Assembly (NCBI GenBank): GCA_963706595.1
Contig: OY970166.1
Span: 3,904,001 to 3,968,000, forward strand
Reading direction: 5' to 3'
Length of the DNA stretch: 64,000 bases
Source: an uncultured cyanobacterium
Lineage (GTDB): Bacteria; Cyanobacteriota; Cyanobacteriia; Cyanobacteriales; Nostocaceae
The position numbers were made by a program, and so were the translations under genes. This document shows, in pieces, positions 1 to 64,000 of this stretch; the first letter of the stretch is position 1, and each line of letters opens with the position of its first letter. Under the pieces are notes generated by a model. It ran no database searches. It was not told the DNA's origin and saw only the letters and a list, made by a program, of their open reading frames with translations.

Positions 1-327
1 CAATGGGGAGTACATAAAGTAAAACTTATCACTTCACCTACTCACCTTCCCAGAGCAAAATGGATGGCACAGATTCTCTTAGGCGCTCATGGTATTTGGG
101 TTGAGCCAGATATTGTTTCAGAACAGGGTAGACCAGGTAATTATGAGTCTGGGTTGAAAACTGGGCTAGATGTCACCCGCAGCTTATTTTGGGCAGTATT
201 TAGTCAGATTATCCAGCCAAAATGCTCAAATGTCATAAGGTTAGCTGAGGTAGATATGCAAGCTTGGCAAAGTAGAGGTTTTCAGTGTGAACACCAGGGG
301 AAAGTAGGGGATCTGACTCCCCAATAA
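1..327 (+). CDS. YdcF/DUF218 family protein, 3' part (runs off window start)
   Basis: Frame 1 is open from base 1: QWGVHKVKLITSPTHLPRAKWMAQILLG...; the ITSxxHLPRA motif is typical of DUF218. Confidence 0.75.
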   Translation, partial: QWGVHKVKLITSPTHLPRAKWMAQILLGAHGIWVEPDIVSEQGRPGNYESGLKTGLDVTRSLFWAVFSQIIQPKCSNVIRLAEVDMQAWQSRGFQCEHQGKVGDLTPQ

Positions 328-338
328 CCACACATACC

Positions 339-365
339 CTTGTAGAGACGCGATTTATCGCGTCT
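339..365 (+). repeat. REP (GTAG family) copy 1, left flank of RAYT
   Basis: CTT-GTAG-AGACGCGAT-TT-ATCGCGTCT hairpin, followed by degenerate 11-bp TAAATTCnGG repeats to ~410. Confidence 0.9.
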
Positions 366-905
366 AAATTCCGGTTAAATTCGGGCTAAATTCAAGTAAT
401 TGATCTAATTACCTGATTATTTCTGTAACCGTAAATATACATAAGCAGCAATCACAAATCGGACATTTTTTTTCAAGATCATATATATCTGATCTGGAAA
501 AAAATCCGAATATTTTGGGTTTGCAACTACATCAACATCAGGAAATAATTACATGATTATCAAGTTTTTGGTGTATAAATCCAAAATCTAATCATGAATA
601 ATTATGATCCTCAGCCTAAAAATAACAAACCTAAATATAAAGGTAAATACCGAGTTGATTCAACACGCTTGCCAGCATGGAATTATGCTACTGATGGCGG
701 ATATTTTGTAACAATTTGTACGGCAGGTAAAAAATGCTTTTTCGGTGAGGTGGTGAGGGGTGAAATGCAGTTATCACAAATTGGAGAAGTTGCCCAAAAA
801 TTATGGTGTGAGATTCCTCAACATTTTCTTAATTGTCATATAGATGTATTTTGCATCATGCCTAATCATATTCACGGTATTCTATTAATTAAGCAAATAC
901 AAGAT

Positions 906-980
906 TTAGAAGAAGATTCACAACACTTAGAAGAAGATTCACAACACTCAAAAGAAGATTCACAACACTCAGAAGAAGAC
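906..980 (+). repeat. In-frame 21-bp tandem repeat (~3.5 copies; [L/S][E/K]EDSQH) inside RAYT
   Basis: ttagaagaagattcacaacac x2, tcaaaagaagattcacaacac, tcagaagaagac. Confidence 0.95.
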
Positions 981-1003
981 GCGATGAATCGCGTCTCTAC
1001 AAG
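977..1003 (-). repeat. REP copy 2, inside RAYT coding sequence
   Basis: Reverse complement reads CTTGTAGAGACGCGATTCATCGCGTCT; encodes EDAMNRVSTR on +. Confidence 0.9.
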
Positions 1004-1231
1004 GCGACGGGGTGGGGTTACTGGGGTATTTAACCCGATGTTATCTAAAAATTCTATTTCTAAGATTGTGCGGTGGTATAAAGGACGGTGTAAATTTGAA
1101 ATTAATCAAATATATCAAGGTTTTGGATGGCAAGAAAGGTTCTACGACGAAATAATCCGTAATGAATTTGCTCTTGACAAAATTCAACAATACATTATTA
1201 ATAATCCCATAAATTGGTCAGGCGATCGCCT

Positions 1232-1330
1232 CTTGTAGAGACGCGATTCATCGCGTCTAATTGATTCATCACGTCTAATTGATTCTAATTGATTCATCGC
1301 GTCTAATTGATTCATCGCGTCTAATTGATT
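1232..1330 (+). repeat. REP copy 3 (1232-1258) plus tandem 18-bp AATTGATTCATCGCGTCT units
   Basis: GTAG at 1235-1238 contains the RAYT TAG stop; tandem units run into the recJ stop codon. Confidence 0.9.
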
Positions 1331-3642
1331 CCATTAGCGATCGCCATAATTGTCCCTAAAGGCACTTCGGCAAAATAATTCTGCTGAAACTGTTCTTCGC
1401 TGATGGCGGCTAAAAATCTTTCTAAAGCTGCATCGTTAAAGTCTTCTGAGTTGATGCTGGGATTCCAACTAATTTGCAAATCACGGTCTTGTCTTGTGAC
1501 AGTAAACCCCAAAGATTTTAAAGCTTCGATTCCCCAAAATAAAGTTTGGTCACGAATGCCGAGTTTTTCTAACAGTTGGAAGCGGGTAACTGATTGATTT
1601 GTGCGACTCAAATATTTAGCAATACCAACCAAAGTTAGCCAAATTTCCTGGGGTGGTTGATGATTGGGTTTAGACCAAGCGATCGCTAATTGTTGATTAT
1701 TATATAGACATCGCTTTAGCCATGCACGTAAATCATCCCAGTGAGTCGGACAATCTGCCATCAAAACTGCTGAATGCTGATTTCTCAGTTCTGAATGTTC
1801 TTGATTTCGCCAATCTAATATCATCTGAGTAGAAACACTATTAATCGCGTCTGAATTTTCCACAGAACGCACAGCAATTAATCTAATTTCATAGCGTTTT
1901 TTAAAGGTATTGTAATCCAGTTCAGCAATGCAATCACACTTACCTAGAGGTAATTCATCTTTATAGTGTCCCCACCAAATCCCAGGAAATGCGCTTTTAG
2001 TATACTCATCCCGAATATCAAAATCGGTTTTAATATACTGCACCTTTTTGCCTTTCCAATCCTGCTGATTACGATGCCAAGAATTTTCAAACCAGCAGTT
2101 TTTAATTAACAATTTTGGTACAGGGTTTCCCATCCCACAAGGTTCCAAAAGTTTGAGTTCTAGAAATAATTCTTTACCTAAATCGGCGACAGTTACTGTT
2201 AAATCTACTTGCACAGTTGGCGTGAGAGTTGTTCCACCTAAAGATTGCCGTAACTGCTGATTAATCGCCTCTGTAAATAACGGAATATTCTCCGGTAATA
2301 AACTCAAACCAGCTGCAAAGGGATGTCCGCCAAAGCTATGTAACAAATGTTCTTGCTGTTTGACTAATTGATATAAATCTACCGAATTAACAGAACGGGC
2401 AGAACCACGGGCTAAGAGGGGAGTAGGGGTAGTACCTTGTGTTCGTCCTTCTGTACTCAATAAAACAGTGGGACGGCCTGTTTCTTGGGCTATTTGTCCA
2501 GCGACTAAACCCAATACTCCCGCAGGCCATTGGGGATCTTCTAAGACAATAACGCTGGTGGTTGATAAGTCTAGCCCGGAGAGTTTTTGCGCTACTTGGG
2601 CTTGAACATCTTTTTGTAAAGACTTGCGCCGAGTGTTGGCGAGTTCTGTGACTTCGGCTAGTTGATGACAATGTTTAAGATCCCGGCTAGTTAATAATTC
2701 TACGCAAAAACTAGCATCGCCTTGAATGCGACTGACAGCGTTAATGCGTGGTCCTAGACCAAAGGAAATATCTGTGGGGCGATCGCCATTTTTCTGGCAT
2801 AATTCTAATAATCGCCCTACCCCTGGCCGTCGTCGGGCTGTCGGTGGCTGCTGAAAGTCGGCTTGCAGTCTTTGAATACCTAATTGGGCTAAATACCGAC
2901 AGTCTCCACTTAACTGCACTAAATCGGCAATTAATCCCACTGCAACTAAATCGAATAAATCTGCTAAGGGATTTTGGGGAATATTTGGTAGGGTTAAATA
3001 AAGAGCTTCAATTAACTTAAAAGCTACTGCTACGCCAGAAAGATGAAATAACTGATGTTCACTTGGTAAATAGCGGGGGTTGATAATTGCTGCAACTGGT
3101 GGGCGTTGTTCAGGTAATGTATGGTGGTCTGTAACTATGACATCTATACCTAACTTTTGAGCATAAATAATTTCATTAATATTTGTACTGCCTGTGTCGC
3201 AAGTTACTATTAATTTACAACCTTGTTTTTCTAAATTATCAATTCCTGGATAATTGAGTCCGTGGGATTCTTTAAGGCGATTGGGGATGTAGTAAGTTAA
3301 CTGGGAATTTTGCGTGAAAAATTGTCCTAAACCATCCCATAAAACAGCCGTGGCGGTAATACCGTCTGCGTCAAAGTCTCCCCAAATGGCAATTTTATCA
3401 TTGTTATTTCGTGCTTGTTGCAGTCTTTCCATAGCTAACTGCATTTCTTCGCCAAATTCAAAGGGGCTGGCTGGTTGATACGTTTTATAGTTGGTAAAGG
3501 CTGCTAATTTTTGTTCGTCTTGAATTCCCCTTTGCCATAATAATTGTGCTGCATATAATCCGCTTGATGCTGGTGTATGCTGTTTGACTATTTGGATGAA
3601 CCAGTCTGGTGGTTTTTCGGGTGTTGTTATAATCCACTGCAT
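1321..3642 (-). CDS. recJ: Single-stranded-DNA-specific exonuclease RecJ (cyanobacterial long form)
   Basis: GDFDADG, TDHH, GPRINA, GSARS, GGHPFAAG DHH/DHHA1 motifs. Confidence 0.95.
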   Translation of the reverse strand: MQWIITTPEKPPDWFIQIVKQHTPASSGLYAAQLLWQRGIQDEQKLAAFTNYKTYQPASPFEFGEEMQLAMERLQQARNNNDKIAIWGDFDADGITATAVLWDGLGQFFTQNSQLTYYIPNRLKESHGLNYPGIDNLEKQGCKLIVTCDTGSTNINEIIYAQKLGIDVIVTDHHTLPEQRPPVAAIINPRYLPSEHQLFHLSGVAVAFKLIEALYLTLPNIPQNPLADLFDLVAVGLIADLVQLSGDCRYLAQLGIQRLQADFQQPPTARRRPGVGRLLELCQKNGDRPTDISFGLGPRINAVSRIQGDASFCVELLTSRDLKHCHQLAEVTELANTRRKSLQKDVQAQVAQKLSGLDLSTTSVIVLEDPQWPAGVLGLVAGQIAQETGRPTVLLSTEGRTQGTTPTPLLARGSARSVNSVDLYQLVKQQEHLLHSFGGHPFAAGLSLLPENIPLFTEAINQQLRQSLGGTTLTPTVQVDLTVTVADLGKELFLELKLLEPCGMGNPVPKLLIKNCWFENSWHRNQQDWKGKKVQYIKTDFDIRDEYTKSAFPGIWWGHYKDELPLGKCDCIAELDYNTFKKRYEIRLIAVRSVENSDAINSVSTQMILDWRNQEHSELRNQHSAVLMADCPTHWDDLRAWLKRCLYNNQQLAIAWSKPNHQPPQEIWLTLVGIAKYLSRTNQSVTRFQLLEKLGIRDQTLFWGIEALKSLGFTVTRQDRDLQISWNPSINSEDFNDAALERFLAAISEEQFQQNYFAEVPLGTIMAIANGIN

Positions 3643-3765
3643 GGAGTTTATTAAAGGTTAGGAAGGAGGTTGGTTTTGGATTATCGAACCGCCAAGTCGC
3701 CAAGTGCGCCAAGCGAGGAGAGAAGTTTTTGAGTAATAGTTGCAGTTAGTCATAACTTAGAGTTT

Positions 3766-4396
3766 TTATTGATCATTTATTGGAGTTTCGTTTACTAGGG
3801 GATTGAGAATTATTTCGTTAGCAACTCCTTCAGGTTTACGGGTGCGAATTGCTGGACGGGTTCGCCTGTAACCGGCTCTTTCGGCTTTTTGATGTTCGTA
3901 ATCAATCAGTCTGCCATAATGTTCATGTTTGCTTAAATTCATTGACAGGAAAATATGCTGACGGATATTTCCAAATCCTTTGCGGTTAAAGAATTTGACG
4001 GCTGGATTGTTGGTGGGATCTGTGTCTACTAGCATGAATCGCGCCCCATCTTCAATCATCCGTGCGATCGCTTTATCAACTAATTTATCTGCTACTCCCC
4101 GACGCTGAAATTTCGGGATTCACAGCTAGCCATAATATATAACCGTAAGTCCAGGATGCTTTGGTAATAATGGTTCCTAAAATAAACCCGGCTAATTCTC
4201 CGTCTGTTTCCGCAACTAAACAATATTCTGGGTCTGTATTGTACAGTCCAATTACCTCCCATTCGTCCCAGGTGCGATATAAATAAGGATACAAATCGCT
4301 AGTAAATAGCTGTTCGCCCAAGTGGTAAACGGGTGAAATATCGTCTATCCCTAATTCACGAACATAAATCAAATCAGTTTCATCAAAGCTTTTCAT
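3766..4396 (-). pseudogene. GNAT N-acetyltransferase split by a +1 frameshift at ~4114-4117 (true lesion or sequencing error)
   Basis: Removing one base from AAT CCC G AAA TTT CAG CGT CGG GGA GTA GCA restores NPKFQRRGVADKL (acetyl-CoA motif A) and joins ORFs 4085-4396 and 3766-4059. Confidence 0.85.
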
Positions 4397-4411
4397 ATAA
4401 TTCTCTAGAAT

Positions 4412-5206
4412 TCAGAGAGATACTTCTTGAATATCGGCAAGATTTGGTAAATTCTTTTGATGTTCAGCGCTGGCTTGACTACGTTCACAACGTGTGGCAA
4501 AATGACAATAATTACAATCTTTACTATTTTCCGGTATTTGAGGAAATAGTTGATTTATTTGGTAGTCTTCCAACCAGTTCGTTAATTTATTTAACAGTTG
4601 ATTAAGTTTCTTAGCTGTTTGCTGATGCTGGGTAGAATTGTAATTAAATGTAATATTTTGCGGTTGACCTTCAGATTGGACAAACCAGTAAGTCATAGAA
4701 ATATTTTTGGGCAAATAGGCGGTAGTTTCAGCTAATACATACAAATAAAGACGTGTTTGCCAATTCTGTTCTAATTTGCGTTTATTTTGGGGTTTAGGAT
4801 AAGTTTTCCAGTCAAGAATTTGAGCTTTTTGGCTATCTGCTATGAATAAATCATAAACAACTGTCAACAAATAATCTTGAACTTGCAGGATGCGGTAATG
4901 TTCGCTTTCACGCAAAGTTTGAGAGTCAGTTGGCGTTAAAATTTCTGGTGCTGCATTGGTAAAACCTGACATCCAGCTTTGCAGTTGAGTATCCGCTTCC
5001 AGTAAACTCCCAATTGGTAAACCCATTTCTCGCTGTTGCATCAGCAAGTGAAACTGACTACCCAAAATCTGGTGTTCTTCGTGTTCTGGATTTAAAGGCG
5101 TATTGAGTTGTTCTAAGTAGGTGTGTTGGAATTTACGCGGACAAGTTTCTAGTAAGTTGAGATGTCCTTGAGATAGGCGGAAGAGTTGAGTTGTTTCTGA
5201 CAGCAT
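4412..5206 (-). CDS. PD-(D/E)XK nuclease family protein (RecB/AddB-like, Cys cluster)
   Basis: CPRKF, GSQFH, YD...ILDWKT, QTRLY, CxxCxFxxxC. Confidence 0.85.
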   Translation of the reverse strand: MLSETTQLFRLSQGHLNLLETCPRKFQHTYLEQLNTPLNPEHEEHQILGSQFHLLMQQREMGLPIGSLLEADTQLQSWMSGFTNAAPEILTPTDSQTLRESEHYRILQVQDYLLTVVYDLFIADSQKAQILDWKTYPKPQNKRKLEQNWQTRLYLYVLAETTAYLPKNISMTYWFVQSEGQPQNITFNYNSTQHQQTAKKLNQLLNKLTNWLEDYQINQLFPQIPENSKDCNYCHFATRCERSQASAEHQKNLPNLADIQEVSL

Positions 5207-5359
5207 TGTTTTATTTTAGAAGCGATCGCTCTCCTCTAGTTTAAAGTCCAAAAATTAAGCGTCTGCTTTTTGCAAGGCTACCTGAATCAAAAAAATAAAA
5301 GGTGGAAGGATGAATTTTGCCTTTTCTTTCATCCCTCTACCTTTTTATGTACCTGATGC

Positions 5360-5563
5360 TTATTTAATGTTAGCCCGTGCGTCCCTGACTGCGGCAAAGA
5401 AAAAGAATCCGGTGAGGGGAATGCTCAATCCGAGGATAATTGCAGTTACCTGAACGCCCAAATCTGGTTGTCCAGAAGTAAGTTCAAACACTGAACCGAC
5501 GGCGGCGATCGCTGTTACGCAAGAACCACCCAGAAATAAACCGCTTTTTGGAGTTAAATACAC
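5360..5563 (-). CDS. Small two-TM membrane protein downstream of def
   Basis: 67 aa, two hydrophobic segments, 10 nt after def stop. Confidence 0.75.
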   Translation of the reverse strand: MYLTPKSGLFLGGSCVTAIAAVGSVFELTSGQPDLGVQVTAIILGLSIPLTGFFFFAAVRDARANIK

Positions 5564-5573
5564 TATATGTCCC

Positions 5574-6137
5574 CTATGCTACTGGTTTCACGGCTTGATA
5601 CGAGAAGCCATTTTTAGATAACTCCTGAGCCAAAGTCAAGGAATTATCCACACGATCTACAAATACCACGCCTTTGAGGTGATCCATTTCGTGTTGAATG
5701 CAGCGTGAGAGTAAGTCTGTAGCTTTGAGGGTTTTGGGACGACCGTATTCATCTTTATAAGCAATTTCCACGGCTTCGGGACGCTTTACGTCTAAATAAA
5801 CGTTAGGAATGCTTAAACACCCTTCTTGGGCAACGCAGACTTCTTTGCTCATCTGTTTAATGGTGGGGTTAATCAATACCAGTGGCGGATGATCTGGGTT
5901 ATCTGGTTCACAATCGATGACAATCAGTTGTTTATGAATTCCCACTTGAGGTGCAGCTAAACCAATGCCATCGCTACTGTACATAGTTTGCAGCATTTCG
6001 CGCACCAATTGACGAATTTCATCGTCTATTTTAGTAATCCGCTTGGCATCTTGACGCAGCACGCGATCGCCTAGATAGTGAAGTGTCAAGGGCGGATTTT
6101 TTAACTTTTTTTTCTCGACAGCAATTTCAGAGGGCAT
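5574..6137 (-). CDS. def: Peptide deformylase
   Basis: GIGLAAPQVG, EGCLS, QHEMDHL. Confidence 0.97.
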   Translation of the reverse strand: MPSEIAVEKKKLKNPPLTLHYLGDRVLRQDAKRITKIDDEIRQLVREMLQTMYSSDGIGLAAPQVGIHKQLIVIDCEPDNPDHPPLVLINPTIKQMSKEVCVAQEGCLSIPNVYLDVKRPEAVEIAYKDEYGRPKTLKATDLLSRCIQHEMDHLKGVVFVDRVDNSLTLAQELSKNGFSYQAVKPVA

Positions 6138-6267
6138 GATGATCAATGACTAAGTTGTGAAAATTCCTACTATCTCAATTCTATCAATCTCCCATAACCC
6201 CCTGTTGAGATGCAAAAATTCACCTGAAATAAAGATGATCAACGCAATTTAGATTTTGGGGTGCTGT

Positions 6268-7170
6268 GTGTTTAAATTTCTGACAAAACTTGACTATTTG
6301 CTCAAAGAGACTTTTCTCGGTTTACTGCGGGGCGGTTGGATGAATTGGGCGGCTATCAGTACCGTTACAGTGTTATTATTTTTATTTGGCTTGAGTCTGC
6401 AAACTTCTTGGCAAGTTGAAAAACTCCTGAATCAGTTCGGTAGCCAGTTAGAAGTTTCAGTTTATCTCGATCCAGAGACAGCAGCCGGCAGCATTGAGCC
6501 ATTTATCGCCCAAATGTCGGATGTAGTAGGGATGGAAACTATTACTAAAGAACAAGCTTGGACGAAGTTAGTCCAGGAATTAGGCATTTCCAATATTGAC
6601 GGGGCTACCCAAGAGTTAGGGGATAATCCTCTGGTGGATGAGATTAAGGTAAAAGCTCGGAATTCTGAAGCTGTCCCCAATTTAGCCACGGAACTGGCGA
6701 AGTTACGGGGCGTGGAAACTGTGCAGTATATAGATGAAGCAGTTAAACGCATTGCCCAGTTGCACCGGGGTTTAAACTGGATTACTTTGACAATTACAAT
6801 TATTCTGACTTTAACTGCGATCGCGGTAACTACTACCACTATTCGTCTGATTGTCATGGCGCGACGGCGAGAAATTGAAATTATGCAACTGGTAGGTGCA
6901 ACATCTGCTTGGATCTATCTGCCGTTTATTTTACAGGGAATTACCTTCGGTTTAGTTGGTGGTGCGATCGCTTGGAGTTTCATTTCTTTAATCCAACAGT
7001 TTATCAGCCGGACTTTAGCAAATCAACCAGATTTTATCCAATTTATTACCAACGGTTTGCAACTTAGTTCCGCACAGGTTTTACTATTGCCTTTAATTTT
7101 GTTAAGTTTCGGTGCAGTGGTAGGATTAATGGGCAGCTTGTTTGCTGTGCGGCGGTTTGCGAAGAATTAA
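6268..7170 (+). CDS. ftsX: Cell division permease FtsX
   Basis: 4-TM pattern, ARRREIEIMQLVGAT motif; GTG start at 6268 preferred. Confidence 0.9.
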   Translation: MFKFLTKLDYLLKETFLGLLRGGWMNWAAISTVTVLLFLFGLSLQTSWQVEKLLNQFGSQLEVSVYLDPETAAGSIEPFIAQMSDVVGMETITKEQAWTKLVQELGISNIDGATQELGDNPLVDEIKVKARNSEAVPNLATELAKLRGVETVQYIDEAVKRIAQLHRGLNWITLTITIILTLTAIAVTTTTIRLIVMARRREIEIMQLVGATSAWIYLPFILQGITFGLVGGAIAWSFISLIQQFISRTLANQPDFIQFITNGLQLSSAQVLLLPLILLSFGAVVGLMGSLFAVRRFAKN

Positions 7171-7195
7171 AATTACAGCAATCAGGACGTAATTT

Positions 7196-8005
7196 ATGGC
7201 AACTCAGTGGGAATCTTTACTGCAAAATCTCGGTGAATGGCAAGGTTCATTTACCCGATTCTCACCCCAAGGCGCACTTTTAGAAGATATCAAAAGTGTG
7301 GTTTCTTTAGAAGGGTTGAATAATAACCAGACCATCCGCCAGATTGTCAGCCGCCAAGGACAAGAAGATTTAGTTTTAGAATATAGTTCTGTGGCTAAAA
7401 GTACGCTGTTTTTTGCCAATGGTGCTTTTTCCCAAGGTTCAATTCAGTTAGCACCGTTTACAGAATTTGGGGCGGAACTCGGTTTGATTCATGAAAATCG
7501 CCGCTTACGCCTGGTGCAAATATTTAATAAAACTGGTCAATTAGATAAAATTACTCTAATTCGAGAACATTTAGCTGGGACTGAAGCAGTAGAACGCCCA
7601 TCGTTACAAATAGATGATTTATTGGGAGAATGGCAAGGTGAAGCTGTCACCATATATCCAGATTGGTCTTCGCCAGATAATTACTCTACCAATTTAAAAT
7701 TACAATTAGATGATACTGGACGATTAATTCAAAGTTTAACTTTTGGCGAGCGCACCATTACGTCAACTGGTACTATCCAAGGTTCAATTATTAACTTTGA
7801 TCAAAATCCGCAAAAACAGGTACAAGTATTACTCCTCCCTGATGGTGCGTCTGTCACATCTCCGTTACAGGTGCAGTTGCGTCAACCCTTATTTTTAGAA
7901 GTTGGTTGGTTAATTCAGCCTAACCTGCGCCAACGCATGATTCGCAGCTACAACGATAAAGGCGAATGGGTTAGTTTGACATTAGTTACAGAAGAAAAAG
8001 TTTAG
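7196..8005 (+). CDS. DUF3598 family protein
   Basis: QWESLLQNLGEWQGSFT and second GEWQG repeat. Confidence 0.75.
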   Translation: MATQWESLLQNLGEWQGSFTRFSPQGALLEDIKSVVSLEGLNNNQTIRQIVSRQGQEDLVLEYSSVAKSTLFFANGAFSQGSIQLAPFTEFGAELGLIHENRRLRLVQIFNKTGQLDKITLIREHLAGTEAVERPSLQIDDLLGEWQGEAVTIYPDWSSPDNYSTNLKLQLDDTGRLIQSLTFGERTITSTGTIQGSIINFDQNPQKQVQVLLLPDGASVTSPLQVQLRQPLFLEVGWLIQPNLRQRMIRSYNDKGEWVSLTLVTEEKV

Positions 8006-8062
8006 TCTATACAAAGATGGTAAATCGGGATCACAAATAGAATTGTAAATGATTGAAATAAT

Positions 8063-9013
8063 TCAATTATTTGTTTTCCAATAGCGTTCAATTAATTCAA
8101 AAATTCGATATTTATCTAAAAAATATACAGAACCTATTACCCCTTTAGGGATCTTTTCAACAATTTTTTCACGAGAATTTTCAGTGAAAGAACCACTAAT
8201 TGCAATGATAAAAGTTGAGATATAATGTTTTTCATTAGAGCCAATTTCGTAGAATGGCATTTTGAAGGCATCATCTAATTGACCGATAAGTTCATCGATC
8301 TGTGAATTAACTCTACCACTTATATTTCCAGCTTTAGCTTGCAAACCATAATGTCTATAATTTCCAAAAGAAGTAAGTTCAGAGAATGTAAAATCTTTCC
8401 CATATTCCTTACTACCATGTGTGTAGCGTACAAATGAAAAACTCATTCGTCTTAATAAAGGAAAAATTATCTCTTTAGAAAAAGAATCTTCATTAGTTTC
8501 ATATTCAGATTTCCACTCAATTCCTCTTATAGCAATTTCTGCTGTTTTTAATAACTGCTTTAACTGATTGGCTGCATGGTCAATTGCTGTTTCTATAAAA
8601 TTCTCTGTGGACAAAATGTGACTAAGTGTAATTACCTTCCAATCGTCTTCTACTTCAATGTCAGTAACTTCAAAATTATCAAAGTGTTTAACCTGCTTGT
8701 TGATTGATTCTAATAAATGAGCAAGTCCAAATTGTCCTTCCCAATACTTGTTAGGTTTACGAGATGTGAAATTTAATACAACCCTACTTTTTCTACATGA
8801 AATTTGTAATTCGTTAAAAAAATATGTTCCAAAACCATCTTCACTTTCGATCTCAATTGAAAGGTTTTCTGGAAAGGGAGACGCTACTATTTTTTGCAGG
8901 TCAGTGAGGTCGCATTTTGCAAAGACATAACCATCCTCAACGTCTAAAACGTCGATCTCTTTACCAGAAATGAAAACATGATATTCTTCATCACTTTCTT
9001 TCAGATCAATCAC
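8063..9013 (-). CDS. Putative Mrr-like PD-(D/E)XK restriction endonuclease-domain protein
   Basis: C-terminal E..II.PLL..M.F...HG..EYGKD...GLQAKAG; AT-rich, no HIP1 seen; GTG at 9013 overlaps upstream stop (GTGATTGA). Confidence 0.65.
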   Translation of the reverse strand: MIDLKESDEEYHVFISGKEIDVLDVEDGYVFAKCDLTDLQKIVASPFPENLSIEIESEDGFGTYFFNELQISCRKSRVVLNFTSRKPNKYWEGQFGLAHLLESINKQVKHFDNFEVTDIEVEDDWKVITLSHILSTENFIETAIDHAANQLKQLLKTAEIAIRGIEWKSEYETNEDSFSKEIIFPLLRRMSFSFVRYTHGSKEYGKDFTFSELTSFGNYRHYGLQAKAGNISGRVNSQIDELIGQLDDAFKMPFYEIGSNEKHYISTFIIAISGSFTENSREKIVEKIPKGVIGSVYFLDKYRIFELIERYWKTNN

Positions 9014-9269
9014 TGCTCTTTTCCTTTTGCTGCATTTCTTGAACAAAATCTCCAATGGGGCGAATTTGACCAGCGTTGAGTTCCTCAAAACCTTGCTGAA
9101 TACCGGCAATTGTCTCCAACTGATCAATCAATTGGCGTAGTTTGCTAGAATCAATTTTACTAGGATCAAGAAAGGTAACGAGAACTTGAGTGCAATCGCT
9201 CAAGTCTTGGGGTAACTCAGTAAGTTGAATTTGCCCATTTTGATAAATGCCTTCGATGGTTTTTAGCAT
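9006..9269 (-). CDS. Putative antitoxin (DUF104/AF2212-like N-terminus, ParD-like C-terminus)
   Basis: MLKTIEGIYQNGQIQL; ETIAGIQQGFEELNAG. Confidence 0.6.
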   Translation of the reverse strand: MLKTIEGIYQNGQIQLTELPQDLSDCTQVLVTFLDPSKIDSSKLRQLIDQLETIAGIQQGFEELNAGQIRPIGDFVQEMQQKEKSSD

Positions 9270-9334
9270 GAGTTGTTATGGGGTTGCTAATTCTCTCCAT
9301 TCTAGTTGCTGCAAGAATTTATTCACCAGCGCTG

Positions 9335-9562
9335 CTAATCGCCACGGATTTCAACTAATGGTTCGCTTGTTTGCAAAATTTCTAGTGCTGCTTTGAGATC
9401 ATCTGCCTCAAGATCAGGTATTTCTTCCAGTATCTGTTCCGCACTCAGTCCAGCCGCAAACAAGTCGAGTACATCTGACACCCTAATTCTCATCCCCCGG
9501 ATACAGGGACGACCACCACATTGTTTGGGATTAACTGTAATTCTTTCAAGTAAGTTTGACAT
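9335..9562 (-). CDS. DUF433 antitoxin with foreign C-terminal tail
   Basis: ITVNPKQCGGRPCIRGMRIRV DUF433 signature. Confidence 0.85.
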   Translation of the reverse strand: MSNLLERITVNPKQCGGRPCIRGMRIRVSDVLDLFAAGLSAEQILEEIPDLEADDLKAALEILQTSEPLVEIRGD

Positions 9563-9574
9563 ACGGTTTTGCTG

Positions 9575-9859
9575 TTAATAAACTTCATCGTGCGTTCCAA
9601 TATCAAGCAAAACAATAACTTCACTATTTGTTTCCGTATCTTGTTCAATAGAGAAGACAACACGACAATCATAGCCGCAAGAGCAGGACTGAAAAGCATC
9701 AAGCTTCCCGCTTAATTTATGAGTGCCTAGTTTTGGAACAAATACATCTGCCTCCATTTGTTGAAGAGTTTCTTCAATACGTTGCTGGAGGTCAGCGTTT
9801 CGCTTCACAAACTTGCGGAATGCCCTTTTAAATTTTGGGGTCAAAACCAATGCTCTCAT
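9575..9859 (-). CDS. Type II toxin, RelE/YafQ family mRNA interferase
   Basis: TPKFKRAFRK, THKLSGKL, YDCRVVF, LLDIGTHDEVY. Confidence 0.85.
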   Translation of the reverse strand: MRALVLTPKFKRAFRKFVKRNADLQQRIEETLQQMEADVFVPKLGTHKLSGKLDAFQSCSCGYDCRVVFSIEQDTETNSEVIVLLDIGTHDEVY

Positions 9860-10083
9860 GCGTCTGGCTCTTGCAAAGACTGACGCAATGCAGTAACCAC
9901 ATCCTCTGCTGACTGGGGTTGAAATTTGTCTGCATGGAAATCAGCCAAGGTTTGTTGAGCATCAGCAGCAATTTCTGCCCGACGACTTTCATGGTGGCGG
10001 TTTTGCAGAATTTTTATCAGCATTTCCTGCTGTTCGTAGGGTAATTGTAAAGCGGTTTCTAGCACTTGGTCGAGAGTATTCAT
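9856..10083 (-). CDS. Cognate antitoxin of the RelE/YafQ toxin
   Basis: 75 aa, ATGA overlap with toxin start. Confidence 0.7.
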   Translation of the reverse strand: MNTLDQVLETALQLPYEQQEMLIKILQNRHHESRRAEIAADAQQTLADFHADKFQPQSAEDVVTALRQSLQEPDA

Positions 10084-10173
10084 GTGATTTGGCTATGACC
10101 TCTGAAATGGAAACAGATTAAGAATTTAAGTAAATTGTATCGCTATCATTAAGTTCAAGGAAAATCCAAATCT

Positions 10174-10749
10174 TTACATTAAATTACAACTACGTTGCAA
10201 CGCTTCCTTAAGTAAAGCCTGATACTCATCATCCCTAATACCGTAAGCACCAAATCTTTCTAAATGGGGATTCATCATTTGGGCATCAAATAGTACAAAT
10301 TGCTTTTGGCGTAACCTTTCCACCAACTTAACCATCGCCACCTTTGAGCCTTCAGTAATGCGGAAAAACATCGACTCACCAATGAACGCACCGCCAATTA
10401 CCAGCCCTAAAATACCCCCAGCCAATTCGTCACCTTGCCAAGTTTCAAAACTATAGGCGTAACCATTCTGGTAAAGTAACCAGTAAATCTCTTGTAATTC
10501 TCGTGAAATCCAAGTAGTTTCGCGATTAGCACATCCAGCCACCACACCCTGAAAGTCACGGTTAATCGCCACAGTAAAACGCTCTTGATTGAGAACACGC
10601 TGTAACGACTTCGGGTAGCGAAATCGCTCATCCAAAGGAATCAAAGTGCGATCGCGACTTCCGTACCATCCCAGGCCTGTATTATCATTAGCCATGAGAA
10701 AATAACCTTGAGCATAACCCCGAATAATAGCAGCGATATCATATTGCAT
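10174..10749 (-). CDS. aat: Leucyl/phenylalanyl-tRNA--protein transferase
   Basis: GYAQGYF.MA, TWIS, AYSFETW, FIGESMF, SKVA, FDAQ. Confidence 0.93.
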   Translation of the reverse strand: MQYDIAAIIRGYAQGYFLMANDNTGLGWYGSRDRTLIPLDERFRYPKSLQRVLNQERFTVAINRDFQGVVAGCANRETTWISRELQEIYWLLYQNGYAYSFETWQGDELAGGILGLVIGGAFIGESMFFRITEGSKVAMVKLVERLRQKQFVLFDAQMMNPHLERFGAYGIRDDEYQALLKEALQRSCNLM

Positions 10750-10825
10750 AATTAAGCAAACAAGCAAAAAACCCTCTCAGCGTACCTTTGCGTTTCCCTC
10801 AGCGTACCTTTGCGTTTAAAAAAAG

Positions 10826-11155
10826 ATGACTCAACCAATTCCACCCATCACCTTACCACCCTCCAACAACCCCGATCTAGAAGGACAATGGTTGCAAGAT
10901 TCCTTATTGCGGTGGCTAGATACAGAATTTTTACCAGAAATAGTCAATCAAAAAATCGCCCAACGCGCGGCGCAAATTTTTGTCCGTCAACGCATGGAAG
11001 GAGAAAACGACCTGGGATCTCTAGTTATAGCCATTGTTACAGAGATGCAGGCATTTGATTTTTCTAAAAGTTTTTATGGAGAGTTTGCGATCGCCAACGC
11101 CGTCAGCGATCTACTCTTAGACAGTCTAGGTATAGACCGTTGTTGTGGAGAATAG
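10826..11155 (+). CDS. Conserved hypothetical protein
   Basis: 109-aa ORF, WLDTEFLPE...AIANAVSDLL, divergent from aat. Confidence 0.7.
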   Translation: MTQPIPPITLPPSNNPDLEGQWLQDSLLRWLDTEFLPEIVNQKIAQRAAQIFVRQRMEGENDLGSLVIAIVTEMQAFDFSKSFYGEFAIANAVSDLLLDSLGIDRCCGE

Positions 11156-11200
11156 CTTGGCTGTGGTCATTAGTTCTTTATCCAAACTAATGACCAACCA

Positions 11201-11503
11201 CTACCAGCTAGACTTGACCACACCAGGTAAAAGACCTTGATGCGCCCATTCCCGTAGCACGTTCCGAGATAGCCCAAAGTCACTGTAGACACCTCTAGGA
11301 CGACCAGTTACCCAGCAGCGATTGCGGTGACGAGTCGGCGCACTATTCCGGGGTAGCTGTTGAATTTTCCGGTGAACTTCCAACTTATCCAAAGGAGATA
11401 CAGCGCTTTTGAACTCTTCCAACAACGCTTCTCGCTTGTCAGCGTACTTTTCTACCAACTTGGCGCGTTTTTTTTCGCGCTCAATCATACTCTTTTTTGC
11501 CAT
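11201..11503 (-). CDS. rpsN: 30S ribosomal protein S14
   Basis: [10 protein letters not shown]...[12 protein letters not shown]...LPGVVKSSW. Confidence 0.98.
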
Positions 11504-11571
11504 AAATTCTCTAACAGATTTAAAGACAGCATTTTCTATCTTACCGTGTCCCCATTAATTATAGGGATATT

Positions 11572-12249
11572 TTATTTTCCTTGTCCTGCAACTAATGTTT
11601 TCCCAGCACTGGGGCATAAATCACTTAACTCACAAGCCTCACAGACAGGAGAACGGGCTTTACAAACAGCACGACCGTGATAAATTAACCGAATTGACCA
11701 ATTTTCCCAATCTGGCTGGGGTAACAACTTGATTAAATCTTTCTCAATCCGGATTGGATCAGGAAATTTAGTTAAACCCAAGCGTTGGCTCAAACGCTTC
11801 ACGTGAGTATCTACAGTCACCCCAGCATTAATACCATAAGCATGAGCTAGAACGACATTGCCAGTTTTGCGCGCCACACCTGGAAGCTGCAATAATTGCT
11901 CCATTTTGTTAGGAACAACAGAGTCAAACTCGCTGACGATTTTTCGACAAGCCCCTTGAATATTCTTCGCCTTATTGCGATAAAAACCCGTAGAACGCAC
12001 CAAATTTTCTAACTCTTCTAAATCAGCATTAGCTAAACTAGCCGCATCAGGAAAGCGTGCAAATAAAGCTGGTGTAACTTTATTGACTCGCTCATCTGTA
12101 CACTGGGCGGAGAGAATAGTTGCTACTAGCAGTTGGACTGGGGTTGAATAATTCAAGGAACAAGTTGCATCTGGATAGAGATGCTGCAAACGGGCGAGAA
12201 TTTCTAGCGCCCGTTGCTTTTGGGATGGGGATTTGCGGGTTACACTCAC
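11572..12249 (-). CDS. nth: Endonuclease III
   Basis: LSAQCTD, HhH LPGVARKT, VDTHV, CKARSPVCEAC 4Fe-4S. Confidence 0.97.
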   Translation of the reverse strand: MSVTRKSPSQKQRALEILARLQHLYPDATCSLNYSTPVQLLVATILSAQCTDERVNKVTPALFARFPDAASLANADLEELENLVRSTGFYRNKAKNIQGACRKIVSEFDSVVPNKMEQLLQLPGVARKTGNVVLAHAYGINAGVTVDTHVKRLSQRLGLTKFPDPIRIEKDLIKLLPQPDWENWSIRLIYHGRAVCKARSPVCEACELSDLCPSAGKTLVAGQGK

Positions 12250-12262
12250 TGGAATTTATGGA

Positions 12263-12336
12263 GTTTCTAGACGCGATGAATCACGGTTTTTAGATGAATC
12301 GCGGTTTCTAGACGCGATGAATCGCGTCTCTACAAG
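12263..12336 (-). repeat. REP copy 4 (12310-12336) with trailing partial tandem copies
   Basis: AGACGCGATGAATCGCGTCTCTACAAG preceded on + by gtttctagacgcgatgaatcacg / gtttttagatgaatcgcg. Confidence 0.9.
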
Positions 12337-12340
12337 GGAA

Positions 12341-13438
12341 TTACTGAAATAACTTTTGTACCCAATCTAATTGGGAAGTTAATTGACTGGTTTCTTTGAC
12401 GATCAGAAAAATGCCTAGTCCTAAAAGTAGCACTAAACCAGTTTGCATTACGCCTTCTTGAATGCGGTTAGGTAATGGCTTACCACTTACACCTTCAATC
12501 AGCAAAAATGCTAGCTGTCCGCCATCTAAAGCTGGTAAAGGCAAAATGTTGATAATTGCCAAGTTAATGCTGATTAAAGCGGCAAAGAAGAACAGACCAC
12601 CTGTGTCATTTTGGGCAATGTTGGAACCAATTTGCACAATTTTAATCGGTCCGGCTACCTGACTCGCTGTTTCGCCGAAGTTAGTGATTAGTTTCCCAAA
12701 GCCTTGAAATGTCAAGGTGACAAGGCGCTGAAATTCGGTACCACCAATGTTTAACGCTTTTCCCAGATTATTAACGGGACGGCGGACAACTTCACCATTG
12801 GGAGCAAGTCCGATACCAATACTACCTCCGGCTGGCTTATCTTCAGGAACTACATTCACTGAAAGCCTTTGGTCGCCACGGGCAATTTCTAGTTGTACAG
12901 ACTGACCAGGACTATTTTTAATGATGTCTCTGAAAGCTTCTATGTCTTGTAGCGCTGTGCCAAATTCTGTTTGATCAGCTGCTAAGATGACATCTCCTGG
13001 TTGAATTCCGGCTGCGGTAGCTACAGAACTGACTTCTGGCGCTAGTTGTTGAATTAAAACTCCTGGGGCGCTGGCTTCACCTATACCGATGAGACTCACC
13101 TGAGTTACCAAGAGGAAATAGGCAAAGATTAAATTGGCGATGACTCCGGCGCTGATTACGATCGCCCTGTCGAAAATGGGACGGTTTCGCATCAAATTGG
13201 GGTCATTGGGGGGAATATCGCTATCTGGGTCATCGTCGGGAAAGCCGACAAAACCGCCCAAGGGAAACAGACGGATAGCATATTCGGTTTGTGGTCCTTG
13301 GTATTTCCACAGAACTGGGCCGAATCCTAAAGAAAAGCGGTTAACGAGAATACCTTGAGAACGAGCTGCGGTAAAGTGTCCCAACTCGTGTACCAAGATC
13401 AGAACAGCCAAGACTGCGATCGCTGCTAAAACTGACAT
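12341..13438 (-). CDS. rseP: RIP metalloprotease RseP
   Basis: HELGH, PDZ, NILPLPALDGG. Confidence 0.95.
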   Translation of the reverse strand: MSVLAAIAVLAVLILVHELGHFTAARSQGILVNRFSLGFGPVLWKYQGPQTEYAIRLFPLGGFVGFPDDDPDSDIPPNDPNLMRNRPIFDRAIVISAGVIANLIFAYFLLVTQVSLIGIGEASAPGVLIQQLAPEVSSVATAAGIQPGDVILAADQTEFGTALQDIEAFRDIIKNSPGQSVQLEIARGDQRLSVNVVPEDKPAGGSIGIGLAPNGEVVRRPVNNLGKALNIGGTEFQRLVTLTFQGFGKLITNFGETASQVAGPIKIVQIGSNIAQNDTGGLFFFAALISINLAIINILPLPALDGGQLAFLLIEGVSGKPLPNRIQEGVMQTGLVLLLGLGIFLIVKETSQLTSQLDWVQKLFQ

Positions 13439-13580
13439 AGAGCAAATTAGTCAAAAAATTCGGATATTATTCTTATTGTAATAGTTAAGCAATGGCTAAA
13501 GAGTCTTCACCCATCCTGGGGGATCAGGTAATGGCTGGATTGAAGTCAAGACCGCTTCGGCGCAACTATGCCCCTTGGAG

Positions 13581-13711
13581 TAAGTAGGTTGGTGTTCAAA
13601 ATAGTCGTTGGGGCAAGGCAGGGAGCAGGGAGCAGGGAGCAGGGGGAAAAAGGGTTTCAGCCCTATTTACTTTTGTTCACACCTTTTGGTTATTTCACGC
13701 CCACCTACTTA
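13581..13711. mobile_element. MITE-like element containing GCAGGGA heptamer STRR
   Basis: TIRs TAAGTAGGT / ACCTACTTA; internal (GCAGGGA)x3-4 at ~13618-13645. Confidence 0.6.
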
Positions 13712-13893
13712 TACACATCCTACGTGTCTTTTCCAAAATTAAATAGTAGTCCTATAGTTGAATTAAATTTTTGCTAAAAATTAGCAAAATCATTTGCCTG
13801 AGAGGAAAAACTTGGTCAAAATCTTGTTAAGATTAGTGAAATTACTGACTTAAAGACTAGAATAGTGATAATCACATAGTTAAACTATCAAAT

Positions 13894-13907
13894 AGTGCAT
13901 CTGTACT
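13894..13907. promoter_or_regulatory. Candidate cyanobacterial LexA box upstream of sbcC
   Basis: AGTGCATCTGTACT vs consensus AGTAC-N4-GTACT (1 mismatch), 40 nt before a DNA repair gene. Confidence 0.5.
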
Positions 13908-13947
13908 GCTAGTTCGTAAAACATTTAGATGCGGCGCTATAGCCTCA

Positions 13948-16900
13948 ATGATTCCAGTACAACTTATCCTCAAAAACTTCCTCAGTTACCGTGATGCAAC
14001 TTTAGATTTTCGCGGTTTGCATACGGCTTGTATTTGTGGTTCTAATGGTGCGGGTAAATCTTCTCTTTTAGAAGCAATCACATGGGCAATTTGGGGTCAA
14101 AGCCGTGCCGGTGTTGAAGATGATGTGATTCATTCTGGTGCAAAAGAAGTTCGGGTTGATTATATTTTTCAATGTAATCAGCAAAAATATCGGGTAATTC
14201 GCACCAGAGTTCGGGGTGCTAGTGGTGTCCTGGAATTTCAAATAGAAACGGCTTCTGGGTTTCGGGCATTGACTGGGAAAGGAGTCAGAGCTACACAGGA
14301 TTTGATTTTAGAACACATCAAACTTGATTACGATACTTTTATCAATTCTGCCTACTTGCGTCAAGGTCGTGCTGATGAGTTCATGATCAAGCGTCCCAGT
14401 GAACGTAAGGAAATTTTAGCAGAATTATTAAAACTGAATCAATATGATCAATTGGAAGAAAGGGCAAAAGAGACATATCGCCAGTTGAAAGGGCGGGCGG
14501 AAGAATTAGAGCGTTCTCTGGAGTCAAGCCAAGTTCAGCTACAGCAACGGGAAGCAACACAAGCCCAAAAAACAGAGTTAGAAACTGAATTAAATCAACT
14601 GCAACAAGTTCAAGCTTTTGAGAATATTCAGTTACAAAGTTTGCAAGTTGTCCAGCACCAGCGCAGAAATTGGGAACAACAACTGAATTTTGTCAAGCAA
14701 CAACATCAAAATTTAACTCAAGATGGCGATCGCTTGCAACAAGAACAGTCATCTGTGCAGAGTCAGTTATCAGATTTAGAAGCCATCTTAAATCAGGAAG
14801 CTGAAATTAAATCTGGTTTTACCCAGTATCAAACTCTGCAAGCTCAAGAAGAAGCTTTTGCCACTAAATTTCAAGAATACACCAGTGCAACGGCTTTACT
14901 GCAACAAAAGCAACAGCAACTAACTAGCCAAATTCACGAACTAGAAAGGGAACTGCAACAAGTTCAAGGACAATTAGTCGCATTAGAACAACAAGAGCCA
15001 GAAATTCAGCATACTCTGAATAAATCGGCGGATGTCGAAGCGGCTTTAGTCCAACTTACCGCAGCTCGTCGCCGTGTGACTGATTTAGATGAACTGCAAA
15101 TGCAAGTTTCTCCTTTGTGGCAACAACGGCAAAATCTTCAAAGTCAACTGGATAAAGTTCATGCTGGTTTAGTCGCAAGATTAGAACAGTTACAAGCGAC
15201 AGAAAACCAACTACAACGCTCCTCTCAACGTCAACCGCAATTACAACAAGCGGCGAGAGACTTAGAAATCCAAATTTCGCAAATGGAGAAAGACAAAGTT
15301 TATCTGCAACGAGTCCAGGAAAAAGGGCAGGAAAGACGGCATTTTATGGAACGTCTGCAAGCTCAACAACGGGAATATGAAAGGTTATTGGGCGAATTAG
15401 AGCAAAAACTGGAAATGCTTCGGACCCCTGATGCAATGTGTCCTCTGTGTGAGCGTCCTTTAGATGAACATCACTGGAATCGTGTGGTAGATAAAACCAA
15501 AGACGAGTACAAGGATACTGAAGGGCAATTGTGGGTATTTCGGGAACAAAAGGCAGTTTCAGACCGAGAAATTCAGGTCTTGAGGCAGGAATATCGGGAA
15601 ATATTGCAAAAAGTATCACCTTATGACACTCTCAGAGAACAAAGAGGTCAATTAGCCGCACAACTGCAATCAACCAGTGATGCTGACCAACAATTACAAC
15701 AATTGGCTGCGGAAAAACAACATTTAGAGCGATCGCTGCAAGCAGGTGATTACGCCCCTGAGAAACAATTAGAATTGCGACAATTAGAAGAATATTTACA
15801 ACAACTGAATTATAATGAGCAAGACCATGCTCTAGCTAGAAGTGAAGTAGAGCGTTGGCGATGGGCAGAAATTAAACAAGGGCAAATTAAAGACGCAGCT
15901 AAACGACAAGCTCAAATTGCCGCCCGTAAACCAGAATTACAAGCAACTATTTCTCAGTTACAAAGTCAAATCCAGCAGGATCAAACTGATTCTGACTGTG
16001 CTAAAGAAATTACTCAACTTCAACGTCGTATTGCAGAAATTGGTTACAGTTCCGAGGAACATAATAACCTGCGTGTAGCTGTACGCCAAGCCCAATCTTG
16101 GCAGTTACGTTATCAACAACTGTTATCAGCCCAACAGCAGTTTCCCCAACTCCAGAAAAGATGGCAGGATTTAGAGGTTTCGAGAAACGAGAGATTGCAA
16201 GAACGGCAAAAACTGCTGACTCAAATTGAAAGTCTTACTCAAGAATTAGCGAAATCAGCTAACCCCACTGAGCAAATTAACGCTTTAGAGCAGCAAATTC
16301 AAATCCGCCGCCGACAACTTGATGAGAAAATCGCCAGTTTGGGGCGTTTAGAACAGTTGATGCTGCAATTGGAAACTCTGCAAAATCAGTATGAGCAACA
16401 GCAGCAGCAATTAAAATCTTGTAAGCAGGAACAGCGAGTTTATCAGGAATTAGCGCAGGCGTTTGGTAAAAATGGTATCCAAGCACTGATGATTGAGAAT
16501 GTGTTGCCGCAACTGGAAGCTGAGACAAATCAACTGTTATCACGGCTGAGTGCCAATCAATTACACGTACAATTTATTACTCAGAAATCTGGGCGCAGTA
16601 GTAAAGCTAAGAAGAAAAACGCCAAGCTGATTGATACTTTAGATATTTTAATAGCCGATTCCAGGGGAACGCGAGCTTATGAGACTTATTCTGGTGGGGA
16701 AGCTTTTAGAATTAACTTTGCTATCCGTTTAGCCTTGGCAAAATTATTGGCACAGAGGGCGGGTGCGGCGTTGCAATTATTAATTATAGATGAAGGCTTT
16801 GGGACACAGGATGCGGAAGGATGCGATCGCTTGATTGCGTCCATTAATGCGATCGCGTGTGATTTCGCCTGTATACTGACTGTAACCCATATGCCCCACC

Positions 16901-16974
16901 TCAAAGAAGCCTTTCAAGCCCGCATAGAGGTTCATAAAACCCAGCAAGGTTCCCAAGTCAGTTTGTCAATGTAG
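13948..16974 (+). CDS. sbcC: SMC/Rad50-family exonuclease subunit SbcC
   Basis: GSNGAGKS Walker A, coiled coil, CPLC hook, YSGGE signature, IIDEGFG. Confidence 0.95.
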   Translation: MIPVQLILKNFLSYRDATLDFRGLHTACICGSNGAGKSSLLEAITWAIWGQSRAGVEDDVIHSGAKEVRVDYIFQCNQQKYRVIRTRVRGASGVLEFQIETASGFRALTGKGVRATQDLILEHIKLDYDTFINSAYLRQGRADEFMIKRPSERKEILAELLKLNQYDQLEERAKETYRQLKGRAEELERSLESSQVQLQQREATQAQKTELETELNQLQQVQAFENIQLQSLQVVQHQRRNWEQQLNFVKQQHQNLTQDGDRLQQEQSSVQSQLSDLEAILNQEAEIKSGFTQYQTLQAQEEAFATKFQEYTSATALLQQKQQQLTSQIHELERELQQVQGQLVALEQQEPEIQHTLNKSADVEAALVQLTAARRRVTDLDELQMQVSPLWQQRQNLQSQLDKVHAGLVARLEQLQATENQLQRSSQRQPQLQQAARDLEIQISQMEKDKVYLQRVQEKGQERRHFMERLQAQQREYERLLGELEQKLEMLRTPDAMCPLCERPLDEHHWNRVVDKTKDEYKDTEGQLWVFREQKAVSDREIQVLRQEYREILQKVSPYDTLREQRGQLAAQLQSTSDADQQLQQLAAEKQHLERSLQAGDYAPEKQLELRQLEEYLQQLNYNEQDHALARSEVERWRWAEIKQGQIKDAAKRQAQIAARKPELQATISQLQSQIQQDQTDSDCAKEITQLQRRIAEIGYSSEEHNNLRVAVRQAQSWQLRYQQLLSAQQQFPQLQKRWQDLEVSRNERLQERQKLLTQIESLTQELAKSANPTEQINALEQQIQIRRRQLDEKIASLGRLEQLMLQLETLQNQYEQQQQQLKSCKQEQRVYQELAQAFGKNGIQALMIENVLPQLEAETNQLLSRLSANQLHVQFITQKSGRSSKAKKKNAKLIDTLDILIADSRGTRAYETYSGGEAFRINFAIRLALAKLLAQRAGAALQLLIIDEGFGTQDAEGCDRLIASINAIACDFACILTVTHMPHLKEAFQARIEVHKTQQGSQVSLSM

Positions 16975-17023
16975 ATATACCTCTAACTAACGTTGCTGAA
17001 GCTAGAGGTTCATTAACAGCTAA

Positions 17024-17047
17024 ATTACGAATTACGAATTACGAATT
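17024..17047. repeat. STRR heptamer (ATTACGA)n
   Basis: attacgaattacgaattacgaatt. Confidence 0.8.
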
Positions 17048-17510
17048 ATTCCACCTTTTGAGTATTACCTGTTTTTACCCAACCTTCTTGTTTCCCTGCT
17101 GTGCGAATCTTTTGCCAATTTTTATCCTGACTTTCTTCCAAGACAATCACTTCTTCATTAGCACCAACTCCAGCCACACGTTCAGCATCCATGTTTGGTT
17201 CAGCTCGCACACTCAAGCCTTGAGGCCAAGTCACACGTCCTCGGTAAGCCCCCGGTGGTAATTCGTCCGTGGGAGTTGGTGTTGGCGTTGGCGTTGGCGT
17301 TGGCGTGGGAGTTGGGGTGGATGTTGTCTTTACCTCAGTCCCTTGAGGAGTTTGCTCTGGCAATAATGGACTATCATTCGCAAAAAGCGGTTTAGGTGGG
17401 GGCATAAAACTTCTATTCATAAAATAGAGCGCAACTGCAACACCGCTACCCATTAAAATGGCGATCGCTAAGATCACCCCTAGAATAAACTTTAGTAAAT
17501 TAGAAAACAT
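17046..17510 (-). CDS. SH3b-domain membrane protein with (TP)n linker
   Basis: N-terminal TM, TPTPTP linker, GLSVRAEP...WQKIR...EGWVK. Confidence 0.85.
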   Translation of the reverse strand: MFSNLLKFILGVILAIAILMGSGVAVALYFMNRSFMPPPKPLFANDSPLLPEQTPQGTEVKTTSTPTPTPTPTPTPTPTPTDELPPGAYRGRVTWPQGLSVRAEPNMDAERVAGVGANEEVIVLEESQDKNWQKIRTAGKQEGWVKTGNTQKVE

Positions 17511-17618
17511 CTTTAAAACCTCATCACCAATGGTCAATAGTCAATAGTAGTTCTTAAATATTGACCATTGACATCCAAATGATTAATTACCTAATTATTA
17601 CAGCTGTCGCTGAATGCC

Positions 17619-19133
17619 TTAACGTAACTTACCGAAAGTATCAGTCAAAGGATTGTGTTTCGAGGCTAAACGCGCTCTTCCAGATGCAGCCCATTCTTGT
17701 AGTTGTTGAATCTGCTCAACAGCCGTTCTCGCCAGGGGTATAATTTGGCTAGCAGCTTCGAGAATATCGTCATTAGTAAAATCGCGATTTTGACTAAATC
17801 CAATGTGCATCGCTTCAACCAAGGTTTGCTCAATCTCAGCCCCAGAAAAATCGGGCGTTTCATAAGCTAATCTCTCAATATCATAACTTTTCAGGTTATG
17901 GGGGCGAAGTCGGGATAAATGAACGTTAAAAATTGCTTTTCTTTCATCTTGGGTAGGTAAACCCACAAAGAAAATTTCATCAAATCGCCCTTTACGCAAC
18001 ATTTCTGGTGGTAGGGCTTGGATATCGTTAGCAGTGGCGACAACAAACACAGGTGAGGTTTTTTCGGCTAACCAAGTAATAAAAGTTCCAAATACCCGAC
18101 TAGCAGTACCGGCATCACCTTTAGCACCAAGTCCCGAAAAGCCTTTATCTATTTCGTCAATCCACAACACACAAGGCGCGAGGGCTTCAGCAACTTGAAT
18201 CATTTGGCGAGTCCGGGATTCTGATTCGCCGACTAAACCACCAAATAACCGCCCAACATCGAGGCGTAATAGGGGTAAATGCCAATGATGGGCGATCGCT
18301 TTTGCTGTTAAAGATTTACCAGTACCTTGAATACCTAATAACATTAAACCACGGGGGTGTGGTAATCCGTACTGGCGCGCCTTCTCACTAAATGAGCCGC
18401 CCCGACGTAATAACCAATCTTTGAGGTTATCTAGTCCTCCTATATCAGAAATACGCTCAGTGGCGGGGTAAAAGTCCAGGATTTGGGTTTGGCGGATAGT
18501 TTGGCGTTTTTCCTCCAGAACTAAGTCTACATCCTCTGGTTGCAGTTCTCCGTGGGATGCGATCGCTCTGGCTAAAACCCGCCGAATCCGTTCCATTGAT
18601 AGCCCTTGACAAGAGCGCACCAAGTCATCCAGAATTTTGCCAGATAGGGAGTTTTGACCAGTGCTTTGGAGTAAGCGTTCCACCTCAGTTTTAATTTCTG
18701 GAGCTGCGGGTAAAGGAAACTCAACCACGGTGAGAACTTCGGTTAAATCGTCAGGAATGGCGACACGTGGCGATAGTAAGACCAGATTTTTGGGTTGGGA
18801 TTTGAGGAGTCTGGCTAAGTTGCGAAGTTTGCGTGCGATCGCTACATCATCCAAAAAGCGATGATAATCGCGTAAAATCAAAACAGCAGGAGCAGAGGCT
18901 GGCATTTTTTCCACAAACTCCAAAGCTTGTAAAGGGTTACGCTTACCAAACCCCGCATCATTGGGGTTTCCCTGGTAGCCATCCACAAAATCCCAAGTAT
19001 AGACAGGGCGATTACCTTGATTTGCAGCTTCTTCCCGAATCGCCGTTTCTACCCGTTCTTCCTCATAAGTGGGAATATAAATCAAAGGGTAGCGGGCGCG
19101 TAGCAGCAATTTAAATTCTTCACGAAAATTCAT
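17619..19133 (-). CDS. ycf46: Ycf46 family AAA+ ATPase
   Basis: [42 protein letters not shown]. Confidence 0.9.
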
Positions 19134-19196
19134 AATAATAACTCTAAATAGATTTAAAATTTCTCTTAGTCCACTTTAATGGACTTTAGGTATGAG

Positions 19197-19769
19197 TTAA
19201 TCAAACTTACCTACACCTAAAACCTGCTGAACAGTTAGCGCTAGTTCTGAAAAAGCGAGAGATTTAATTTGCTGTTCCCCGATAAAAACTGATTCTTCAT
19301 AAAATCCTTCTTCAAGAAACAGCACCGTCACCTTTTTTTCTAAAGGATCAATAATCCAATATTCAGGAATTTCCAAAGCAGCATATTCAGAACGCTTAAA
19401 ACGATAATCTCGTTTAATTGATTCTGGGCTAATAATTTCCACAGCCAAAAGTGGAGGAGTTTGACAAACAGCAGATTGATCTAAAATATCCGTCACTTGG
19501 TCAACCGTTACCACATATAAATCTGCTAGCCTAGACTTACGCCATCCCGTTCTAATACCAGCCTCTCGAAAGCACAGCCAAGGTAAATTCAAGCGTCGTA
19601 TTTGTTCATCTAACTGGCTTTCAATAAATTTGGCAACTAAAATATGCCTGAAGGTAGGGGGATTCATCAGTTCTAGTCTACCGTCTACAAGTTCATAACG
19701 GTTATCTGTATCATCTTGATATGCAAGATATTCTTCAAAGCTTAATAATTGCTCTTGTGTAGTGAGCAT
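19197..19769 (-). CDS. Uma2 family endonuclease (DUF820)
   Basis: RYELVDG, LAVEIISP, KRSEYA..IPEYWIIDP. Confidence 0.9.
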   Translation of the reverse strand: MLTTQEQLLSFEEYLAYQDDTDNRYELVDGRLELMNPPTFRHILVAKFIESQLDEQIRRLNLPWLCFREAGIRTGWRKSRLADLYVVTVDQVTDILDQSAVCQTPPLLAVEIISPESIKRDYRFKRSEYAALEIPEYWIIDPLEKKVTVLFLEEGFYEESVFIGEQQIKSLAFSELALTVQQVLGVGKFD

Positions 19770-19807
19770 GATTAGCTAATTAGTTTAAAATCAATTACTT
19801 ACCTTTA

Positions 19808-21745
19808 TTAAAGCATATTTTCGACTTCTGCTGCTAGTTCAGACAAAAAACAACGTTTATGCTCAAGCAACCATTTTGTCAGTTCGTAAGAATGCTTTAA
19901 TTTTTTAAATTTTATTTCTCTTTGGGAAAAATTTGAAAATAGTTGTTGAAGTATTTGAGATCCATGAATTTTATATAAAAAGTCTTCTTCTGAAAATTCT
20001 TTTTCCTGCTTTTTATTCTCTAGCCATTCTTCAACATTTTCACTAGTAATATGTATTTTTAGTGGTTCTCGTCGAGATTGATTTTCTCCATTAAATACGG
20101 CTGATATTGCATCTGGATCAAGTAGATAATTTTCATACATCCGCCGAGACAAAAATTCAACAGGTTTTTGACTTCTCTCTTGCCAAGTTTTTTTATCTTC
20201 TTCTGACTTCTTCTCAGAATCAAACAAAAAGCCAATTGCAGGAGGAAATAAGTGAATTCCGCCACTTAATTTATCATAAATATCAAATATCAGACTAGCT
20301 TTTGTTCCATCAAAGTCACCAGTATGCTGAACTGCGAGGATTTTATTTCCTCTCAACTGTTTATTTAATACTTTCTCAAGTATTAGTGGAAAACACTTTT
20401 CTTCAGTTTCACCTTCTACCCAAAGAATATTATCAGCACCAAAAACATCAGATAACCTGACTCCCAGGTCATATAAAATAGCATTTTGCGATTCTATCTC
20501 TGTTGCATCTATGACCGAAGCTTTTGTTTCACAATTTTCATAGTGCAACTTGATAATATTAGATGGATTAGCTGCTGTAATAATTTCTGGTGAATGAGTA
20601 GCAATAAAATATTGATGCTGGGGAAATGTTTTAATAATTTCTATAAGTTTTCTTGCTGCACCTGGATGTAAAAAAGATTGTGGTTCATCAATAATTAATG
20701 TTCTAGGTTCTTCTGAAGAAACCAGGATATATAAAATTGCTAGGACTTGACCAACTCCACTTCCACAAGAAGATAGAGGAAGTGATAAATCATCTCTATT
20801 AAGTTTAGGATCTAAATTCCAAACCAGTATTTCAACATTATAGTCCTCTTTTTGCACTACGGAAATCCATTGAATTTCAGGTAAAATAATTGAAACTAAT
20901 TCATTAAATTTAACAAACACCCCTGGTTGTTTACCTTGCAATATACAAAGAACTTCAGCAAGGTTAGATATATCTGATTTTAGTTCAGAGTTATTTTCTA
21001 ATTTACAACTTCCTATATTTAGCCTTTCAGCTTTAAATTGGTATATTTTTTGTACAAAAGATTCAAATAACCTAAATCCGATGCTTTCCTTAATATCTGC
21101 TGAATAAGAAATTGGCTCAAAATCATCTGGATAATGGTTTTCAAGAATTAGTTCTTCATTGCTATCATATTTGAGTTTATAAAAACCATACTTACCATCT
21201 TCTCTTGCTCCAAAAGGGGGATATAATTCAAAAGTAGATAATGCTTCTAATGTACTATCTTCTAGTTTAAAGTTATTAAATAACAATAATTTTATCTCTA
21301 AATTCTCATCATTATCCAAAAATTTATCCAATCTATTAAAGGCATCAAATATTAGACTATTTTGCCTCTCCATCACCTCCCTAGCATCTTCATTGTTTGT
21401 AGACATATAATATTCAATGGCAGATTCTTCGTCATCGAATCTTATTCCTGGATTTAGCATTCCAACCGGAGATTGAATATGTTTGAAGAAAGTCCGCAAT
21501 TCCTGTTTTTCAATTGATAAAGAAAACTGGATTTTTGATTCTTCTTTTATTAATGAAGATTTGGTTGGTAAAGTTTTTAAACTTTTATGTGGCTGATTCT
21601 CGAATTTTAGTGTTAGTAATTCCAGTAATGATGTTTTACCTGCATTGTTTCGTCCAATAATTATATTGATACCTGGAGTAAATTCCATTAAACTAGAGTC
21701 AAGATATGACTTGTAATTAAATGCTTGCAGCTTTTTGATAAACAT
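19808..21745 (-). CDS. OLD-family ABC ATPase + TOPRIM nuclease (putative defence)
   Basis: GRNNAGKT, GSG, IIDEPQSFLHP, ATHSP, ILWVEGETE, FLFDSE, RRMYENY; AT-rich, no HIP1 seen. Confidence 0.8.
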   Translation of the reverse strand: MFIKKLQAFNYKSYLDSSLMEFTPGINIIIGRNNAGKTSLLELLTLKFENQPHKSLKTLPTKSSLIKEESKIQFSLSIEKQELRTFFKHIQSPVGMLNPGIRFDDEESAIEYYMSTNNEDAREVMERQNSLIFDAFNRLDKFLDNDENLEIKLLLFNNFKLEDSTLEALSTFELYPPFGAREDGKYGFYKLKYDSNEELILENHYPDDFEPISYSADIKESIGFRLFESFVQKIYQFKAERLNIGSCKLENNSELKSDISNLAEVLCILQGKQPGVFVKFNELVSIILPEIQWISVVQKEDYNVEILVWNLDPKLNRDDLSLPLSSCGSGVGQVLAILYILVSSEEPRTLIIDEPQSFLHPGAARKLIEIIKTFPQHQYFIATHSPEIITAANPSNIIKLHYENCETKASVIDATEIESQNAILYDLGVRLSDVFGADNILWVEGETEEKCFPLILEKVLNKQLRGNKILAVQHTGDFDGTKASLIFDIYDKLSGGIHLFPPAIGFLFDSEKKSEEDKKTWQERSQKPVEFLSRRMYENYLLDPDAISAVFNGENQSRREPLKIHITSENVEEWLENKKQEKEFSEEDFLYKIHGSQILQQLFSNFSQREIKFKKLKHSYELTKWLLEHKRCFLSELAAEVENML

Positions 21746-21864
21746 TTTGTATCATTTATTTACTGTGTTAATTGTATCACTGGTAAATTAACTTAATTTA
21801 GCAAGTTAATTTAAAAAATCCGGTTCCTCACGGAAACCGGGCTAATTGGTAAATATCTTAAATT

Positions 21865-21932
21865 AGCTGGGTAAGGCATAACCCAATAAAGCCTCGGAAA
21901 TTTTGGGTTTCACTTCGTTCAACCCAACCTAC
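21865..21932. repeat. REP doublet, GTAGGTTGGGTT class
   Basis: tagctgggtaa..taaccca ... ttgggtttcacttcgttcaacccaacctac. Confidence 0.65.
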
Positions 21933-21998
21933 AATTTACGAACCTTTTAAAAAACGCGCCCAAGAAATATTAACCCAAATTAAAAATAATCCCAAAGA

Positions 21999-22041
21999 CT
22001 TGTAGAGACGCGATTTATCGCGTCTAAATTCATCGCGTCCC
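21999..22041 (+). repeat. REP copy 5 plus duplicated 3' half
   Basis: CTTGTAGAGACGCGATTTATCGCGTCT-AA-ATTCATCGCGTCC. Confidence 0.9.
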
Positions 22042-22049
22042 TTTTCAAA

Positions 22050-22556
22050 TCATCCCGGAAGCTGCTTCTTCAACGCTTCCAACGAAGCCCAACGACTATC
22101 CCCCGGCTTATTTGAGCCATCAGCATCATCACTCAAAATACCCGGACAATTGAGGTTACAAAGCTGACGCTGAGGAAATGCTAAACACATCTGCTCATAC
22201 AACCATTCACTCGGATAAAAATAACCTTTCGGTGAGAGAGTTTCCACTAAATCTTCCATCACCACTTCCCGTTCTAAAGGCAAGTCCTCTATTTGATTAG
22301 CAGCTTCATCTAACCAAATAACTTCTTTGGTATTCACCGTCAAACGTTGATTATATTGCTGCAAACAACGATTACAGGTACAAGTAATAATTGTTTCTGC
22401 CTGACTGGATACTTCCAAGTAATTACCTTGATGATGCACCCGCAAGCGACCTCGAACAGGCGTTAAGCTTTCCAGACCAGGTAGAAACTCGTCAACTGGA
22501 ATTTCCTCTGTTCGCTCCGGGGCTTTGGTGAGCTGCGGAATAAAAATTGCGTCCAT
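22050..22556 (-). CDS. yceD: YceD/DUF177 family protein
   Basis: CNRCL, EQMCLAFP..LC...CPG, DSRWASL. Confidence 0.88.
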   Translation of the reverse strand: MDAIFIPQLTKAPERTEEIPVDEFLPGLESLTPVRGRLRVHHQGNYLEVSSQAETIITCTCNRCLQQYNQRLTVNTKEVIWLDEAANQIEDLPLEREVVMEDLVETLSPKGYFYPSEWLYEQMCLAFPQRQLCNLNCPGILSDDADGSNKPGDSRWASLEALKKQLPG

Positions 22557-22609
22557 AGGATTTCGATATAATCACAAAAATTTAGGTTTTACTAACAGCA
22601 ATCTGCTAA

Positions 22610-22738
22610 TAAGGGAACACCGAAAAATAAATTATCCCATATTGTGGCATGGGCATCCTAACCGTCCTTGGTGATTAGCAGGCAAGATGCCTGCTTCACA
22701 AGACAATTTGGAATATTTTTTTATTTATCAGTCCCTAA
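22610..22738. mobile_element. MITE-like element with internal REP-like doublet
   Basis: Imperfect TIRs TAAGGGAAC..AAAATAAATTATCCCA / TGGAATATTTTTTTATTT..GTCCCTAA; inner TTGTGG..GGGCATCCT / CAAGATGCCTGCTTCACAA. Confidence 0.55.
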
Positions 22739-22760
22739 GACAACCCTATTTTAACTCCCA

Positions 22761-23285
22761 TTATTCAACCGCCGTCACTGGACAAACCACCAAATGACGG
22801 TGCGGTTCTCTCCCACGGCTGAAGGTTTGCAAATCTGTAAATTCTTTCAAAAAAGAGTGGATTTGCCGCCTTTCTGCTGCACTGAGAGATTTGATTTCTA
22901 CTTCTCCACCAGAAGCGCGGACTTCATTTGCTGCGGCTTCTGCCATTGCGTGAATTTCTGCTTGTCTTTTGACGCGGTAGCCATTCAACTCAATAGTGTA
23001 AAAAGCCTGTTCTGCTTCGGGTAAGCCGATGTTTAGCACCGAATTAGCTAAATACTGAATTGAATCTATAACGGAACCATCAGCGCCAATTAAAAGGCGG
23101 ATTTGTTCGGTTGTCAGATTAGTTTGGTCAATTGTCAACCAGTAGCTATCTAATTCTGGGGAATCGCCAAATCGAGGCGGGTCAATTTCTAAATTCCCCT
23201 TAATTTCCGCAGGTATTCCTGTTAATTGCAGCAGGGTTGTTAACCACTGCTGCCCTCTTTGTATTGGACTTTCCAGCATCATCAA
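22761..23285 (-). CDS. jag: Jag/KhpB family RNA-binding protein (KH + R3H)
   Basis: [28 protein letters not shown]. Confidence 0.9.
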
Positions 23286-24424
23286 CCTGTAGTCTTTTTC
23301 TTAGAACTCTTTGGCTCAAATGGTAAACTTCTCTGTTCTGCTGCTGTTTCTTTCTCTTGGGTGGCGACGATTTCTTGTAGTCCCTCTGGTAGAGGTTCAC
23401 GCGAGAGAATGTAAGTTTGAGCAGTTTGGAAAATATTACCAATTACCATATACATCAATACCCCAGCTGGTAGGGGGAAGAACAAAAACATCCCAGAAAA
23501 TATAACTGGTGTGATTTTGTTAACTGTATCTTGTTGTGGATTACCACCACTGGAATTCTGCCCGGAAATCATTTGGCTGACATAAAGGCTCACACCGAAA
23601 AACAGAATCATGGAGACGATATCCCAATTAATCTGTCCGTCAGGATTTTGAGCGCCAACTCTACCTAAAGCTTGAATGAACAAAAATCCTTGCTCTGCTG
23701 CTAGTCCAGGAATTGAGCCTTGAATTGTCACGTCTCCTGGCTCTAAGGCTTCTATATTGCCTTGGGCATCTATTTTTACCCTCTCTTCCCCTTTGGTAAC
23801 TTTCCATTCAGGAACTAGGTTACTTTCGGGATGTTCTGCTAAAAGCGCTTGAAATGGTCTACCTTCAACAGTCTGATATTGCAGCTTAGTTTTTTCTCCT
23901 ACGGCTAATTTGTTACCAGCAGGCAGAATAGCTGTGACACGAGTACGTTCCCCATCAGCAATGTAGATGTTTTGGGGCGCAGTCGCAAAAGCTTGGGGTT
24001 GAATCCGTTCAATTTGTTCGGAGGGAAGAATTTGGAGGTTAACGCTATAGTTCGCACCCGCAAATGGTGAACCCCGCAATGTGGCAAACAGGGCTAATAA
24101 TACTGGCATTTGCAGCACTAGGGGCAGACATCCTGCCAATGGGTTGCCAAATTCTTTTTGGACATTGACCATTTCCTCTTGCTGCTTTTGCGGATTATCC
24201 TTGTGCCGCTCTTTAATTTCTGCCATCCGCTTCTGCATCAGAGGTTGTACAATTCGCATTTTCCGCATATTACGAATTGAACCAGCACTCAGGGGATAGA
24301 GCGCGAAGCGGATTATCAATGTCAAGGCAACGATCGCCAATCCGTAACTAGGCACAACACCATAGAAAAAGTCTATGATTGGCAGCATCACGTTGTTTGA
24401 AAGAAACCCGATACCAAAATCCAT
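23282..24424 (-). CDS. yidC: Membrane protein insertase YidC
   Basis: [32 protein letters not shown]. Confidence 0.97.
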
Positions 24425-24550
24425 TATTCTGAATTTAACCTGAGCTACTGTAAACTGAACTGAATCTAATTTATCTAAATCATGATTCTTATATAACTAT
24501 CCTACGCTACGGATAGCCGCACATTCCAAAATTTTGGGAATGGTTAATCA

Positions 24551-24611
24551 GATGGATGTAGACGCGATATATGGATGTAGATGTAGACGCGATGAATCGC
24601 GTCTCTACAAG
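24551..24611 (-). repeat. REP copy 6 (24585-24611) with trailing partial tandem copies
   Basis: Minus strand: CTTGTAGAGACGCGATTCATCGCGTCT-ACATCT-ACATCCATAT-ATCGCGTCT-ACATCCATC. Confidence 0.9.
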
Positions 24612-24619
24612 GTTATTCC

Positions 24620-25012
24620 TTATGATTGTTTCGCGCCGCTATATAGGGGATTTTTAGCTGTAACTCTTTCGTTGATGTAGTCATAAGTTTCGCGAAAATT
24701 GGGAACAGCCCGCATTTCTAGGCGACTACCATTTCTCAAGGTGAGTACCATGTCTCCCCAAAAGCCGATACCACGGGGAACTTTTACGATCTTGACAACT
24801 TCAGAATAGATGATGTCAGTGCGATCGCGCCCTCTCCAGCCTCCAGTCACAGAAATTCTGCGGTCGGTGATGCGGTAGCGTAGCCATAAAGCCCTCACGA
24901 TGGCTCCAACTGCCAATGGTAGCCCCACAACAGTTAGTCCAATTAACGAATTGAGAATTAAGTCCCCGATGTGGGGGCCACCTTCATAATAAACTTCTTC
25001 ACGAATGCCCAT
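24620..25012 (-). CDS. Bacterial PH-domain protein
   Basis: EEVYYEGGPH, RYRITDRRISV; conserved slot between rnpA and yidC. Confidence 0.85.
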   Translation of the reverse strand: MGIREEVYYEGGPHIGDLILNSLIGLTVVGLPLAVGAIVRALWLRYRITDRRISVTGGWRGRDRTDIIYSEVVKIVKVPRGIGFWGDMVLTLRNGSRLEMRAVPNFRETYDYINERVTAKNPLYSGAKQS

Positions 25013-25403
25013 CAAATACCTCAGCTTTTACCAACAACTGCTCTAATTCTTGCAGAAATTCTTGGCTTACGCACTGAGATTCTGCTGCTGTTGGTTTGAC
25101 AACGATAACTACCCGCCAGCCTGGGGACAATTTTGGCAACAAATGATGCAAAGCAGCTGTAATTTGGCGTTTAATTCGATTACGAATTACTGCTCTTTTG
25201 CTGACTTTAGTGCTAATGGAAACGCCAAATTGTGTGCTGGACAGTGGTTTTTCACTGGTAGCAGTATCCAAGGAAGGCTTTTTTGCACCATTCGGTCGTA
25301 AAGCTCTCAATGTGAAATGAGAACTGTGACGACGAATTCCTTCCCGGAAAACTGCTTGAAAATCTTTTCGAGATTTTAATCGATTTGCTTTGGGCAAAGC
25401 CAC
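24999..25403 (-). CDS. rnpA: Ribonuclease P protein component
   Basis: LPKANRLK, GVSISTKVSKRAVIRNRIKR. Confidence 0.96.
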   Translation of the reverse strand: MALPKANRLKSRKDFQAVFREGIRRHSSHFTLRALRPNGAKKPSLDTATSEKPLSSTQFGVSISTKVSKRAVIRNRIKRQITAALHHLLPKLSPGWRVVIVVKPTAAESQCVSQEFLQELEQLLVKAEVFDGHS

Positions 25404-25428
25404 ATCTGTTCTTTGTGCTGGAAATTTC

Positions 25429-25563
25429 CTAAACGCTCAGACGATGACGACCCTTTTTTCTCCTCGCCCGGATCACGTTTCTTCCTGTGGGTGTCTGCAT
25501 CCTGGCACGAAAACCAGAAGTTCTTTTTCTCTTACGGCAAGTGCCGCCCAGGGTTCTCTGCAT
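25429..25563 (-). CDS. rpmH: 50S ribosomal protein L34 (absent from ORF track)
   Basis: Manual translation [53 protein letters not shown] upstream. Confidence 0.97.
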
Positions 25564-25716
25564 AGCGTTCTCCTCTTAGCCTATTTTTATAAAAAGTTAC
25601 AATCCATCATTTTATCACTACAAGACCAAAAAATCATAAATAAATTGCTGATTTTGTGGTCAAGGGTTAATGCCTCTGAAATAATTAGCAACTAACAAGT
25701 GACCACTGACAAATGT

Positions 25717-26310
25717 TTAAGAGAGACTGACAAGCCAAGTTCCCACATAACGCAGTAGTGGTACATCTCCAGGAGAAAGAATCTGGCAGTTAAAATGGTA
25801 CATCCCCCCAAAAGGTGGGGTTCGCGAGTTGGAGAACACTAACTCCACTTCTTGTCCTGCTGGTACTGGTTCTTCAGGAAAAATTTCCAGTAAGCGAGCT
25901 TCTTTGTTCCACTTGACTTCATTCAGAGGCACTTTTTTGCCTCTAACTCTGACCTCAACCTTCTTGGTGTCAAAAGTTCCTTTGTAATAATCTGGGTAGC
26001 TAACGGCAAATTGAGCGGCTGCTAAATTCATGCGTTTAGCTGGTATTCGGAATCGGAATCGCTCCCAGCTATTAGCCTGTCCACCAAAATCTAATCTGTA
26101 TGGTAGTTGATTTTCGCTTTTGACACCGCTAAATAGCGTGAGTCCTGGTAAGCCTTGCGCTCCGGTTATAATTGGAAATCCAACCAGTAAAGAGCTAGTC
26201 ACGGCTAGAGCCGAAAGCAGTCTCAAAGGCAGTTTACCCTTATAACCTAGAAATTGTAAATTTTGCATACTATGAGCTTCCTCCACCAAAAAATAGGTTT
26301 GTGATCTCAA
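25717..26310 (-). CDS. DUF2808 domain secreted protein (true start probably downstream)
   Basis: Signal-like segment then GLPGLTLFSG, PEEPVPAG, GGMYHFN, YVGTW. Confidence 0.75.
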   Translation of the reverse strand: MRSQTYFLVEEAHSMQNLQFLGYKGKLPLRLLSALAVTSSLLVGFPIITGAQGLPGLTLFSGVKSENQLPYRLDFGGQANSWERFRFRIPAKRMNLAAAQFAVSYPDYYKGTFDTKKVEVRVRGKKVPLNEVKWNKEARLLEIFPEEPVPAGQEVELVFSNSRTPPFGGMYHFNCQILSPGDVPLLRYVGTWLVSLS

Positions 26311-26962
26311 TCACCGAAATTTAGTCTTCGTAACTAAACTTTACTACTTACAACCAGAGAAACTGACGTTAATTTGAAACAAAAAGTGCCATCAGCCCGG
26401 AATGCTCAAGTAATAATCTAGTTAATCAGTATAAATTTAAACCTTTATTTGCGTAAACTTTTTTACCACAAAATTGGTAAGATTTACACTCAATACAAAT
26501 ACATCTAGGATTTGATTTTGTTTCTAAATATGTATAAATGTATCTTAATATAAACCTTTTGTGCTAAAAATTGATCTGTCTAGTTAGCGATCGCCTATGA
26601 ACTTGGGATAGATTGATGAAAATGGGCTGTAATTAAAGCACTAATCATCAAAAAATAACTGAAAAAATTATCAAGATTCAAAAATATCAGCAAGGAATCC
26701 TAAAACAAGCTAAAGACAAAGATGCAAATTTGGTAATCAACTTAGGATTTGCAATATGTGAATCTATTTGTAACTATCAGCAAGTGTGACATCTGCAAGG
26801 GTGAAAGTGTGGCTGAAACTGGAGAATCACGATTATTCAAGGACAAATTCCCGGTTCCATCTCTCAGAACAAGCGATCGCACACAGTTACTACCCTCAAA
26901 GTTGAGTCAGGGGAAAATGACAAATTCCCCAAAGAAAGAGGTATTTATCTCCAGGAGATTTC

Positions 26963-28132
26963 ATGAAAATAGCGGTTGCTAAAGAAATTGAAGTTTGTGA
27001 ACGACGTGTAGCATTAAACCCTGACACCGTTGCCCGATTAATCAAACAAGGTTTGGAAGTATCGGTGGAAACAGGTGCGGGAGAACGCTCTTATTTTAGC
27101 GATTCTGCCTACGAAGCAGCAGGAGCGACAATTGTCAATGATACTGCTAAATTATGGGGTGAAGCAGATATCCTGTTAAAAGTTAGCCCACCGCAAGAGC
27201 GAGAAAATGGTGGGTCTGAAGTGGAATTACTCAAGGAAGGGGCTGTATTAATTAGCTTCCTCAATCCTTTGGGAAATCCTGAAGTAGCCCAAAAACTGGC
27301 AAATCGCCAAATTACAGCTTTTAGTATGGAGATGATCCCCCGTACTACCAGGGCGCAAAGTATGGATGCTTTGTCTTCCCAAGCTTCACTAGCAGGTTAC
27401 AAGGCAGTATTAATCGCCGCAGCTGCATTGCCGAAGTATTTCCCTATGCTGACAACAGCCGCAGGCACTATTGCCCCAGCGAAAGTATTTATTATGGGTG
27501 CTGGGGTAGCCGGATTACAAGCGATCGCCACAGCCAGACGCTTGGGTGCAGTAGTCGAAGCCTTTGATATTCGTCCCGCAGTGAAAGAAGAAGTGCAAAG
27601 TCTGGGAGCTAAATTCGTCGAAGTCAAACTCGAAGAAGAAACAACCGCAGCCGGCGGCTATGCTAAAGAAATTTCTGAAGCTAGCAAACAACGGACTCAG
27701 GAAGTTGTCGCCGAACACGTGAAAAATGCCGATGTGGTGATTACCACCGCCCAAGTACCTGGAAGAAAAGCGCCCAGGCTGGTTACAGAGGAAATGGTGG
27801 CACAAATGAAACCGGGTTCGGTGATAGTAGATTTAGCGGCGGATCAGGGTGGTAACTGCGCCTGCACTGAAGCAGGTAAAGATATTGTCTGGAATGGCGT
27901 AACAATTATTGGCCCGATTAATTTACCCTCATCAATGCCAATTCACGCTAGTCAGTTGTATTCTAAGAACCTGACATCCTTGGTGCAATTATTAGTTAAA
28001 GACAAAGCCTTACAGATAGACTTTGCTGACGACATCGTTAATGCGGCTTGTATTACCCACGCTGGAGAAATTCGCAATCAACGGGTGCGGGACGCGCTAG
28101 AGGCTTTGAGTACTCAGATTGGCACACATTAA
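26963..28132 (+). CDS. pntA: NAD(P) transhydrogenase alpha subunit part 1
   Basis: ERRVAL, RAQSMDALSSQ, GAGVAGLQA, DLAADQGGNC. Confidence 0.96.
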   Translation: MKIAVAKEIEVCERRVALNPDTVARLIKQGLEVSVETGAGERSYFSDSAYEAAGATIVNDTAKLWGEADILLKVSPPQERENGGSEVELLKEGAVLISFLNPLGNPEVAQKLANRQITAFSMEMIPRTTRAQSMDALSSQASLAGYKAVLIAAAALPKYFPMLTTAAGTIAPAKVFIMGAGVAGLQAIATARRLGAVVEAFDIRPAVKEEVQSLGAKFVEVKLEEETTAAGGYAKEISEASKQRTQEVVAEHVKNADVVITTAQVPGRKAPRLVTEEMVAQMKPGSVIVDLAADQGGNCACTEAGKDIVWNGVTIIGPINLPSSMPIHASQLYSKNLTSLVQLLVKDKALQIDFADDIVNAACITHAGEIRNQRVRDALEALSTQIGTH

Positions 28133-28203
28133 TTAACCGCCAATAAACACCGATAAAAGTTTATCTGTGTGGATTTGTGGTTCTAAACAGGAGTTTTTAT
28201 TTC

Positions 28204-28497
28204 ATGACAGAGGCATTACTTGCTGCTTTGTTTGTATTTGTTCTGGCATCTTTTATCGGCTTTGAAGTCATCAACAAAATCCCGCCGACTTTACACACGC
28301 CTTTAATGTCCGGCTCAAATGCCATTTCTGGGATTGCGGTATTAGGGGCGATTGTAGCTGCTGGTGCGAAAGATACCAGTGTGTCAGTGATTCTCGGTTT
28401 AATTGCTGTGGTACTGGCGACAGTTAACGTCGTCGGTGGTTTTCTCGTCACAGATCGGATGTTGCAAATGTTCAAGAAAAAGGAAGTTAAGGCGTGA
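28204..28497 (+). CDS. NAD(P) transhydrogenase alpha subunit part 2
   Basis: LHTPLMSGSNAISG, NVVGGFLVTDRML. Confidence 0.95.
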   Translation: MTEALLAALFVFVLASFIGFEVINKIPPTLHTPLMSGSNAISGIAVLGAIVAAGAKDTSVSVILGLIAVVLATVNVVGGFLVTDRMLQMFKKKEVKA

Positions 28498-29900
28498 GCG
28501 ATTTTCTACCAACTGGGATTCAGCTGACGTACTTAGTCGCTGCGTCGTTATTTATTCTGGGTTTGAAAAAACTCGGTTCTCCAGCTACAGCGCGCAACGG
28601 TAACGTGATTGCGGCTGTGGGTATGTTGCTGGCGATTGTCGCCACAATGTTAGATCAGCAGGTGCTGAACTACCAGATGATTTTGGTGGGCTTGGCTATT
28701 GGCACTGGAATTGGTGCGATCGCAGCTTACAAAGTCCAAATGACAGAAATGCCCCAAATGGTGGGTTTACTCAATGGTTTAGGTGGTGCAGCTTCCGCAC
28801 TCATCGCCGTAGCTGAATTTTGGCGGTTAATCGCAGCATCTGAACCCATACCTCTAGATGTGAACATTTCCATTTTGCTGGACGTGTTAATCGGTGGTGT
28901 CACCTTAACAGGTAGTTTTGTCGCCTTTGCCAAATTGCAAGGTTTAATCAGTGGTTCACCGATTAAATTACCTTTCCAGCAACCATTTAACCTCTTACTT
29001 CTGGTTGGTTATATAGTCGGCAGTGCCTATTTAATCATCACACCCGATAGCTTACCGATATTCTTTGGAGTCGTGGGAGTTTCTTTAGTATTGGGTGTCA
29101 TGTTCGTTCTCCCTATTGGTGGGGGCGATATGCCTGTGGTAATTTCGCTGTTAAACTCCCTATCTGGGATAGCAGCAGCCGCAGCTGGTTTTGTGGTCAT
29201 GAACAATATGTTGATTATCGCTGGCGCACTGGTGGGGGCTTCTGGCTTAATCCTCACCCAGATTATGTGTAAAGCCATGAATCGTTCTCTGTTCAGCGTG
29301 CTGTTTGGTGCGTTTGGTGGGGCGGTTGCTGGTGGTGCTGGCGGTGCTACAGGTGCTACAGGCGACCAAACTGTTCGCAGCATCGATGCTGAAGAAGGCG
29401 CGATGATGTTGGGTTATGCCCGTAGCGTGGTAATTGTCCCCGGTTATGGTATGGCTGTTGCCCAAGCCCAGCACAGTGTGCGAGAATTGGCAGACCAGTT
29501 AGAACGCATGGGTGTTGATGTTAAATATGCCATTCACCCTGTAGCGGGAAGAATGCCAGGACACATGAATGTCTTATTGGCTGAGGCGAATGTGGCTTAT
29601 ACCCAGTTGTACGACATGGATGATATCAATCCTCAATTAGAAGCTGCGGATGTGGCTTTGGTAATTGGGGCTAATGATGTGGTAAATCCGGCAGCGCGTA
29701 GTGATGTAAATAGCCCAATTTATGGTATGCCGATTTTGGAAGTAGATCGGGCAAAGCAGACAATCGTAATTAAGCGCGGGATGAGTACAGGTTTTGCCGG
29801 TGTAGATAATGAGTTGTTCTACAAAGAAAAAACTACGATGCTTTTTGGTGGCGCGAAGGATATGGTTTCTAAGTTGGTTTCGGAAGTGAAGCAGCTTTAA
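28494..29900 (+). CDS. pntB: NAD(P) transhydrogenase beta subunit
   Basis: GGGDMPVVIS, PGYGMAVAQAQ, HPVAGRMPGHMN, GANDVVNP. Confidence 0.97.
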   Translation: MSDFLPTGIQLTYLVAASLFILGLKKLGSPATARNGNVIAAVGMLLAIVATMLDQQVLNYQMILVGLAIGTGIGAIAAYKVQMTEMPQMVGLLNGLGGAASALIAVAEFWRLIAASEPIPLDVNISILLDVLIGGVTLTGSFVAFAKLQGLISGSPIKLPFQQPFNLLLLVGYIVGSAYLIITPDSLPIFFGVVGVSLVLGVMFVLPIGGGDMPVVISLLNSLSGIAAAAAGFVVMNNMLIIAGALVGASGLILTQIMCKAMNRSLFSVLFGAFGGAVAGGAGGATGATGDQTVRSIDAEEGAMMLGYARSVVIVPGYGMAVAQAQHSVRELADQLERMGVDVKYAIHPVAGRMPGHMNVLLAEANVAYTQLYDMDDINPQLEAADVALVIGANDVVNPAARSDVNSPIYGMPILEVDRAKQTIVIKRGMSTGFAGVDNELFYKEKTTMLFGGAKDMVSKLVSEVKQL

Positions 29901-29917
29901 GGAATAATTTAGAGCGT

Positions 29918-29960
29918 GAGCTTGCCTTGGGGGTATGATGTTCCTGGGGCAAGTTTTTTA
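29918..29960 (+). terminator. Intrinsic terminator after pntB
   Basis: gagcttgccttgggg...cctggggcaagttttt stem plus T tract. Confidence 0.7.
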
Positions 29961-30233
29961 TGGGAAGATTCTTTCAGTCCATAGAAATCTAATATGTCCA
30001 ATGGTAGAAGCTAATTAGGATGTTAAATTTTGAAATTGAATTAACTCTGATGAGCCAAGAGGCAGGAGAATGAATATTGTTGAATTTATCTACTGATAAA
30101 CGGACAATAAAAAACTGCACAACATGACAAGCAAAATTTTATGGCTTTGAGAAAAATGTAGATTTTGATTTTGGCGATTTTGGCGTTCAAAACTACAAAG
30201 AGTAAGTGATGAGGGTGTGTCGTTAGTAAGTAT

Positions 30234-31118
30234 ATGTATATGTTATCGAAACAAGAACGTAAAATAGATTTTCTAGGTAATATTCCTTTTCTATCAATTC
30301 ATATTGGTGGCTTATTGATTTTTTGGGTAGGTTTTAGTTGGACTGCCTTAGTTACTTGTTTGTTGCTATGGTTTGTGCGGATGTTTGGCATCACAGCTGG
30401 ATACCACCGTTACTTCTCACACCGTACTTATAAAACAACGCGTTTTTTTCAGTTTATTCTTGCCGTTTTAGGCAATGCTTCCGCGCAGTTAGGACCCTTA
30501 TGGTGGGCTGCACACCATCGTCATCATCACAACTATTCAGATAGAGAACAAGATATACATTCCCCCGTTGTTCATGGTGGCTGGTGGTCGCATATTGGTT
30601 GGGTGGTTTGTCCTGAATATTCTCAGACTGATGAAAGCAAGATCCGAGATTTTGCCAAATATCCAGAGTTGCAGTACTTAAACCGTTTCCACATGGTTGT
30701 GCCTATTGTGCTAGCAATTATTGTCACTGTCATCGGCATATTATTTCAGGTTTATCTTCCTCAGCTACAAACAAGTGGTTTGCAGATGCTTGTCTGGGGG
30801 TTTTGTTTAAGTACTGTCTTGGTTTATCACTCAACTTTCACAATTAATTCTCTCGCCCACATCTTTGGTTCTCGTCGTTTTGATACCTCAGATAATAGTC
30901 GCAATAATTTGTTTTTAGCTTTAATTACTTTAGGTGAAGGTTGGCATAATAATCATCATTATTATCCTGCATCAGAATGCCAAGGTTTCTATTGGTGGGA
31001 AATAGATATCACTCATTATATTCTCAAGCTGCTGTCATGGATGGGAATTGTTTGGAATTTAAGAACTCCTCCCCAAAACATTTACGACCAATCTCAGACT
31101 CTATCTACAAAGCACTAG
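30234..31118 (+). CDS. Delta-9 type fatty acid desaturase
   Basis: His boxes YHRYFSH, HHRHHH, WHNNHH. Confidence 0.92.
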   Translation: MYMLSKQERKIDFLGNIPFLSIHIGGLLIFWVGFSWTALVTCLLLWFVRMFGITAGYHRYFSHRTYKTTRFFQFILAVLGNASAQLGPLWWAAHHRHHHNYSDREQDIHSPVVHGGWWSHIGWVVCPEYSQTDESKIRDFAKYPELQYLNRFHMVVPIVLAIIVTVIGILFQVYLPQLQTSGLQMLVWGFCLSTVLVYHSTFTINSLAHIFGSRRFDTSDNSRNNLFLALITLGEGWHNNHHYYPASECQGFYWWEIDITHYILKLLSWMGIVWNLRTPPQNIYDQSQTLSTKH

Positions 31119-31119
31119 A

Positions 31120-31259
31120 GACTGTTTTCAAACTCTAGAAGTAGGTTGGGTTAAGCGCAGCGCAACCCAACAAAGCAAACCAAATATTGGGTAAAGTTGG
31201 GTTTCCCAAAACCTCAAACCAACCTACATTTACGTCTAATTTTGGGTTTAAAAACAGTC
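31120..31259. mobile_element. MITE-like shell enclosing a GTAGGTTGGGTT REP doublet (31141-31227)
   Basis: TIRs GACTGTTTTCAAAC / GTTTAAAAACAGTC (13/14 match); inner GTAGGTTGGGTT...AACCAACCTAC. Confidence 0.65.
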
Positions 31260-31398
31260 CCAAACACAAAGAGGCGTAGATCCCCGATTTGTTGAATAAG
31301 TCGGGGATCTTTTGATTTATAACTTCTATTGTGATTTTGGCTTTGAAATTGGGTAATTTATAAATATAGGCACTTTATATATATTTAGGGATAATTTC

Positions 31399-32973
31399 AT
31401 GGATATTTCTGAGTCTAAAATTACTTTAGAATCTTTAGCAGATCGGATTTCTAATTTAGAAGTTGAACAGGATCTCCGCCGCAGAAACATTGGTTGGTTA
31501 AAACAGTATTTTGATAAGTTGAAACAAGATTTTCAGGAAAGACCGGAAATACAGCAATTTGAATTGCTACAGCAAGAAGTTGCTCTTTTAAATACACAAT
31601 TTGCTGAGTTCAAACAATCTTTCAATGAATCACCAAATTTGCTTCCAGGTGTGGATAATGGTAACGCGTCAACTGCGGAAAATAATTTAGATGATGCGGA
31701 AGTTGTGAAGCAGTTTTTTCAGAGAGTGGAACAGCAAAAAAGTCAACCGAGTTTGGTCGTAGCAGTTCCTAATTCTGAAAATGGTGAAATTAATGTAAAT
31801 GAACCAGAATCTGAAATTGATGTTATTGAAACAGAGGAAGAAAATAATTCGGGTTACACTAATTTAGAATTTCAGCTAGAGAGAATAATCTGGTTAGTTA
31901 ACAGAATTTACACATCAGAATTGGAAAGCCAGGATATACCGATTAATGCGGCGAAATTGTGCTGGCATTATAAAGCTGGAGAACGAAATTTTAGCAATTG
32001 TAATTTAGCTGGAATCAATTTGAGTGGAAAAGATTTTAACCATATTAATTTAAGTCAAGCTAATTTAAAAGGTGCAAATTTTAGTGGTACTAGCATAATT
32101 TCAGGAAAGTTAAATGGTGCAAATCTTCAGGATGCAGATATGAGTAAAGCCTACTTATTTAATACAACATTGAGTCAAGCTAATTTTGATAACGCCAATC
32201 TGAATCAGATAAGGCTCAGTTCTATGAGTCTAGAAAACGTCACCCTGAAAAAAGCCAACCTCGTCGGAGCCGAGCTTAACAATACTAACTTGAGTGGAGC
32301 TAACTTAAGTGGAGCTAATTTAAGTAGTTTAAATTTGAGAGAAGGCAGTTTAAGCGGAGCTAACTTGAGTAATGCTAATCTGCAAAATGCTAACCTATTG
32401 GAAACAAACTTGGAAGGAGCAAATCTTCAGGGAGCGAATCTGGAAACAGCAATTTACAATGAAAAAACTATCTTTTCCAAAGGTTTTGTTCCTCCTACAG
32501 GGGCTTATTTAATCGCTCCAGGTGCGTGGTTGGAAAATGCTAAATTAGCGGGTGCTGATTTAAGTCAGGTTAATTTAACAGGAGCTAACCTACAATCTTC
32601 TAACCTCGATTCAGTAATATTACATGGTACAAATTTAAGTCAGGCTAATTTGAGTAATGCAAATTTAAGCAAAGCAAATTTGAGCGGTACAAAACTGATT
32701 CAGGCTAATATGACTGGAGCAAACTTGGATGAAGCGGATCTGTCTGATGCTAATCTAACTGCTGCTATGCTCACTAATGCAACACTAATGCTGTCAAACT
32801 TAAGTGGAAGTAACCTAAATGCGGCGGTATTAAGTGGGGCTAATTTGACAAACGCAAGATTATCTAACGTAAACTGTAGCGGTGCTGATTTCACTGGAGT
32901 AAATTTAGTTGGTGCGACTCTTCAGGGTAACTTTAGTAGTGCAAATTTAACCAATGCAAACCTCTGTGGTTAG
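31399..32973 (+). CDS. Pentapeptide repeat protein with N-terminal coiled-coil/acidic region
   Basis: YKAGERNF cap followed by long A(N/D)Lxx repeats. Confidence 0.9.
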   Translation: MDISESKITLESLADRISNLEVEQDLRRRNIGWLKQYFDKLKQDFQERPEIQQFELLQQEVALLNTQFAEFKQSFNESPNLLPGVDNGNASTAENNLDDAEVVKQFFQRVEQQKSQPSLVVAVPNSENGEINVNEPESEIDVIETEEENNSGYTNLEFQLERIIWLVNRIYTSELESQDIPINAAKLCWHYKAGERNFSNCNLAGINLSGKDFNHINLSQANLKGANFSGTSIISGKLNGANLQDADMSKAYLFNTTLSQANFDNANLNQIRLSSMSLENVTLKKANLVGAELNNTNLSGANLSGANLSSLNLREGSLSGANLSNANLQNANLLETNLEGANLQGANLETAIYNEKTIFSKGFVPPTGAYLIAPGAWLENAKLAGADLSQVNLTGANLQSSNLDSVILHGTNLSQANLSNANLSKANLSGTKLIQANMTGANLDEADLSDANLTAAMLTNATLMLSNLSGSNLNAAVLSGANLTNARLSNVNCSGADFTGVNLVGATLQGNFSSANLTNANLCG

Positions 32974-33008
32974 TTAAAAAAGCCATCGCCTGACTTTCCT
33001 TAATTAAC

Positions 33009-36000
33009 TTACTGTGTTAGAGGAATTTCTAGCCACAACTCACAACCCTTAGCAGATTCAGAAACACACTCGATTTTACCACCGTGTTTTTCCACAATAA
33101 TTTGATAGCTAATAGATAGCCCCAAACCAGTACCTTTGCCAGGTTCTTTGGTAGTAAAGAAAGGTTCAAAAATGCGCGATCGCATATTCTCAGGAACGCC
33201 ACAACCATTGTCACAAATACCAATTAAAATTCTATTTTGGGATATGACTTTCGTAGAAATAGAAATTAGAGGCTTTGCAGTTATTGTACCATCTGCTACT
33301 GACTGTTCCAAAGCATCGATAGCATTATTAATGATATTCATAAATACCTGATTCATTTGGGCTGCATAACACAAAACGGGAGGTAAGTCACCATATTGTT
33401 TCACTACCTCAACAGCAAAAGAATTACCCGGTGGTTGCAGGCGATGTTTTAAAATTAAGAGCGTGCTATCAATGCCTTCATGAATATCAACAGGCTTCAT
33501 TTCTGATTCGTCAAGGCGAGAAAAACTCCGCAAAGACAAAACTAATTGAGAGATTCGATCTGCTCCCATGCTCATCGAAGTAATAATTTTTGGCAAGTCA
33601 TCAGCAATAAAATCTAAATCTACTTCTGCCGTTTGTTCTGCGATTTTGCCTATTGCTTGAGGATAATCTCGCTCGTAAAGACGCAGTAATTTAAATAAAT
33701 TTTCGGTATGTTCTTTCACATAAGTGATGTTACCATAAATGAAGGTAATAGGGTTATTAATTTCATGTGCTATGCCAGCTACTAACTGCCCTAATCCTGC
33801 CATTTTTTCACTTTGGATTAACTGGCTTTGAGCTTGTTTCAATTCTATGAGAGTCTCTGCAAGTGCTTCTTTTTGCCTTTGCGTCTGTTCTAGTAATTCT
33901 GCTTGCTGAATTCCTACGCCTAATTGACTGCCAATCTGTACTAGCAAATCTATCTCATTCTCTTGCCAGTCACGAGGTTTGACATTGTGATACGCTGCTA
34001 ACAATCCCCATAATTTCTCGCCTTGAAAAATTGGCACCATCATCAATGCTCTGGCTAGAATTGGCGTAGTTATGGGAATATTAGTGCCAGTATTATTGAT
34101 ATGATAAATATCTGGAATCACCATAATTTTACCATTAGCAAAGTCTGCTCCTTGGGTTGATTGCAAATAGTCATCTGCAATCATCGGCAAAAGTTCTTGC
34201 ACTGGTGTCAAACTTGGGGCTAATGATTCAGCTACGAATTCGCCACTCCAATCTGGATTGAAGCGATAAATTGTGACTCGATCAACTTCTAATAGCCTTT
34301 GGACTTCTTGAGTTGTAGCTTTAAATATAGTGTCAATATCCAACGATTGACGAATTTTTTCCACGGTTGCAGCTAAAGTTTTTTCTCTTTGTGCTGCTTT
34401 GCGTTCTCGTTTAGCAGCTTTAGCTAGTTTTTCAGCTTGCATTTGCACTTGCTGTAAAGATTCTGCTTGTCGCAATGCTACCCCCAGTTGTACACCAACC
34501 TGTGCCAGCAAATTGATTTCTTCATCTTGCCAATAACGAGGCTGGGAGTTCTGATAAGCTACTAATAATCCCCATAGTTTCTCGCCTTGCGAAATTGGCA
34601 CAAAAATTTCATTTCGTGCGTACTTATTCCCTTGTTTACCTGGGGAAAAAGTTCGTTCTGTGACTAACTGAGGCTTGACTATTGGTGTCCAGCCATCAAC
34701 TATAGAATCGGCTACAAATTCGCCACTCCAGTCAGGGTAAAAGCGATAAATCGCTACTCGTTCTACTTCTAATAACCGCAGCACTTCTTGAGTAGTGGTT
34801 TTAAAGATGGTGTCAATATCCAGAGATTGGCGAATTTTTTCGACAGTGTTCGCCAGTGCCTTTTGCCTTTCCGCAGCTTTACCGATTTCTGCGGCTTGGG
34901 TTTGTAGTTGTCGCAAAAATTCTGCTTGCTGCAAAGCTACACCTAATTGAGTGCCTACTTGAGTGAGCAAATAGACTTCATCTTCTTGCCAATAACGAGG
35001 CTGGGAGTTTTGGTATACTGCTAACAAGCCCCAGAGTTTTTGACCGTGGTAAATAGCCATGATCACGTAAGCTTTTGCTTGATAGCTTTCTAAAACTTGA
35101 AGGTAGCAATCACTAAAACCTGCATTGTAAATATCATTACAAATGCGATAAACTTCACCTCTAGCAAAGTTACCACCTGCTGTATCTTGTAAGTAAGTAT
35201 CTACTTCTGGAATTTTAGTTAAATCTTTGACGCTACATTCACTAACATTTTCACGTAATTTGGGTTGTTTTAATTGCTCATCTATGAGGGAAGACCAACC
35301 CTCGGCCACAGATTCAAAGGCAAATTCACCACTCCAATCTGGATTAAAACGATAGATAGATACACGGTCAGCATTCAACAACTTTCGCAGTTCGGCTGTA
35401 CTTGTGTGGAAAATAATTTCTATGTCAAGAGTTTGACGAATTTTTTCTATGGTGATGGCGATATTTTTTTGCCATTCTGCTGCTTTTTCTCTGGCTTTCG
35501 CTTCTGCTAGTTCTGCCGATTGGATTTTTGCCTGTTCTAAGTAATCTGCTTGCTGCAAAGCTACACCCAGATGTTCAGCGATCAGTTGCACAAACTCAAT
35601 TTCCGGTGTGGTCCATTGCCGAGGTCCTGTACACTGATGAATACATAATAATCCCCATAAATCTTTGCCCTTCATTAAAGGACAAGCTATGTTAGCACGT
35701 ACTTGGAAGGCTTCTAGCATCTGGATATGGCAATCGCTGATCCCTGTTTCATAAATATCAGCGATGAAATTAGTTCGACCTTCCTGATATAGTCCAGCAA
35801 ACTCCGCAGCAAAGCAGTGGTCGCGCAGTTTAACCGTTAATGCTGAATTCCATTCTTCTGCCACATCCTCATAGATAAATTCCCCTTCCCATGCCAATTC
35901 AGGATAAAAACGAAATACCCCTACCCGGTCAGTGTTTATCAGATGGCGTACTTCAGTGACTGTGGTTTTAAAAATGGTGTCTATATCCAGAGACTCACGA

Positions 36001-36059
36001 ATGCGGGAAATTACTCCAGATAGGGCTTTCTGCTGGTCGCTGTGAGATAGAGGGAGCAT
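33009..36059 (-). CDS. Multi-GAF cyanobacteriochrome sensor histidine kinase
   Basis: Four GAF repeats ([11 protein letters not shown]...YRFxPDWSGEF); bilin Cys motifs DHCF/SDCH and ECS/SDCY; HisKA AHEINNP, HATPase GTGLGL. Confidence 0.9.
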
Positions 36060-36232
36060 GGTATGAGACTTGTTTGGTTATTGTCCTGAATTCGGTCTTA
36101 TTGCTGGTATGTAACCAGGGTTTTCTAGACTCGGTGTAATTTTAAATATTCAATGAAAGCTTTTGATCATATTTGAAAATTCTCCTAGTAACTAATAAGT
36201 TAACATAAAATAATACTTTTTATACATAAAAA

Positions 36233-36260
36233 TAGGGACATGACTATATCGTGTCCCTAC
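36233..36260 (-). repeat. REP, GTAGGGAC class
   Basis: Minus strand GTAGGGACACGATATAGTCATGTCCCTA. Confidence 0.7.
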
Positions 36261-36284
36261 AAAAAATTTTCACCTGTGAGTGAA

Positions 36285-36446
36285 TTATCGCCGTTTGGGA
36301 GAACTGCGTCGAATTTCGCGTTTTTCGTCTTCTCGGCGACGGCGATCGCGCCAATCTGCTAAGGTTAAGTAACCAACGCCACCAGTAACCGCTACGAGCA
36401 GTAATAAGGCTAATAAAGCCAAAATATTCAGGAATGGATTTTCCAC
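36285..36446 (-). CDS. 53-aa single-TM microprotein downstream of petN (absent from ORF track)
   Basis: GTG start 7 nt after petN stop; MENPFLNILALLALLLLVAVTGGVGYLTLADWRDRRRREDEKREIRRSSPKRR. Confidence 0.75.
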   Translation of the reverse strand: MENPFLNILALLALLLLVAVTGGVGYLTLADWRDRRRREDEKREIRRSSPKRR

Positions 36447-36453
36447 GCTTCCC

Positions 36454-36543
36454 CTATAATCCGTTACGTCCCCAAACTACCATTGCAATCGACCAAGTAA
36501 ACACAGCCAAGAGTGATACCCAACCCAGTGTCAAAGTTGCCAT
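36454..36543 (-). CDS. petN: Cytochrome b6f subunit VIII (absent from ORF track)
   Basis: [29 protein letters not shown]. Confidence 0.97.
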
Positions 36544-36635
36544 AGTCTTACTTTCTAAATAATTACAAAACGTCTCTAATATTTATCATAATGGGAAAGG
36601 GCTGTTGATTCTGCAACCGTGTGGTTGAGGACCAT

Positions 36636-36666
36636 GGTGGGTGACGCGATCGCTAACCCAGCCTAC
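36636..36666 (-). repeat. REP with HIP1 in loop
   Basis: Minus strand GTAGGCTGGGTTAGCGATCGCGTCACCCACC. Confidence 0.6.
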
Positions 36667-36748
36667 TGGTATGAGAAGGGTGATTTTGGGTATAAACTAA
36701 CGATTGTATAGTATTACCCATAGATTCAAGGTGAACGAAACTTCAGAT

Positions 36749-37189
36749 ATGCAATTGATGGCGGAACGCCTAGAATCTCTCAAGGCTGGTGTAATTGGGG
36801 GTTTGTCTTTGTGTCTGGCTTTCCTGATTACCAATCTGGTGAATATTCTGGTGTTAGCAAGGTATTTTCCTCCACTTGCAAGTCTGCAAACAGAGATTAA
36901 TTGGCATTGGTGGCTGAGTGGGGGAATTGCGGGTTTCTCTGGCTTGTTATTTGGTGTCACCTATCGTTATATCATCCGCACAGATGAAAATCCTCAACTC
37001 AAATCGGGTGGTGTATTGGCTTTCGGTTTAGTGCGAGGTTTAACCCAGATAGATTGTACTCAGGCAATGTTACCTGATTTTATCCTAGCCGGGGAAAGTG
37101 TGTTGTGGTTTGCAATGGGGGCGATCGCTCTCGATACCGCTCTTCAAATCGGCTGGATCAAACCTTTTACATCTCAAAACTCAAGTTGA
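36749..37189 (+). CDS. Conserved hypothetical membrane protein
   Basis: ERLESLKAG, LFGVTYRYIIR, AFGLVRGL; several TM segments. Confidence 0.75.
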   Translation: MQLMAERLESLKAGVIGGLSLCLAFLITNLVNILVLARYFPPLASLQTEINWHWWLSGGIAGFSGLLFGVTYRYIIRTDENPQLKSGGVLAFGLVRGLTQIDCTQAMLPDFILAGESVLWFAMGAIALDTALQIGWIKPFTSQNSS

Positions 37190-37263
37190 GTCAAGGGAGT
37201 GATGAAGCTGGCAAAAATTAAAAGATACACTGAAATAATAACAATTTCAGGAGCAAACACCTC

Positions 37264-38646
37264 ATGCCAGCACCTAATCGTCTGAAAACCCCTGCTTTTC
37301 TCCAGCAGTTACAGTGGGTAGCCGACCCTGTAGGATACATGGAAAAAGCAGCCCAACAATATCCTGACATTTTCACGGCTCACGTTGTTGGTTTTGGTAA
37401 TGACTTGGTATTTGTCAACCATCCCCAAGCGTTACAAGAAATTTTAACTAATGACCGCAAGAAGTTTTTCGCTGGTGGTAAAGAAAATAAAATTTTGCAA
37501 CCGTTATTAGGTGATTATTCGATGATTATGCTGGATGGCGATCGCCATCGAAAACGGCGACAATTGGTAATGCCATCTTTTCATGGCGATCGGATGCGGA
37601 ATTATGGTGAAATCATTAGTAATATTACTGCACAAGTCTGGAGTCAGTTACCGACAGATAAATCTTTTACGGCTCGTAATGTTACCCAAGATATCACCTT
37701 ACAAGTCATGTTACAGGCAGTGTTCGGTGTATATCAAGGAGAACGCAGCCAACAATTAAAGAAACAACTAGAGGGAATGGCGAATATATTTCGCTCACCT
37801 CTGAGTTCTAGTATGCTCTTTTTTTCGTCTCTCCAAAAGGATTTAGGCGCTTGGAGTCCCTGGGGTAAGTTTGTCAGGGATAGACAGGAACTGGATCGTT
37901 TAATTTACGCTGAAATTGCTGAACGCCGCCAGCAGAAACTGGAAAATCGGATTGATATCCTTTCCTTGCTGATGTCAGCAGAAGATGAAGCAGGTAATCC
38001 CATGACAGATCAGGAATTACGCGATGAGTTGATGACTTTGTTGTTTGCGGGATATGAAACTACAGCTACAGCAATGGCTTGGGGATTATATCTGATTCAA
38101 AAACACCCAGAAGTCCGAGAAAAACTGCTGCAAGAACTGGATACTCTGGAGGATTCACAAGATCCCATGGGCATTTTCCGTTTGCCTTATTTAACGGCTG
38201 TTTGTAATGAAATCTTACGGATTCATCCCGTGGCGATGTTGACGTTTCCCAGAATAGTAAAAGAACCTGTGGAAATTTTGGGTTATTCTCTAGACACTGG
38301 TACGGTATTAGTTGGCTCTATGTATCTGATTCACCAGCGTGAAGATTTATATCCAGAACCCAAGCAATTCAGACCAGAGCGTTTTTTAGAACGTCAATTT
38401 TCGCCTTATGAATTTATCCCCTTTGGTGGCGGTGTGCGGCGCTGTGTGGGCGAAGCTTTGGCGGTGTTTGAACTCAAGCTGGTTTTGGCAAAAATCCTCT
38501 CAAGCTATGAACTCGCATTGGTTGATGATCAACCAGAAGTACCCCGTCGTCGAGGTGTTACCCTTGCGCCTGGCCGTGGCGTGAATATGATGATTACAGG
38601 GAAGCGATCGCGTCAAGAATCTTCACTGAGTATGGCAACAAATTAG
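37264..38646 (+). CDS. Cytochrome P450 (CYP110-like)
   Basis: AGYETT, EILR, FRPERF, PFGGGVRRCVG. Confidence 0.95.
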   Translation: MPAPNRLKTPAFLQQLQWVADPVGYMEKAAQQYPDIFTAHVVGFGNDLVFVNHPQALQEILTNDRKKFFAGGKENKILQPLLGDYSMIMLDGDRHRKRRQLVMPSFHGDRMRNYGEIISNITAQVWSQLPTDKSFTARNVTQDITLQVMLQAVFGVYQGERSQQLKKQLEGMANIFRSPLSSSMLFFSSLQKDLGAWSPWGKFVRDRQELDRLIYAEIAERRQQKLENRIDILSLLMSAEDEAGNPMTDQELRDELMTLLFAGYETTATAMAWGLYLIQKHPEVREKLLQELDTLEDSQDPMGIFRLPYLTAVCNEILRIHPVAMLTFPRIVKEPVEILGYSLDTGTVLVGSMYLIHQREDLYPEPKQFRPERFLERQFSPYEFIPFGGGVRRCVGEALAVFELKLVLAKILSSYELALVDDQPEVPRRRGVTLAPGRGVNMMITGKRSRQESSLSMATN

Positions 38647-38704
38647 ACTCAGAAAAGGTGATAGGATTTTGACTGTATTATTTTTATCCAACATCTAATT
38701 TTTT

Positions 38705-39877
38705 ATGGACTCCCTAACCTCCCGTATGCAGGCGGTACAGTCGCCAATCATTCCTGTGGTTGGGGAATTAATTCAAAATTCTCCCGGCACTATTTCTTTG
38801 GGACAGGGTGTAGTTTCATACAATCCACCGCCAGAAGCCATTGAGCTTCTACCGCAATTCTTAGCGGAATCTTCTAATAATTTATACAAAGCTGTTGAGG
38901 GAATTCCGCCATTATTAGCAGCGTTGGCGGTCAAGTTACAAACCTTCAATGGGATTGCAATTAATCAAGATAACTGCATTGTGGTGACTGCGGGAAGCAA
39001 TATGGCGTTTATGAATGCTATTTTGGCGATTACTTCCCCAGGTGACGAAATTATCCTGAATACGCCTTATTATTTCAATCATGAAATGGCGATCGCAATG
39101 GCTGGTTGTCGTGCCGTATTGGTAGCAACAGATGCAAATTATCAACTACGTCCAGAGGCGATCGCCCAAGCAATAACCGCCAAAACACGGGCTATAGTCA
39201 CAATATCCCCCAATAATCCCACCGGAGTTATTTATACAGAAGCCGCATTACAACAGGTAAATCAAATCTGTGGAACTCATGGCATTTACCACATTAGCGA
39301 TGAAGCCTATGAATATTTTACCTACGACGGAGTAAAACACATTTCGCCTGGGGCATTCAGTGGTAGTAGAGAGTACACCATTTCCCTGTATAGCCTTTCC
39401 AAAGCTTATGGTTTTGCCAGTTGGCGGATTGGTTATATGGTGATTCCGCAACACTTGTTTGTCTCCGTCAAAAAAATTCAAGATACGATTTTGATTTGTC
39501 CGCCCGTTATCTCTCAGTATGCAGCGTTAGGAGCATTACAAGCTAAAGCAGAGTATTTACAGAAAAATATTGGTGCAATTGCCCAAGTCCGAGAAATAGT
39601 CATCGATGCCCTCAAACCCTTAGAAGGTTTATGTAGCATAGCCCCTGCCAATGGTGCATTTTACTTTTTTCTAAAAGTTCATACTCAAATAGATGCGTTA
39701 GAATTAGTTAAAAGCTTAATTCAAGAACATCAAGTAGCAGTGATTCCCGGTACAACATTCGGGATGAAAGAAGGATGCTATCTGCGGGTTGCTTACGGTG
39801 CGCTGCAAAAAGATACCGCCAAAGCAGGTATAGAAAGATTAGTCCAAGGCTTACACAGGATAGTGATTAGTGGTTGA
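38705..39877 (+). CDS. PLP-dependent aminotransferase class I/II
   Basis: SPNNPTG, SDEAY, SLSKAYGFASWRIG. Confidence 0.93.
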   Translation: MDSLTSRMQAVQSPIIPVVGELIQNSPGTISLGQGVVSYNPPPEAIELLPQFLAESSNNLYKAVEGIPPLLAALAVKLQTFNGIAINQDNCIVVTAGSNMAFMNAILAITSPGDEIILNTPYYFNHEMAIAMAGCRAVLVATDANYQLRPEAIAQAITAKTRAIVTISPNNPTGVIYTEAALQQVNQICGTHGIYHISDEAYEYFTYDGVKHISPGAFSGSREYTISLYSLSKAYGFASWRIGYMVIPQHLFVSVKKIQDTILICPPVISQYAALGALQAKAEYLQKNIGAIAQVREIVIDALKPLEGLCSIAPANGAFYFFLKVHTQIDALELVKSLIQEHQVAVIPGTTFGMKEGCYLRVAYGALQKDTAKAGIERLVQGLHRIVISG

Positions 39878-39982
39878 GTGGATTAATTATCTGAATTCCG
39901 CCTCCCTAAATTACCAAATATTAGTGTTAATCTTCCCACGAAAAAACCTCCATAAGAGTCACCTTACAGAGGTTTTTGTCTA

Positions 39983-40053
39983 AGCGGGCGGCGGGAATCG
40001 AACCCGCATTATTAGCTTGGAAGGCTAAAGTTTTACCACTAAACTACGCCCGC
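39983..40053 (-). tRNA. tRNA-Gly(TCC)
   Basis: GCGGGCGTAGTTTAGTGGTAAAAC-TTAGC-CTTCCAA-GCTAA-...GGTTCGATTCCCGCCGCCCGCT; hairpin terminator at ~39941-39977. Confidence 0.97.
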
Positions 40054-40224
40054 GAAATCAGAAAATATTTAATTAGCTAAATGTCCTAATATACAAACTT
40101 TACATAAAATGGATATATGTTTTAGCTTGCACACAGACATAAGTCAGTATAGCATACAATAATTTTATTGCACAAGATAATTTTCCAACTATTTTAAGAC
40201 CAGCATTTTTGGTAATATTGAAAA

Positions 40225-41553
40225 ATGACCAAGAAATCTGATGCTGACGGGAAGTCAGTTGATTCTCAGCAATTTACCGAGCCGACTGATGGCACACCTA
40301 AGTCGGGAGATAGCGCTTGGTCAAACCGTATTACTAATATCTGGAATAAAACTAGAAACCGCTTGGGGAATCTCGTACCTGTAGAGCAAGTAACACAGAC
40401 TATAGTTCAATGGTTTAGCGTGAGTGAAACTGAGGTAGCAGAGATTTTGGCGACAGTTCGAGCCGAACTCCCAACCACAGAGGCTTTGCTGATTGGTAAA
40501 CCCCAAGCTGGCAAAAGTTCCATTGTCCGGGGCTTAACAGGAGTATCTGCGGAAATTGTGGGTCAGGGATTTCGCCCCCACACTCAACATACCCAGCGTT
40601 ACGCCTATCCATCTCATGAATTACCGTTGCTGATTTTCACAGATACGGTGGGACTAGGAGACGTGAATCAGGAGACTCAAGCGGTAATTCAGGATTTGGT
40701 TAATGATTTACAAGAATCCACCCGTCGGGCTAGAGTCCTGATTTTGACAGTCAAAATCAATGATTTCGCCACCGAGACACTGCGACAAATTGCGGAAAAA
40801 CTCCGTCAGCAGTACCCAGAGATTCCCTGTCTATTGGCTGTTACCTGTTTACATGAAGTTTATCCCCCCAGTACAGCTGACCATCCTGATTATCCACCAG
40901 ACTATGAGGAAGTCAACCGCGCCTTTACAGCCATTGAGGAAGCTTTTACAGGATTATACGATCGCTCTGTCCTGATTGACTTCACTTTAGAAGAAGATGA
41001 GTATAATCCTGTGTTTTATGGATTAGAAGTATTACGGGATTCCTTAGCGGAAATACTTCCAGAAGCAGAAGCCCGTGCAATTTATCAGTTATTAGACGAT
41101 GCAGCTGGTAAGCAACTGGGCGATATTTACCGAGATGCTGGTCGGCGTTACATTTTACCATTTTCGATTATGGCAGCGGCTTTGGCGGCTGTGCCATTAC
41201 CATTCGCTACTATGCCAGTTTTAACTTCTTTACAAGTCTCAATGGTGGGTCTGCTAGGTAAATTATATGGGCAAACGGTAACACCATCACAGGCAGGAGG
41301 TGTTGTCAGTGCGATCGCAGGCGGTTTTTTAGCCCAAGCTGTTGCACGAGAGTTAATCAAATTTGTGCCTGGTTTCGGTAGCGTCATCGCTGCTTCTTGG
41401 GCTGCTGCTTACACTTGGGCGCTGGGAGAAGGTGCTTGTGTTTATTTTGGTGACTTAATGGGTGGTAAAAAACCCGATCCTCAAAAAATCCAGGCGGTGA
41501 TGAAAGAAGCTTTTCAGAAAGCACAGGAAATGTTTAAAGGTATCAAAACTTGA
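40225..41553 (+). CDS. GTPase with C-terminal DUF697/YcjF-like domain
   Basis: GKPQAGKSS, DTVG; AAVPLPFA, LIKFVPGFGS. Confidence 0.8.
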   Translation: MTKKSDADGKSVDSQQFTEPTDGTPKSGDSAWSNRITNIWNKTRNRLGNLVPVEQVTQTIVQWFSVSETEVAEILATVRAELPTTEALLIGKPQAGKSSIVRGLTGVSAEIVGQGFRPHTQHTQRYAYPSHELPLLIFTDTVGLGDVNQETQAVIQDLVNDLQESTRRARVLILTVKINDFATETLRQIAEKLRQQYPEIPCLLAVTCLHEVYPPSTADHPDYPPDYEEVNRAFTAIEEAFTGLYDRSVLIDFTLEEDEYNPVFYGLEVLRDSLAEILPEAEARAIYQLLDDAAGKQLGDIYRDAGRRYILPFSIMAAALAAVPLPFATMPVLTSLQVSMVGLLGKLYGQTVTPSQAGGVVSAIAGGFLAQAVARELIKFVPGFGSVIAASWAAAYTWALGEGACVYFGDLMGGKKPDPQKIQAVMKEAFQKAQEMFKGIKT

Positions 41554-41579
41554 AAATCATTGGACAAACTCAATAGGAA

Positions 41580-41611
41580 TGTAGAGACGTTGCATACAAC
41601 GTCTCTACAAG
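41580..41611. repeat. REP, related GTAGAGACGTTG class (perfect palindrome)
   Basis: TGTAGAGACGTTG-CATA-CAACGTCTCTACA-AG between convergent genes. Confidence 0.85.
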
Positions 41612-41660
41612 GGTTCACCGAAAACGCATATTTGAATATTTGAATTCGGTCGTTGTTCAC

Positions 41661-44018
41661 TTAAAAAATCGAAGATTTATTTTCAGTTGCTTGAACAAAC
41701 GCCTCAAATTGACCGTTGTGTGTCCATTGGATAGCACCGTCATCTCTAGTTAAAAATAATTTTGTCTTGTTTTTACTCAGTTCAGACAGAGTTTTGGAAT
41801 CAACATTACCATAAGAGGCGATCGCCACCTGTGGTTGCAACATTTCGACTAAATTTTTCAAAGACTGAGGGCTACACCACAACACTTGCGGACGCAGCAA
41901 GCTTCCCGCCTTATATAGCTGTTCCACCTCTGTAGGCTTGACATTACCTACCAATAGCCAATTCTGACCTTGAATTTGAAATTGTAACACAGGTAACTGC
42001 TCATTAATTAATTGAGCCACTACTGAACCAGTATTTACAGTTTGACCAGGTGCTAAAGGCTGATAGCTTCCTTGTTGCTTTTGAACTTCCTGTTGAATTG
42101 CCTGAATAGCAGTGGTATTTTTTAGATTGGGTGAATATTCATAAAAATTTTTAATGGGTAGAGTTTGCAGCACTTCCAACCAAGCATTGCTATCTTGATA
42201 TTTAAAATTACTAGCGATCGCCCAATCTATCTGATTAACGCCCTGCTGTTGTAGAAATGGTAAAATTGTGAAACGTCCAGTCCCCTCATCACCACTATTA
42301 ATCAGCGTCACCTTTCCTCGGTCTTGAATGACTACAACTGGTTCTGTACCTGCGGCTAAAACCGTGATTCTAAATAATGTATTTGCAGAATACCACGATG
42401 GGATCAGCACCAAACTAATAGCCATTAAACCTGCGAACAACTGGCGTTTCTGCCACCAACGTACCAGCCAAACCGAAATAATCAGTGCATATATCCCTAG
42501 TAACTGCCAAGTAGAGATACTTCCCACAGTCAGAGAATTACCTGGCAAATTGCTAAATGCTTCTACTAATTTAATCAGCCAATCAGTAGGATAATATAAT
42601 ACACCAGCTAAAGCGCTACCACCCTCAGGCCAAACTAATGCGGCGATCGCACTAATAATTCCACCTATACTAATAGTTGCAATCAAAGGAGTACTGATAA
42701 TATTCAGTAGCACACCATAAGCAGGCATTACCCCAAATACATAAAGTTGCAGAGGTAAAGTCCAAATTGTAGCAGCCAGAGGAACAGCAATTAAAGAGGC
42801 GATCGCCAGTGGTAGCCAATCTAAGCGTTTCACAAGTGCCGGAACTGTGACAATTAACCCTAACGTGGCTAAAAAACTCAATTCAAAGCCTAAATCCCAA
42901 ATCCATAACGGGTTAATCAACAATAATATAGTTGCAGCTAGTAACAGAGAGCCAAATTGTTTAACCTTTCTTTTTAATAGCAAACCGACTAACGCCGCAA
43001 AACCCATAATTACCGCACGCAGTACCGAAGGCTGAAACCCTGTTAAACTCAGGAAAATAATTAACGCCAAACAGCCAAAAGTAAATTGTGTTCCCTTAGA
43101 TGTCCGCCTTGTCAACTGTAGAATTAAACCTAATACCAAAGAAACGTGAAATCCTGAAGCAGCCAAAGTATGAGCCAAACCAGCTTTCACAAACAAATCG
43201 CGGATATCGTAAGGTAAATCAACCGCCCTACTACCCAGAACCATTGCACTAACAAGGGGACCGGCTGGAACACCTAACCAACGAACCTGCGATCGCACAA
43301 TGCGTTGCCGAACTTGCCACCATCCCCACTTACGTTCATCATACTGATCAAGAACATTAATCTGTCTGCCAGTCAAACCAGCAAATATTCCCTGTTGCTG
43401 GAGAAACTTCTGAAAATCGAAAGCACCAGGATTTGATGCAGTTCTCGGCTTGTATAAAACTCCAGTCACAGCAACTTGTTGACCAGGATATAACCCCGTA
43501 GCCTGAAGCATTGGCACTGTCACATATAATTTACCTGTCACGCCCTTAGAAACAGCTACCGGGCCAGTTTCATTTTTCACCTCATCCAGTTGAGTAGCTG
43601 CTAACACAAATTGACCTCGTTGGCTACGAGTTAAACGGGGATTACTCGCCACCTCCCCACGCACAATCACCAGTTGTTGTTGATTACCGTTATTTTCTGA
43701 CGCAATAAATGTACTTATATCATTTTCATTTGGTTGTGGCGATCGCCATTGAAAATAGAAAGTTGCTAACAACCCCACCAACCCAGCAACCAGCCATATT
43801 CTAGGATGAGGAACATTTTGCCAAATACTAGGAAAACCCTCAGTTTTACCCCCAGCATATTCGGATTTTTGAGCAAATCGCCCTAATCTGCGTCTTCCAA
43901 ACAGAACTGCTCCCACAACCGCAAAACCTAGAACCCAAAACCCACCCCCAGGAACACCCGTCAACAGCAATCCCAGAATAAAGCCAAGACAGATAAACAC
44001 ACCACTTGTCTGAATCAT
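41661..44018 (-). CDS. comEC: ComEC/Rec2 competence channel
   Basis: NPGAFDF, GLAHTLAASGFHV, PSVLRA, LGFELSFLAT. Confidence 0.93.
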   Translation of the reverse strand: MIQTSGVFICLGFILGLLLTGVPGGGFWVLGFAVVGAVLFGRRRLGRFAQKSEYAGGKTEGFPSIWQNVPHPRIWLVAGLVGLLATFYFQWRSPQPNENDISTFIASENNGNQQQLVIVRGEVASNPRLTRSQRGQFVLAATQLDEVKNETGPVAVSKGVTGKLYVTVPMLQATGLYPGQQVAVTGVLYKPRTASNPGAFDFQKFLQQQGIFAGLTGRQINVLDQYDERKWGWWQVRQRIVRSQVRWLGVPAGPLVSAMVLGSRAVDLPYDIRDLFVKAGLAHTLAASGFHVSLVLGLILQLTRRTSKGTQFTFGCLALIIFLSLTGFQPSVLRAVIMGFAALVGLLLKRKVKQFGSLLLAATILLLINPLWIWDLGFELSFLATLGLIVTVPALVKRLDWLPLAIASLIAVPLAATIWTLPLQLYVFGVMPAYGVLLNIISTPLIATISIGGIISAIAALVWPEGGSALAGVLYYPTDWLIKLVEAFSNLPGNSLTVGSISTWQLLGIYALIISVWLVRWWQKRQLFAGLMAISLVLIPSWYSANTLFRITVLAAGTEPVVVIQDRGKVTLINSGDEGTGRFTILPFLQQQGVNQIDWAIASNFKYQDSNAWLEVLQTLPIKNFYEYSPNLKNTTAIQAIQQEVQKQQGSYQPLAPGQTVNTGSVVAQLINEQLPVLQFQIQGQNWLLVGNVKPTEVEQLYKAGSLLRPQVLWCSPQSLKNLVEMLQPQVAIASYGNVDSKTLSELSKNKTKLFLTRDDGAIQWTHNGQFEAFVQATENKSSIF

Positions 44019-44043
44019 AAGTCACTCATAAAAAAACTTACTT

Positions 44044-44107
44044 GTTCGTAGTAAGGGCTTTAGCCCTTAAAACACTTGTACCGAATGCTAAAAAACTAAC
44101 TACAAAC
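44044..44107. repeat. Small dispersed palindromic repeat
   Basis: GTTCGTAGT..AAGGGCTTTAGCCCTT..ACTACAAAC. Confidence 0.55.
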
Positions 44108-44177
44108 TACTATTTATACTTATTAAGTAAATATAATTTACAATTTATTTAAAAATACCTGGGGAAGCAATAAAAGC

Positions 44178-44268
44178 AGGATTTACGCAAAAACTCTCTC
44201 AAACCCTTATTCCTCTGTGTTCTCTGCGTCTCTGTGGTTCGTTATTCCGTAATTTGTGCGTAAGTCCT
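44178..44268. mobile_element. MITE-like element
   Basis: TIRs AGGATTTACGCA / TGCGTAAGTCCT with internal CTCTG(T/C)G repeats. Confidence 0.65.
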
Positions 44269-44347
44269 AAAAAGAAAGCCTTATGCTTTTTGCTGCTGTA
44301 TATAGTAATTCGTTTTGATTTCGTGAATATCGGAAATCGGTTATCTG

Positions 44348-44505
44348 ACATCTTGTACTAGCCGATTAGAAGATTGGGCTACACAAACAAAACTCTCCTA
44401 TGCGGGTTTGAGACCTTTGAGACTCTTGATTTTTCATTAGTCCGCGAAGGCGGACTTTGTTTGTATAGCCGCGATTTCTAATCGCCAGGACTAGGTACAA
44501 GATGT
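44348..44505. mobile_element. Nested foldback MITE-like element
   Basis: ACATCTTGTAC/GTACAAGATGT; CGATTAGAA/TTCTAATCG; GGCTACACAAACAAA/TTTGTTTGTATAGCC. Confidence 0.7.
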
Positions 44506-44523
44506 GAAGAATCTTATTGATTT

Positions 44524-45576
44524 TTACTTAAACAACGAAAGTATTACCCATAGAGCATAAAAGGCAATTGGAATCCAAAGCACCCAATTAGATCGATAAT
44601 TAGCTTTAATGGCGGAATTTGAAATAAAGTGTGGATTTTTTGGCTCTAAAACCAATTGTGGTAAAGGTTGTATGGTATCTGGCTGTATAACTGGATGCAT
44701 AATTGGTTGTAAATCTTTGAGTGGAAAACCCAACTTTTCCCGTTGCTCAACATATAGATGAGCCACCTTCCGAGCCAAATGACGAATCCTGCCAATGTAA
44801 CGAGTTCTCTCCGTCACCGAAATCACACCTCTAGCATCCAGCAGATTAAACGTGTGCGAACACTTCATCACATAATCCAGACTCGGTACAACCAACCCAC
44901 GCTCAGTCAATTGACCAGCTTCCTGCTCATATAAATTAAACAGTGTCAGCAGCAACTCAGGATTCGACCCCTCAAAATTGTAAGTACACTGCTCAATCTC
45001 ACTTTGCAGAAAAACATCACCATAAGTAATAGTGTCCGTCCAATCAATCTTAGTAATAGCTTCCACCTGCTGGAGATACATCACCAGACGCTCCAACCCG
45101 TAAGTAATTTCAATAGATACAGGACGACAATCAATTCCCCCACACTGTTGGAAATAGGTAAATTGAGTAATTTCCATCCCATCTAACCAGACTTCCCAAC
45201 CAGTACCCCAAGCGCCCACCGTCGCATCTTCCCAGTTATCCTCCACAAATCGAACATCATGATCTTCTGGACGAATCCCCAAAACCCTTAAAGAATCCAG
45301 ATAAATATCTTGAATATTATCCGGTGAAGGCTTAATCAAAACTTGGTACTGATAATAATGTTGAAAACGATTCGGATTTTCGCCGTAACGGCCATCAGTA
45401 GGACGACGACATGGTTCAACATAAGCAACAGACCAAGGTTCCGGACCCAACGCCCTTAAAAATGTATGAGGGTTTTTAGTACCCGCCCCCTTCTCAATAT
45501 CGTAAGGCTGGGCAATTAAGCAACCACGTTCACCCCAAAACTGGTGCAATAAACTAATGACAGACTGAAAATTCAC
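44524..45576 (-). CDS. glyQ: Glycine--tRNA ligase alpha subunit with 64-aa C-terminal extension
   Basis: [44 protein letters not shown]; extension after LGFPL. Confidence 0.96.
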
Positions 45577-45689
45577 GCTCTACCCTCCCATAATCAGCAA
45601 AGTGCATAAACCATTGTTGCCTACAACCTAGCACTGTGGGGAGTTTCAGGCGCACAAAAAAATGAATTCAAAAATATTTGAAAAAAGAG

Positions 45690-45718
45690 TTGACAAAGAT
45701 AGGAGCGCTCGCTATATT
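45690..45718 (+). promoter_or_regulatory. rrn sigma70-type promoter
   Basis: TTGACA-N17-TATATT with A-rich UP region; boxA-like GAACCTTGAAAA at 45771. Confidence 0.85.
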
Positions 45719-45891
45719 AGATAAGTGCCTGAGAGACGAGCGCCAAAGAGCGGCGTTTTGAAGACACACCGAACCTTGAAAATATTATAGTTTGAAAGCA
45801 ATTATACAGCAAATATTGCGCGTCAAGTCAATAAAATAACGAGACTAAAGTTAAAAAACAGTAGTCAAGAAAGAGCTAAAACAAACAAACC

Positions 45892-47380
<1,489 letters not shown>

Positions 47381-47501
47381 TAGGGAGACCGAATCCACTC
47401 AAACATCGAAAGCAAATTGCAATTAGATAATGAGTTGGTCATTCCTAGGTCGGTCGCGAATATTTGTTAAGCTTTCAAACTATAGATTTGGTTCGGATAA
47501 T

Positions 47502-47575
<74 letters not shown>

Positions 47576-47580
47576 CCTGA

Positions 47581-47658
47581 AATCAGTTAACAGTCAACAG
47601 TAATCAGTAATCAGTAAAAAGCTGATAACTGGTAACTGATACCTGATAACTGACTGAT
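47581..47658. repeat. ITS V2 hairpin built from inverted heptamer STRRs
   Basis: (t/a)a(a/t)cagt units followed by complementary ctgataa/ctggtaa units. Confidence 0.75.
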
Positions 47659-47731
47659 GGGGGTTTAGCTCAGTTGGTAGAGCGCCTGCTTTGCAAGCAG
47701 GATGTCAGCGGTTCGAGTCCGCTAATCTCCA
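47659..47731 (+). tRNA. tRNA-Ala(TGC)
   Basis: GGGGGTTTAGCTCAG...CTGCTTTGCAAGCAG...CTAATCTCCA. Confidence 0.98.
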
Positions 47732-48050
47732 CCTTGTGTAAAAATCGCAAAAAAATCATATCGTTGATTGTCAGACAAGACAAAAAATAGATATAATAAT
47801 TTTTGTGGTCATTAGCACAGTATGATAAAATAATAGATCGGGGAAGATTCAGCAATTGATTGATAGAACAATCGAACTGCTGGGTAAATATCCAGCCAGA
47901 ACCTTGAAAACTGCATAGTAACGCGAAAAAAAAGCAGGCAGACGGATTAGAGTCCTGATTGCTTCTTGACTAAGTGCTGAGTAAAATCAGTGCAAAGAAC
48001 GAAGTAAACAGAACGAAGAAAAGTTTGCAGAAAAACACCAATGAAAAAGT

Positions 48051-50879
<2,829 letters not shown>

Positions 50880-50955
50880 CAGATCATTGCTTGTGTGAAT
50901 TGCTAATTATTTCGCGTGACTGTGCAGCCTTCAGGGTCTCTGACCCACCATTCTT

Positions 50956-51073
50956 TCCTGGTGTTTATTGCGCGGTGGAACCACACTGATCCCTTCCCGA
51001 ACTCAGAGGTGAAACGCTGCTGCGGCGACGATAGTTTTGGGGTAGCCCTCTGCAAAAATAGCTCGATGCCAGG
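50956..51073 (+). rRNA. rrf: 5S rRNA
   Basis: TCCTGGTG...CCGAACTCAGAGGTGAAAC...GATGCCAGG. Confidence 0.96.
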
Positions 51074-51087
51074 TTTATTTTTTAACG

Positions 51088-51125
51088 AAAACCCCTTAGC
51101 TTTTATCATTGCTAGGGGGTTTTTG
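51088..51125 (+). terminator. rrn terminator
   Basis: AAAACCCCTTAGC...GCTAGGGGGTTTTT. Confidence 0.85.
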
Positions 51126-51372
51126 TTTATGATGTTTTTATTTTGAGCTTTCAATCACTCTGCTGTTGTTAGCTAAACAGTGTAAAATTACACGCTTTAT
51201 GTAGTAAATATTATACTAACTTGAAAAGACATGATTCTGTAGAAACTTTCTCGATAATACTCCAATACTAGAGATATAACGAGAAAAATTACTTCAATAA
51301 TGTTTGCGTTCGGATATTACCGAGAGAAAATGTTATAAAATAAGTCCTTATACAAAAGATAGACAAGTCAGG

Positions 51373-52323
51373 ATTTAGCTTGTTAGTGCGTATGTCACAA
51401 ATTTTAGGTCTATTGAGGATAGTAATAAATTTGAAATTGGGGATCTGACTTGCCTAGTTGGGAAGAACGAAGCAGGTAAAACTGCTATCCTTCAGGCCTT
51501 TTACGGCATTAATCCGTTTGCATCTTTTATTTACGATAGAACTCGTGACTATCCCCGTCGTCACTTTAGTCGTTTTGATGATCGACATACAGATGGTTAC
51601 TCGAAAGTCATCGAAACACATTGGATTCTATCGTCTGCCGATATAAAACTCGTAAGTGACATTTATAGGACAGACGGGCTGAAGGTGGTAATTGATATAG
51701 CTGAAGGCAAAGCTGGAGACAAGCCCCCATTCAACTCTGGAACTATTGTCAACATTCGTATTGAAAACAGCAATCATCGAGTAACTGTCCCACTTTCCGA
51801 ACGAAGTGCTGGCTTTGTATGGTTCTTTTCTTTCTTATCCCAGTTCAAACAACTTAAGAAGACTACGGGTAATGCCATCATACTACTGGATGAGCCAGGA
51901 TTAACTCTACACGGAAAAGCTCAATCTGATTTGCTACGTTACATTGAGGAGAGGCTTCTTCCTGAGCATCAGGTCATTTTCACAACACACTCTCCATTTA
52001 TGGTACCTGCGGAGCGCATGGCAGATGTTCGGATTGTTGAAGATGTAATCAAGTATTAAGGCAGAAAGCCGACCGTACTAGGTACCAAAGTTTCTTCCGA
52101 CGCATTACTTGTTGATAAAGATACGCTATTCCCGCTACAGGCTGCACTTGGATACGAAATCACCCAGTCACTTTTTATCGGTAAAGATACGCTGCTTGTA
52201 GAAGGACCATCAGACATTCTTTATCTTCAAGCATTCTCTACAGCTTTAAAGAATCGCAAACGTGAAGGCTTAGATTCGCGCTGGACGATATGCCCTTCTG
52301 GTGGGATAGATAAAATATCCTGA
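51373..52323 (+). pseudogene. Decayed OLD-family ATPase/TOPRIM gene
   Basis: One frame: ATT TAG CTT in place of a start, NFRSIEDS, LVGKNEAGKT, LLDEPGLTLH, TTHSPFM, TAA at 52057, then LLVEGPSD; cut by IS at 52320. Confidence 0.85.
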
Positions 52324-52708
52324 CGGGGCGACAAACAAGGCTGAAAACAAGACAGTATAAACAATGTAACGATTTATGGTAAAAAAAGATAGGTCAGGGA
52401 TTGTCAATAAGACCTATCTAATGAAAATAATACCTTTATTCTATCAAAAGCACTTAAAAAGTCAATTGAGTCTAGCAGAATACCTGTTTCTCCAAATTTT
52501 GGTGAACATCTTACAGTCAATTAAAAACGTGAATTTAGAAAGGTTAGCGACTGGGATACCTTTGCCAATTAAATTTGAGAGTAGAAGGAGAAGAATACAA
52601 AGATTTCTCTCATTACCAAATCTCACAATTGAAAAAATTTGGTTTCCTATCATTACGGAATGGCTATCAATATACTTCACTAACGAAAAAATAATTTATG
52701 TAGCAATA
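52320..52708 (+). mobile_element. Truncated IS4-family element (left end + transposase N-terminus)
   Basis: End CTGACGGGGCGACAA; ORF with PIKFESRRRRIQRFL..IWFP..YVAI, breaking off at the expected first DDE Asp. Confidence 0.75.
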
Positions 52709-52768
52709 TTTGGCAGTTCTAAAAATGGATCGGCTAGCACAAAGATAAATAATTGTGAAGCGAACAGT

Positions 52769-52855
52769 ATATAACAACCGTATTGGAGCGGACTAGCTAA
52801 AAATTATAATATGGTTTTCAAAGTTGCTATTAGCCGCTCAATACAACCGTTAGCC
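52769..52855 (+). other. Integron attC-like recombination site
   Basis: R'' ATATAAC, L'' GTATTG(G)AGCGG(A)CTA, L' TAGCCGCTCAATAC, R' GTTAGCC; upstream ORF stop TAA inside R''. Confidence 0.7.
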
Positions 52856-52928
52856 TTCAATCTTTCGATAGGGGTGTAGCGAGAGGTGATCTTTGGGTTG
52901 TGATGTCCAAGTGAGCTACAATGCAATC

Positions 52929-53021
52929 GCGATCGCCTGTATTTTGTTCTGGTTGTAGTTTGAAGACGCGTTATGTATCAGCAATGCATACATCGTAAAC
53001 GCTGACTACCAGGGCGATCGC
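52929..53021. repeat. HIP1-bounded hairpin element (SDR5-like)
   Basis: GCGATCGC at both ends; inner pairs GTAGT/ACTAC, GCGTT/AACGC, ATGTAT/ATACAT. Confidence 0.5.
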
Positions 53022-53101
53022 GCATTCACCTAGAGAAAGATACCCTTATGCTGAAAGTTTGTAAGAATTGAAATAATAGTAGATGTTATGGAGATAGTTC
53101 A

Positions 53102-54028
53102 ATGGCAAATGACAGTGTGAGGATTGTTTCTCTGATTCCTGGTGGAACCGAGATTTTAGCCGCCCTGGGATTGACAGATCAAATTGTGGGGCGATCGCAT
53201 GAATGTGACTACCCTCCAGAAATCCAAAATCTTCCAGTGTGTACCAAAGCACGCTTAAGCCCTCGTGACCCTAGCCGCAAAATTAATGATGATGTCAACA
53301 ATTTATTACAATCTGCCTTAAGTATTTATGAAATCAAAACAGATATATTAGAAAAATTACAACCCACCCACATTATTACACAAGACCAGTGTGATGTCTG
53401 TGCAGTCAGCCTTGCAGATGTAGAAAAAGCTGTTGCTAGTCTCGTCCACAGCTCACCTCAGATTATTTCCTTAAAACCTAACCTTCTGCAAGATGTTTGG
53501 AAAGATATTGAGAGAGTAGGTAATATCTTTGGTGTAGACTCAGTTCACCTGTTAGAAAATTTAGCAGCTCGCGTCACCATTTGTCAGAGCAAACTCCAAG
53601 GGCTTTCTGTAACAGAATTACCCACAGTAGCCTGTATTGAGTGGACAGACCCTTTAATGACCGCCGCCAATTGGATTCCCGAACTAGTCAACTTAGCCGG
53701 AGGTCAATCACAGTTTAGTCTTACAGGTCAGCCATCTGCTTGTGTCCCGTGGGAAACATTGTTACAGAGCAATCCAGATATTATCATTTTTATGCCCTGT
53801 GGCTTTGATTTAGATCGGACTCGTCAAGAAGCCAAATTATTCATTCAACGTCCAGATTGGCAAAAACTTCATGCTACCCACAGTGGGAGAGTTTATATTA
53901 CTGATGGTAACGCCTTCTTCAACCGTCCAGGGCCACGACTTGCAGATTCTCTAGAAATTTTGGCAGAAATTTTGCATCCTGAAATTTTTGATTATGGCTA
54001 TAAAGGAACAGGCTGGGAGACTATTTGA
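53102..54028 (+). CDS. Cobalamin/Fe-siderophore-type binding protein (BtuF-like)
   Basis: RIVSLIP..TE, GRSHECDYP, FNRPGPRL. Confidence 0.85.
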   Translation: MANDSVRIVSLIPGGTEILAALGLTDQIVGRSHECDYPPEIQNLPVCTKARLSPRDPSRKINDDVNNLLQSALSIYEIKTDILEKLQPTHIITQDQCDVCAVSLADVEKAVASLVHSSPQIISLKPNLLQDVWKDIERVGNIFGVDSVHLLENLAARVTICQSKLQGLSVTELPTVACIEWTDPLMTAANWIPELVNLAGGQSQFSLTGQPSACVPWETLLQSNPDIIIFMPCGFDLDRTRQEAKLFIQRPDWQKLHATHSGRVYITDGNAFFNRPGPRLADSLEILAEILHPEIFDYGYKGTGWETI

Positions 54029-54039
54029 ACACAGTAATC

Positions 54040-54066
54040 AGACGCGATAAATCGCGTCTCTACAAG
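54040..54066 (-). repeat. REP copy 7
   Basis: Minus strand CTTGTAGAGACGCGATTTATCGCGTCT. Confidence 0.9.
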
Positions 54067-54074
54067 TGAGTTTT

Positions 54075-54791
54075 TTACATCCAAGCACTAAAAACAGCTA
54101 AACCGTAATATTTCCAAGGTACTGCTACTGTCTTAAATCCAGATGTGGTCAACATTTGTAATTGGGTATCTAAGGTAGCGAGCTGGTCTTGGTTAGAGTA
54201 TCCTTGCTGAGTACTAATACCAATTTTAGCCCGCACCTCTGTTAAATTAGTTCCCTGTTGGATTGCCCATTCCTCTCGTGCTGTCTGATAAACTTCTGCT
54301 AGGACAGATGATTCTGGTAATGTCGGATCCGCATTGCCAAAATACCCTCCAGGGCTAAGACTTGTAACAATTCGTTGAAATAACTTTAGCTTCATCGGAT
54401 CATTGAGATGGTGAATTGCCAAAGATGAAACACAGGCATCAAATTCGCTACCAATATGCAACTTTTCTGAATTTTCTGCCCATTCGCCAAAATCGGCTTG
54501 TATCCCAGTCCATTGTTGTTGATATCCAGCGGATGTAATTTTATCGCCAGCAGATTTTAACATTCGAGGTGAGTAATCGAGGGCAATGATTTCGGCATCG
54601 GGAAAGCGCTGAAAGATTTTTAGAGTCAGTTCCCCTGTACCGCAGCCTAATTCTAAAATCCGGCGAGTTGTGGTAGGGAGACACCGGGTAATTACCTCCA
54701 ACATTTCATCATATCGGGGTAAGAGTTGGCGAATCCCATGATCAAAATCCGCAGTGTTGGCGAATACTTCTCCAGGAAATATTTGTTGCAT
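54075..54791 (-). CDS. Class I SAM-dependent methyltransferase
   Basis: ILELGCGTG, LDYSPRM, FDACVSSLAIHH. Confidence 0.9.
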   Translation of the reverse strand: MQQIFPGEVFANTADFDHGIRQLLPRYDEMLEVITRCLPTTTRRILELGCGTGELTLKIFQRFPDAEIIALDYSPRMLKSAGDKITSAGYQQQWTGIQADFGEWAENSEKLHIGSEFDACVSSLAIHHLNDPMKLKLFQRIVTSLSPGGYFGNADPTLPESSVLAEVYQTAREEWAIQQGTNLTEVRAKIGISTQQGYSNQDQLATLDTQLQMLTTSGFKTVAVPWKYYGLAVFSAWM

Positions 54792-55019
54792 GAGAATTGA
54801 ACAGATAAACAAACAGATGCACTATTATTTATGATGACCTATATTTGAGAATCCCACCCTACCGTATACACACAAGGTAGCTAAGGAGAGGAGGAAAGAA
54901 AAGCATCGCTTTGGCAGATCGTTCTTGGATATTGATAAAATAAAAAAAATAATATATTATATCTAGTTGCCCCTGGCGGTACTCAGTCCCAAATTTTCTT
55001 CCCATACTTGGGAAACTTT

Positions 55020-56066
55020 ATGCTCCAGCTTGTAATCATTGTGTTGGTTGTTATTTTAGGTTCAGCGCTTTGTTCTTGTACAGAAACGGCGCTGTTTTCT
55101 GTTTCTCCTCTGAAAGTTAGACAATTAGCACAATCAAATAACCCTTCAGCAGTTGCACTTTTGGCGATTCGAGAAAATATGAATCGACCGATTGCAACCA
55201 TTGTAATTCTGAACAATATTTTTAATATTGTTGGCAGTATTCTTACAGGTAGTATTGCTAGTCAAGTGTTAGGAGATACTTGGTTAGGGATATTTTCGGG
55301 AATGTTTACCTTCTTGATTATTATCTTTGCTGAAATCATTCCCAAGACTATTGGAGAGCGTTACTCTGAACCCATCGCCATGTTGGCAGCTTTACCTGTG
55401 ACTGGACTTTCTATAGCTTTCACACCCTTAGTCTGGATTATCGAAAATCTGACGGCACGTTTTTTTAAAACCAAAAAACGACCAACTACAAATGAGGCTG
55501 AAATTAAGCTACTGGCAAACATTGGTCAACAAGAGGGAATTATTCAAAGCGATGAAGCAGAAATGATCCAACGGGTGTTTAGATTAAATGATGTGACAGC
55601 CGCAGATTTGATGACACCGAGAATTATGTTGACATATATCCGAGGTCATCTAACTCTTGAGGAAGCAAAAAAAGATATTATTGCTTCTCAACATACCCGG
55701 ATTATTGTAGTTGATGAATTTATTGATCAAGTAATTGGATTTGCCTTAAAGCAAAATTTACTGACAGCGATGGTTGAAGGCAATAACCAGGAAAAAATTG
55801 CTAATTTAGCCCGCAAAGTTAATTTCGTTCCGGAAATAATTCGCGCAGATAAACTGATGAAAAATTTTATAGCCGCGCGTGAACATTTAGCTGTGGTGGT
55901 TGATGAATATGGGGGTGTGGCTGGGGTTGTCACTTTGGAAGATGTGTTGGAAGTGATAACTGGTGAAATCGTAGATGAGACGGATAGAACGGTTGATTTA
56001 CAGGAAATTGCCAGGAAGAAGCGAGAAAAAATGTTGCAGTCTATTAATGTTGGTAATACGCCTTAA
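55020..56066 (+). CDS. CNNM/CorC (hemolysin-family) protein with CBS pair
   Basis: SCTETALFS, AEIIPKT, MTPR, VVDEYGG, LEDVLE. Confidence 0.9.
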   Translation: MLQLVIIVLVVILGSALCSCTETALFSVSPLKVRQLAQSNNPSAVALLAIRENMNRPIATIVILNNIFNIVGSILTGSIASQVLGDTWLGIFSGMFTFLIIIFAEIIPKTIGERYSEPIAMLAALPVTGLSIAFTPLVWIIENLTARFFKTKKRPTTNEAEIKLLANIGQQEGIIQSDEAEMIQRVFRLNDVTAADLMTPRIMLTYIRGHLTLEEAKKDIIASQHTRIIVVDEFIDQVIGFALKQNLLTAMVEGNNQEKIANLARKVNFVPEIIRADKLMKNFIAAREHLAVVVDEYGGVAGVVTLEDVLEVITGEIVDETDRTVDLQEIARKKREKMLQSINVGNTP

Positions 56067-56330
56067 TTATCAAAACTTAGCGATGAGAAAATGTGTGAGA
56101 TTAGAAGTTGTATTGTTTTCTTGATGAGATATCTGGAGACAAAAAATACAGAGACTAAGGATGACTTGTCTCTCATAGGTTTCTTGAAGGAAGATACATA
56201 TTTGAATGCGGTATATGCCTATGATAGCGGTGTGTATTTGAGTGATATCCAAAAACAATCCTGAAATCATATCACCGCCAGAATTTTGGTGTTCTCAAAT
56301 AATTGAAAGCCGCTAGAGTTATATTAAATT

Positions 56331-56366
56331 AGTGCGTTAGGTTTAATGTCCATAACGCACCCTAGC
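56331..56366 (-). repeat. REP-like hairpin after relA/spoT
   Basis: Minus strand CTAGGGTGCGTTA...TAACGCACT. Confidence 0.55.
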
Positions 56367-56397
56367 AAATAAGAAACACAGTTTTTCTGTCCGCCTA

Positions 56398-58668
56398 CTA
56401 TTCGTCAATTTGACCAAGGCGACGGATATTTAAAATGTCGCTCATTTTTTTAATTTGAGTAAATACTTGCTCTAGTTGCAAGCGATCGCGTATATCTATT
56501 CCTAAGTCAATCAACGCTGGTTGACCAATGGAAGTATTTACCTGTGCATGACGCACATTGATTCCCTGGTCACTCAACCGCGATAAAATATCCTTCAAAA
56601 CTCCCACACGGTCAAGGGCTTCGATTTGCACATTCACTGGGTAAGTGTGGGGACGGCTAATGTTTTCGATGGCTGAGTTCCAACTCACGGGTACTAAGCG
56701 CTCATATTCCACACTCTCCAAATTATTGCACCCTTGGCGATGAATGGTAATTCCCCTACCCCGCGTTACCACGCCAATAATCGGTTCACCAGCAATGGGG
56801 GTACAACACCCACCTAAGTGATACACCAATCCTTCTACACCAATAATCGGTGAATCACAAGGACGCGTGCTGGGGGGAGGCGTATCGCGGACAGTTTTTG
56901 ATGTCGTTGGTAGTTCTTTACCCGGAAATAAAGGAATAACGTTAGCAGGTTGTTGTCCTTTAGCTACTTCTCGCCAGCGATTTAGCACGAGGTTGAGAGT
57001 AATTTCACCGTAACCCAAATTGGCGAGTAAATCTTCTGCACTGTGGTAATTACACTTTTCAGCTACAGTTTGCATGGCTTGGGATTTCAACAAACTATCA
57101 AAACCAGTTTTACCCAGTTCCTTTTCTAACAACTCCCGTCCACGAGCCACATTTTCATCGCGGCGCGATCGCTTGTACCATTGTTTAATCCGATACTTCG
57201 CTGCTGAACTCCTGGCAAAGTTCAACCAATCCAAACTGGGATGGCTGTTCTTTTGGGTAATAATTTCGACAATCGCACCGTTCTGTAACCGCGTTGACAA
57301 AGGGACCATGCGACCATTCACCCGCGCCCCTGCACAGTGGTTGCCTACTTCTGTATGAATATGATAAGCAAAATCTATACACGTTGCACCAGGGCTTAAG
57401 GGTACAACATCCCCCTTTGGGGTGAAGACATAAACATCATCTTCAAATAAATTGTCTTTGACACTATCAAGATATTCTTGAGCATCCTTTAGATCACTTT
57501 GCCATTCCAGCAGATGTCTTAGCCAAGTAAACTTTTCATCTGTGCTTGTCAATGGGCTAGTAGAACCACCTGTTTCTTTGTACTTCCAATGGGCTGCAAT
57601 CCCATACTCAGCGACATGATGCATTTCTATAGTGCGAATTTGAATCTCCAAAGGACGGCCACTCAGTCCAATCACTCCAGTATGCAACGACTGGTAATGG
57701 TTAGGCTTGGGCAATCCAATATAATCCTTAAATCGAGAGGGAATCGGGCGAAAAGCATCATGAACTACTGCCAAAGCCCGATAGCATTCCTCATTGGTTT
57801 GGACTATAATCCGCAGGGCTGCCAAATCGTAAATTTCATGAAATTCTTTTTGCTGCCTTTGCATTTTTTGATAAATGCTATAAAGGTGCTTGGGACGACC
57901 GCTAATATCTTGACAGTGAATGCCGGCTTGGTGCAAACGTTCCCGCAGCATCTCTGTAGTTTTGGCCAGTTTTTCTTCCCGCGCCGCCCGTTTGTCGGAA
58001 ACATACTCTTGTATTTGCCGATAAGCTTCTGGTTCGAGGTATTTAAAAGATAAATCTTCCAGTTCCCATTTTATATGCCACATTCCCAAGCGATTTGCTA
58101 AGGGGGCAAAAATATCTCTGGTTTCTTGAGCGCTGCGGCGGCGACTGGACTCTGACATATACTGTAAAGTTCGCATATTATGCAAACGGTCTGCCAGTTT
58201 CACCACAATTACTCGGATATCCTGCGCCATAGCCAAAAACATCCGCCGGAAGTTTTCCGCTTGGCTTTCGGTTTTGCTGGTGAAATTTATTTTAGACAGC
58301 TTGGTGACACCTTCCACCAATTGCCGCACTTCTGGTCCAAAATGTGCTTCTATATCATCGCTTGTGACATCTGTATCTTCAACTACATCATGAAGAAATC
58401 CAGCTGCTATCATAGCAGCACTGCCCCCCAAATCTCGCAGCAATCCAGCCACGGCAACGGGATGACTAATATACAGTTCGCCCGATTTGCGATACTGTCC
58501 TTCATGCAGTTGATAAGCAAATTCAAAGGCCTGACCAATTAATACTGCATCAGTATATTTTCGGTCTGATTCTGGTTCGCCCCTATATGCTGAAGATTCT
58601 CGTAAACATTTGATCAGCCATTCCGGGAGGGCGAGATCGGTTGTGGAATTTATAAGTATGCTGCTCAT
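56398..58668 (-). CDS. relA: Bifunctional (p)ppGpp synthetase/hydrolase
   Basis: HD motif LHDVVED, KLADRLHN, YQSLHT, EIQIRT, TGS and ACT domains. Confidence 0.96.
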   Translation of the reverse strand: MSSILINSTTDLALPEWLIKCLRESSAYRGEPESDRKYTDAVLIGQAFEFAYQLHEGQYRKSGELYISHPVAVAGLLRDLGGSAAMIAAGFLHDVVEDTDVTSDDIEAHFGPEVRQLVEGVTKLSKINFTSKTESQAENFRRMFLAMAQDIRVIVVKLADRLHNMRTLQYMSESSRRRSAQETRDIFAPLANRLGMWHIKWELEDLSFKYLEPEAYRQIQEYVSDKRAAREEKLAKTTEMLRERLHQAGIHCQDISGRPKHLYSIYQKMQRQQKEFHEIYDLAALRIIVQTNEECYRALAVVHDAFRPIPSRFKDYIGLPKPNHYQSLHTGVIGLSGRPLEIQIRTIEMHHVAEYGIAAHWKYKETGGSTSPLTSTDEKFTWLRHLLEWQSDLKDAQEYLDSVKDNLFEDDVYVFTPKGDVVPLSPGATCIDFAYHIHTEVGNHCAGARVNGRMVPLSTRLQNGAIVEIITQKNSHPSLDWLNFARSSAAKYRIKQWYKRSRRDENVARGRELLEKELGKTGFDSLLKSQAMQTVAEKCNYHSAEDLLANLGYGEITLNLVLNRWREVAKGQQPANVIPLFPGKELPTTSKTVRDTPPPSTRPCDSPIIGVEGLVYHLGGCCTPIAGEPIIGVVTRGRGITIHRQGCNNLESVEYERLVPVSWNSAIENISRPHTYPVNVQIEALDRVGVLKDILSRLSDQGINVRHAQVNTSIGQPALIDLGIDIRDRLQLEQVFTQIKKMSDILNIRRLGQIDE

Positions 58669-58958
58669 ACACTAAAGATTAAAGGTGTTGGGTAGATAGG
58701 TGAGAGATGAATCTAATGGATAGCATCGTTGACATAAAATGCTATCTGCAAGGGATCAGTAAAAAAATGAGAAGGATTCTCTAGTGGTCTATGGTAATTA
58801 TCCATACAGCCATTAAAAAATCTTATGTTGAAAAATAGACTTATTGCAAATAAAACCTCAAAGCGTAATTTGAGGTTTATGGTTTTTAATAAGAAGTTGA
58901 GAAAGTTTATTGTAAAAGATAATTTTCTTGACACTAATACTATCTTAACTAGCACTGA

Positions 58959-59312
58959 ATGTCTCTAAACCTTGAGAAATATCAGACACTAGCAATTTTG
59001 CTAGAGCAAGTACGTTCTGATACCACTTCTGCCCAAGTAACTGCATTGGAACTGCGAAAGGGTGTATCGTTGTTGCAGCAAATGTTTAGGCAGCAGATTG
59101 TGCCTTTGCCTGATGGCAGTTCGCGGGTACAATCCTATCGGACAGAAATTAGTAAGCAGTTGCGCTTGTTGGAAATTGATGTGATGTTTTTCCAAGGAGC
59201 GCGCCAACCATCCACTGCCGAAGGGAGGCTGAAGACGATTAGCGATCGCCTGACTACTCTCATTCAATACTGTGACGCTATTCTCCAGGCAGAACCGGAG
59301 GAGGAAAAATAA
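58959..59312 (+). CDS. patD: Heterocyst frequency control protein PatD
   Basis: QSYRTEISKQLRLLEIDVMFFQGARQ...YCDAIL; divergent from relA/spoT. Confidence 0.8.
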   Translation: MSLNLEKYQTLAILLEQVRSDTTSAQVTALELRKGVSLLQQMFRQQIVPLPDGSSRVQSYRTEISKQLRLLEIDVMFFQGARQPSTAEGRLKTISDRLTTLIQYCDAILQAEPEEEK

Positions 59313-59857
59313 CAATTCTTTACCTTTTGCTCTATTTCTGACATAATCTCATTTTTCACTGCCAATTGAAAGTTATTTTTGTAACAACTTTTAAAATGGT
59401 TAGTGTGGAAGAGGTTCAGAGGTAAAATGTGGGGAGTTGTCAAGAAAACAGATGCAATTTTCTGGTAAATTTTTCAAGAATTGCCCCATATTTATTTGAA
59501 CTTATCGGTAAACCGGATACTAACGTAACTGTTCACACTCGACTACCAAGAAGGTATTAAGAAGCAACAGGAATAGGAGGATTTTTGATACCCAGAGGAG
59601 CTTAAGTGAGAACTTGAGCAACATAACTGAATAGTCTAATGATTATCATGATTGTATATGAGATGTTTTATTTTTTGGAAGTCTCTTAAAGCATTAATCA
59701 AGTTATTTAACTGTCAGTCACATTAAATGCGGTATAAAAATTAGCTTTAAAATAAACAATTGGATTGTTTATTAACTAAATTATTGTGTATACTAATACT
59801 TAGTACGAAAAAATAATTGCATGAAAATTTGTATAAACTCATACTTATATCTTTGAT

Positions 59858-60889
59858 ATGACTAAAAATTTGCCATCTATTTATTTCTACCTTTCTCAAT
59901 TTGAGTGGTTCTCACAAAATGTCTTATCTCATTTATCTAATGCAAATACTTACTTGCCTTTTTTAAACCAGCAAGGAATTAGCGATGGAGAGTATGCCTG
60001 GATTGTACAAACCTATTTAAACTTGAAGGCAGCAGGGTTTCCTTGTGAAATAACCGGAACTATGCCCCAAGAAGGTATCGTTTTGGTTCACCATAATTCT
60101 CTATCGTTTTTTCTGCGTCCTGGACCTCGTTTGCTACTGATTTATTTAAAAGCTGATAAACCCCCTAGGCCTTATGCTCAATTGCAGGTTGTTCAGAATA
60201 GCTATGAGGTAGAGAAATTACCTAACAGTTATTATATGCCTCATTGGCCAATACCAGGACTCATTCCCAGAGATCCAGCACGGGGTGATCTATTTGAGAC
60301 AATTGCCTACTTTGGTACTGGCGGGAATCTTACACCAGAACTCTTAGATCCATCCTGGGAAAAGACTTTGAGCGATATGGGACTACGATGGAGGTTCAAG
60401 GGTAGAAATGAATGGAACGATTTTAGTGATGTTGATGCTATCTTAGCGGTACGTGGGTTTAATACTGTGCCTCAGAGTTGGGATAAAGAACAGGGAGCTT
60501 GGAAACCGCCAACCAAGCTATTCAATGCTTGGTTAGCAGGAGTTCCAGTTCTTTTAGGTAATGAACCGGCTTATCGAGATCAACGTCAGAGTGAGTTAAG
60601 TTATATTGAGGTCAATTCTCTGGAAGAAACCATAACTCAGATTAAACGGCTACGGGACGATAAAGCCTTTCGATGTGCAATTGTTGAAAATGGGCGAGAG
60701 CAAGTCAAGCAATTTGGTGTAAAACAGACATTAGAAGCATGGCAAATGTTTTTTACAGATGTGGCTGTACCAGCTTATGAATCCTGGAATCGAAGGTCTT
60801 GGTTAAGTCAGAAATCATTCATTTTGGAACGATACTTGGGAGTTAAATGGGATGGAGTCAAACGTCGCATAGGCTCAATTAAAGTTTAA
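59858..60889 (+). CDS. Glycosyltransferase-like protein (GT-B, GT1_4/CgeB-like C-terminus)
   Basis: KPPTKLFNAWLAGVP..LG.E; IVENGRE. Confidence 0.65.
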   Translation: MTKNLPSIYFYLSQFEWFSQNVLSHLSNANTYLPFLNQQGISDGEYAWIVQTYLNLKAAGFPCEITGTMPQEGIVLVHHNSLSFFLRPGPRLLLIYLKADKPPRPYAQLQVVQNSYEVEKLPNSYYMPHWPIPGLIPRDPARGDLFETIAYFGTGGNLTPELLDPSWEKTLSDMGLRWRFKGRNEWNDFSDVDAILAVRGFNTVPQSWDKEQGAWKPPTKLFNAWLAGVPVLLGNEPAYRDQRQSELSYIEVNSLEETITQIKRLRDDKAFRCAIVENGREQVKQFGVKQTLEAWQMFFTDVAVPAYESWNRRSWLSQKSFILERYLGVKWDGVKRRIGSIKV

Positions 60890-61135
60890 GTTTATTAACA
60901 AGCTACAAGCCAAAACGGGCGACTTCTAAACCTTATTTAATCAGCTTTTTGGTTCCAAATTATTACCAATAGCTATGAATTCATAGTACCAGAAATTAAA
61001 CAAAAAAGCTTTCGACTAGATGGGTTGGGGGTGAGGTTCTGTTTAGACTCATCCGCATTGGGGAGTTAATCTGATAGACTGACGGAAATTTAAACTTATT
61101 ATCTCCAGTGGTAGCTCAGGGCTAACAACTAATAT

Positions 61136-62770
61136 ATGAGTGAAGCTTTATTTTGTATAGAAAATCTGCGTGTTGCTTATCCTCAGAGTCACGAGGAAGC
61201 GTTAAGTTGGGCAATTGATGATGTATCTTTGACTTTGCAGCCTGGGGAAACCATGGGTTTGGTGGGTGAGTCTGGTTGTGGTAAATCAACTTTAGGAAGG
61301 GCTGCAATGCGCTTGTTACCGCCTGATAGTCGCGTTGAGGGTCGGGTGACGTTTCAGGGTGAATCGGTGTTTGATTTGATGCCTAAGCAGTTACGGAAAT
61401 TTCGGGGAGAGGCGATCGCACTAATTTTTCAAGATCCCATGACACGCCTCGATCCTTTGATGACTATTGGTAAGCACTGTATTGAAACTCTTCAGGCGCA
61501 TTCACCAAAGTTATCCACCAAAGAAGCCAAGGAACAAGCGATCGCTACTTTGGCAAAAGTGAATATTCCGGCGAGTCGTTGGAATCAGTATCCTCATGAG
61601 TTTAGCGGCGGAATGCGCCAACGGGTAGCGATTGCTTTGGCTTTACTTCTCAACCCCAAGTTAATTGTCGCTGATGAACCCACCACCAGTTTAGATGTCA
61701 CCGTCTCAGCCCAGATTTTACAAGAATTAACCCGTCTATGTAGTGAAGAAAACATGGCGTTGTTATTGATTTCTCACGATTTGGCGATGGTGGGTGAGTA
61801 TTGCGATCGCATCGGTGTGATGTATCAAGGCAAAATGGTAGAAATGGGTGCGACTGAAACTGTATTGAGACAACCTCAACATGAATACACGCGATCGCTA
61901 TTAAAAGCAGCTTTGCATATTCAAGCAGTGGATGAAGACATTAGAAAAGAAACTTCCCAATCACCAATATTGCAGATTACGGAATTGCAGCAGCATTACA
62001 CTATAGAACCCAATTTTATGGAAAGACTCTGGAAAAAGCCAGGGGAAACAATTAAAGCTGTCGATGGAATTAACTTAGAACTATATCAAGGGGAGATTTT
62101 CGGATTAGTTGGAGAATCAGGTTGTGGTAAAAGTACCCTATCCAGGACAATCTTACAACTCATTCGTCCTACGGCTGGCAAAGTTGAATTTTTGGGACAA
62201 GAGTTAACGACTTTATCGCGTCCAGAAATTCGGGCTTCCCGGCGACAAATGCAAATGATTTTTCAAGATCCTCATGCTTGTTTGAATCCGGTGATGACAG
62301 TGGGACAAAGTATAGCTGATCCGTTATTTATCCACAATTTAGCTGATGCAGAAAAGGCGAAATCACAAGTATTATGGATGTTGGAAAAGGTGGGATTAAC
62401 ACCGCCAGAACTTTATTATCAACGTTATCCATCGGATTTGTCTGGGGGACAGCAGCAACGAGTGGCGATCGCCCGTGCTTTGATTACTCGTCCCAAACTG
62501 TTAATCTGTGATGAACCTGTGAGTATGTTAGATGCCAGTGTTCAGTCACAAGTGCTGGATTTAATGTTAGAATTAAAAGTAGAGTTTGAATTAACTTACT
62601 TGTTTATTACTCACGATTTGTGGTTAGCACGGTTTTTGTGCGATCGCATTGCCGTAATGCACAGTGGTAAAATTGTGGAAATCGGTAGTACCAAGCAGAT
62701 TTTTAGCGATCCTCAACACCCCTACACTAAAACTTTACTAGCAGCCGCCCCCTTGCTGGCGCGTGCTTAG
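61136..62770 (+). CDS. Dipeptide/oligopeptide ABC transporter, fused double ATP-binding subunit
   Basis: Two GESGCGKST, FSGGMRQR/LSGGQQQR, HPYT. Confidence 0.93.
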   Translation: MSEALFCIENLRVAYPQSHEEALSWAIDDVSLTLQPGETMGLVGESGCGKSTLGRAAMRLLPPDSRVEGRVTFQGESVFDLMPKQLRKFRGEAIALIFQDPMTRLDPLMTIGKHCIETLQAHSPKLSTKEAKEQAIATLAKVNIPASRWNQYPHEFSGGMRQRVAIALALLLNPKLIVADEPTTSLDVTVSAQILQELTRLCSEENMALLLISHDLAMVGEYCDRIGVMYQGKMVEMGATETVLRQPQHEYTRSLLKAALHIQAVDEDIRKETSQSPILQITELQQHYTIEPNFMERLWKKPGETIKAVDGINLELYQGEIFGLVGESGCGKSTLSRTILQLIRPTAGKVEFLGQELTTLSRPEIRASRRQMQMIFQDPHACLNPVMTVGQSIADPLFIHNLADAEKAKSQVLWMLEKVGLTPPELYYQRYPSDLSGGQQQRVAIARALITRPKLLICDEPVSMLDASVQSQVLDLMLELKVEFELTYLFITHDLWLARFLCDRIAVMHSGKIVEIGSTKQIFSDPQHPYTKTLLAAAPLLARA

Positions 62771-62794
62771 AATATTCATACTCCGGAAATCCAG

Positions 62795-62965
62795 TTCCCC
62801 TCCTCGCTTGCGGTGAACCAGCGCTGTAGGCGGGTTTCCCACCGTAGGCGACTGGTGAACCCGAAGGGGGAGGGGTTAGGGGTGGGGTCTTATGACAAAA
62901 AAGAGAATTTCCCGACTTGCTTCATACCCCCTCTCCTTACTAAGGAGAGGGCTGGGGTGAGGTTC
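62795..62965. repeat. Cluster of Nostocales-type dispersed repeats
   Basis: ttcccctcctcgcttgc..gggagggg split by GGTGAACC-bounded element; CCTCTCCTTACTAAGGAGAGG palindrome; GGGGTGAGGTT. Confidence 0.55.
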
Positions 62966-62972
62966 CACAGAT

Positions 62973-63884
62973 TCAATGATTTCCTTCAATTAATTTAGCT
63001 GTGTTTCCACTCGTTCCATAAAGCTCAACAAATCTTTTAAAGAGTAACGTACTTGCATTATTAGAAAATTTACTTAATTTGAATAAACGCTCAATATTCT
63101 TGTCAGTTAAGTTGCGGAGATAGGGTAAATCCTCAAATAATGTCAAACAAGAAGCAAAATGTAAGAGTATTTGCAATAAGGGTTTAGGCCAATTTAGATC
63201 GCTGTAAATATCTATGAATAACTGATGTTCCTTATCCGTCAATGGGAAAGCTTGAAAAATTACAATTATTCTTTTATTATTGTAAACTGGAATACTCAAT
63301 TCAATTGTATAGGGAGTGTGTAAAATTAAATCGACCTCTACAATCGGTTTTCTCCAAATTCTCAGAGGATTAGCGGGAGAATCTAAAATTGTTTGAAATT
63401 TGATAATTCCACCAATCTTTGTGGGCTGAAAGTGGCTAATATTGAGAATTTTTAAATTATTTAAGCTAAAATTATGAACTGTTTCCAAATGTTTTAAGTT
63501 TAGCAGATGATAAATTTGGCAAAGGTAAGGAAAAGGTAAAATATATTCTTGGCTGATCATGTGTCGCTTTTTTAATGCAAACTTATTTGATTGCACTGGA
63601 CACAAGTTTAATTGAGATTGCTGATCTTTAATATCCGGTTTTAAATACAACCAACTTAAAAAAAACAAAACTGTAGTCAAGAGATGAAAAAATTCTAAGC
63701 TAGATAAATAACCATCAGCAAAGGTGTCCAAACTCTGATCTACTATTCCATAAATCCAAGCCGGAATGCCTAACAGCCAAATACTAGTTCTGAATTTACT
63801 TATAAATAAAGTTAATTCTACAGTTGAATCTTGCTGCTCGTTATTTTCGGAAATTTCAGGATTCTTTACTAAATTCTTAAACAT
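62973..63884 (-). CDS. Hypothetical membrane protein
   Basis: 303-aa ORF, two N-terminal TM segments; no family recognised. Confidence 0.7.
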   Translation of the reverse strand: MFKNLVKNPEISENNEQQDSTVELTLFISKFRTSIWLLGIPAWIYGIVDQSLDTFADGYLSSLEFFHLLTTVLFFLSWLYLKPDIKDQQSQLNLCPVQSNKFALKKRHMISQEYILPFPYLCQIYHLLNLKHLETVHNFSLNNLKILNISHFQPTKIGGIIKFQTILDSPANPLRIWRKPIVEVDLILHTPYTIELSIPVYNNKRIIVIFQAFPLTDKEHQLFIDIYSDLNWPKPLLQILLHFASCLTLFEDLPYLRNLTDKNIERLFKLSKFSNNASTLLFKRFVELYGTSGNTAKLIEGNH

Positions 63885-64000
63885 AAAATGTAGTTAGAAA
63901 TTTTCTCAGCTACATTAATCCTAGATATAGCTAATAGAAACAACCTCTACCTTTGGTGCATATAGCTTTTTAAATAGGTTGAAATTTCCCAGGTTTATTT

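Follow-up and report, generated by a model that had tools for sequence, protein, structure and literature searches.

One-sided tandem repeats beside GTAG-tagged REP hairpins in a Nostocaceae genome and the likely involvement of a RAYT

Introduction

The closest described relatives of the system reported here are the RAYTs of TnpA-REP subclass 2.4 (Quentin et al. 2018, PMC6006769), equivalent to RAYT group 4 (Bertels et al. 2017, 10.1101/119735), and, going by the main-text descriptions, they and the present system share the motifs NH[IFV]H, WQ and YIxNNP, an in-frame REP in the transposase gene between HUH and Y, a presence in cyanobacteria and Bacteroidota, and long or double-foot GT[AG]G REPs. 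The cellular role of RAYTs is a long-open question, and the relevant parts of PMC3333891, PMC8266576 and 10.1101/119735 document RAYT activity in vitro only, for groups 2 and 3, with no in-vivo read-out. Where cleavage is described in PMC8266576, characterised RAYTs cut at C|T or C|A, outside the bound stem, and TnpA-REP strand transfer takes an added 3′-OH onto the phosphotyrosine in vitro, while a nick-extend-rejoin chemistry has been proposed for whole-BIME amplification in the corresponding part of PMC3333891. No description of one-sided half-REP arrays was found in the main-text RAYT/REP literature covered here: the pertinent sections of PMC3733652, PMC3116915, PMC6006769, PMC8266576, PMC3333891, 10.1101/119735 and 10.1101/2021.07.10.451892 treat whole-REP or doublet clusters and intragenic REPs, those of PMC3184786 and PMC2884548 hold nothing specific on one-sided arrays, and the word "tandem" is absent from the main texts of PMC6006769 and 10.1101/119735. 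A further preprint (10.1101/2020.03.09.984088) concerns, in the part considered, subclass 2.1, and its own causal claim has been withdrawn.

Results

The REP family and its RAYT

The window, that is, the whole stretch of 64,000 nucleotides analysed (contig OY970166.1 of assembly GCA_963706595.1, positions 3,904,001 to 3,968,000), belongs to a single-contig genome of 5.57 Mb and 41% GC, hereafter G000, with G001, G006 and G008 as genus relatives. The seven REP copies originally predicted in it are all exact matches (Table 1), and none arose in 100 shuffles. Each comprises CTT (present before GTAG at 7/7 window REPs), the GTAG tag, a perfect 9-bp stem and a 2-nt loop, the hairpin length being 24 bases, and has C|T at both edges. 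Genome-wide searching returned 78 exact REPs dispersed across G000 and 104 oriented core copies, from which removal of 2 double-tag sites left 100 single-tag sites (83 GTAG, 17 GTAC). As had been predicted, these are mostly singlets and not canonical REPIN/BIME doublets: gaps below 300 bp occur in 6/99 neighbour pairs, and a single inverted pair is less than 130 bp apart, against the inverted pairs at about 20-130 bp that define such doublets.

The gene of the RAYT, a domesticated transposase, is present once in G000 (1 tblastn match), and its stop codon is the TAG within the REP tag at 1235. The protein scores 27.9 bits against Pfam Y1_Tnp (cut-off 23), matches NCBIfam NF047646 with E=2.6e-13 and 50.1 bits, below that model's cut-off of 80, and has 4er8 as its sole PDB match (E=1e-4), which puts it in the Y1 transposase fold family with kinship to E. 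coli TnpA-REP; its closest named relative is from a Nostoc MAG (73%). Together with gene content and the HIP1 octamer, this relative suggests that the host is a heterocyst-forming cyanobacterium. Its NHIH, WQ and YIINNP motifs agree with the subclass 2.4 set as listed in Table 1 of PMC6006769 (NH[IFV]H, WQ, YIxNNP). Judged by these motifs and by the REP inside the gene, the RAYT would fit TnpA-REP subclass 2.4, Bertels' group 4, and, as in that subclass, a single-copy gene has GT[AG]G REPs on its flanks, and these are repeated throughout the genome. An IS200/IS605 insertion sequence was considered and rejected, since the multi-copy mobile transposase gene that marks such elements is here a single copy. 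The intragenic REP between HUH and Y is also present in 13 close homologues, 11 of which carry extra, mostly repeated residues in this loop, different in most of them and always on the distal side of the REP. Within the genus, a close RAYT homologue occurs in 2/11 genomes, a patchy distribution that makes gain or loss as a unit possible.

Table 1. RAYT gene, REPs and distal arrays of the window
Feature	Position	Strand	Details
REP upstream of RAYT	339..365	+	exact copy, GTAG at 342
11-bp tandem repeat, distal to REP at 342	364..393	+	TRF, 2.7 copies
RAYT / TnpA-REP, 214 aa	594..1238	+	HUH H92 and H94, WQ, YIINNP with Y200, all intact
21-bp array distal to intragenic REP	908..979	-	TRF, 3.4 copies
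Intragenic REP, non-coding strand of RAYT	977..1003	-	encodes DAMNRVST
REP at RAYT 3′ end, oriented as upstream REP	1232..1258	+	exact copy
Array of 18-bp units, three arm copies	1259..1331	+	unit = 4-nt filler + REP positions 11-24
Distal array, two arm copies (one full, one truncated)	12263..12309	-	TRF 12263-12326, period 18/23
REP between rseP and nth	12310..12336	-	exact copy
REP	21999..22025	+	exact copy, GTAG at 22002
One 15-nt unit, filler and arm copy	22026..22040	+	related copies in G001, G008
Distal array, ACATC-based filler and one arm copy	24551..24584	-	other fillers in G001, G008
REP upstream of yidC	24585..24611	-	exact copy
REP between convergent genes, without array	54040..54066	-	exact copy

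Arrays lie on the tag-distal side

Distal tandem repeats had been proposed for six of the seven window sites and are present at these six, the REP at 54063 having none; the REP arm lies inside the unit at four sites, the number expected (GTAG at 1235, 12333, 22002 and 24608), and the units at 342 and 1000 include only the last 2-3 REP bases. At 22026-22040 and 24551-24584 TRF calls nothing and one extra distal-arm copy is found at each, and the array behind the REP at 1235 (TRF span 1245-1331, period 18) extends to the recJ stop. As for the combination of REP 3′ arm and adjacent unique DNA noted at four sites, the part of the unit other than the arm, or filler, in most cases copies the adjacent DNA imperfectly. 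The stated lack of repeats on the GTAG side applies to the seven window sites (periodicity 6-7 on the tag side vs 8-45 distally) and fails at one tag-side array at genome position 4120428.

The same bias runs through G000, in agreement with the genome-wide distal enrichment that was to be checked. On the distal side 51/100 flanks reached a periodicity score of at least 14, as against 11/100 on the tag side and 1.5% of 2000 random flanks, and the tag-side matches, viewed by eye, were mostly unrelated heptamer repeats or whole-REP copies. A distal-arm copy within 60 nt, which random DNA yields in 0.7% of 20000 cases, accompanies the GTAG REPs at 50/83 distal flanks (45 not whole REPs) and 4/83 tag flanks (1 not whole), so that half copies stand at 45/83 vs 1/83, and exact extra arms number 113 distally vs 3 on the tag side. 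GTAC-tagged REPs have arm copies at 4/17 distal and 0/17 tag flanks, fewer than GTAG REPs (p=0.03).

Arrays are found on both strands along the chromosome and in every arrangement of neighbouring genes (18/24, 13/22, 8/19 and 3/5, with 8/13 inside ORFs, by crude ORF calls), and the direction of transcription or replication was therefore rejected as the source of polarity, the replication test having used strand-by-position bins because GC skew is weak and the origin not placeable. Unequal hairpin stability of the two strands was likewise discarded, the predicted energies being equal at -9.0 kcal/mol. In G016, whose REP is a perfectly symmetric palindrome, arrays still occur at 9/32 distal vs 1/32 tag flanks (3/9 being whole-REP copies and 3 lying at the RAYT gene, with 3 single-tag sites left out), and, since RAYTs read the GTAG tag (PMC8266576, in its treatment of binding), this suggests that the tag sets the side. 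Arrays are also distal in G013 (5/11 vs 0/11) and occur at 5/6 double-foot sites in G019. Polarity is a strong though not absolute rule, and it follows the tag and not gene direction, strand or hairpin energy.

A second check, for equal enrichment at hairpins without a cognate RAYT, revealed little or none in G000, where several of the controls ride young MITE-like carriers. Other abundant hairpin families bear arrays at 5/73, 1/42, 0/41, 0/33, 1/23, 0/27 and 0/24 copies, a range of 0-7% that leaves out a 12/13 family with a fixed internal repeat and one 3/4 family, and rare GC-rich hairpins at 2/73, whereas the same scan gave 53/91 distal vs 4/91 tag flanks for the GTAG REP. The remaining two GTAG families, with double feet, ride in larger elements and say little as controls; one of the two has arrays at 0/15 copies in G001 despite two RAYTs beside it.

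Units start inside the hairpin and end at variable points

Unit anatomy was read from 88 arrays among 209 sites and from an array-enriched set of 159 arrays at 320 sites. Among 131 distinct copies, the copied segment starts at REP position 11 in 41 and at position 12 in 20, and its end point varies. Fillers are between 0 and 33 nt long; their first two positions agree with the DNA that follows the array in 50/82 and 61/77 cases, compared with a background of about 0.27, to which the match falls (0.25-0.34) by position 8; 24/68 fillers match downstream DNA (14.2 expected) and 13/68 hold upstream or tag sequence (16.3 expected). Imperfect copying of downstream DNA accounts for most fillers. The oldest units (n=159) divide into 10 whole REPs, 37 clean duplications, 5 that are clean with the first base changed, and 107 with altered or extra bases. 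Of the 37 clean events, 16 start at position 11, and their junctions show microhomology of 0 bases in 14, 1 base in 9, 2 bases in 5 and at least 4 bases in 9, five of the last being truncated copies. Events with zero filler start at position 11 in 8/11 cases, not all independent, and the three REP-terminal bases are immediately repeated at 17/78 sites vs 1.6% by chance. A few units have a flipped loop.

Several other filler sources were set aside. Fold-back copying as a general source finds no enrichment upstream (16/68 vs 13.6) or on the opposite strand (11/68 vs 12.1), fillers are not foreign spacers, as they match adjacent DNA and recur within arrays, and NHEJ fill-in was rejected because no Ku was found in G000, a genome 94% complete.

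Arrays within genes keep the reading frame

The arrays located in long ORFs of G000 have units that are a multiple of three in 7/7 cases, compared with 12/43 outside ORFs, showing that those surviving in genes preserve the frame. Besides three genes without an NCBIfam match at 1e-25, the array-bearing genes are recF, cobN, an hhoA/htrA protease gene and menE, and in-frame repeats in RecF, CobN, the HtrA-like protease and MenE confirm the anticipated peptide insertions. The array inside the RAYT gene is likewise in frame, with EEDSQH-type 7-residue repeats located between its HUH motif and its Y motif.

Arrays turn over between relatives

A comparison of close strains had been proposed as a check, and orthologous sites in relatives carry different, lineage-specific arrays. 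From relatives, 126 REP sites were taken and 90 mapped to G000; REP positions are mostly common within the genus and the arrays are not. Across 62 ortholog pairs, the tag-side 15 nt are conserved (at least 13/15 identity) in 29 and the distal 15 nt in 10. The site orthologous to 364..393 has a different repeat in G008, genome position 4028055 has six 15-nt units in G000 and no array in G001 or G008, and the outgroups have no array at 164253 and 3745184. At 4367555 the layers are nested, with none in G001, one distal unit in G006, a second in G008, and both plus two proximal units in G000. About five ortholog sets, read by eye, show the newest unit proximal, although a general age-polarity test, asking whether the newest unit lies beside the REP, did not reach significance (19:12, p=0.28). 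At site L169 the REP copy is whole in G000 and half in G008. Within carrier elements, an array is present in 1/16 copies of one in G014, and a carrier in G095/G138 shows at least 10 different arrays at sites picked for having them. The arrays are thus shown to turn over lineage-specifically, and they are a real, statistically strong, lineage-active feature.

RAYT presence and array frequency across genomes

Within the genus, arrays occur at 45/83 sites in G000 and 23/38 in G008, both with the RAYT, and at 8/30 (30 of 35 sites), 4/12 and 0/7 in members without a close homologue, kin not being independent. In 13 genomes of the family, REPs at the RAYT gene bear arrays more often (12/26) than those elsewhere (58/359), a comparison confounded by age and carriers. 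Across the family, arrays are not predicted by a close RAYT homologue: exact arrays accompany 72/385 REPs (19%) in the 13 genomes with a close homologue and 30/164 (18%) in the 16 genomes where none was found, sums in which variable-gap matches count two arrays twice. G052 contributes 19/30 of the latter, leaving 11/107. Among genomes with a homologue, rates range from 0/12 to 18/36, and intact-looking homologues coexist with few arrays in G024 (0/6), G101 (0/12), G070 (1/58) and G014 (1/21), many of whose REPs sit in young carrier elements. At 109 subclass 2.4 loci, at least 2 half copies were seen at 10/114 single-tag REPs distally vs 4/114 on the tag side (6 vs 2 loci), a modest signal, and clear arrays adjoin a Bacteroides MAG's RAYT (L298) and, where the REPs are double-foot, RAYTs in Chloroflexia, Algoriphagus, Bacteroidales and Gemmatimonadales records, so that such arrays extend to further subclass 2.4 REP families, not all of them cyanobacterial. 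We consider RAYT likely to be the cause of the arrays.

Discussion

Our main reading, to which we assign a probability of about 0.5, is that RAYT writes arrays of half-REP plus filler by nicking, extending and rejoining the GTAG-tagged strand. RAYT would bind the tagged single-stranded hairpin and nick it near the stem top, mostly before position 11, remaining held to the 5′ end via Tyr200; from the free 3′-OH a host polymerase would synthesise across the distal arm and on into 0-20 nt of flank, with displacement of the old strand and imperfect copying, and the new 3′-OH would attack the phosphotyrosine, thereby inserting one unit of distal arm and filler beside the REP. Repeated events could create new unit types, and slippage between direct repeats probably multiplies units. 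With a first nick near the loop of the tagged strand, this scheme would give the observed geometry, and a covalent join suits the data better than re-priming does, since the start is fixed inside the hairpin, the end varies, microhomology is scant and the junctions are untidy. Tag dependence, the higher array rates of the two RAYT-bearing genus members and those at RAYT genes also speak for it. Against it stand the 107/159 oldest units in which bases are altered or added, unlike the product of a faithful polymerase, the similar family-wide array rates with and without a close homologue, the few arrays in G024, G101, G070 and G014, the 0/15 in G001 and the non-significant age-polarity test. The predicted cut site, C|G inside the stem, would be new and unlike the known C|T or C|A sites. 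Somewhat more tentatively, we propose that subclass 2.4 RAYTs are site-directed, strand-polar tandem-repeat writers, which would nick inside the REP hairpin and rejoin an imperfectly extended strand, so that at about a hundred chromosomal addresses non-repetitive DNA would give rise to minisatellites and peptide repeats whose newest unit comes first.

The main rival, less probable in our judgement, involves no nick: RAYT or another GTAG-reading protein would hold the template hairpin, and the polymerase would stall near position 11, slip into the distal flank and recopy. The same polarity, modal stall point and proximal new copies are expected from such a block, at least one base of microhomology is present at 23/37 clean junctions, a few with 4-7, the repeated REP-terminal three bases (17/78 sites vs 1.6%) resemble primer slips at a hairpin foot, and arrays abound in G052, where no close RAYT homologue was found; the 14/37 clean junctions without microhomology, and the many with 1-3 extra bases, would demand hard re-priming of a replicative polymerase. 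Another rival is plain hairpin slippage with no dedicated protein and a bias from sequence context or selection. In its favour, RAYT presence fails to predict arrays across the family, some control hairpins are young passengers, and two arms, once present, can multiply by slippage. A perfect palindrome is strand-symmetric, yet the arrays are polar by 45:1 in every gene orientation, and other abundant hairpins, the 12/13 fixed-repeat family and a 3/4 family aside, reach 0-7%, so that we regard slippage alone as very unlikely.

Head-to-tail duplication of whole REPs, whether RAYT transfers a strand from one C|T site to another or crossing-over is unequal, with later loss of the second tag and 5′ arm, draws on the C|T that bounds the REP on both sides, the 10/159 oldest units that are whole copies, about seven fillers that retain upstream flank and tag, and the whole and half copies of L169 in G000 and G008. 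Fillers mostly lack upstream or tag sequence (13/68 vs 16.3) and match downstream DNA (24/68 vs 14.2), zero-filler units are not simply explained, and symmetric erosion should leave equal tag-side halves; we therefore credit only a minority of units to duplication followed by erosion, and regard it as improbable as the general route. That the arrays are a selected diversity generator, serving as contingency loci for proteins or transcript ends and not by-product scars, might be read from the in-frame peptide repeats that persist in RecF, CobN, the HtrA-like protease, MenE and the RAYT loop, but 43/50 G000 arrays lie outside long ORFs, purging of frameshifts explains the frame conservation, the target genes have no common function and the inserts are absent from orthologues, and we give this idea very little credence.

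If RAYT does write the arrays, its catalysis would have in them a first footprint in vivo, and the system could offer a programmable tool for local duplication and diversification. The arrays are a countable, strand-specific product with a predicted breakpoint, which makes RAYT catalysis testable by a one-gene, one-hairpin reporter, and they illustrate concretely how unique bacterial DNA gives rise to tandem and peptide repeats, including in RecF, CobN, the HtrA protease, MenE and RAYT itself.

CRISPR arrays grow on one side from a fixed anchor and keep a layered history, and both traits recur here, the second at some sites; a CRISPR-like array was nevertheless rejected, as the adjacent chromosome supplies the fillers, a unit recurs inside its own array and there are no foreign spacers. 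The SDRs of Nostoc punctiforme, described by Elhai and colleagues in 2008, are reportedly mobile repeats found in Nostocales, 21-27 nt long and in many cases set among tandem heptamers, and the window REP may belong to them. The enzyme family is known and the one-sided array outcome new, its novelty being limited in that the SDR literature may mention adjacent duplications.

Among the REP systems, one-sided half-REP arrays, site-specific fillers and peptide repeats are seen here and go without description in the main-text sections on subclass 2.4 compared; Fig. S10 of PMC6006769 may show such inserts. In Pseudomonas, REPINs and clusters of REPs or REPINs in tandem (Bertels and Rainey 2011, PMC3116915), like the cyanobacterial GTAG families 12, 15 and 16 (Di Nocera et al. 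2013, PMC3733652), involve, as here, GTAG palindromes beside a single RAYT and intragenic copies, but the clusters in the parts of both papers compared reiterate whole REPs or doublets with flanking DNA, and ours half-REPs. E. coli BIME-2 (Ton-Hoang et al. 2012, PMC3333891) resembles the present system in its local tandem amplification beside a REP, strain-variable copy number and the same proposed chemistry. As presented in the sections of that paper on amplification, each BIME-2 unit is a complete REP-iREP doublet, its linkers are shared family-wide and its cut sites are C|T, whereas the present system has singlet REPs, half-REP units of 10-40 nt, a new filler per site and breakpoints inside the hairpin.

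Gain or loss of the RAYT/REP cassette

Comparison with same-genus relatives indicated that the whole RAYT/REP cassette had been either gained or cleanly lost, because recJ lies only ~80 bp from the upstream gene in both G001 (L339) and G006 (L345/L341), and no REP remnant was found at the upstream gene/recJ junction of G001. In addition, one contig of sequencing run X1, which contains contigs of relatives, skipped the RAYT gene (depth 9; single contig), the join falling between the arm of the upstream REP and an arm copy within the downstream array. This join suggests the direct repeats flanking RAYT as a possible route of its loss.

In G052, a further genome with this REP family, 529 matches to the family were observed and arrays were present at 19 of 57 REPs, yet another REP borders the only RAYT found there (41%). 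This may mean that a contig is missing or that an enzyme cross-reacts.

Variation at and around REP sites

Five clean duplication events displayed a template mismatch at the first base after the REP, a position that also varies between the copies of a single carrier element. In G070, G014, G095 and G138, the REP lies within several MITE-like carriers whose flanks are fixed. Two REP variants were detected in the source genome: a GTAC-tagged form (17 copies), often within heptamer repeats, and a bulged form (7 copies) marking another element, with a distal tandem repeat at one copy. The REP is kept in G008 at L158, and the counterpart in the source genome consists of units only, each comprising the tag, a scrambled 5' arm and an intact distal arm. 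One site in the source genome was the exception to the distal rule, carrying four tag-side units, each consisting of a REP truncated in its distal arm, and these units are absent in G001. The boundaries of a single filled/empty pair between G001 and the source genome would fit an insertion event at a C|T step.

Genome-wide, there are five sites in the source genome at which the ORF upstream of the REP takes its stop codon from the REP tag. REP sites also touch several DNA repair genes, namely recJ, nth and recF. Separately, the window encodes an AAA/SMC-like ATPase (645 aa) with weak matches, under the cut-offs, to the defence ATPases MAD3 and PtuA.

Locations of the features described (G000, source genome; C1, its contig; L, single locus in a relative)
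Feature	Location
Join skipping RAYT (X1)	window 362/1284
First-base mismatches	L137, L117, L469, G000:C1:4028055, 3827416
MITE-like carriers	L401-L430, L120-L148, L433-L448
Bulged variant with distal repeat	4050830 (G000)
Units only	G000:C1:4852800-4852900 region
Tag-side units	G000:C1:4120428
Filled/empty pair	L077 vs G000:C1:2441553
recJ	window 1321-3642
nth	window 11572-12249
recF	G000:C1:3826758-3828008
AAA/SMC-like ATPase	window 19808-21745

What the first reader, a model, noticed from the sequence alone, without database searches (positions are those of the whole stretch)
44524..44718. GlyQ with a Pro/Gln-rich linker and C-terminal transmembrane anchor
Seen: after the usual end (REKLGFPL) the frame continues 64 aa: a QP-rich linker, then [20 protein letters not shown], a tail-anchor-like helix. 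Known: some cyanobacterial aaRSs are thylakoid-anchored via CAAD, but this tail does not look like CAAD and I do not know of an anchored GlyRS alpha. Inference: an independent route to membrane-localised aminoacylation, or a recent fusion with a foreign gene's 3' end.
Basis: partly seen in the sequence, partly recalled or inferred. Interest (0 to 1): 0.7.

Follow-up and report, generated by a model that had tools for sequence, protein, structure and literature searches.

The report
Second membrane anchor on tRNA synthetases
Some filamentous cyanobacteria carry a short, apparently undescribed membrane-anchor-like tail on their only glycine tRNA synthetase, and the same tail has been copied onto the serine enzyme in other strains, although these multi-subunit enzymes were thought to be soluble.

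Summary
The tail is real: glyQ (window 44524-45576, minus strand) runs 64 codons past the usual end, as a Pro/Gln-rich linker and one hydrophobic helix at the C-terminus. It is neither strain-unique nor recent. A profile found it at 44 synthetase loci in 43 of 389 genomes of this family: on GlyQ (17 intact, 10 broken) and on SerRS (11 intact, 6 broken), and on no other protein. Nostoc SerRS copies begin with the last ~11 codons of glyQ, so the tail moved from glyQ to serS. The anchor is under purifying selection (omega 0.40, p=1e-4); the linker is not by the same test (0.91). It is not CAAD, and all 27 carriers tested keep a ~1000-aa CAAD protein, taken as ValRS. The 2016 survey found CAAD only on monomeric class I enzymes and GlyRS/SerRS soluble in Anabaena. 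Best reading: a second, CAAD-independent, optional tail anchor on oligomeric class II synthetases. Membrane location and expression are untested, it is often lost, and its origin is unknown. No earlier finding of this scan describes it.

The parts
44719..45576 (-). glyQ body: glycyl-tRNA synthetase alpha subunit, residues 1-286; the only glyQ found in this genome
   Evidence: Pfam PF02091 E 9e-145; TIGR00388 over cut-off; 1 match in G000; one glyS elsewhere, C1:1986013-1987677
44719..44754 (-). Last 12 codons of the glyQ body, from the Tyr codon through LGFPL. The first 11 were carried along when the tail was copied onto serS in relatives.
   Evidence: In 8 of 8 intact Nostoc SerRS tails the first 33 nt match a glyQ 3' end at 27-29 positions and a native serS end at 14-17; 22-23 versus 15-18 in the 3 more diverged copies (each is a best-of-many match)
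44599..44718 (-). Pro/Gln/Val-rich flexible linker, 40 aa (residues 287-326), variable in length among relatives
   Evidence: Translation; pLDDT under 50 over 282-328; omega 0.91, not different from 1; in-frame length variants
44524..44598 (-). Anchor: short Tyr/Arg-containing flank, 19-residue hydrophobic helix (331-349), one Lys, stop. Pro, Tyr, Trp and Ser are invariant and fall on one helix face.
   Evidence: KD 19-mer 1.85-2.42 in 28 of 28 intact copies; P, I, Y, W, S invariant in 28 of 28, with P, Y, W, S at 0, 40, 340 and 20 degrees; omega 0.40, p=1e-4
44348..44505 (.). Dispersed inverted-repeat element just downstream of the stop; not part of the module
   Evidence: 43-nt arms 44363-44405 and 44442-44484; up to 83 overlapping blastn hits in this genome
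41661..44018 (-). Downstream comEC-family gene; context, and a possible right-hand homology arm for exchange of the glyQ 3' allele
   Evidence: Pfam Competence + DUF4131; comEC follows glyQ within 700 nt in 10 of 11 genomes of the genus

Best explanation
The 64-aa tail is a portable tail-anchor module. A flexible ~40-aa linker and one C-terminal transmembrane helix tether the cell's only GlyRS alpha subunit, and so the alpha2beta2 enzyme, to the cytoplasmic face of a membrane, most likely the thylakoid. Gly-tRNA would then be made next to membrane-bound ribosomes, as CAAD does for ValRS. It arose on glyQ in an ancestor of part of this family, was copied once onto serS by recombination at a shared Tyr codon, and is kept as an optional allele that is exchanged between strains and repeatedly lost. 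SHOWN: frame, hydrophobic terminal helix, two host enzymes only, selection on the anchor, glyQ-derived junction on serS, scattered presence, many broken copies. INFERRED: expression as one polypeptide, membrane insertion and N-in topology, the oligomeric state of these enzymes (textbook for class II GlyRS and SerRS). INFERRED BY ANALOGY ONLY: thylakoid as the target and local tRNA supply as the benefit.
For: All 44 real loci lie at the 3' end of glyQ (27) or serS (17), in 43 of 389 family genomes. A scan of 1.84 billion representatives gave 3 hits, all GlyQ or SerRS fragments; a search of longer proteins gave 3, all SerRS. Landing twice on a tRNA synthetase and nowhere else repeats the host pattern of CAAD. 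Anchor omega 0.40 (2dL 15.0, p=1e-4), hydrophobic core alone 0.50 (p=0.014), linker 0.91 (p=0.59); pairwise counts agree, 0.35-0.48, p about 0.002. No charged residue lies inside the 19-residue core in 28 intact copies, and the invariant residues share one face. In 11 tailed Nostoc glyQ, divergence is 0.03-0.10 across the tail and 0.19-0.25 in the 30-nt windows just past the stop. Broken copies show 72 amino-acid-changing to 24 silent codon differences from their nearest intact copy, against 37 to 26 for intact copies. No untailed paralogue was found in 4 of 5 GlyQ carriers and 5 of 5 SerRS carriers tested; the fifth's second copy is cut off in a jumbled contig.
Against: No localisation, proteomic or RNA evidence; the laid runs hold only tail-less relatives. 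Only 28 of 389 genomes have an intact copy, 16 of 44 loci are broken, and 9 of 11 genomes of this genus lack it, so it is dispensable. Selection on the anchor is weak next to the enzyme body (about 0.05). The broken-versus-intact contrast is marginal (Fisher p=0.037; 0.11 without one copy with an insertion; rows not independent). Silent sites in the tail are unusually conserved (4-fold sites 6.2% versus 22.7% in the enzyme body of the same 13 pairs), which a protein-only function does not explain and which distorts omega. No dedicated transmembrane predictor was available.
Confidence: 0.62

Rival explanations
1. A tolerated relic. An old accidental fusion of a membrane gene's 3' end (possibly the last helix of TspO) to glyQ gives a tail that may insert in membranes but brings no benefit and is being lost lineage by lineage.
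For: 16 of 44 loci carry stops or frameshifts. Nine more Nostoc glyQ alleles among 133 examined keep only the first 26-28 nt of the tail. The TspO C-terminal helix is the top non-self hit of the anchor profile among 7282 ORFs of this genome (E=0.22) and shares W-x-P-I-x-x-Y-x-x-W (hhalign 18%).
Against: Omega 0.40 in the anchor against 0.91 in the adjacent linker; invariant residues on one face; conservation drops just past the stop; a second, lasting fusion to another synthetase in three genera. The TspO match is not significant; DNA identity is only 36-50%.
Confidence: 0.2
2. The tail is a regulatory handle rather than a tether for local charging: a hydrophobic C-terminal degron, or a helix that binds a specific membrane partner and so lowers or sequesters synthetase activity.
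For: Invariant Pro/Tyr/Trp/Ser stripe on one face suggests a specific contact. At most one residue follows the core. CAAD itself is reported to bind ATP synthase (PMC4893482, passages). Hydrophobic C-terminal degrons are recalled knowledge, not tested.
Against: A full 19-residue helix behind a 40-residue spacer is more than a degron needs (inference). No partner gene co-occurs in the neighbourhoods seen. Partly compatible with the best explanation.
Confidence: 0.12
3. The selected unit is the DNA or mRNA (a localisation signal, pause sequence or cis element); the peptide is secondary.
For: 4-fold sites in the tail diverge 3-4 times less than in the host gene, also when only A/T sites are counted (0.027 versus 0.25 in Nostoc glyQ). 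Strong codon bias, CCA in 139 of 179 Pro codons.
Against: No conserved RNA structure (consensus -1.0 kcal/mol over 12 sequences). No other frame is open in all copies. Amino-acid changes are depleted in the anchor specifically. Recent exchange of the allele between strains also lowers silent divergence.
Confidence: 0.06

Closest known systems
CAAD-containing aaRSs of cyanobacteria (ValRS, IleRS, LeuRS, GluRS, ArgRS, MetRS, CysRS; Pfam PF14159; CurT/CURT1 family). Source: PMC4893482, passages and section 17; Olmedo-Verd et al. 2011 was not held.
   Same: A hydrophobic module appended to a housekeeping synthetase with no paralogue; patchy in cyanobacteria; found on more than one synthetase. That paper suggests transfer from one aaRS to another; here the junction shows it.
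   Different: No detectable homology to CAAD. One terminal helix instead of two helices plus a coiled coil. No stand-alone parent found. Hosts are class II oligomers, which the paper says lack CAAD, suggesting oligomerisation hinders anchoring. It coexists with a CAAD protein of ValRS size in 27 of 27 carriers tested.
MprF-LysRS fusions (mentioned in PMC5388404, one passage; the name LysX and its role in lipid lysylation are recalled) and fungal ErdS (search-listing abstract only)
   Same: A class II synthetase domain held at a membrane.
   Different: Those are dedicated fusions with a lipid aminoacyl-transferase. Here the sole housekeeping enzyme carries a bare anchor. PF09924 was not found in this genome or in 4 of 4 other non-Nostoc GlyQ carriers; FemAB in 0 of 5 carriers.
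Tail-anchored membrane proteins (single C-terminal helix; definition seen in the search-listing abstract of PMC10248533)
   Same: Single hydrophobic helix at the extreme C-terminus, large N-terminal soluble domain, 0-1 residues after the core.
   Different: Not reported for a bacterial housekeeping tRNA synthetase in the searches made; targeting route here untested.
Fused (alpha-beta)2 GlyRS of Chlamydia and chloroplasts (PMC8464048, passages; PDB 7LU4, 7XJY listed)
   Same: Shows that the alpha C-terminus tolerates a Pro-rich flexible extension.
   Different: There the linker leads to the beta subunit; here to a hydrophobic helix, with glyS separate.

Membership tests
GlyRS alpha subunit (glyQ) | Full PF02091 / TIGR00388 domain | tested here: met
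GlyRS alpha subunit (glyQ) | Partner beta subunit gene present | tested here: met
   PF02092 1-535 of 536, no stops
CAAD-containing aaRS | Sequence match to CAAD (PF14159) / CurT | tested here: not met
   0 Pfam hits for 12 tails at E<=10; hhalign 0.9% and 1.4%, 7 columns; CurT proteins rank 592 and 1232 of 1831 domain hits of the anchor profile in this genome
CAAD-containing aaRS | Two transmembrane helices and a C-terminal coiled coil | tested here: not met
   One hydrophobic 19-mer, then 0-1 residues, in 28 of 28; one helix in the model
CAAD-containing aaRS | Host is a monomeric class I synthetase | tested here: not met
   Hosts are GlyQ and SerRS; class and oligomeric state from established knowledge and PMC8464048
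CAAD-containing aaRS | Thylakoid localisation of the active enzyme | not testable with these tools
   Needs fractionation or imaging
Tail-anchored membrane protein | Single hydrophobic helix at the extreme C-terminus and none elsewhere | tested here: met
   Last-window KD 2.1, best elsewhere 0.83; helix 329-348. Hydropathy only, no TM predictor.
Tail-anchored membrane protein | Membrane insertion with N-terminus in the cytoplasm | not testable with these tools
   1-3 Lys/Arg in the 12 residues before the core in 28 of 28, but acids are as frequent in many; weak support only
TspO/MBR-derived fragment | Significant homology to the last TspO helix | tested here: inconclusive
   Top non-self hit, E=0.22; hhalign 18% over 18 columns; DNA identity 36-50%
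Supplier of a membrane aa-tRNA transferase (MprF/Fem type) | Co-occurring MprF-type or FemAB transferase | tested here: not met
   PF09924 absent from G000, G005, G132, G163, G117; in Nostoc present in 17 of 19 carriers and 10 of 14 non-carriers; FemAB 0 of 5

The most novel reading that the evidence does not exclude
Heterocyst-forming cyanobacteria have evolved a second, CAAD-independent membrane anchor specific to oligomeric class II tRNA synthetases. It moves from one synthetase gene to another by recombination, segregates as an on/off allele across species and genera, and docks through a conserved helix face on a specific thylakoid partner. Natural tailed and tail-less alleles in close relatives would make it directly testable why cyanobacteria tether synthetases to membranes.
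Probability: 0.4. Interest if true: 0.85.

Novelty: new variant of a known kind. Interest (0 to 1): 0.72.

Why it matters
Why some cyanobacteria fix tRNA synthetases to thylakoids is an open question, known so far from one domain, CAAD. The 2016 survey found CAAD only on monomeric class I enzymes, proposed that oligomers resist anchoring, and saw GlyRS and SerRS soluble in Anabaena (PMC4893482). A different anchor on two oligomeric class II enzymes would break that pattern and show convergence on the same end by another module. The glyQ codons left at the serS junction are direct sequence evidence of transfer between synthetase genes, which that paper could only suggest. Close relatives differ in having or lacking the tail while the enzyme is 97-99% identical, which gives ready natural comparisons. 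The 64-aa tail may also serve as a minimal membrane-targeting tag.

Tried and rejected
Assembly or frameshift artefact: rejected, same in-frame tail in G005 and 15 more GlyQ. CAAD fragment: rejected. Replacement for ValRS-CAAD: rejected, 30 of 30 genomes tested (27 carriers, 3 non-carriers) have a ~1000-aa CAAD ORF; ValRS identity seen by sequence in G000 and 6 of 9 fetched others, by length in the rest. Stand-alone or mobile donor: none found in this genome, viral contigs, plasmids, phages, PHROGs (105, one family at E 0.16), PDB (106, one hit at E 0.46) or the ESM Atlas (29, 88, nothing at 0.9). Occurrence outside the family: 3 weak hits among 401 phylum genomes; two lie opposite longer unrelated ORFs and the third in a short frame beside one, and I dropped them. 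One family hit (G230) had no synthetase upstream and was dropped. The pattern scan of 185,579 genomes gave 27 loci; 26 are titled Nostoc, Trichormus or Nostocales, one only Cyanobacteriota. Programmed read-through or frameshifting in broken copies: unlikely, breaks differ in place and kind and some copies hold several stops. Conserved RNA structure or overlapping ORF: none. Supply to MprF or Fem transferases: not supported. Tailed/untailed paralogue pair in G132: the second copy ends at the junction inside a contig with scrambled rRNA pieces, read as an assembly artefact. Reads and RNA: the four runs laid gave no cover over 44560-44671 and the long pieces of X1, X3 and X5 start at 44723, the junction; they are tail-less relatives and say nothing on expression. 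A region search with this genome's own tail found nothing.

Full report
OBSERVATION. The reverse strand holds one ORF, 44524-45576, of 350 aa. Residues 1-287 are a normal GlyRS alpha subunit. After LGFPL come a 40-aa Pro/Gln/Val-rich linker (44718-44599), a short polar flank, a 19-residue hydrophobic stretch (44586-44530), one Lys and the stop. The stretch has a Kyte-Doolittle mean of 2.1, against 0.83 for the best window elsewhere in the protein; only 2 of 3174 ORFs of 200 aa or more in this genome have that pattern. A single-sequence AlphaFold2 model, poor overall, predicts helix 329-348 with block pLDDT 77-88 and no structure in the linker. This is the only glyQ found in the genome, and glyS is intact elsewhere. 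The gene lies between a divergent rRNA operon (16S from 45892) and a comEC-family gene.

NOT AN ARTEFACT, BUT PATCHY. Of 11 genomes of the genus, two (G000, G005) have the tail; nine end seven residues after FP. The two tails are 94.8% identical in DNA, with 7 amino-acid changes in the linker and none in the anchor. The four public runs laid on the region hold only tail-less relatives, so expression is untested.

THE SAME TAIL ON TWO SYNTHETASES. A search of 201 family genomes with the tail alone gave hits at the ends of GlyQ and of SerRS. A profile of 12 tails then matched 44 of 389 family genomes; one hit had no synthetase upstream and was dropped. The other 43 genomes hold 44 loci: GlyQ 17 intact and 10 broken, SerRS 11 intact and 6 broken; G315 has an intact GlyQ copy and a broken SerRS copy. 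They fall in 9 of 68 genera, intact ones in 7. That search scores only 16 candidates per genome, so these are lower bounds. No convincing copy was found outside the family among 401 phylum genomes. The pattern scan of 185,579 genomes gave 27 loci, titled Nostoc, Trichormus, Nostocales or Cyanobacteriota; metagenome contigs gave two more GlyQ copies, one intact, one with a stop. Searches of 1.84 billion representatives and of longer proteins returned only GlyQ and SerRS. Viral contigs, phages and plasmids gave nothing. Databases name tailed proteins simply as GlyRS alpha.

DIRECTION OF TRANSFER. Untailed SerRS ends in Y/F-L/F-G-R-E/D-V/I-L-stop in 28 of 30 genomes examined; one was cut by a contig end and one (G123) has a longer end like the broken copies. 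In tailed Nostoc SerRS that end is replaced, from the Tyr codon on, by sequence matching the last 11 codons of glyQ at 27-29 of 33 nt, against 14-17 for a native serS end; the 33 nt upstream match glyQ at only 13-14. Three diverged copies in two other genera keep the glyQ spacing and match at 22-23 of 33. All 11 intact SerRS tails form one group on the tail tree (96%). So the module started on glyQ and was most simply copied to serS once.

HISTORY. Tailed alleles do not form one clade on the tree of the enzyme bodies: p-AU 1.4e-5 for 16 glyQ among 56 of my 133 rows and 2e-7 for 11 serS among 40 rows. Tailed and untailed alleles interleave within genera. Tail types mostly follow the deeper clades, which points to an old origin. 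Loss is visible: nine Nostoc alleles among 133 glyQ ends keep only the first 26-28 nt, and others share the DNA that follows the tail but lack the tail. Exchange between strains is also likely: one Nostoc copy (G354) looks by eye like the type of another genus, and silent divergence dips at the tail (0.04, against 0.17-0.40 in glyQ and 0.15 in the start of comEC). I cannot apportion loss and gain without a species tree.

SELECTION. With a codon model on 28 intact tails, omega is 0.40 for the 26-codon anchor (p=1e-4 against 1), 0.50 for the 19-codon core (p=0.014) and 0.91 for the linker (p=0.59). Counts on 13 disjoint pairs give 0.35 or 0.48 depending on how pairs are chosen, p about 0.002, against about 0.05 for the enzyme body. 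Pro, Ile, Tyr, Trp and Ser are invariant in 28 of 28, and Pro, Tyr, Trp, Ser lie within 60 degrees of one helix face. Broken copies lean more to amino-acid changes (72:24 against 37:26), a marginal contrast (p=0.037, or 0.11 without one outlier). In tailed Nostoc glyQ, divergence rises from 0.03-0.10 in the tail to 0.19-0.25 just past the stop. One result stays unexplained: 4-fold sites in the tail diverge at 6.2% against 22.7% in the body of the same pairs. No RNA structure or second frame accounts for it; recent allele exchange or codon-level constraint might.

WHAT IT IS NOT. It is not CAAD: no Pfam match, hhalign 0.9-1.4% resting on a Y-x-x-W motif. It does not replace ValRS-CAAD, which this genome has, as do, by ORF length, 27 of 27 carriers tested. 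It does not track MprF-type or Fem transferases. Its origin is unknown; the one lead is the last helix of cyanobacterial TspO, the top non-self hit in this genome but at E=0.22, hhalign 18%.

MECHANISM. Most likely (0.62) the helix inserts in a membrane and the linker lets the enzyme work in the cytoplasm nearby. The alpha C-terminus tolerates a flexible Pro-rich extension in natural alpha-beta fusions (PMC8464048, passages), and a 40-residue spacer would relieve the geometric constraint proposed to keep oligomeric synthetases off membranes (inference). The thylakoid and local supply of charged tRNA are assumed by analogy with CAAD. Rivals: a tolerated relic (0.2), a degron or partner-binding regulatory handle (0.12), a DNA/RNA-level element (0.06).

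KNOWN AND NEW. PMC4893482 (passages and section 17 read; supplements not read) lists CAAD on seven class I enzymes, states that all are monomeric, and finds GFP fusions of all other Anabaena synthetases, GlyRS alpha included, soluble. Seven full-text searches listed no paper on a hydrophobic tail on cyanobacterial GlyRS or SerRS; term look-ups in two general aaRS papers found nothing on cyanobacteria. The library lacks most subscription papers, including the 2011 CAAD paper, so an earlier mention cannot be excluded. Membrane-held class II synthetase domains exist as MprF-LysRS fusions, but those are specialised. No earlier finding of this scan covers the tail.

VERDICT. Observation confirmed; interpretation partly supported and extended. 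A new variant of a known kind: membrane anchoring of cyanobacterial synthetases, by a different module, on a class of enzyme thought excluded, with a recorded jump between genes. Interest 0.72, held down by the lack of localisation or expression data and by frequent loss.

Noticed in passing
L128:324-2295 (G269), L129:245-2510 (G195); partial in L131-L134 (positions on the strand read): CAAD domain at the C-terminus of a nitrogenase alpha-like (VnfD-type) protein after a repetitive linker in several Nostoc-type genomes. Already described in PMC5987646 (passage read).
   Followed up: yes
L130 (G361:C120:4000-8000, minus strand): ArgRS-like protein of 684 aa with an internal CAAD, in a genome that also has a ValRS-size CAAD protein and an intact GlyQ tail: three putatively anchored synthetases in one cell. 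ArgRS-CAAD as a type is known.
   Followed up: partly
window 44348-44505 and 44175-44270: Two different dispersed repeat elements between glyQ and comEC, each with about 50-80 overlapping blastn hits in the genome; the second is missing from G005.
   Followed up: partly
glyQ 3' ends, L175-L254: Tail-less Nostoc glyQ alleles end in a few alternative short peptides, each shared by strains scattered over the tree, so this 3' end behaves like an exchangeable cassette.
   Followed up: partly
tail DNA in L033, L049-L067 and others: Silent sites in the tail are 3-4 times more conserved than in the host gene, with strong codon bias; unexplained.
   Followed up: partly
L320 (G132:C23:1-8000): Second glyQ copy, 99.9% identical but cut at the junction, inside a stretch of scrambled rRNA and other fragments; probably mis-assembly.
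   Followed up: yes
window 51685-52774: After the rRNA operon: a fragment of an ATPase gene (weak hits to retron effector ATPases) and a truncated IS4-family transposase.
   Followed up: no
window 40225-41553 (+): 442-aa GTPase-like protein (weak Era/Der hits) with a hydrophobic C-terminal half, convergent with comEC.
   Followed up: no
L045 (G149:C126): 777-aa ORF that looks by eye like a prokaryotic Argonaute (PIWI-like C-terminus); a chance hit of the tail search, label recalled and not tested.
   Followed up: no
G000:C1 minus strand, ORF starting near 4158760 (251 aa): The only other ORF of 200 aa or more in this genome with a tail-anchor-like hydropathy pattern.
   Followed up: no
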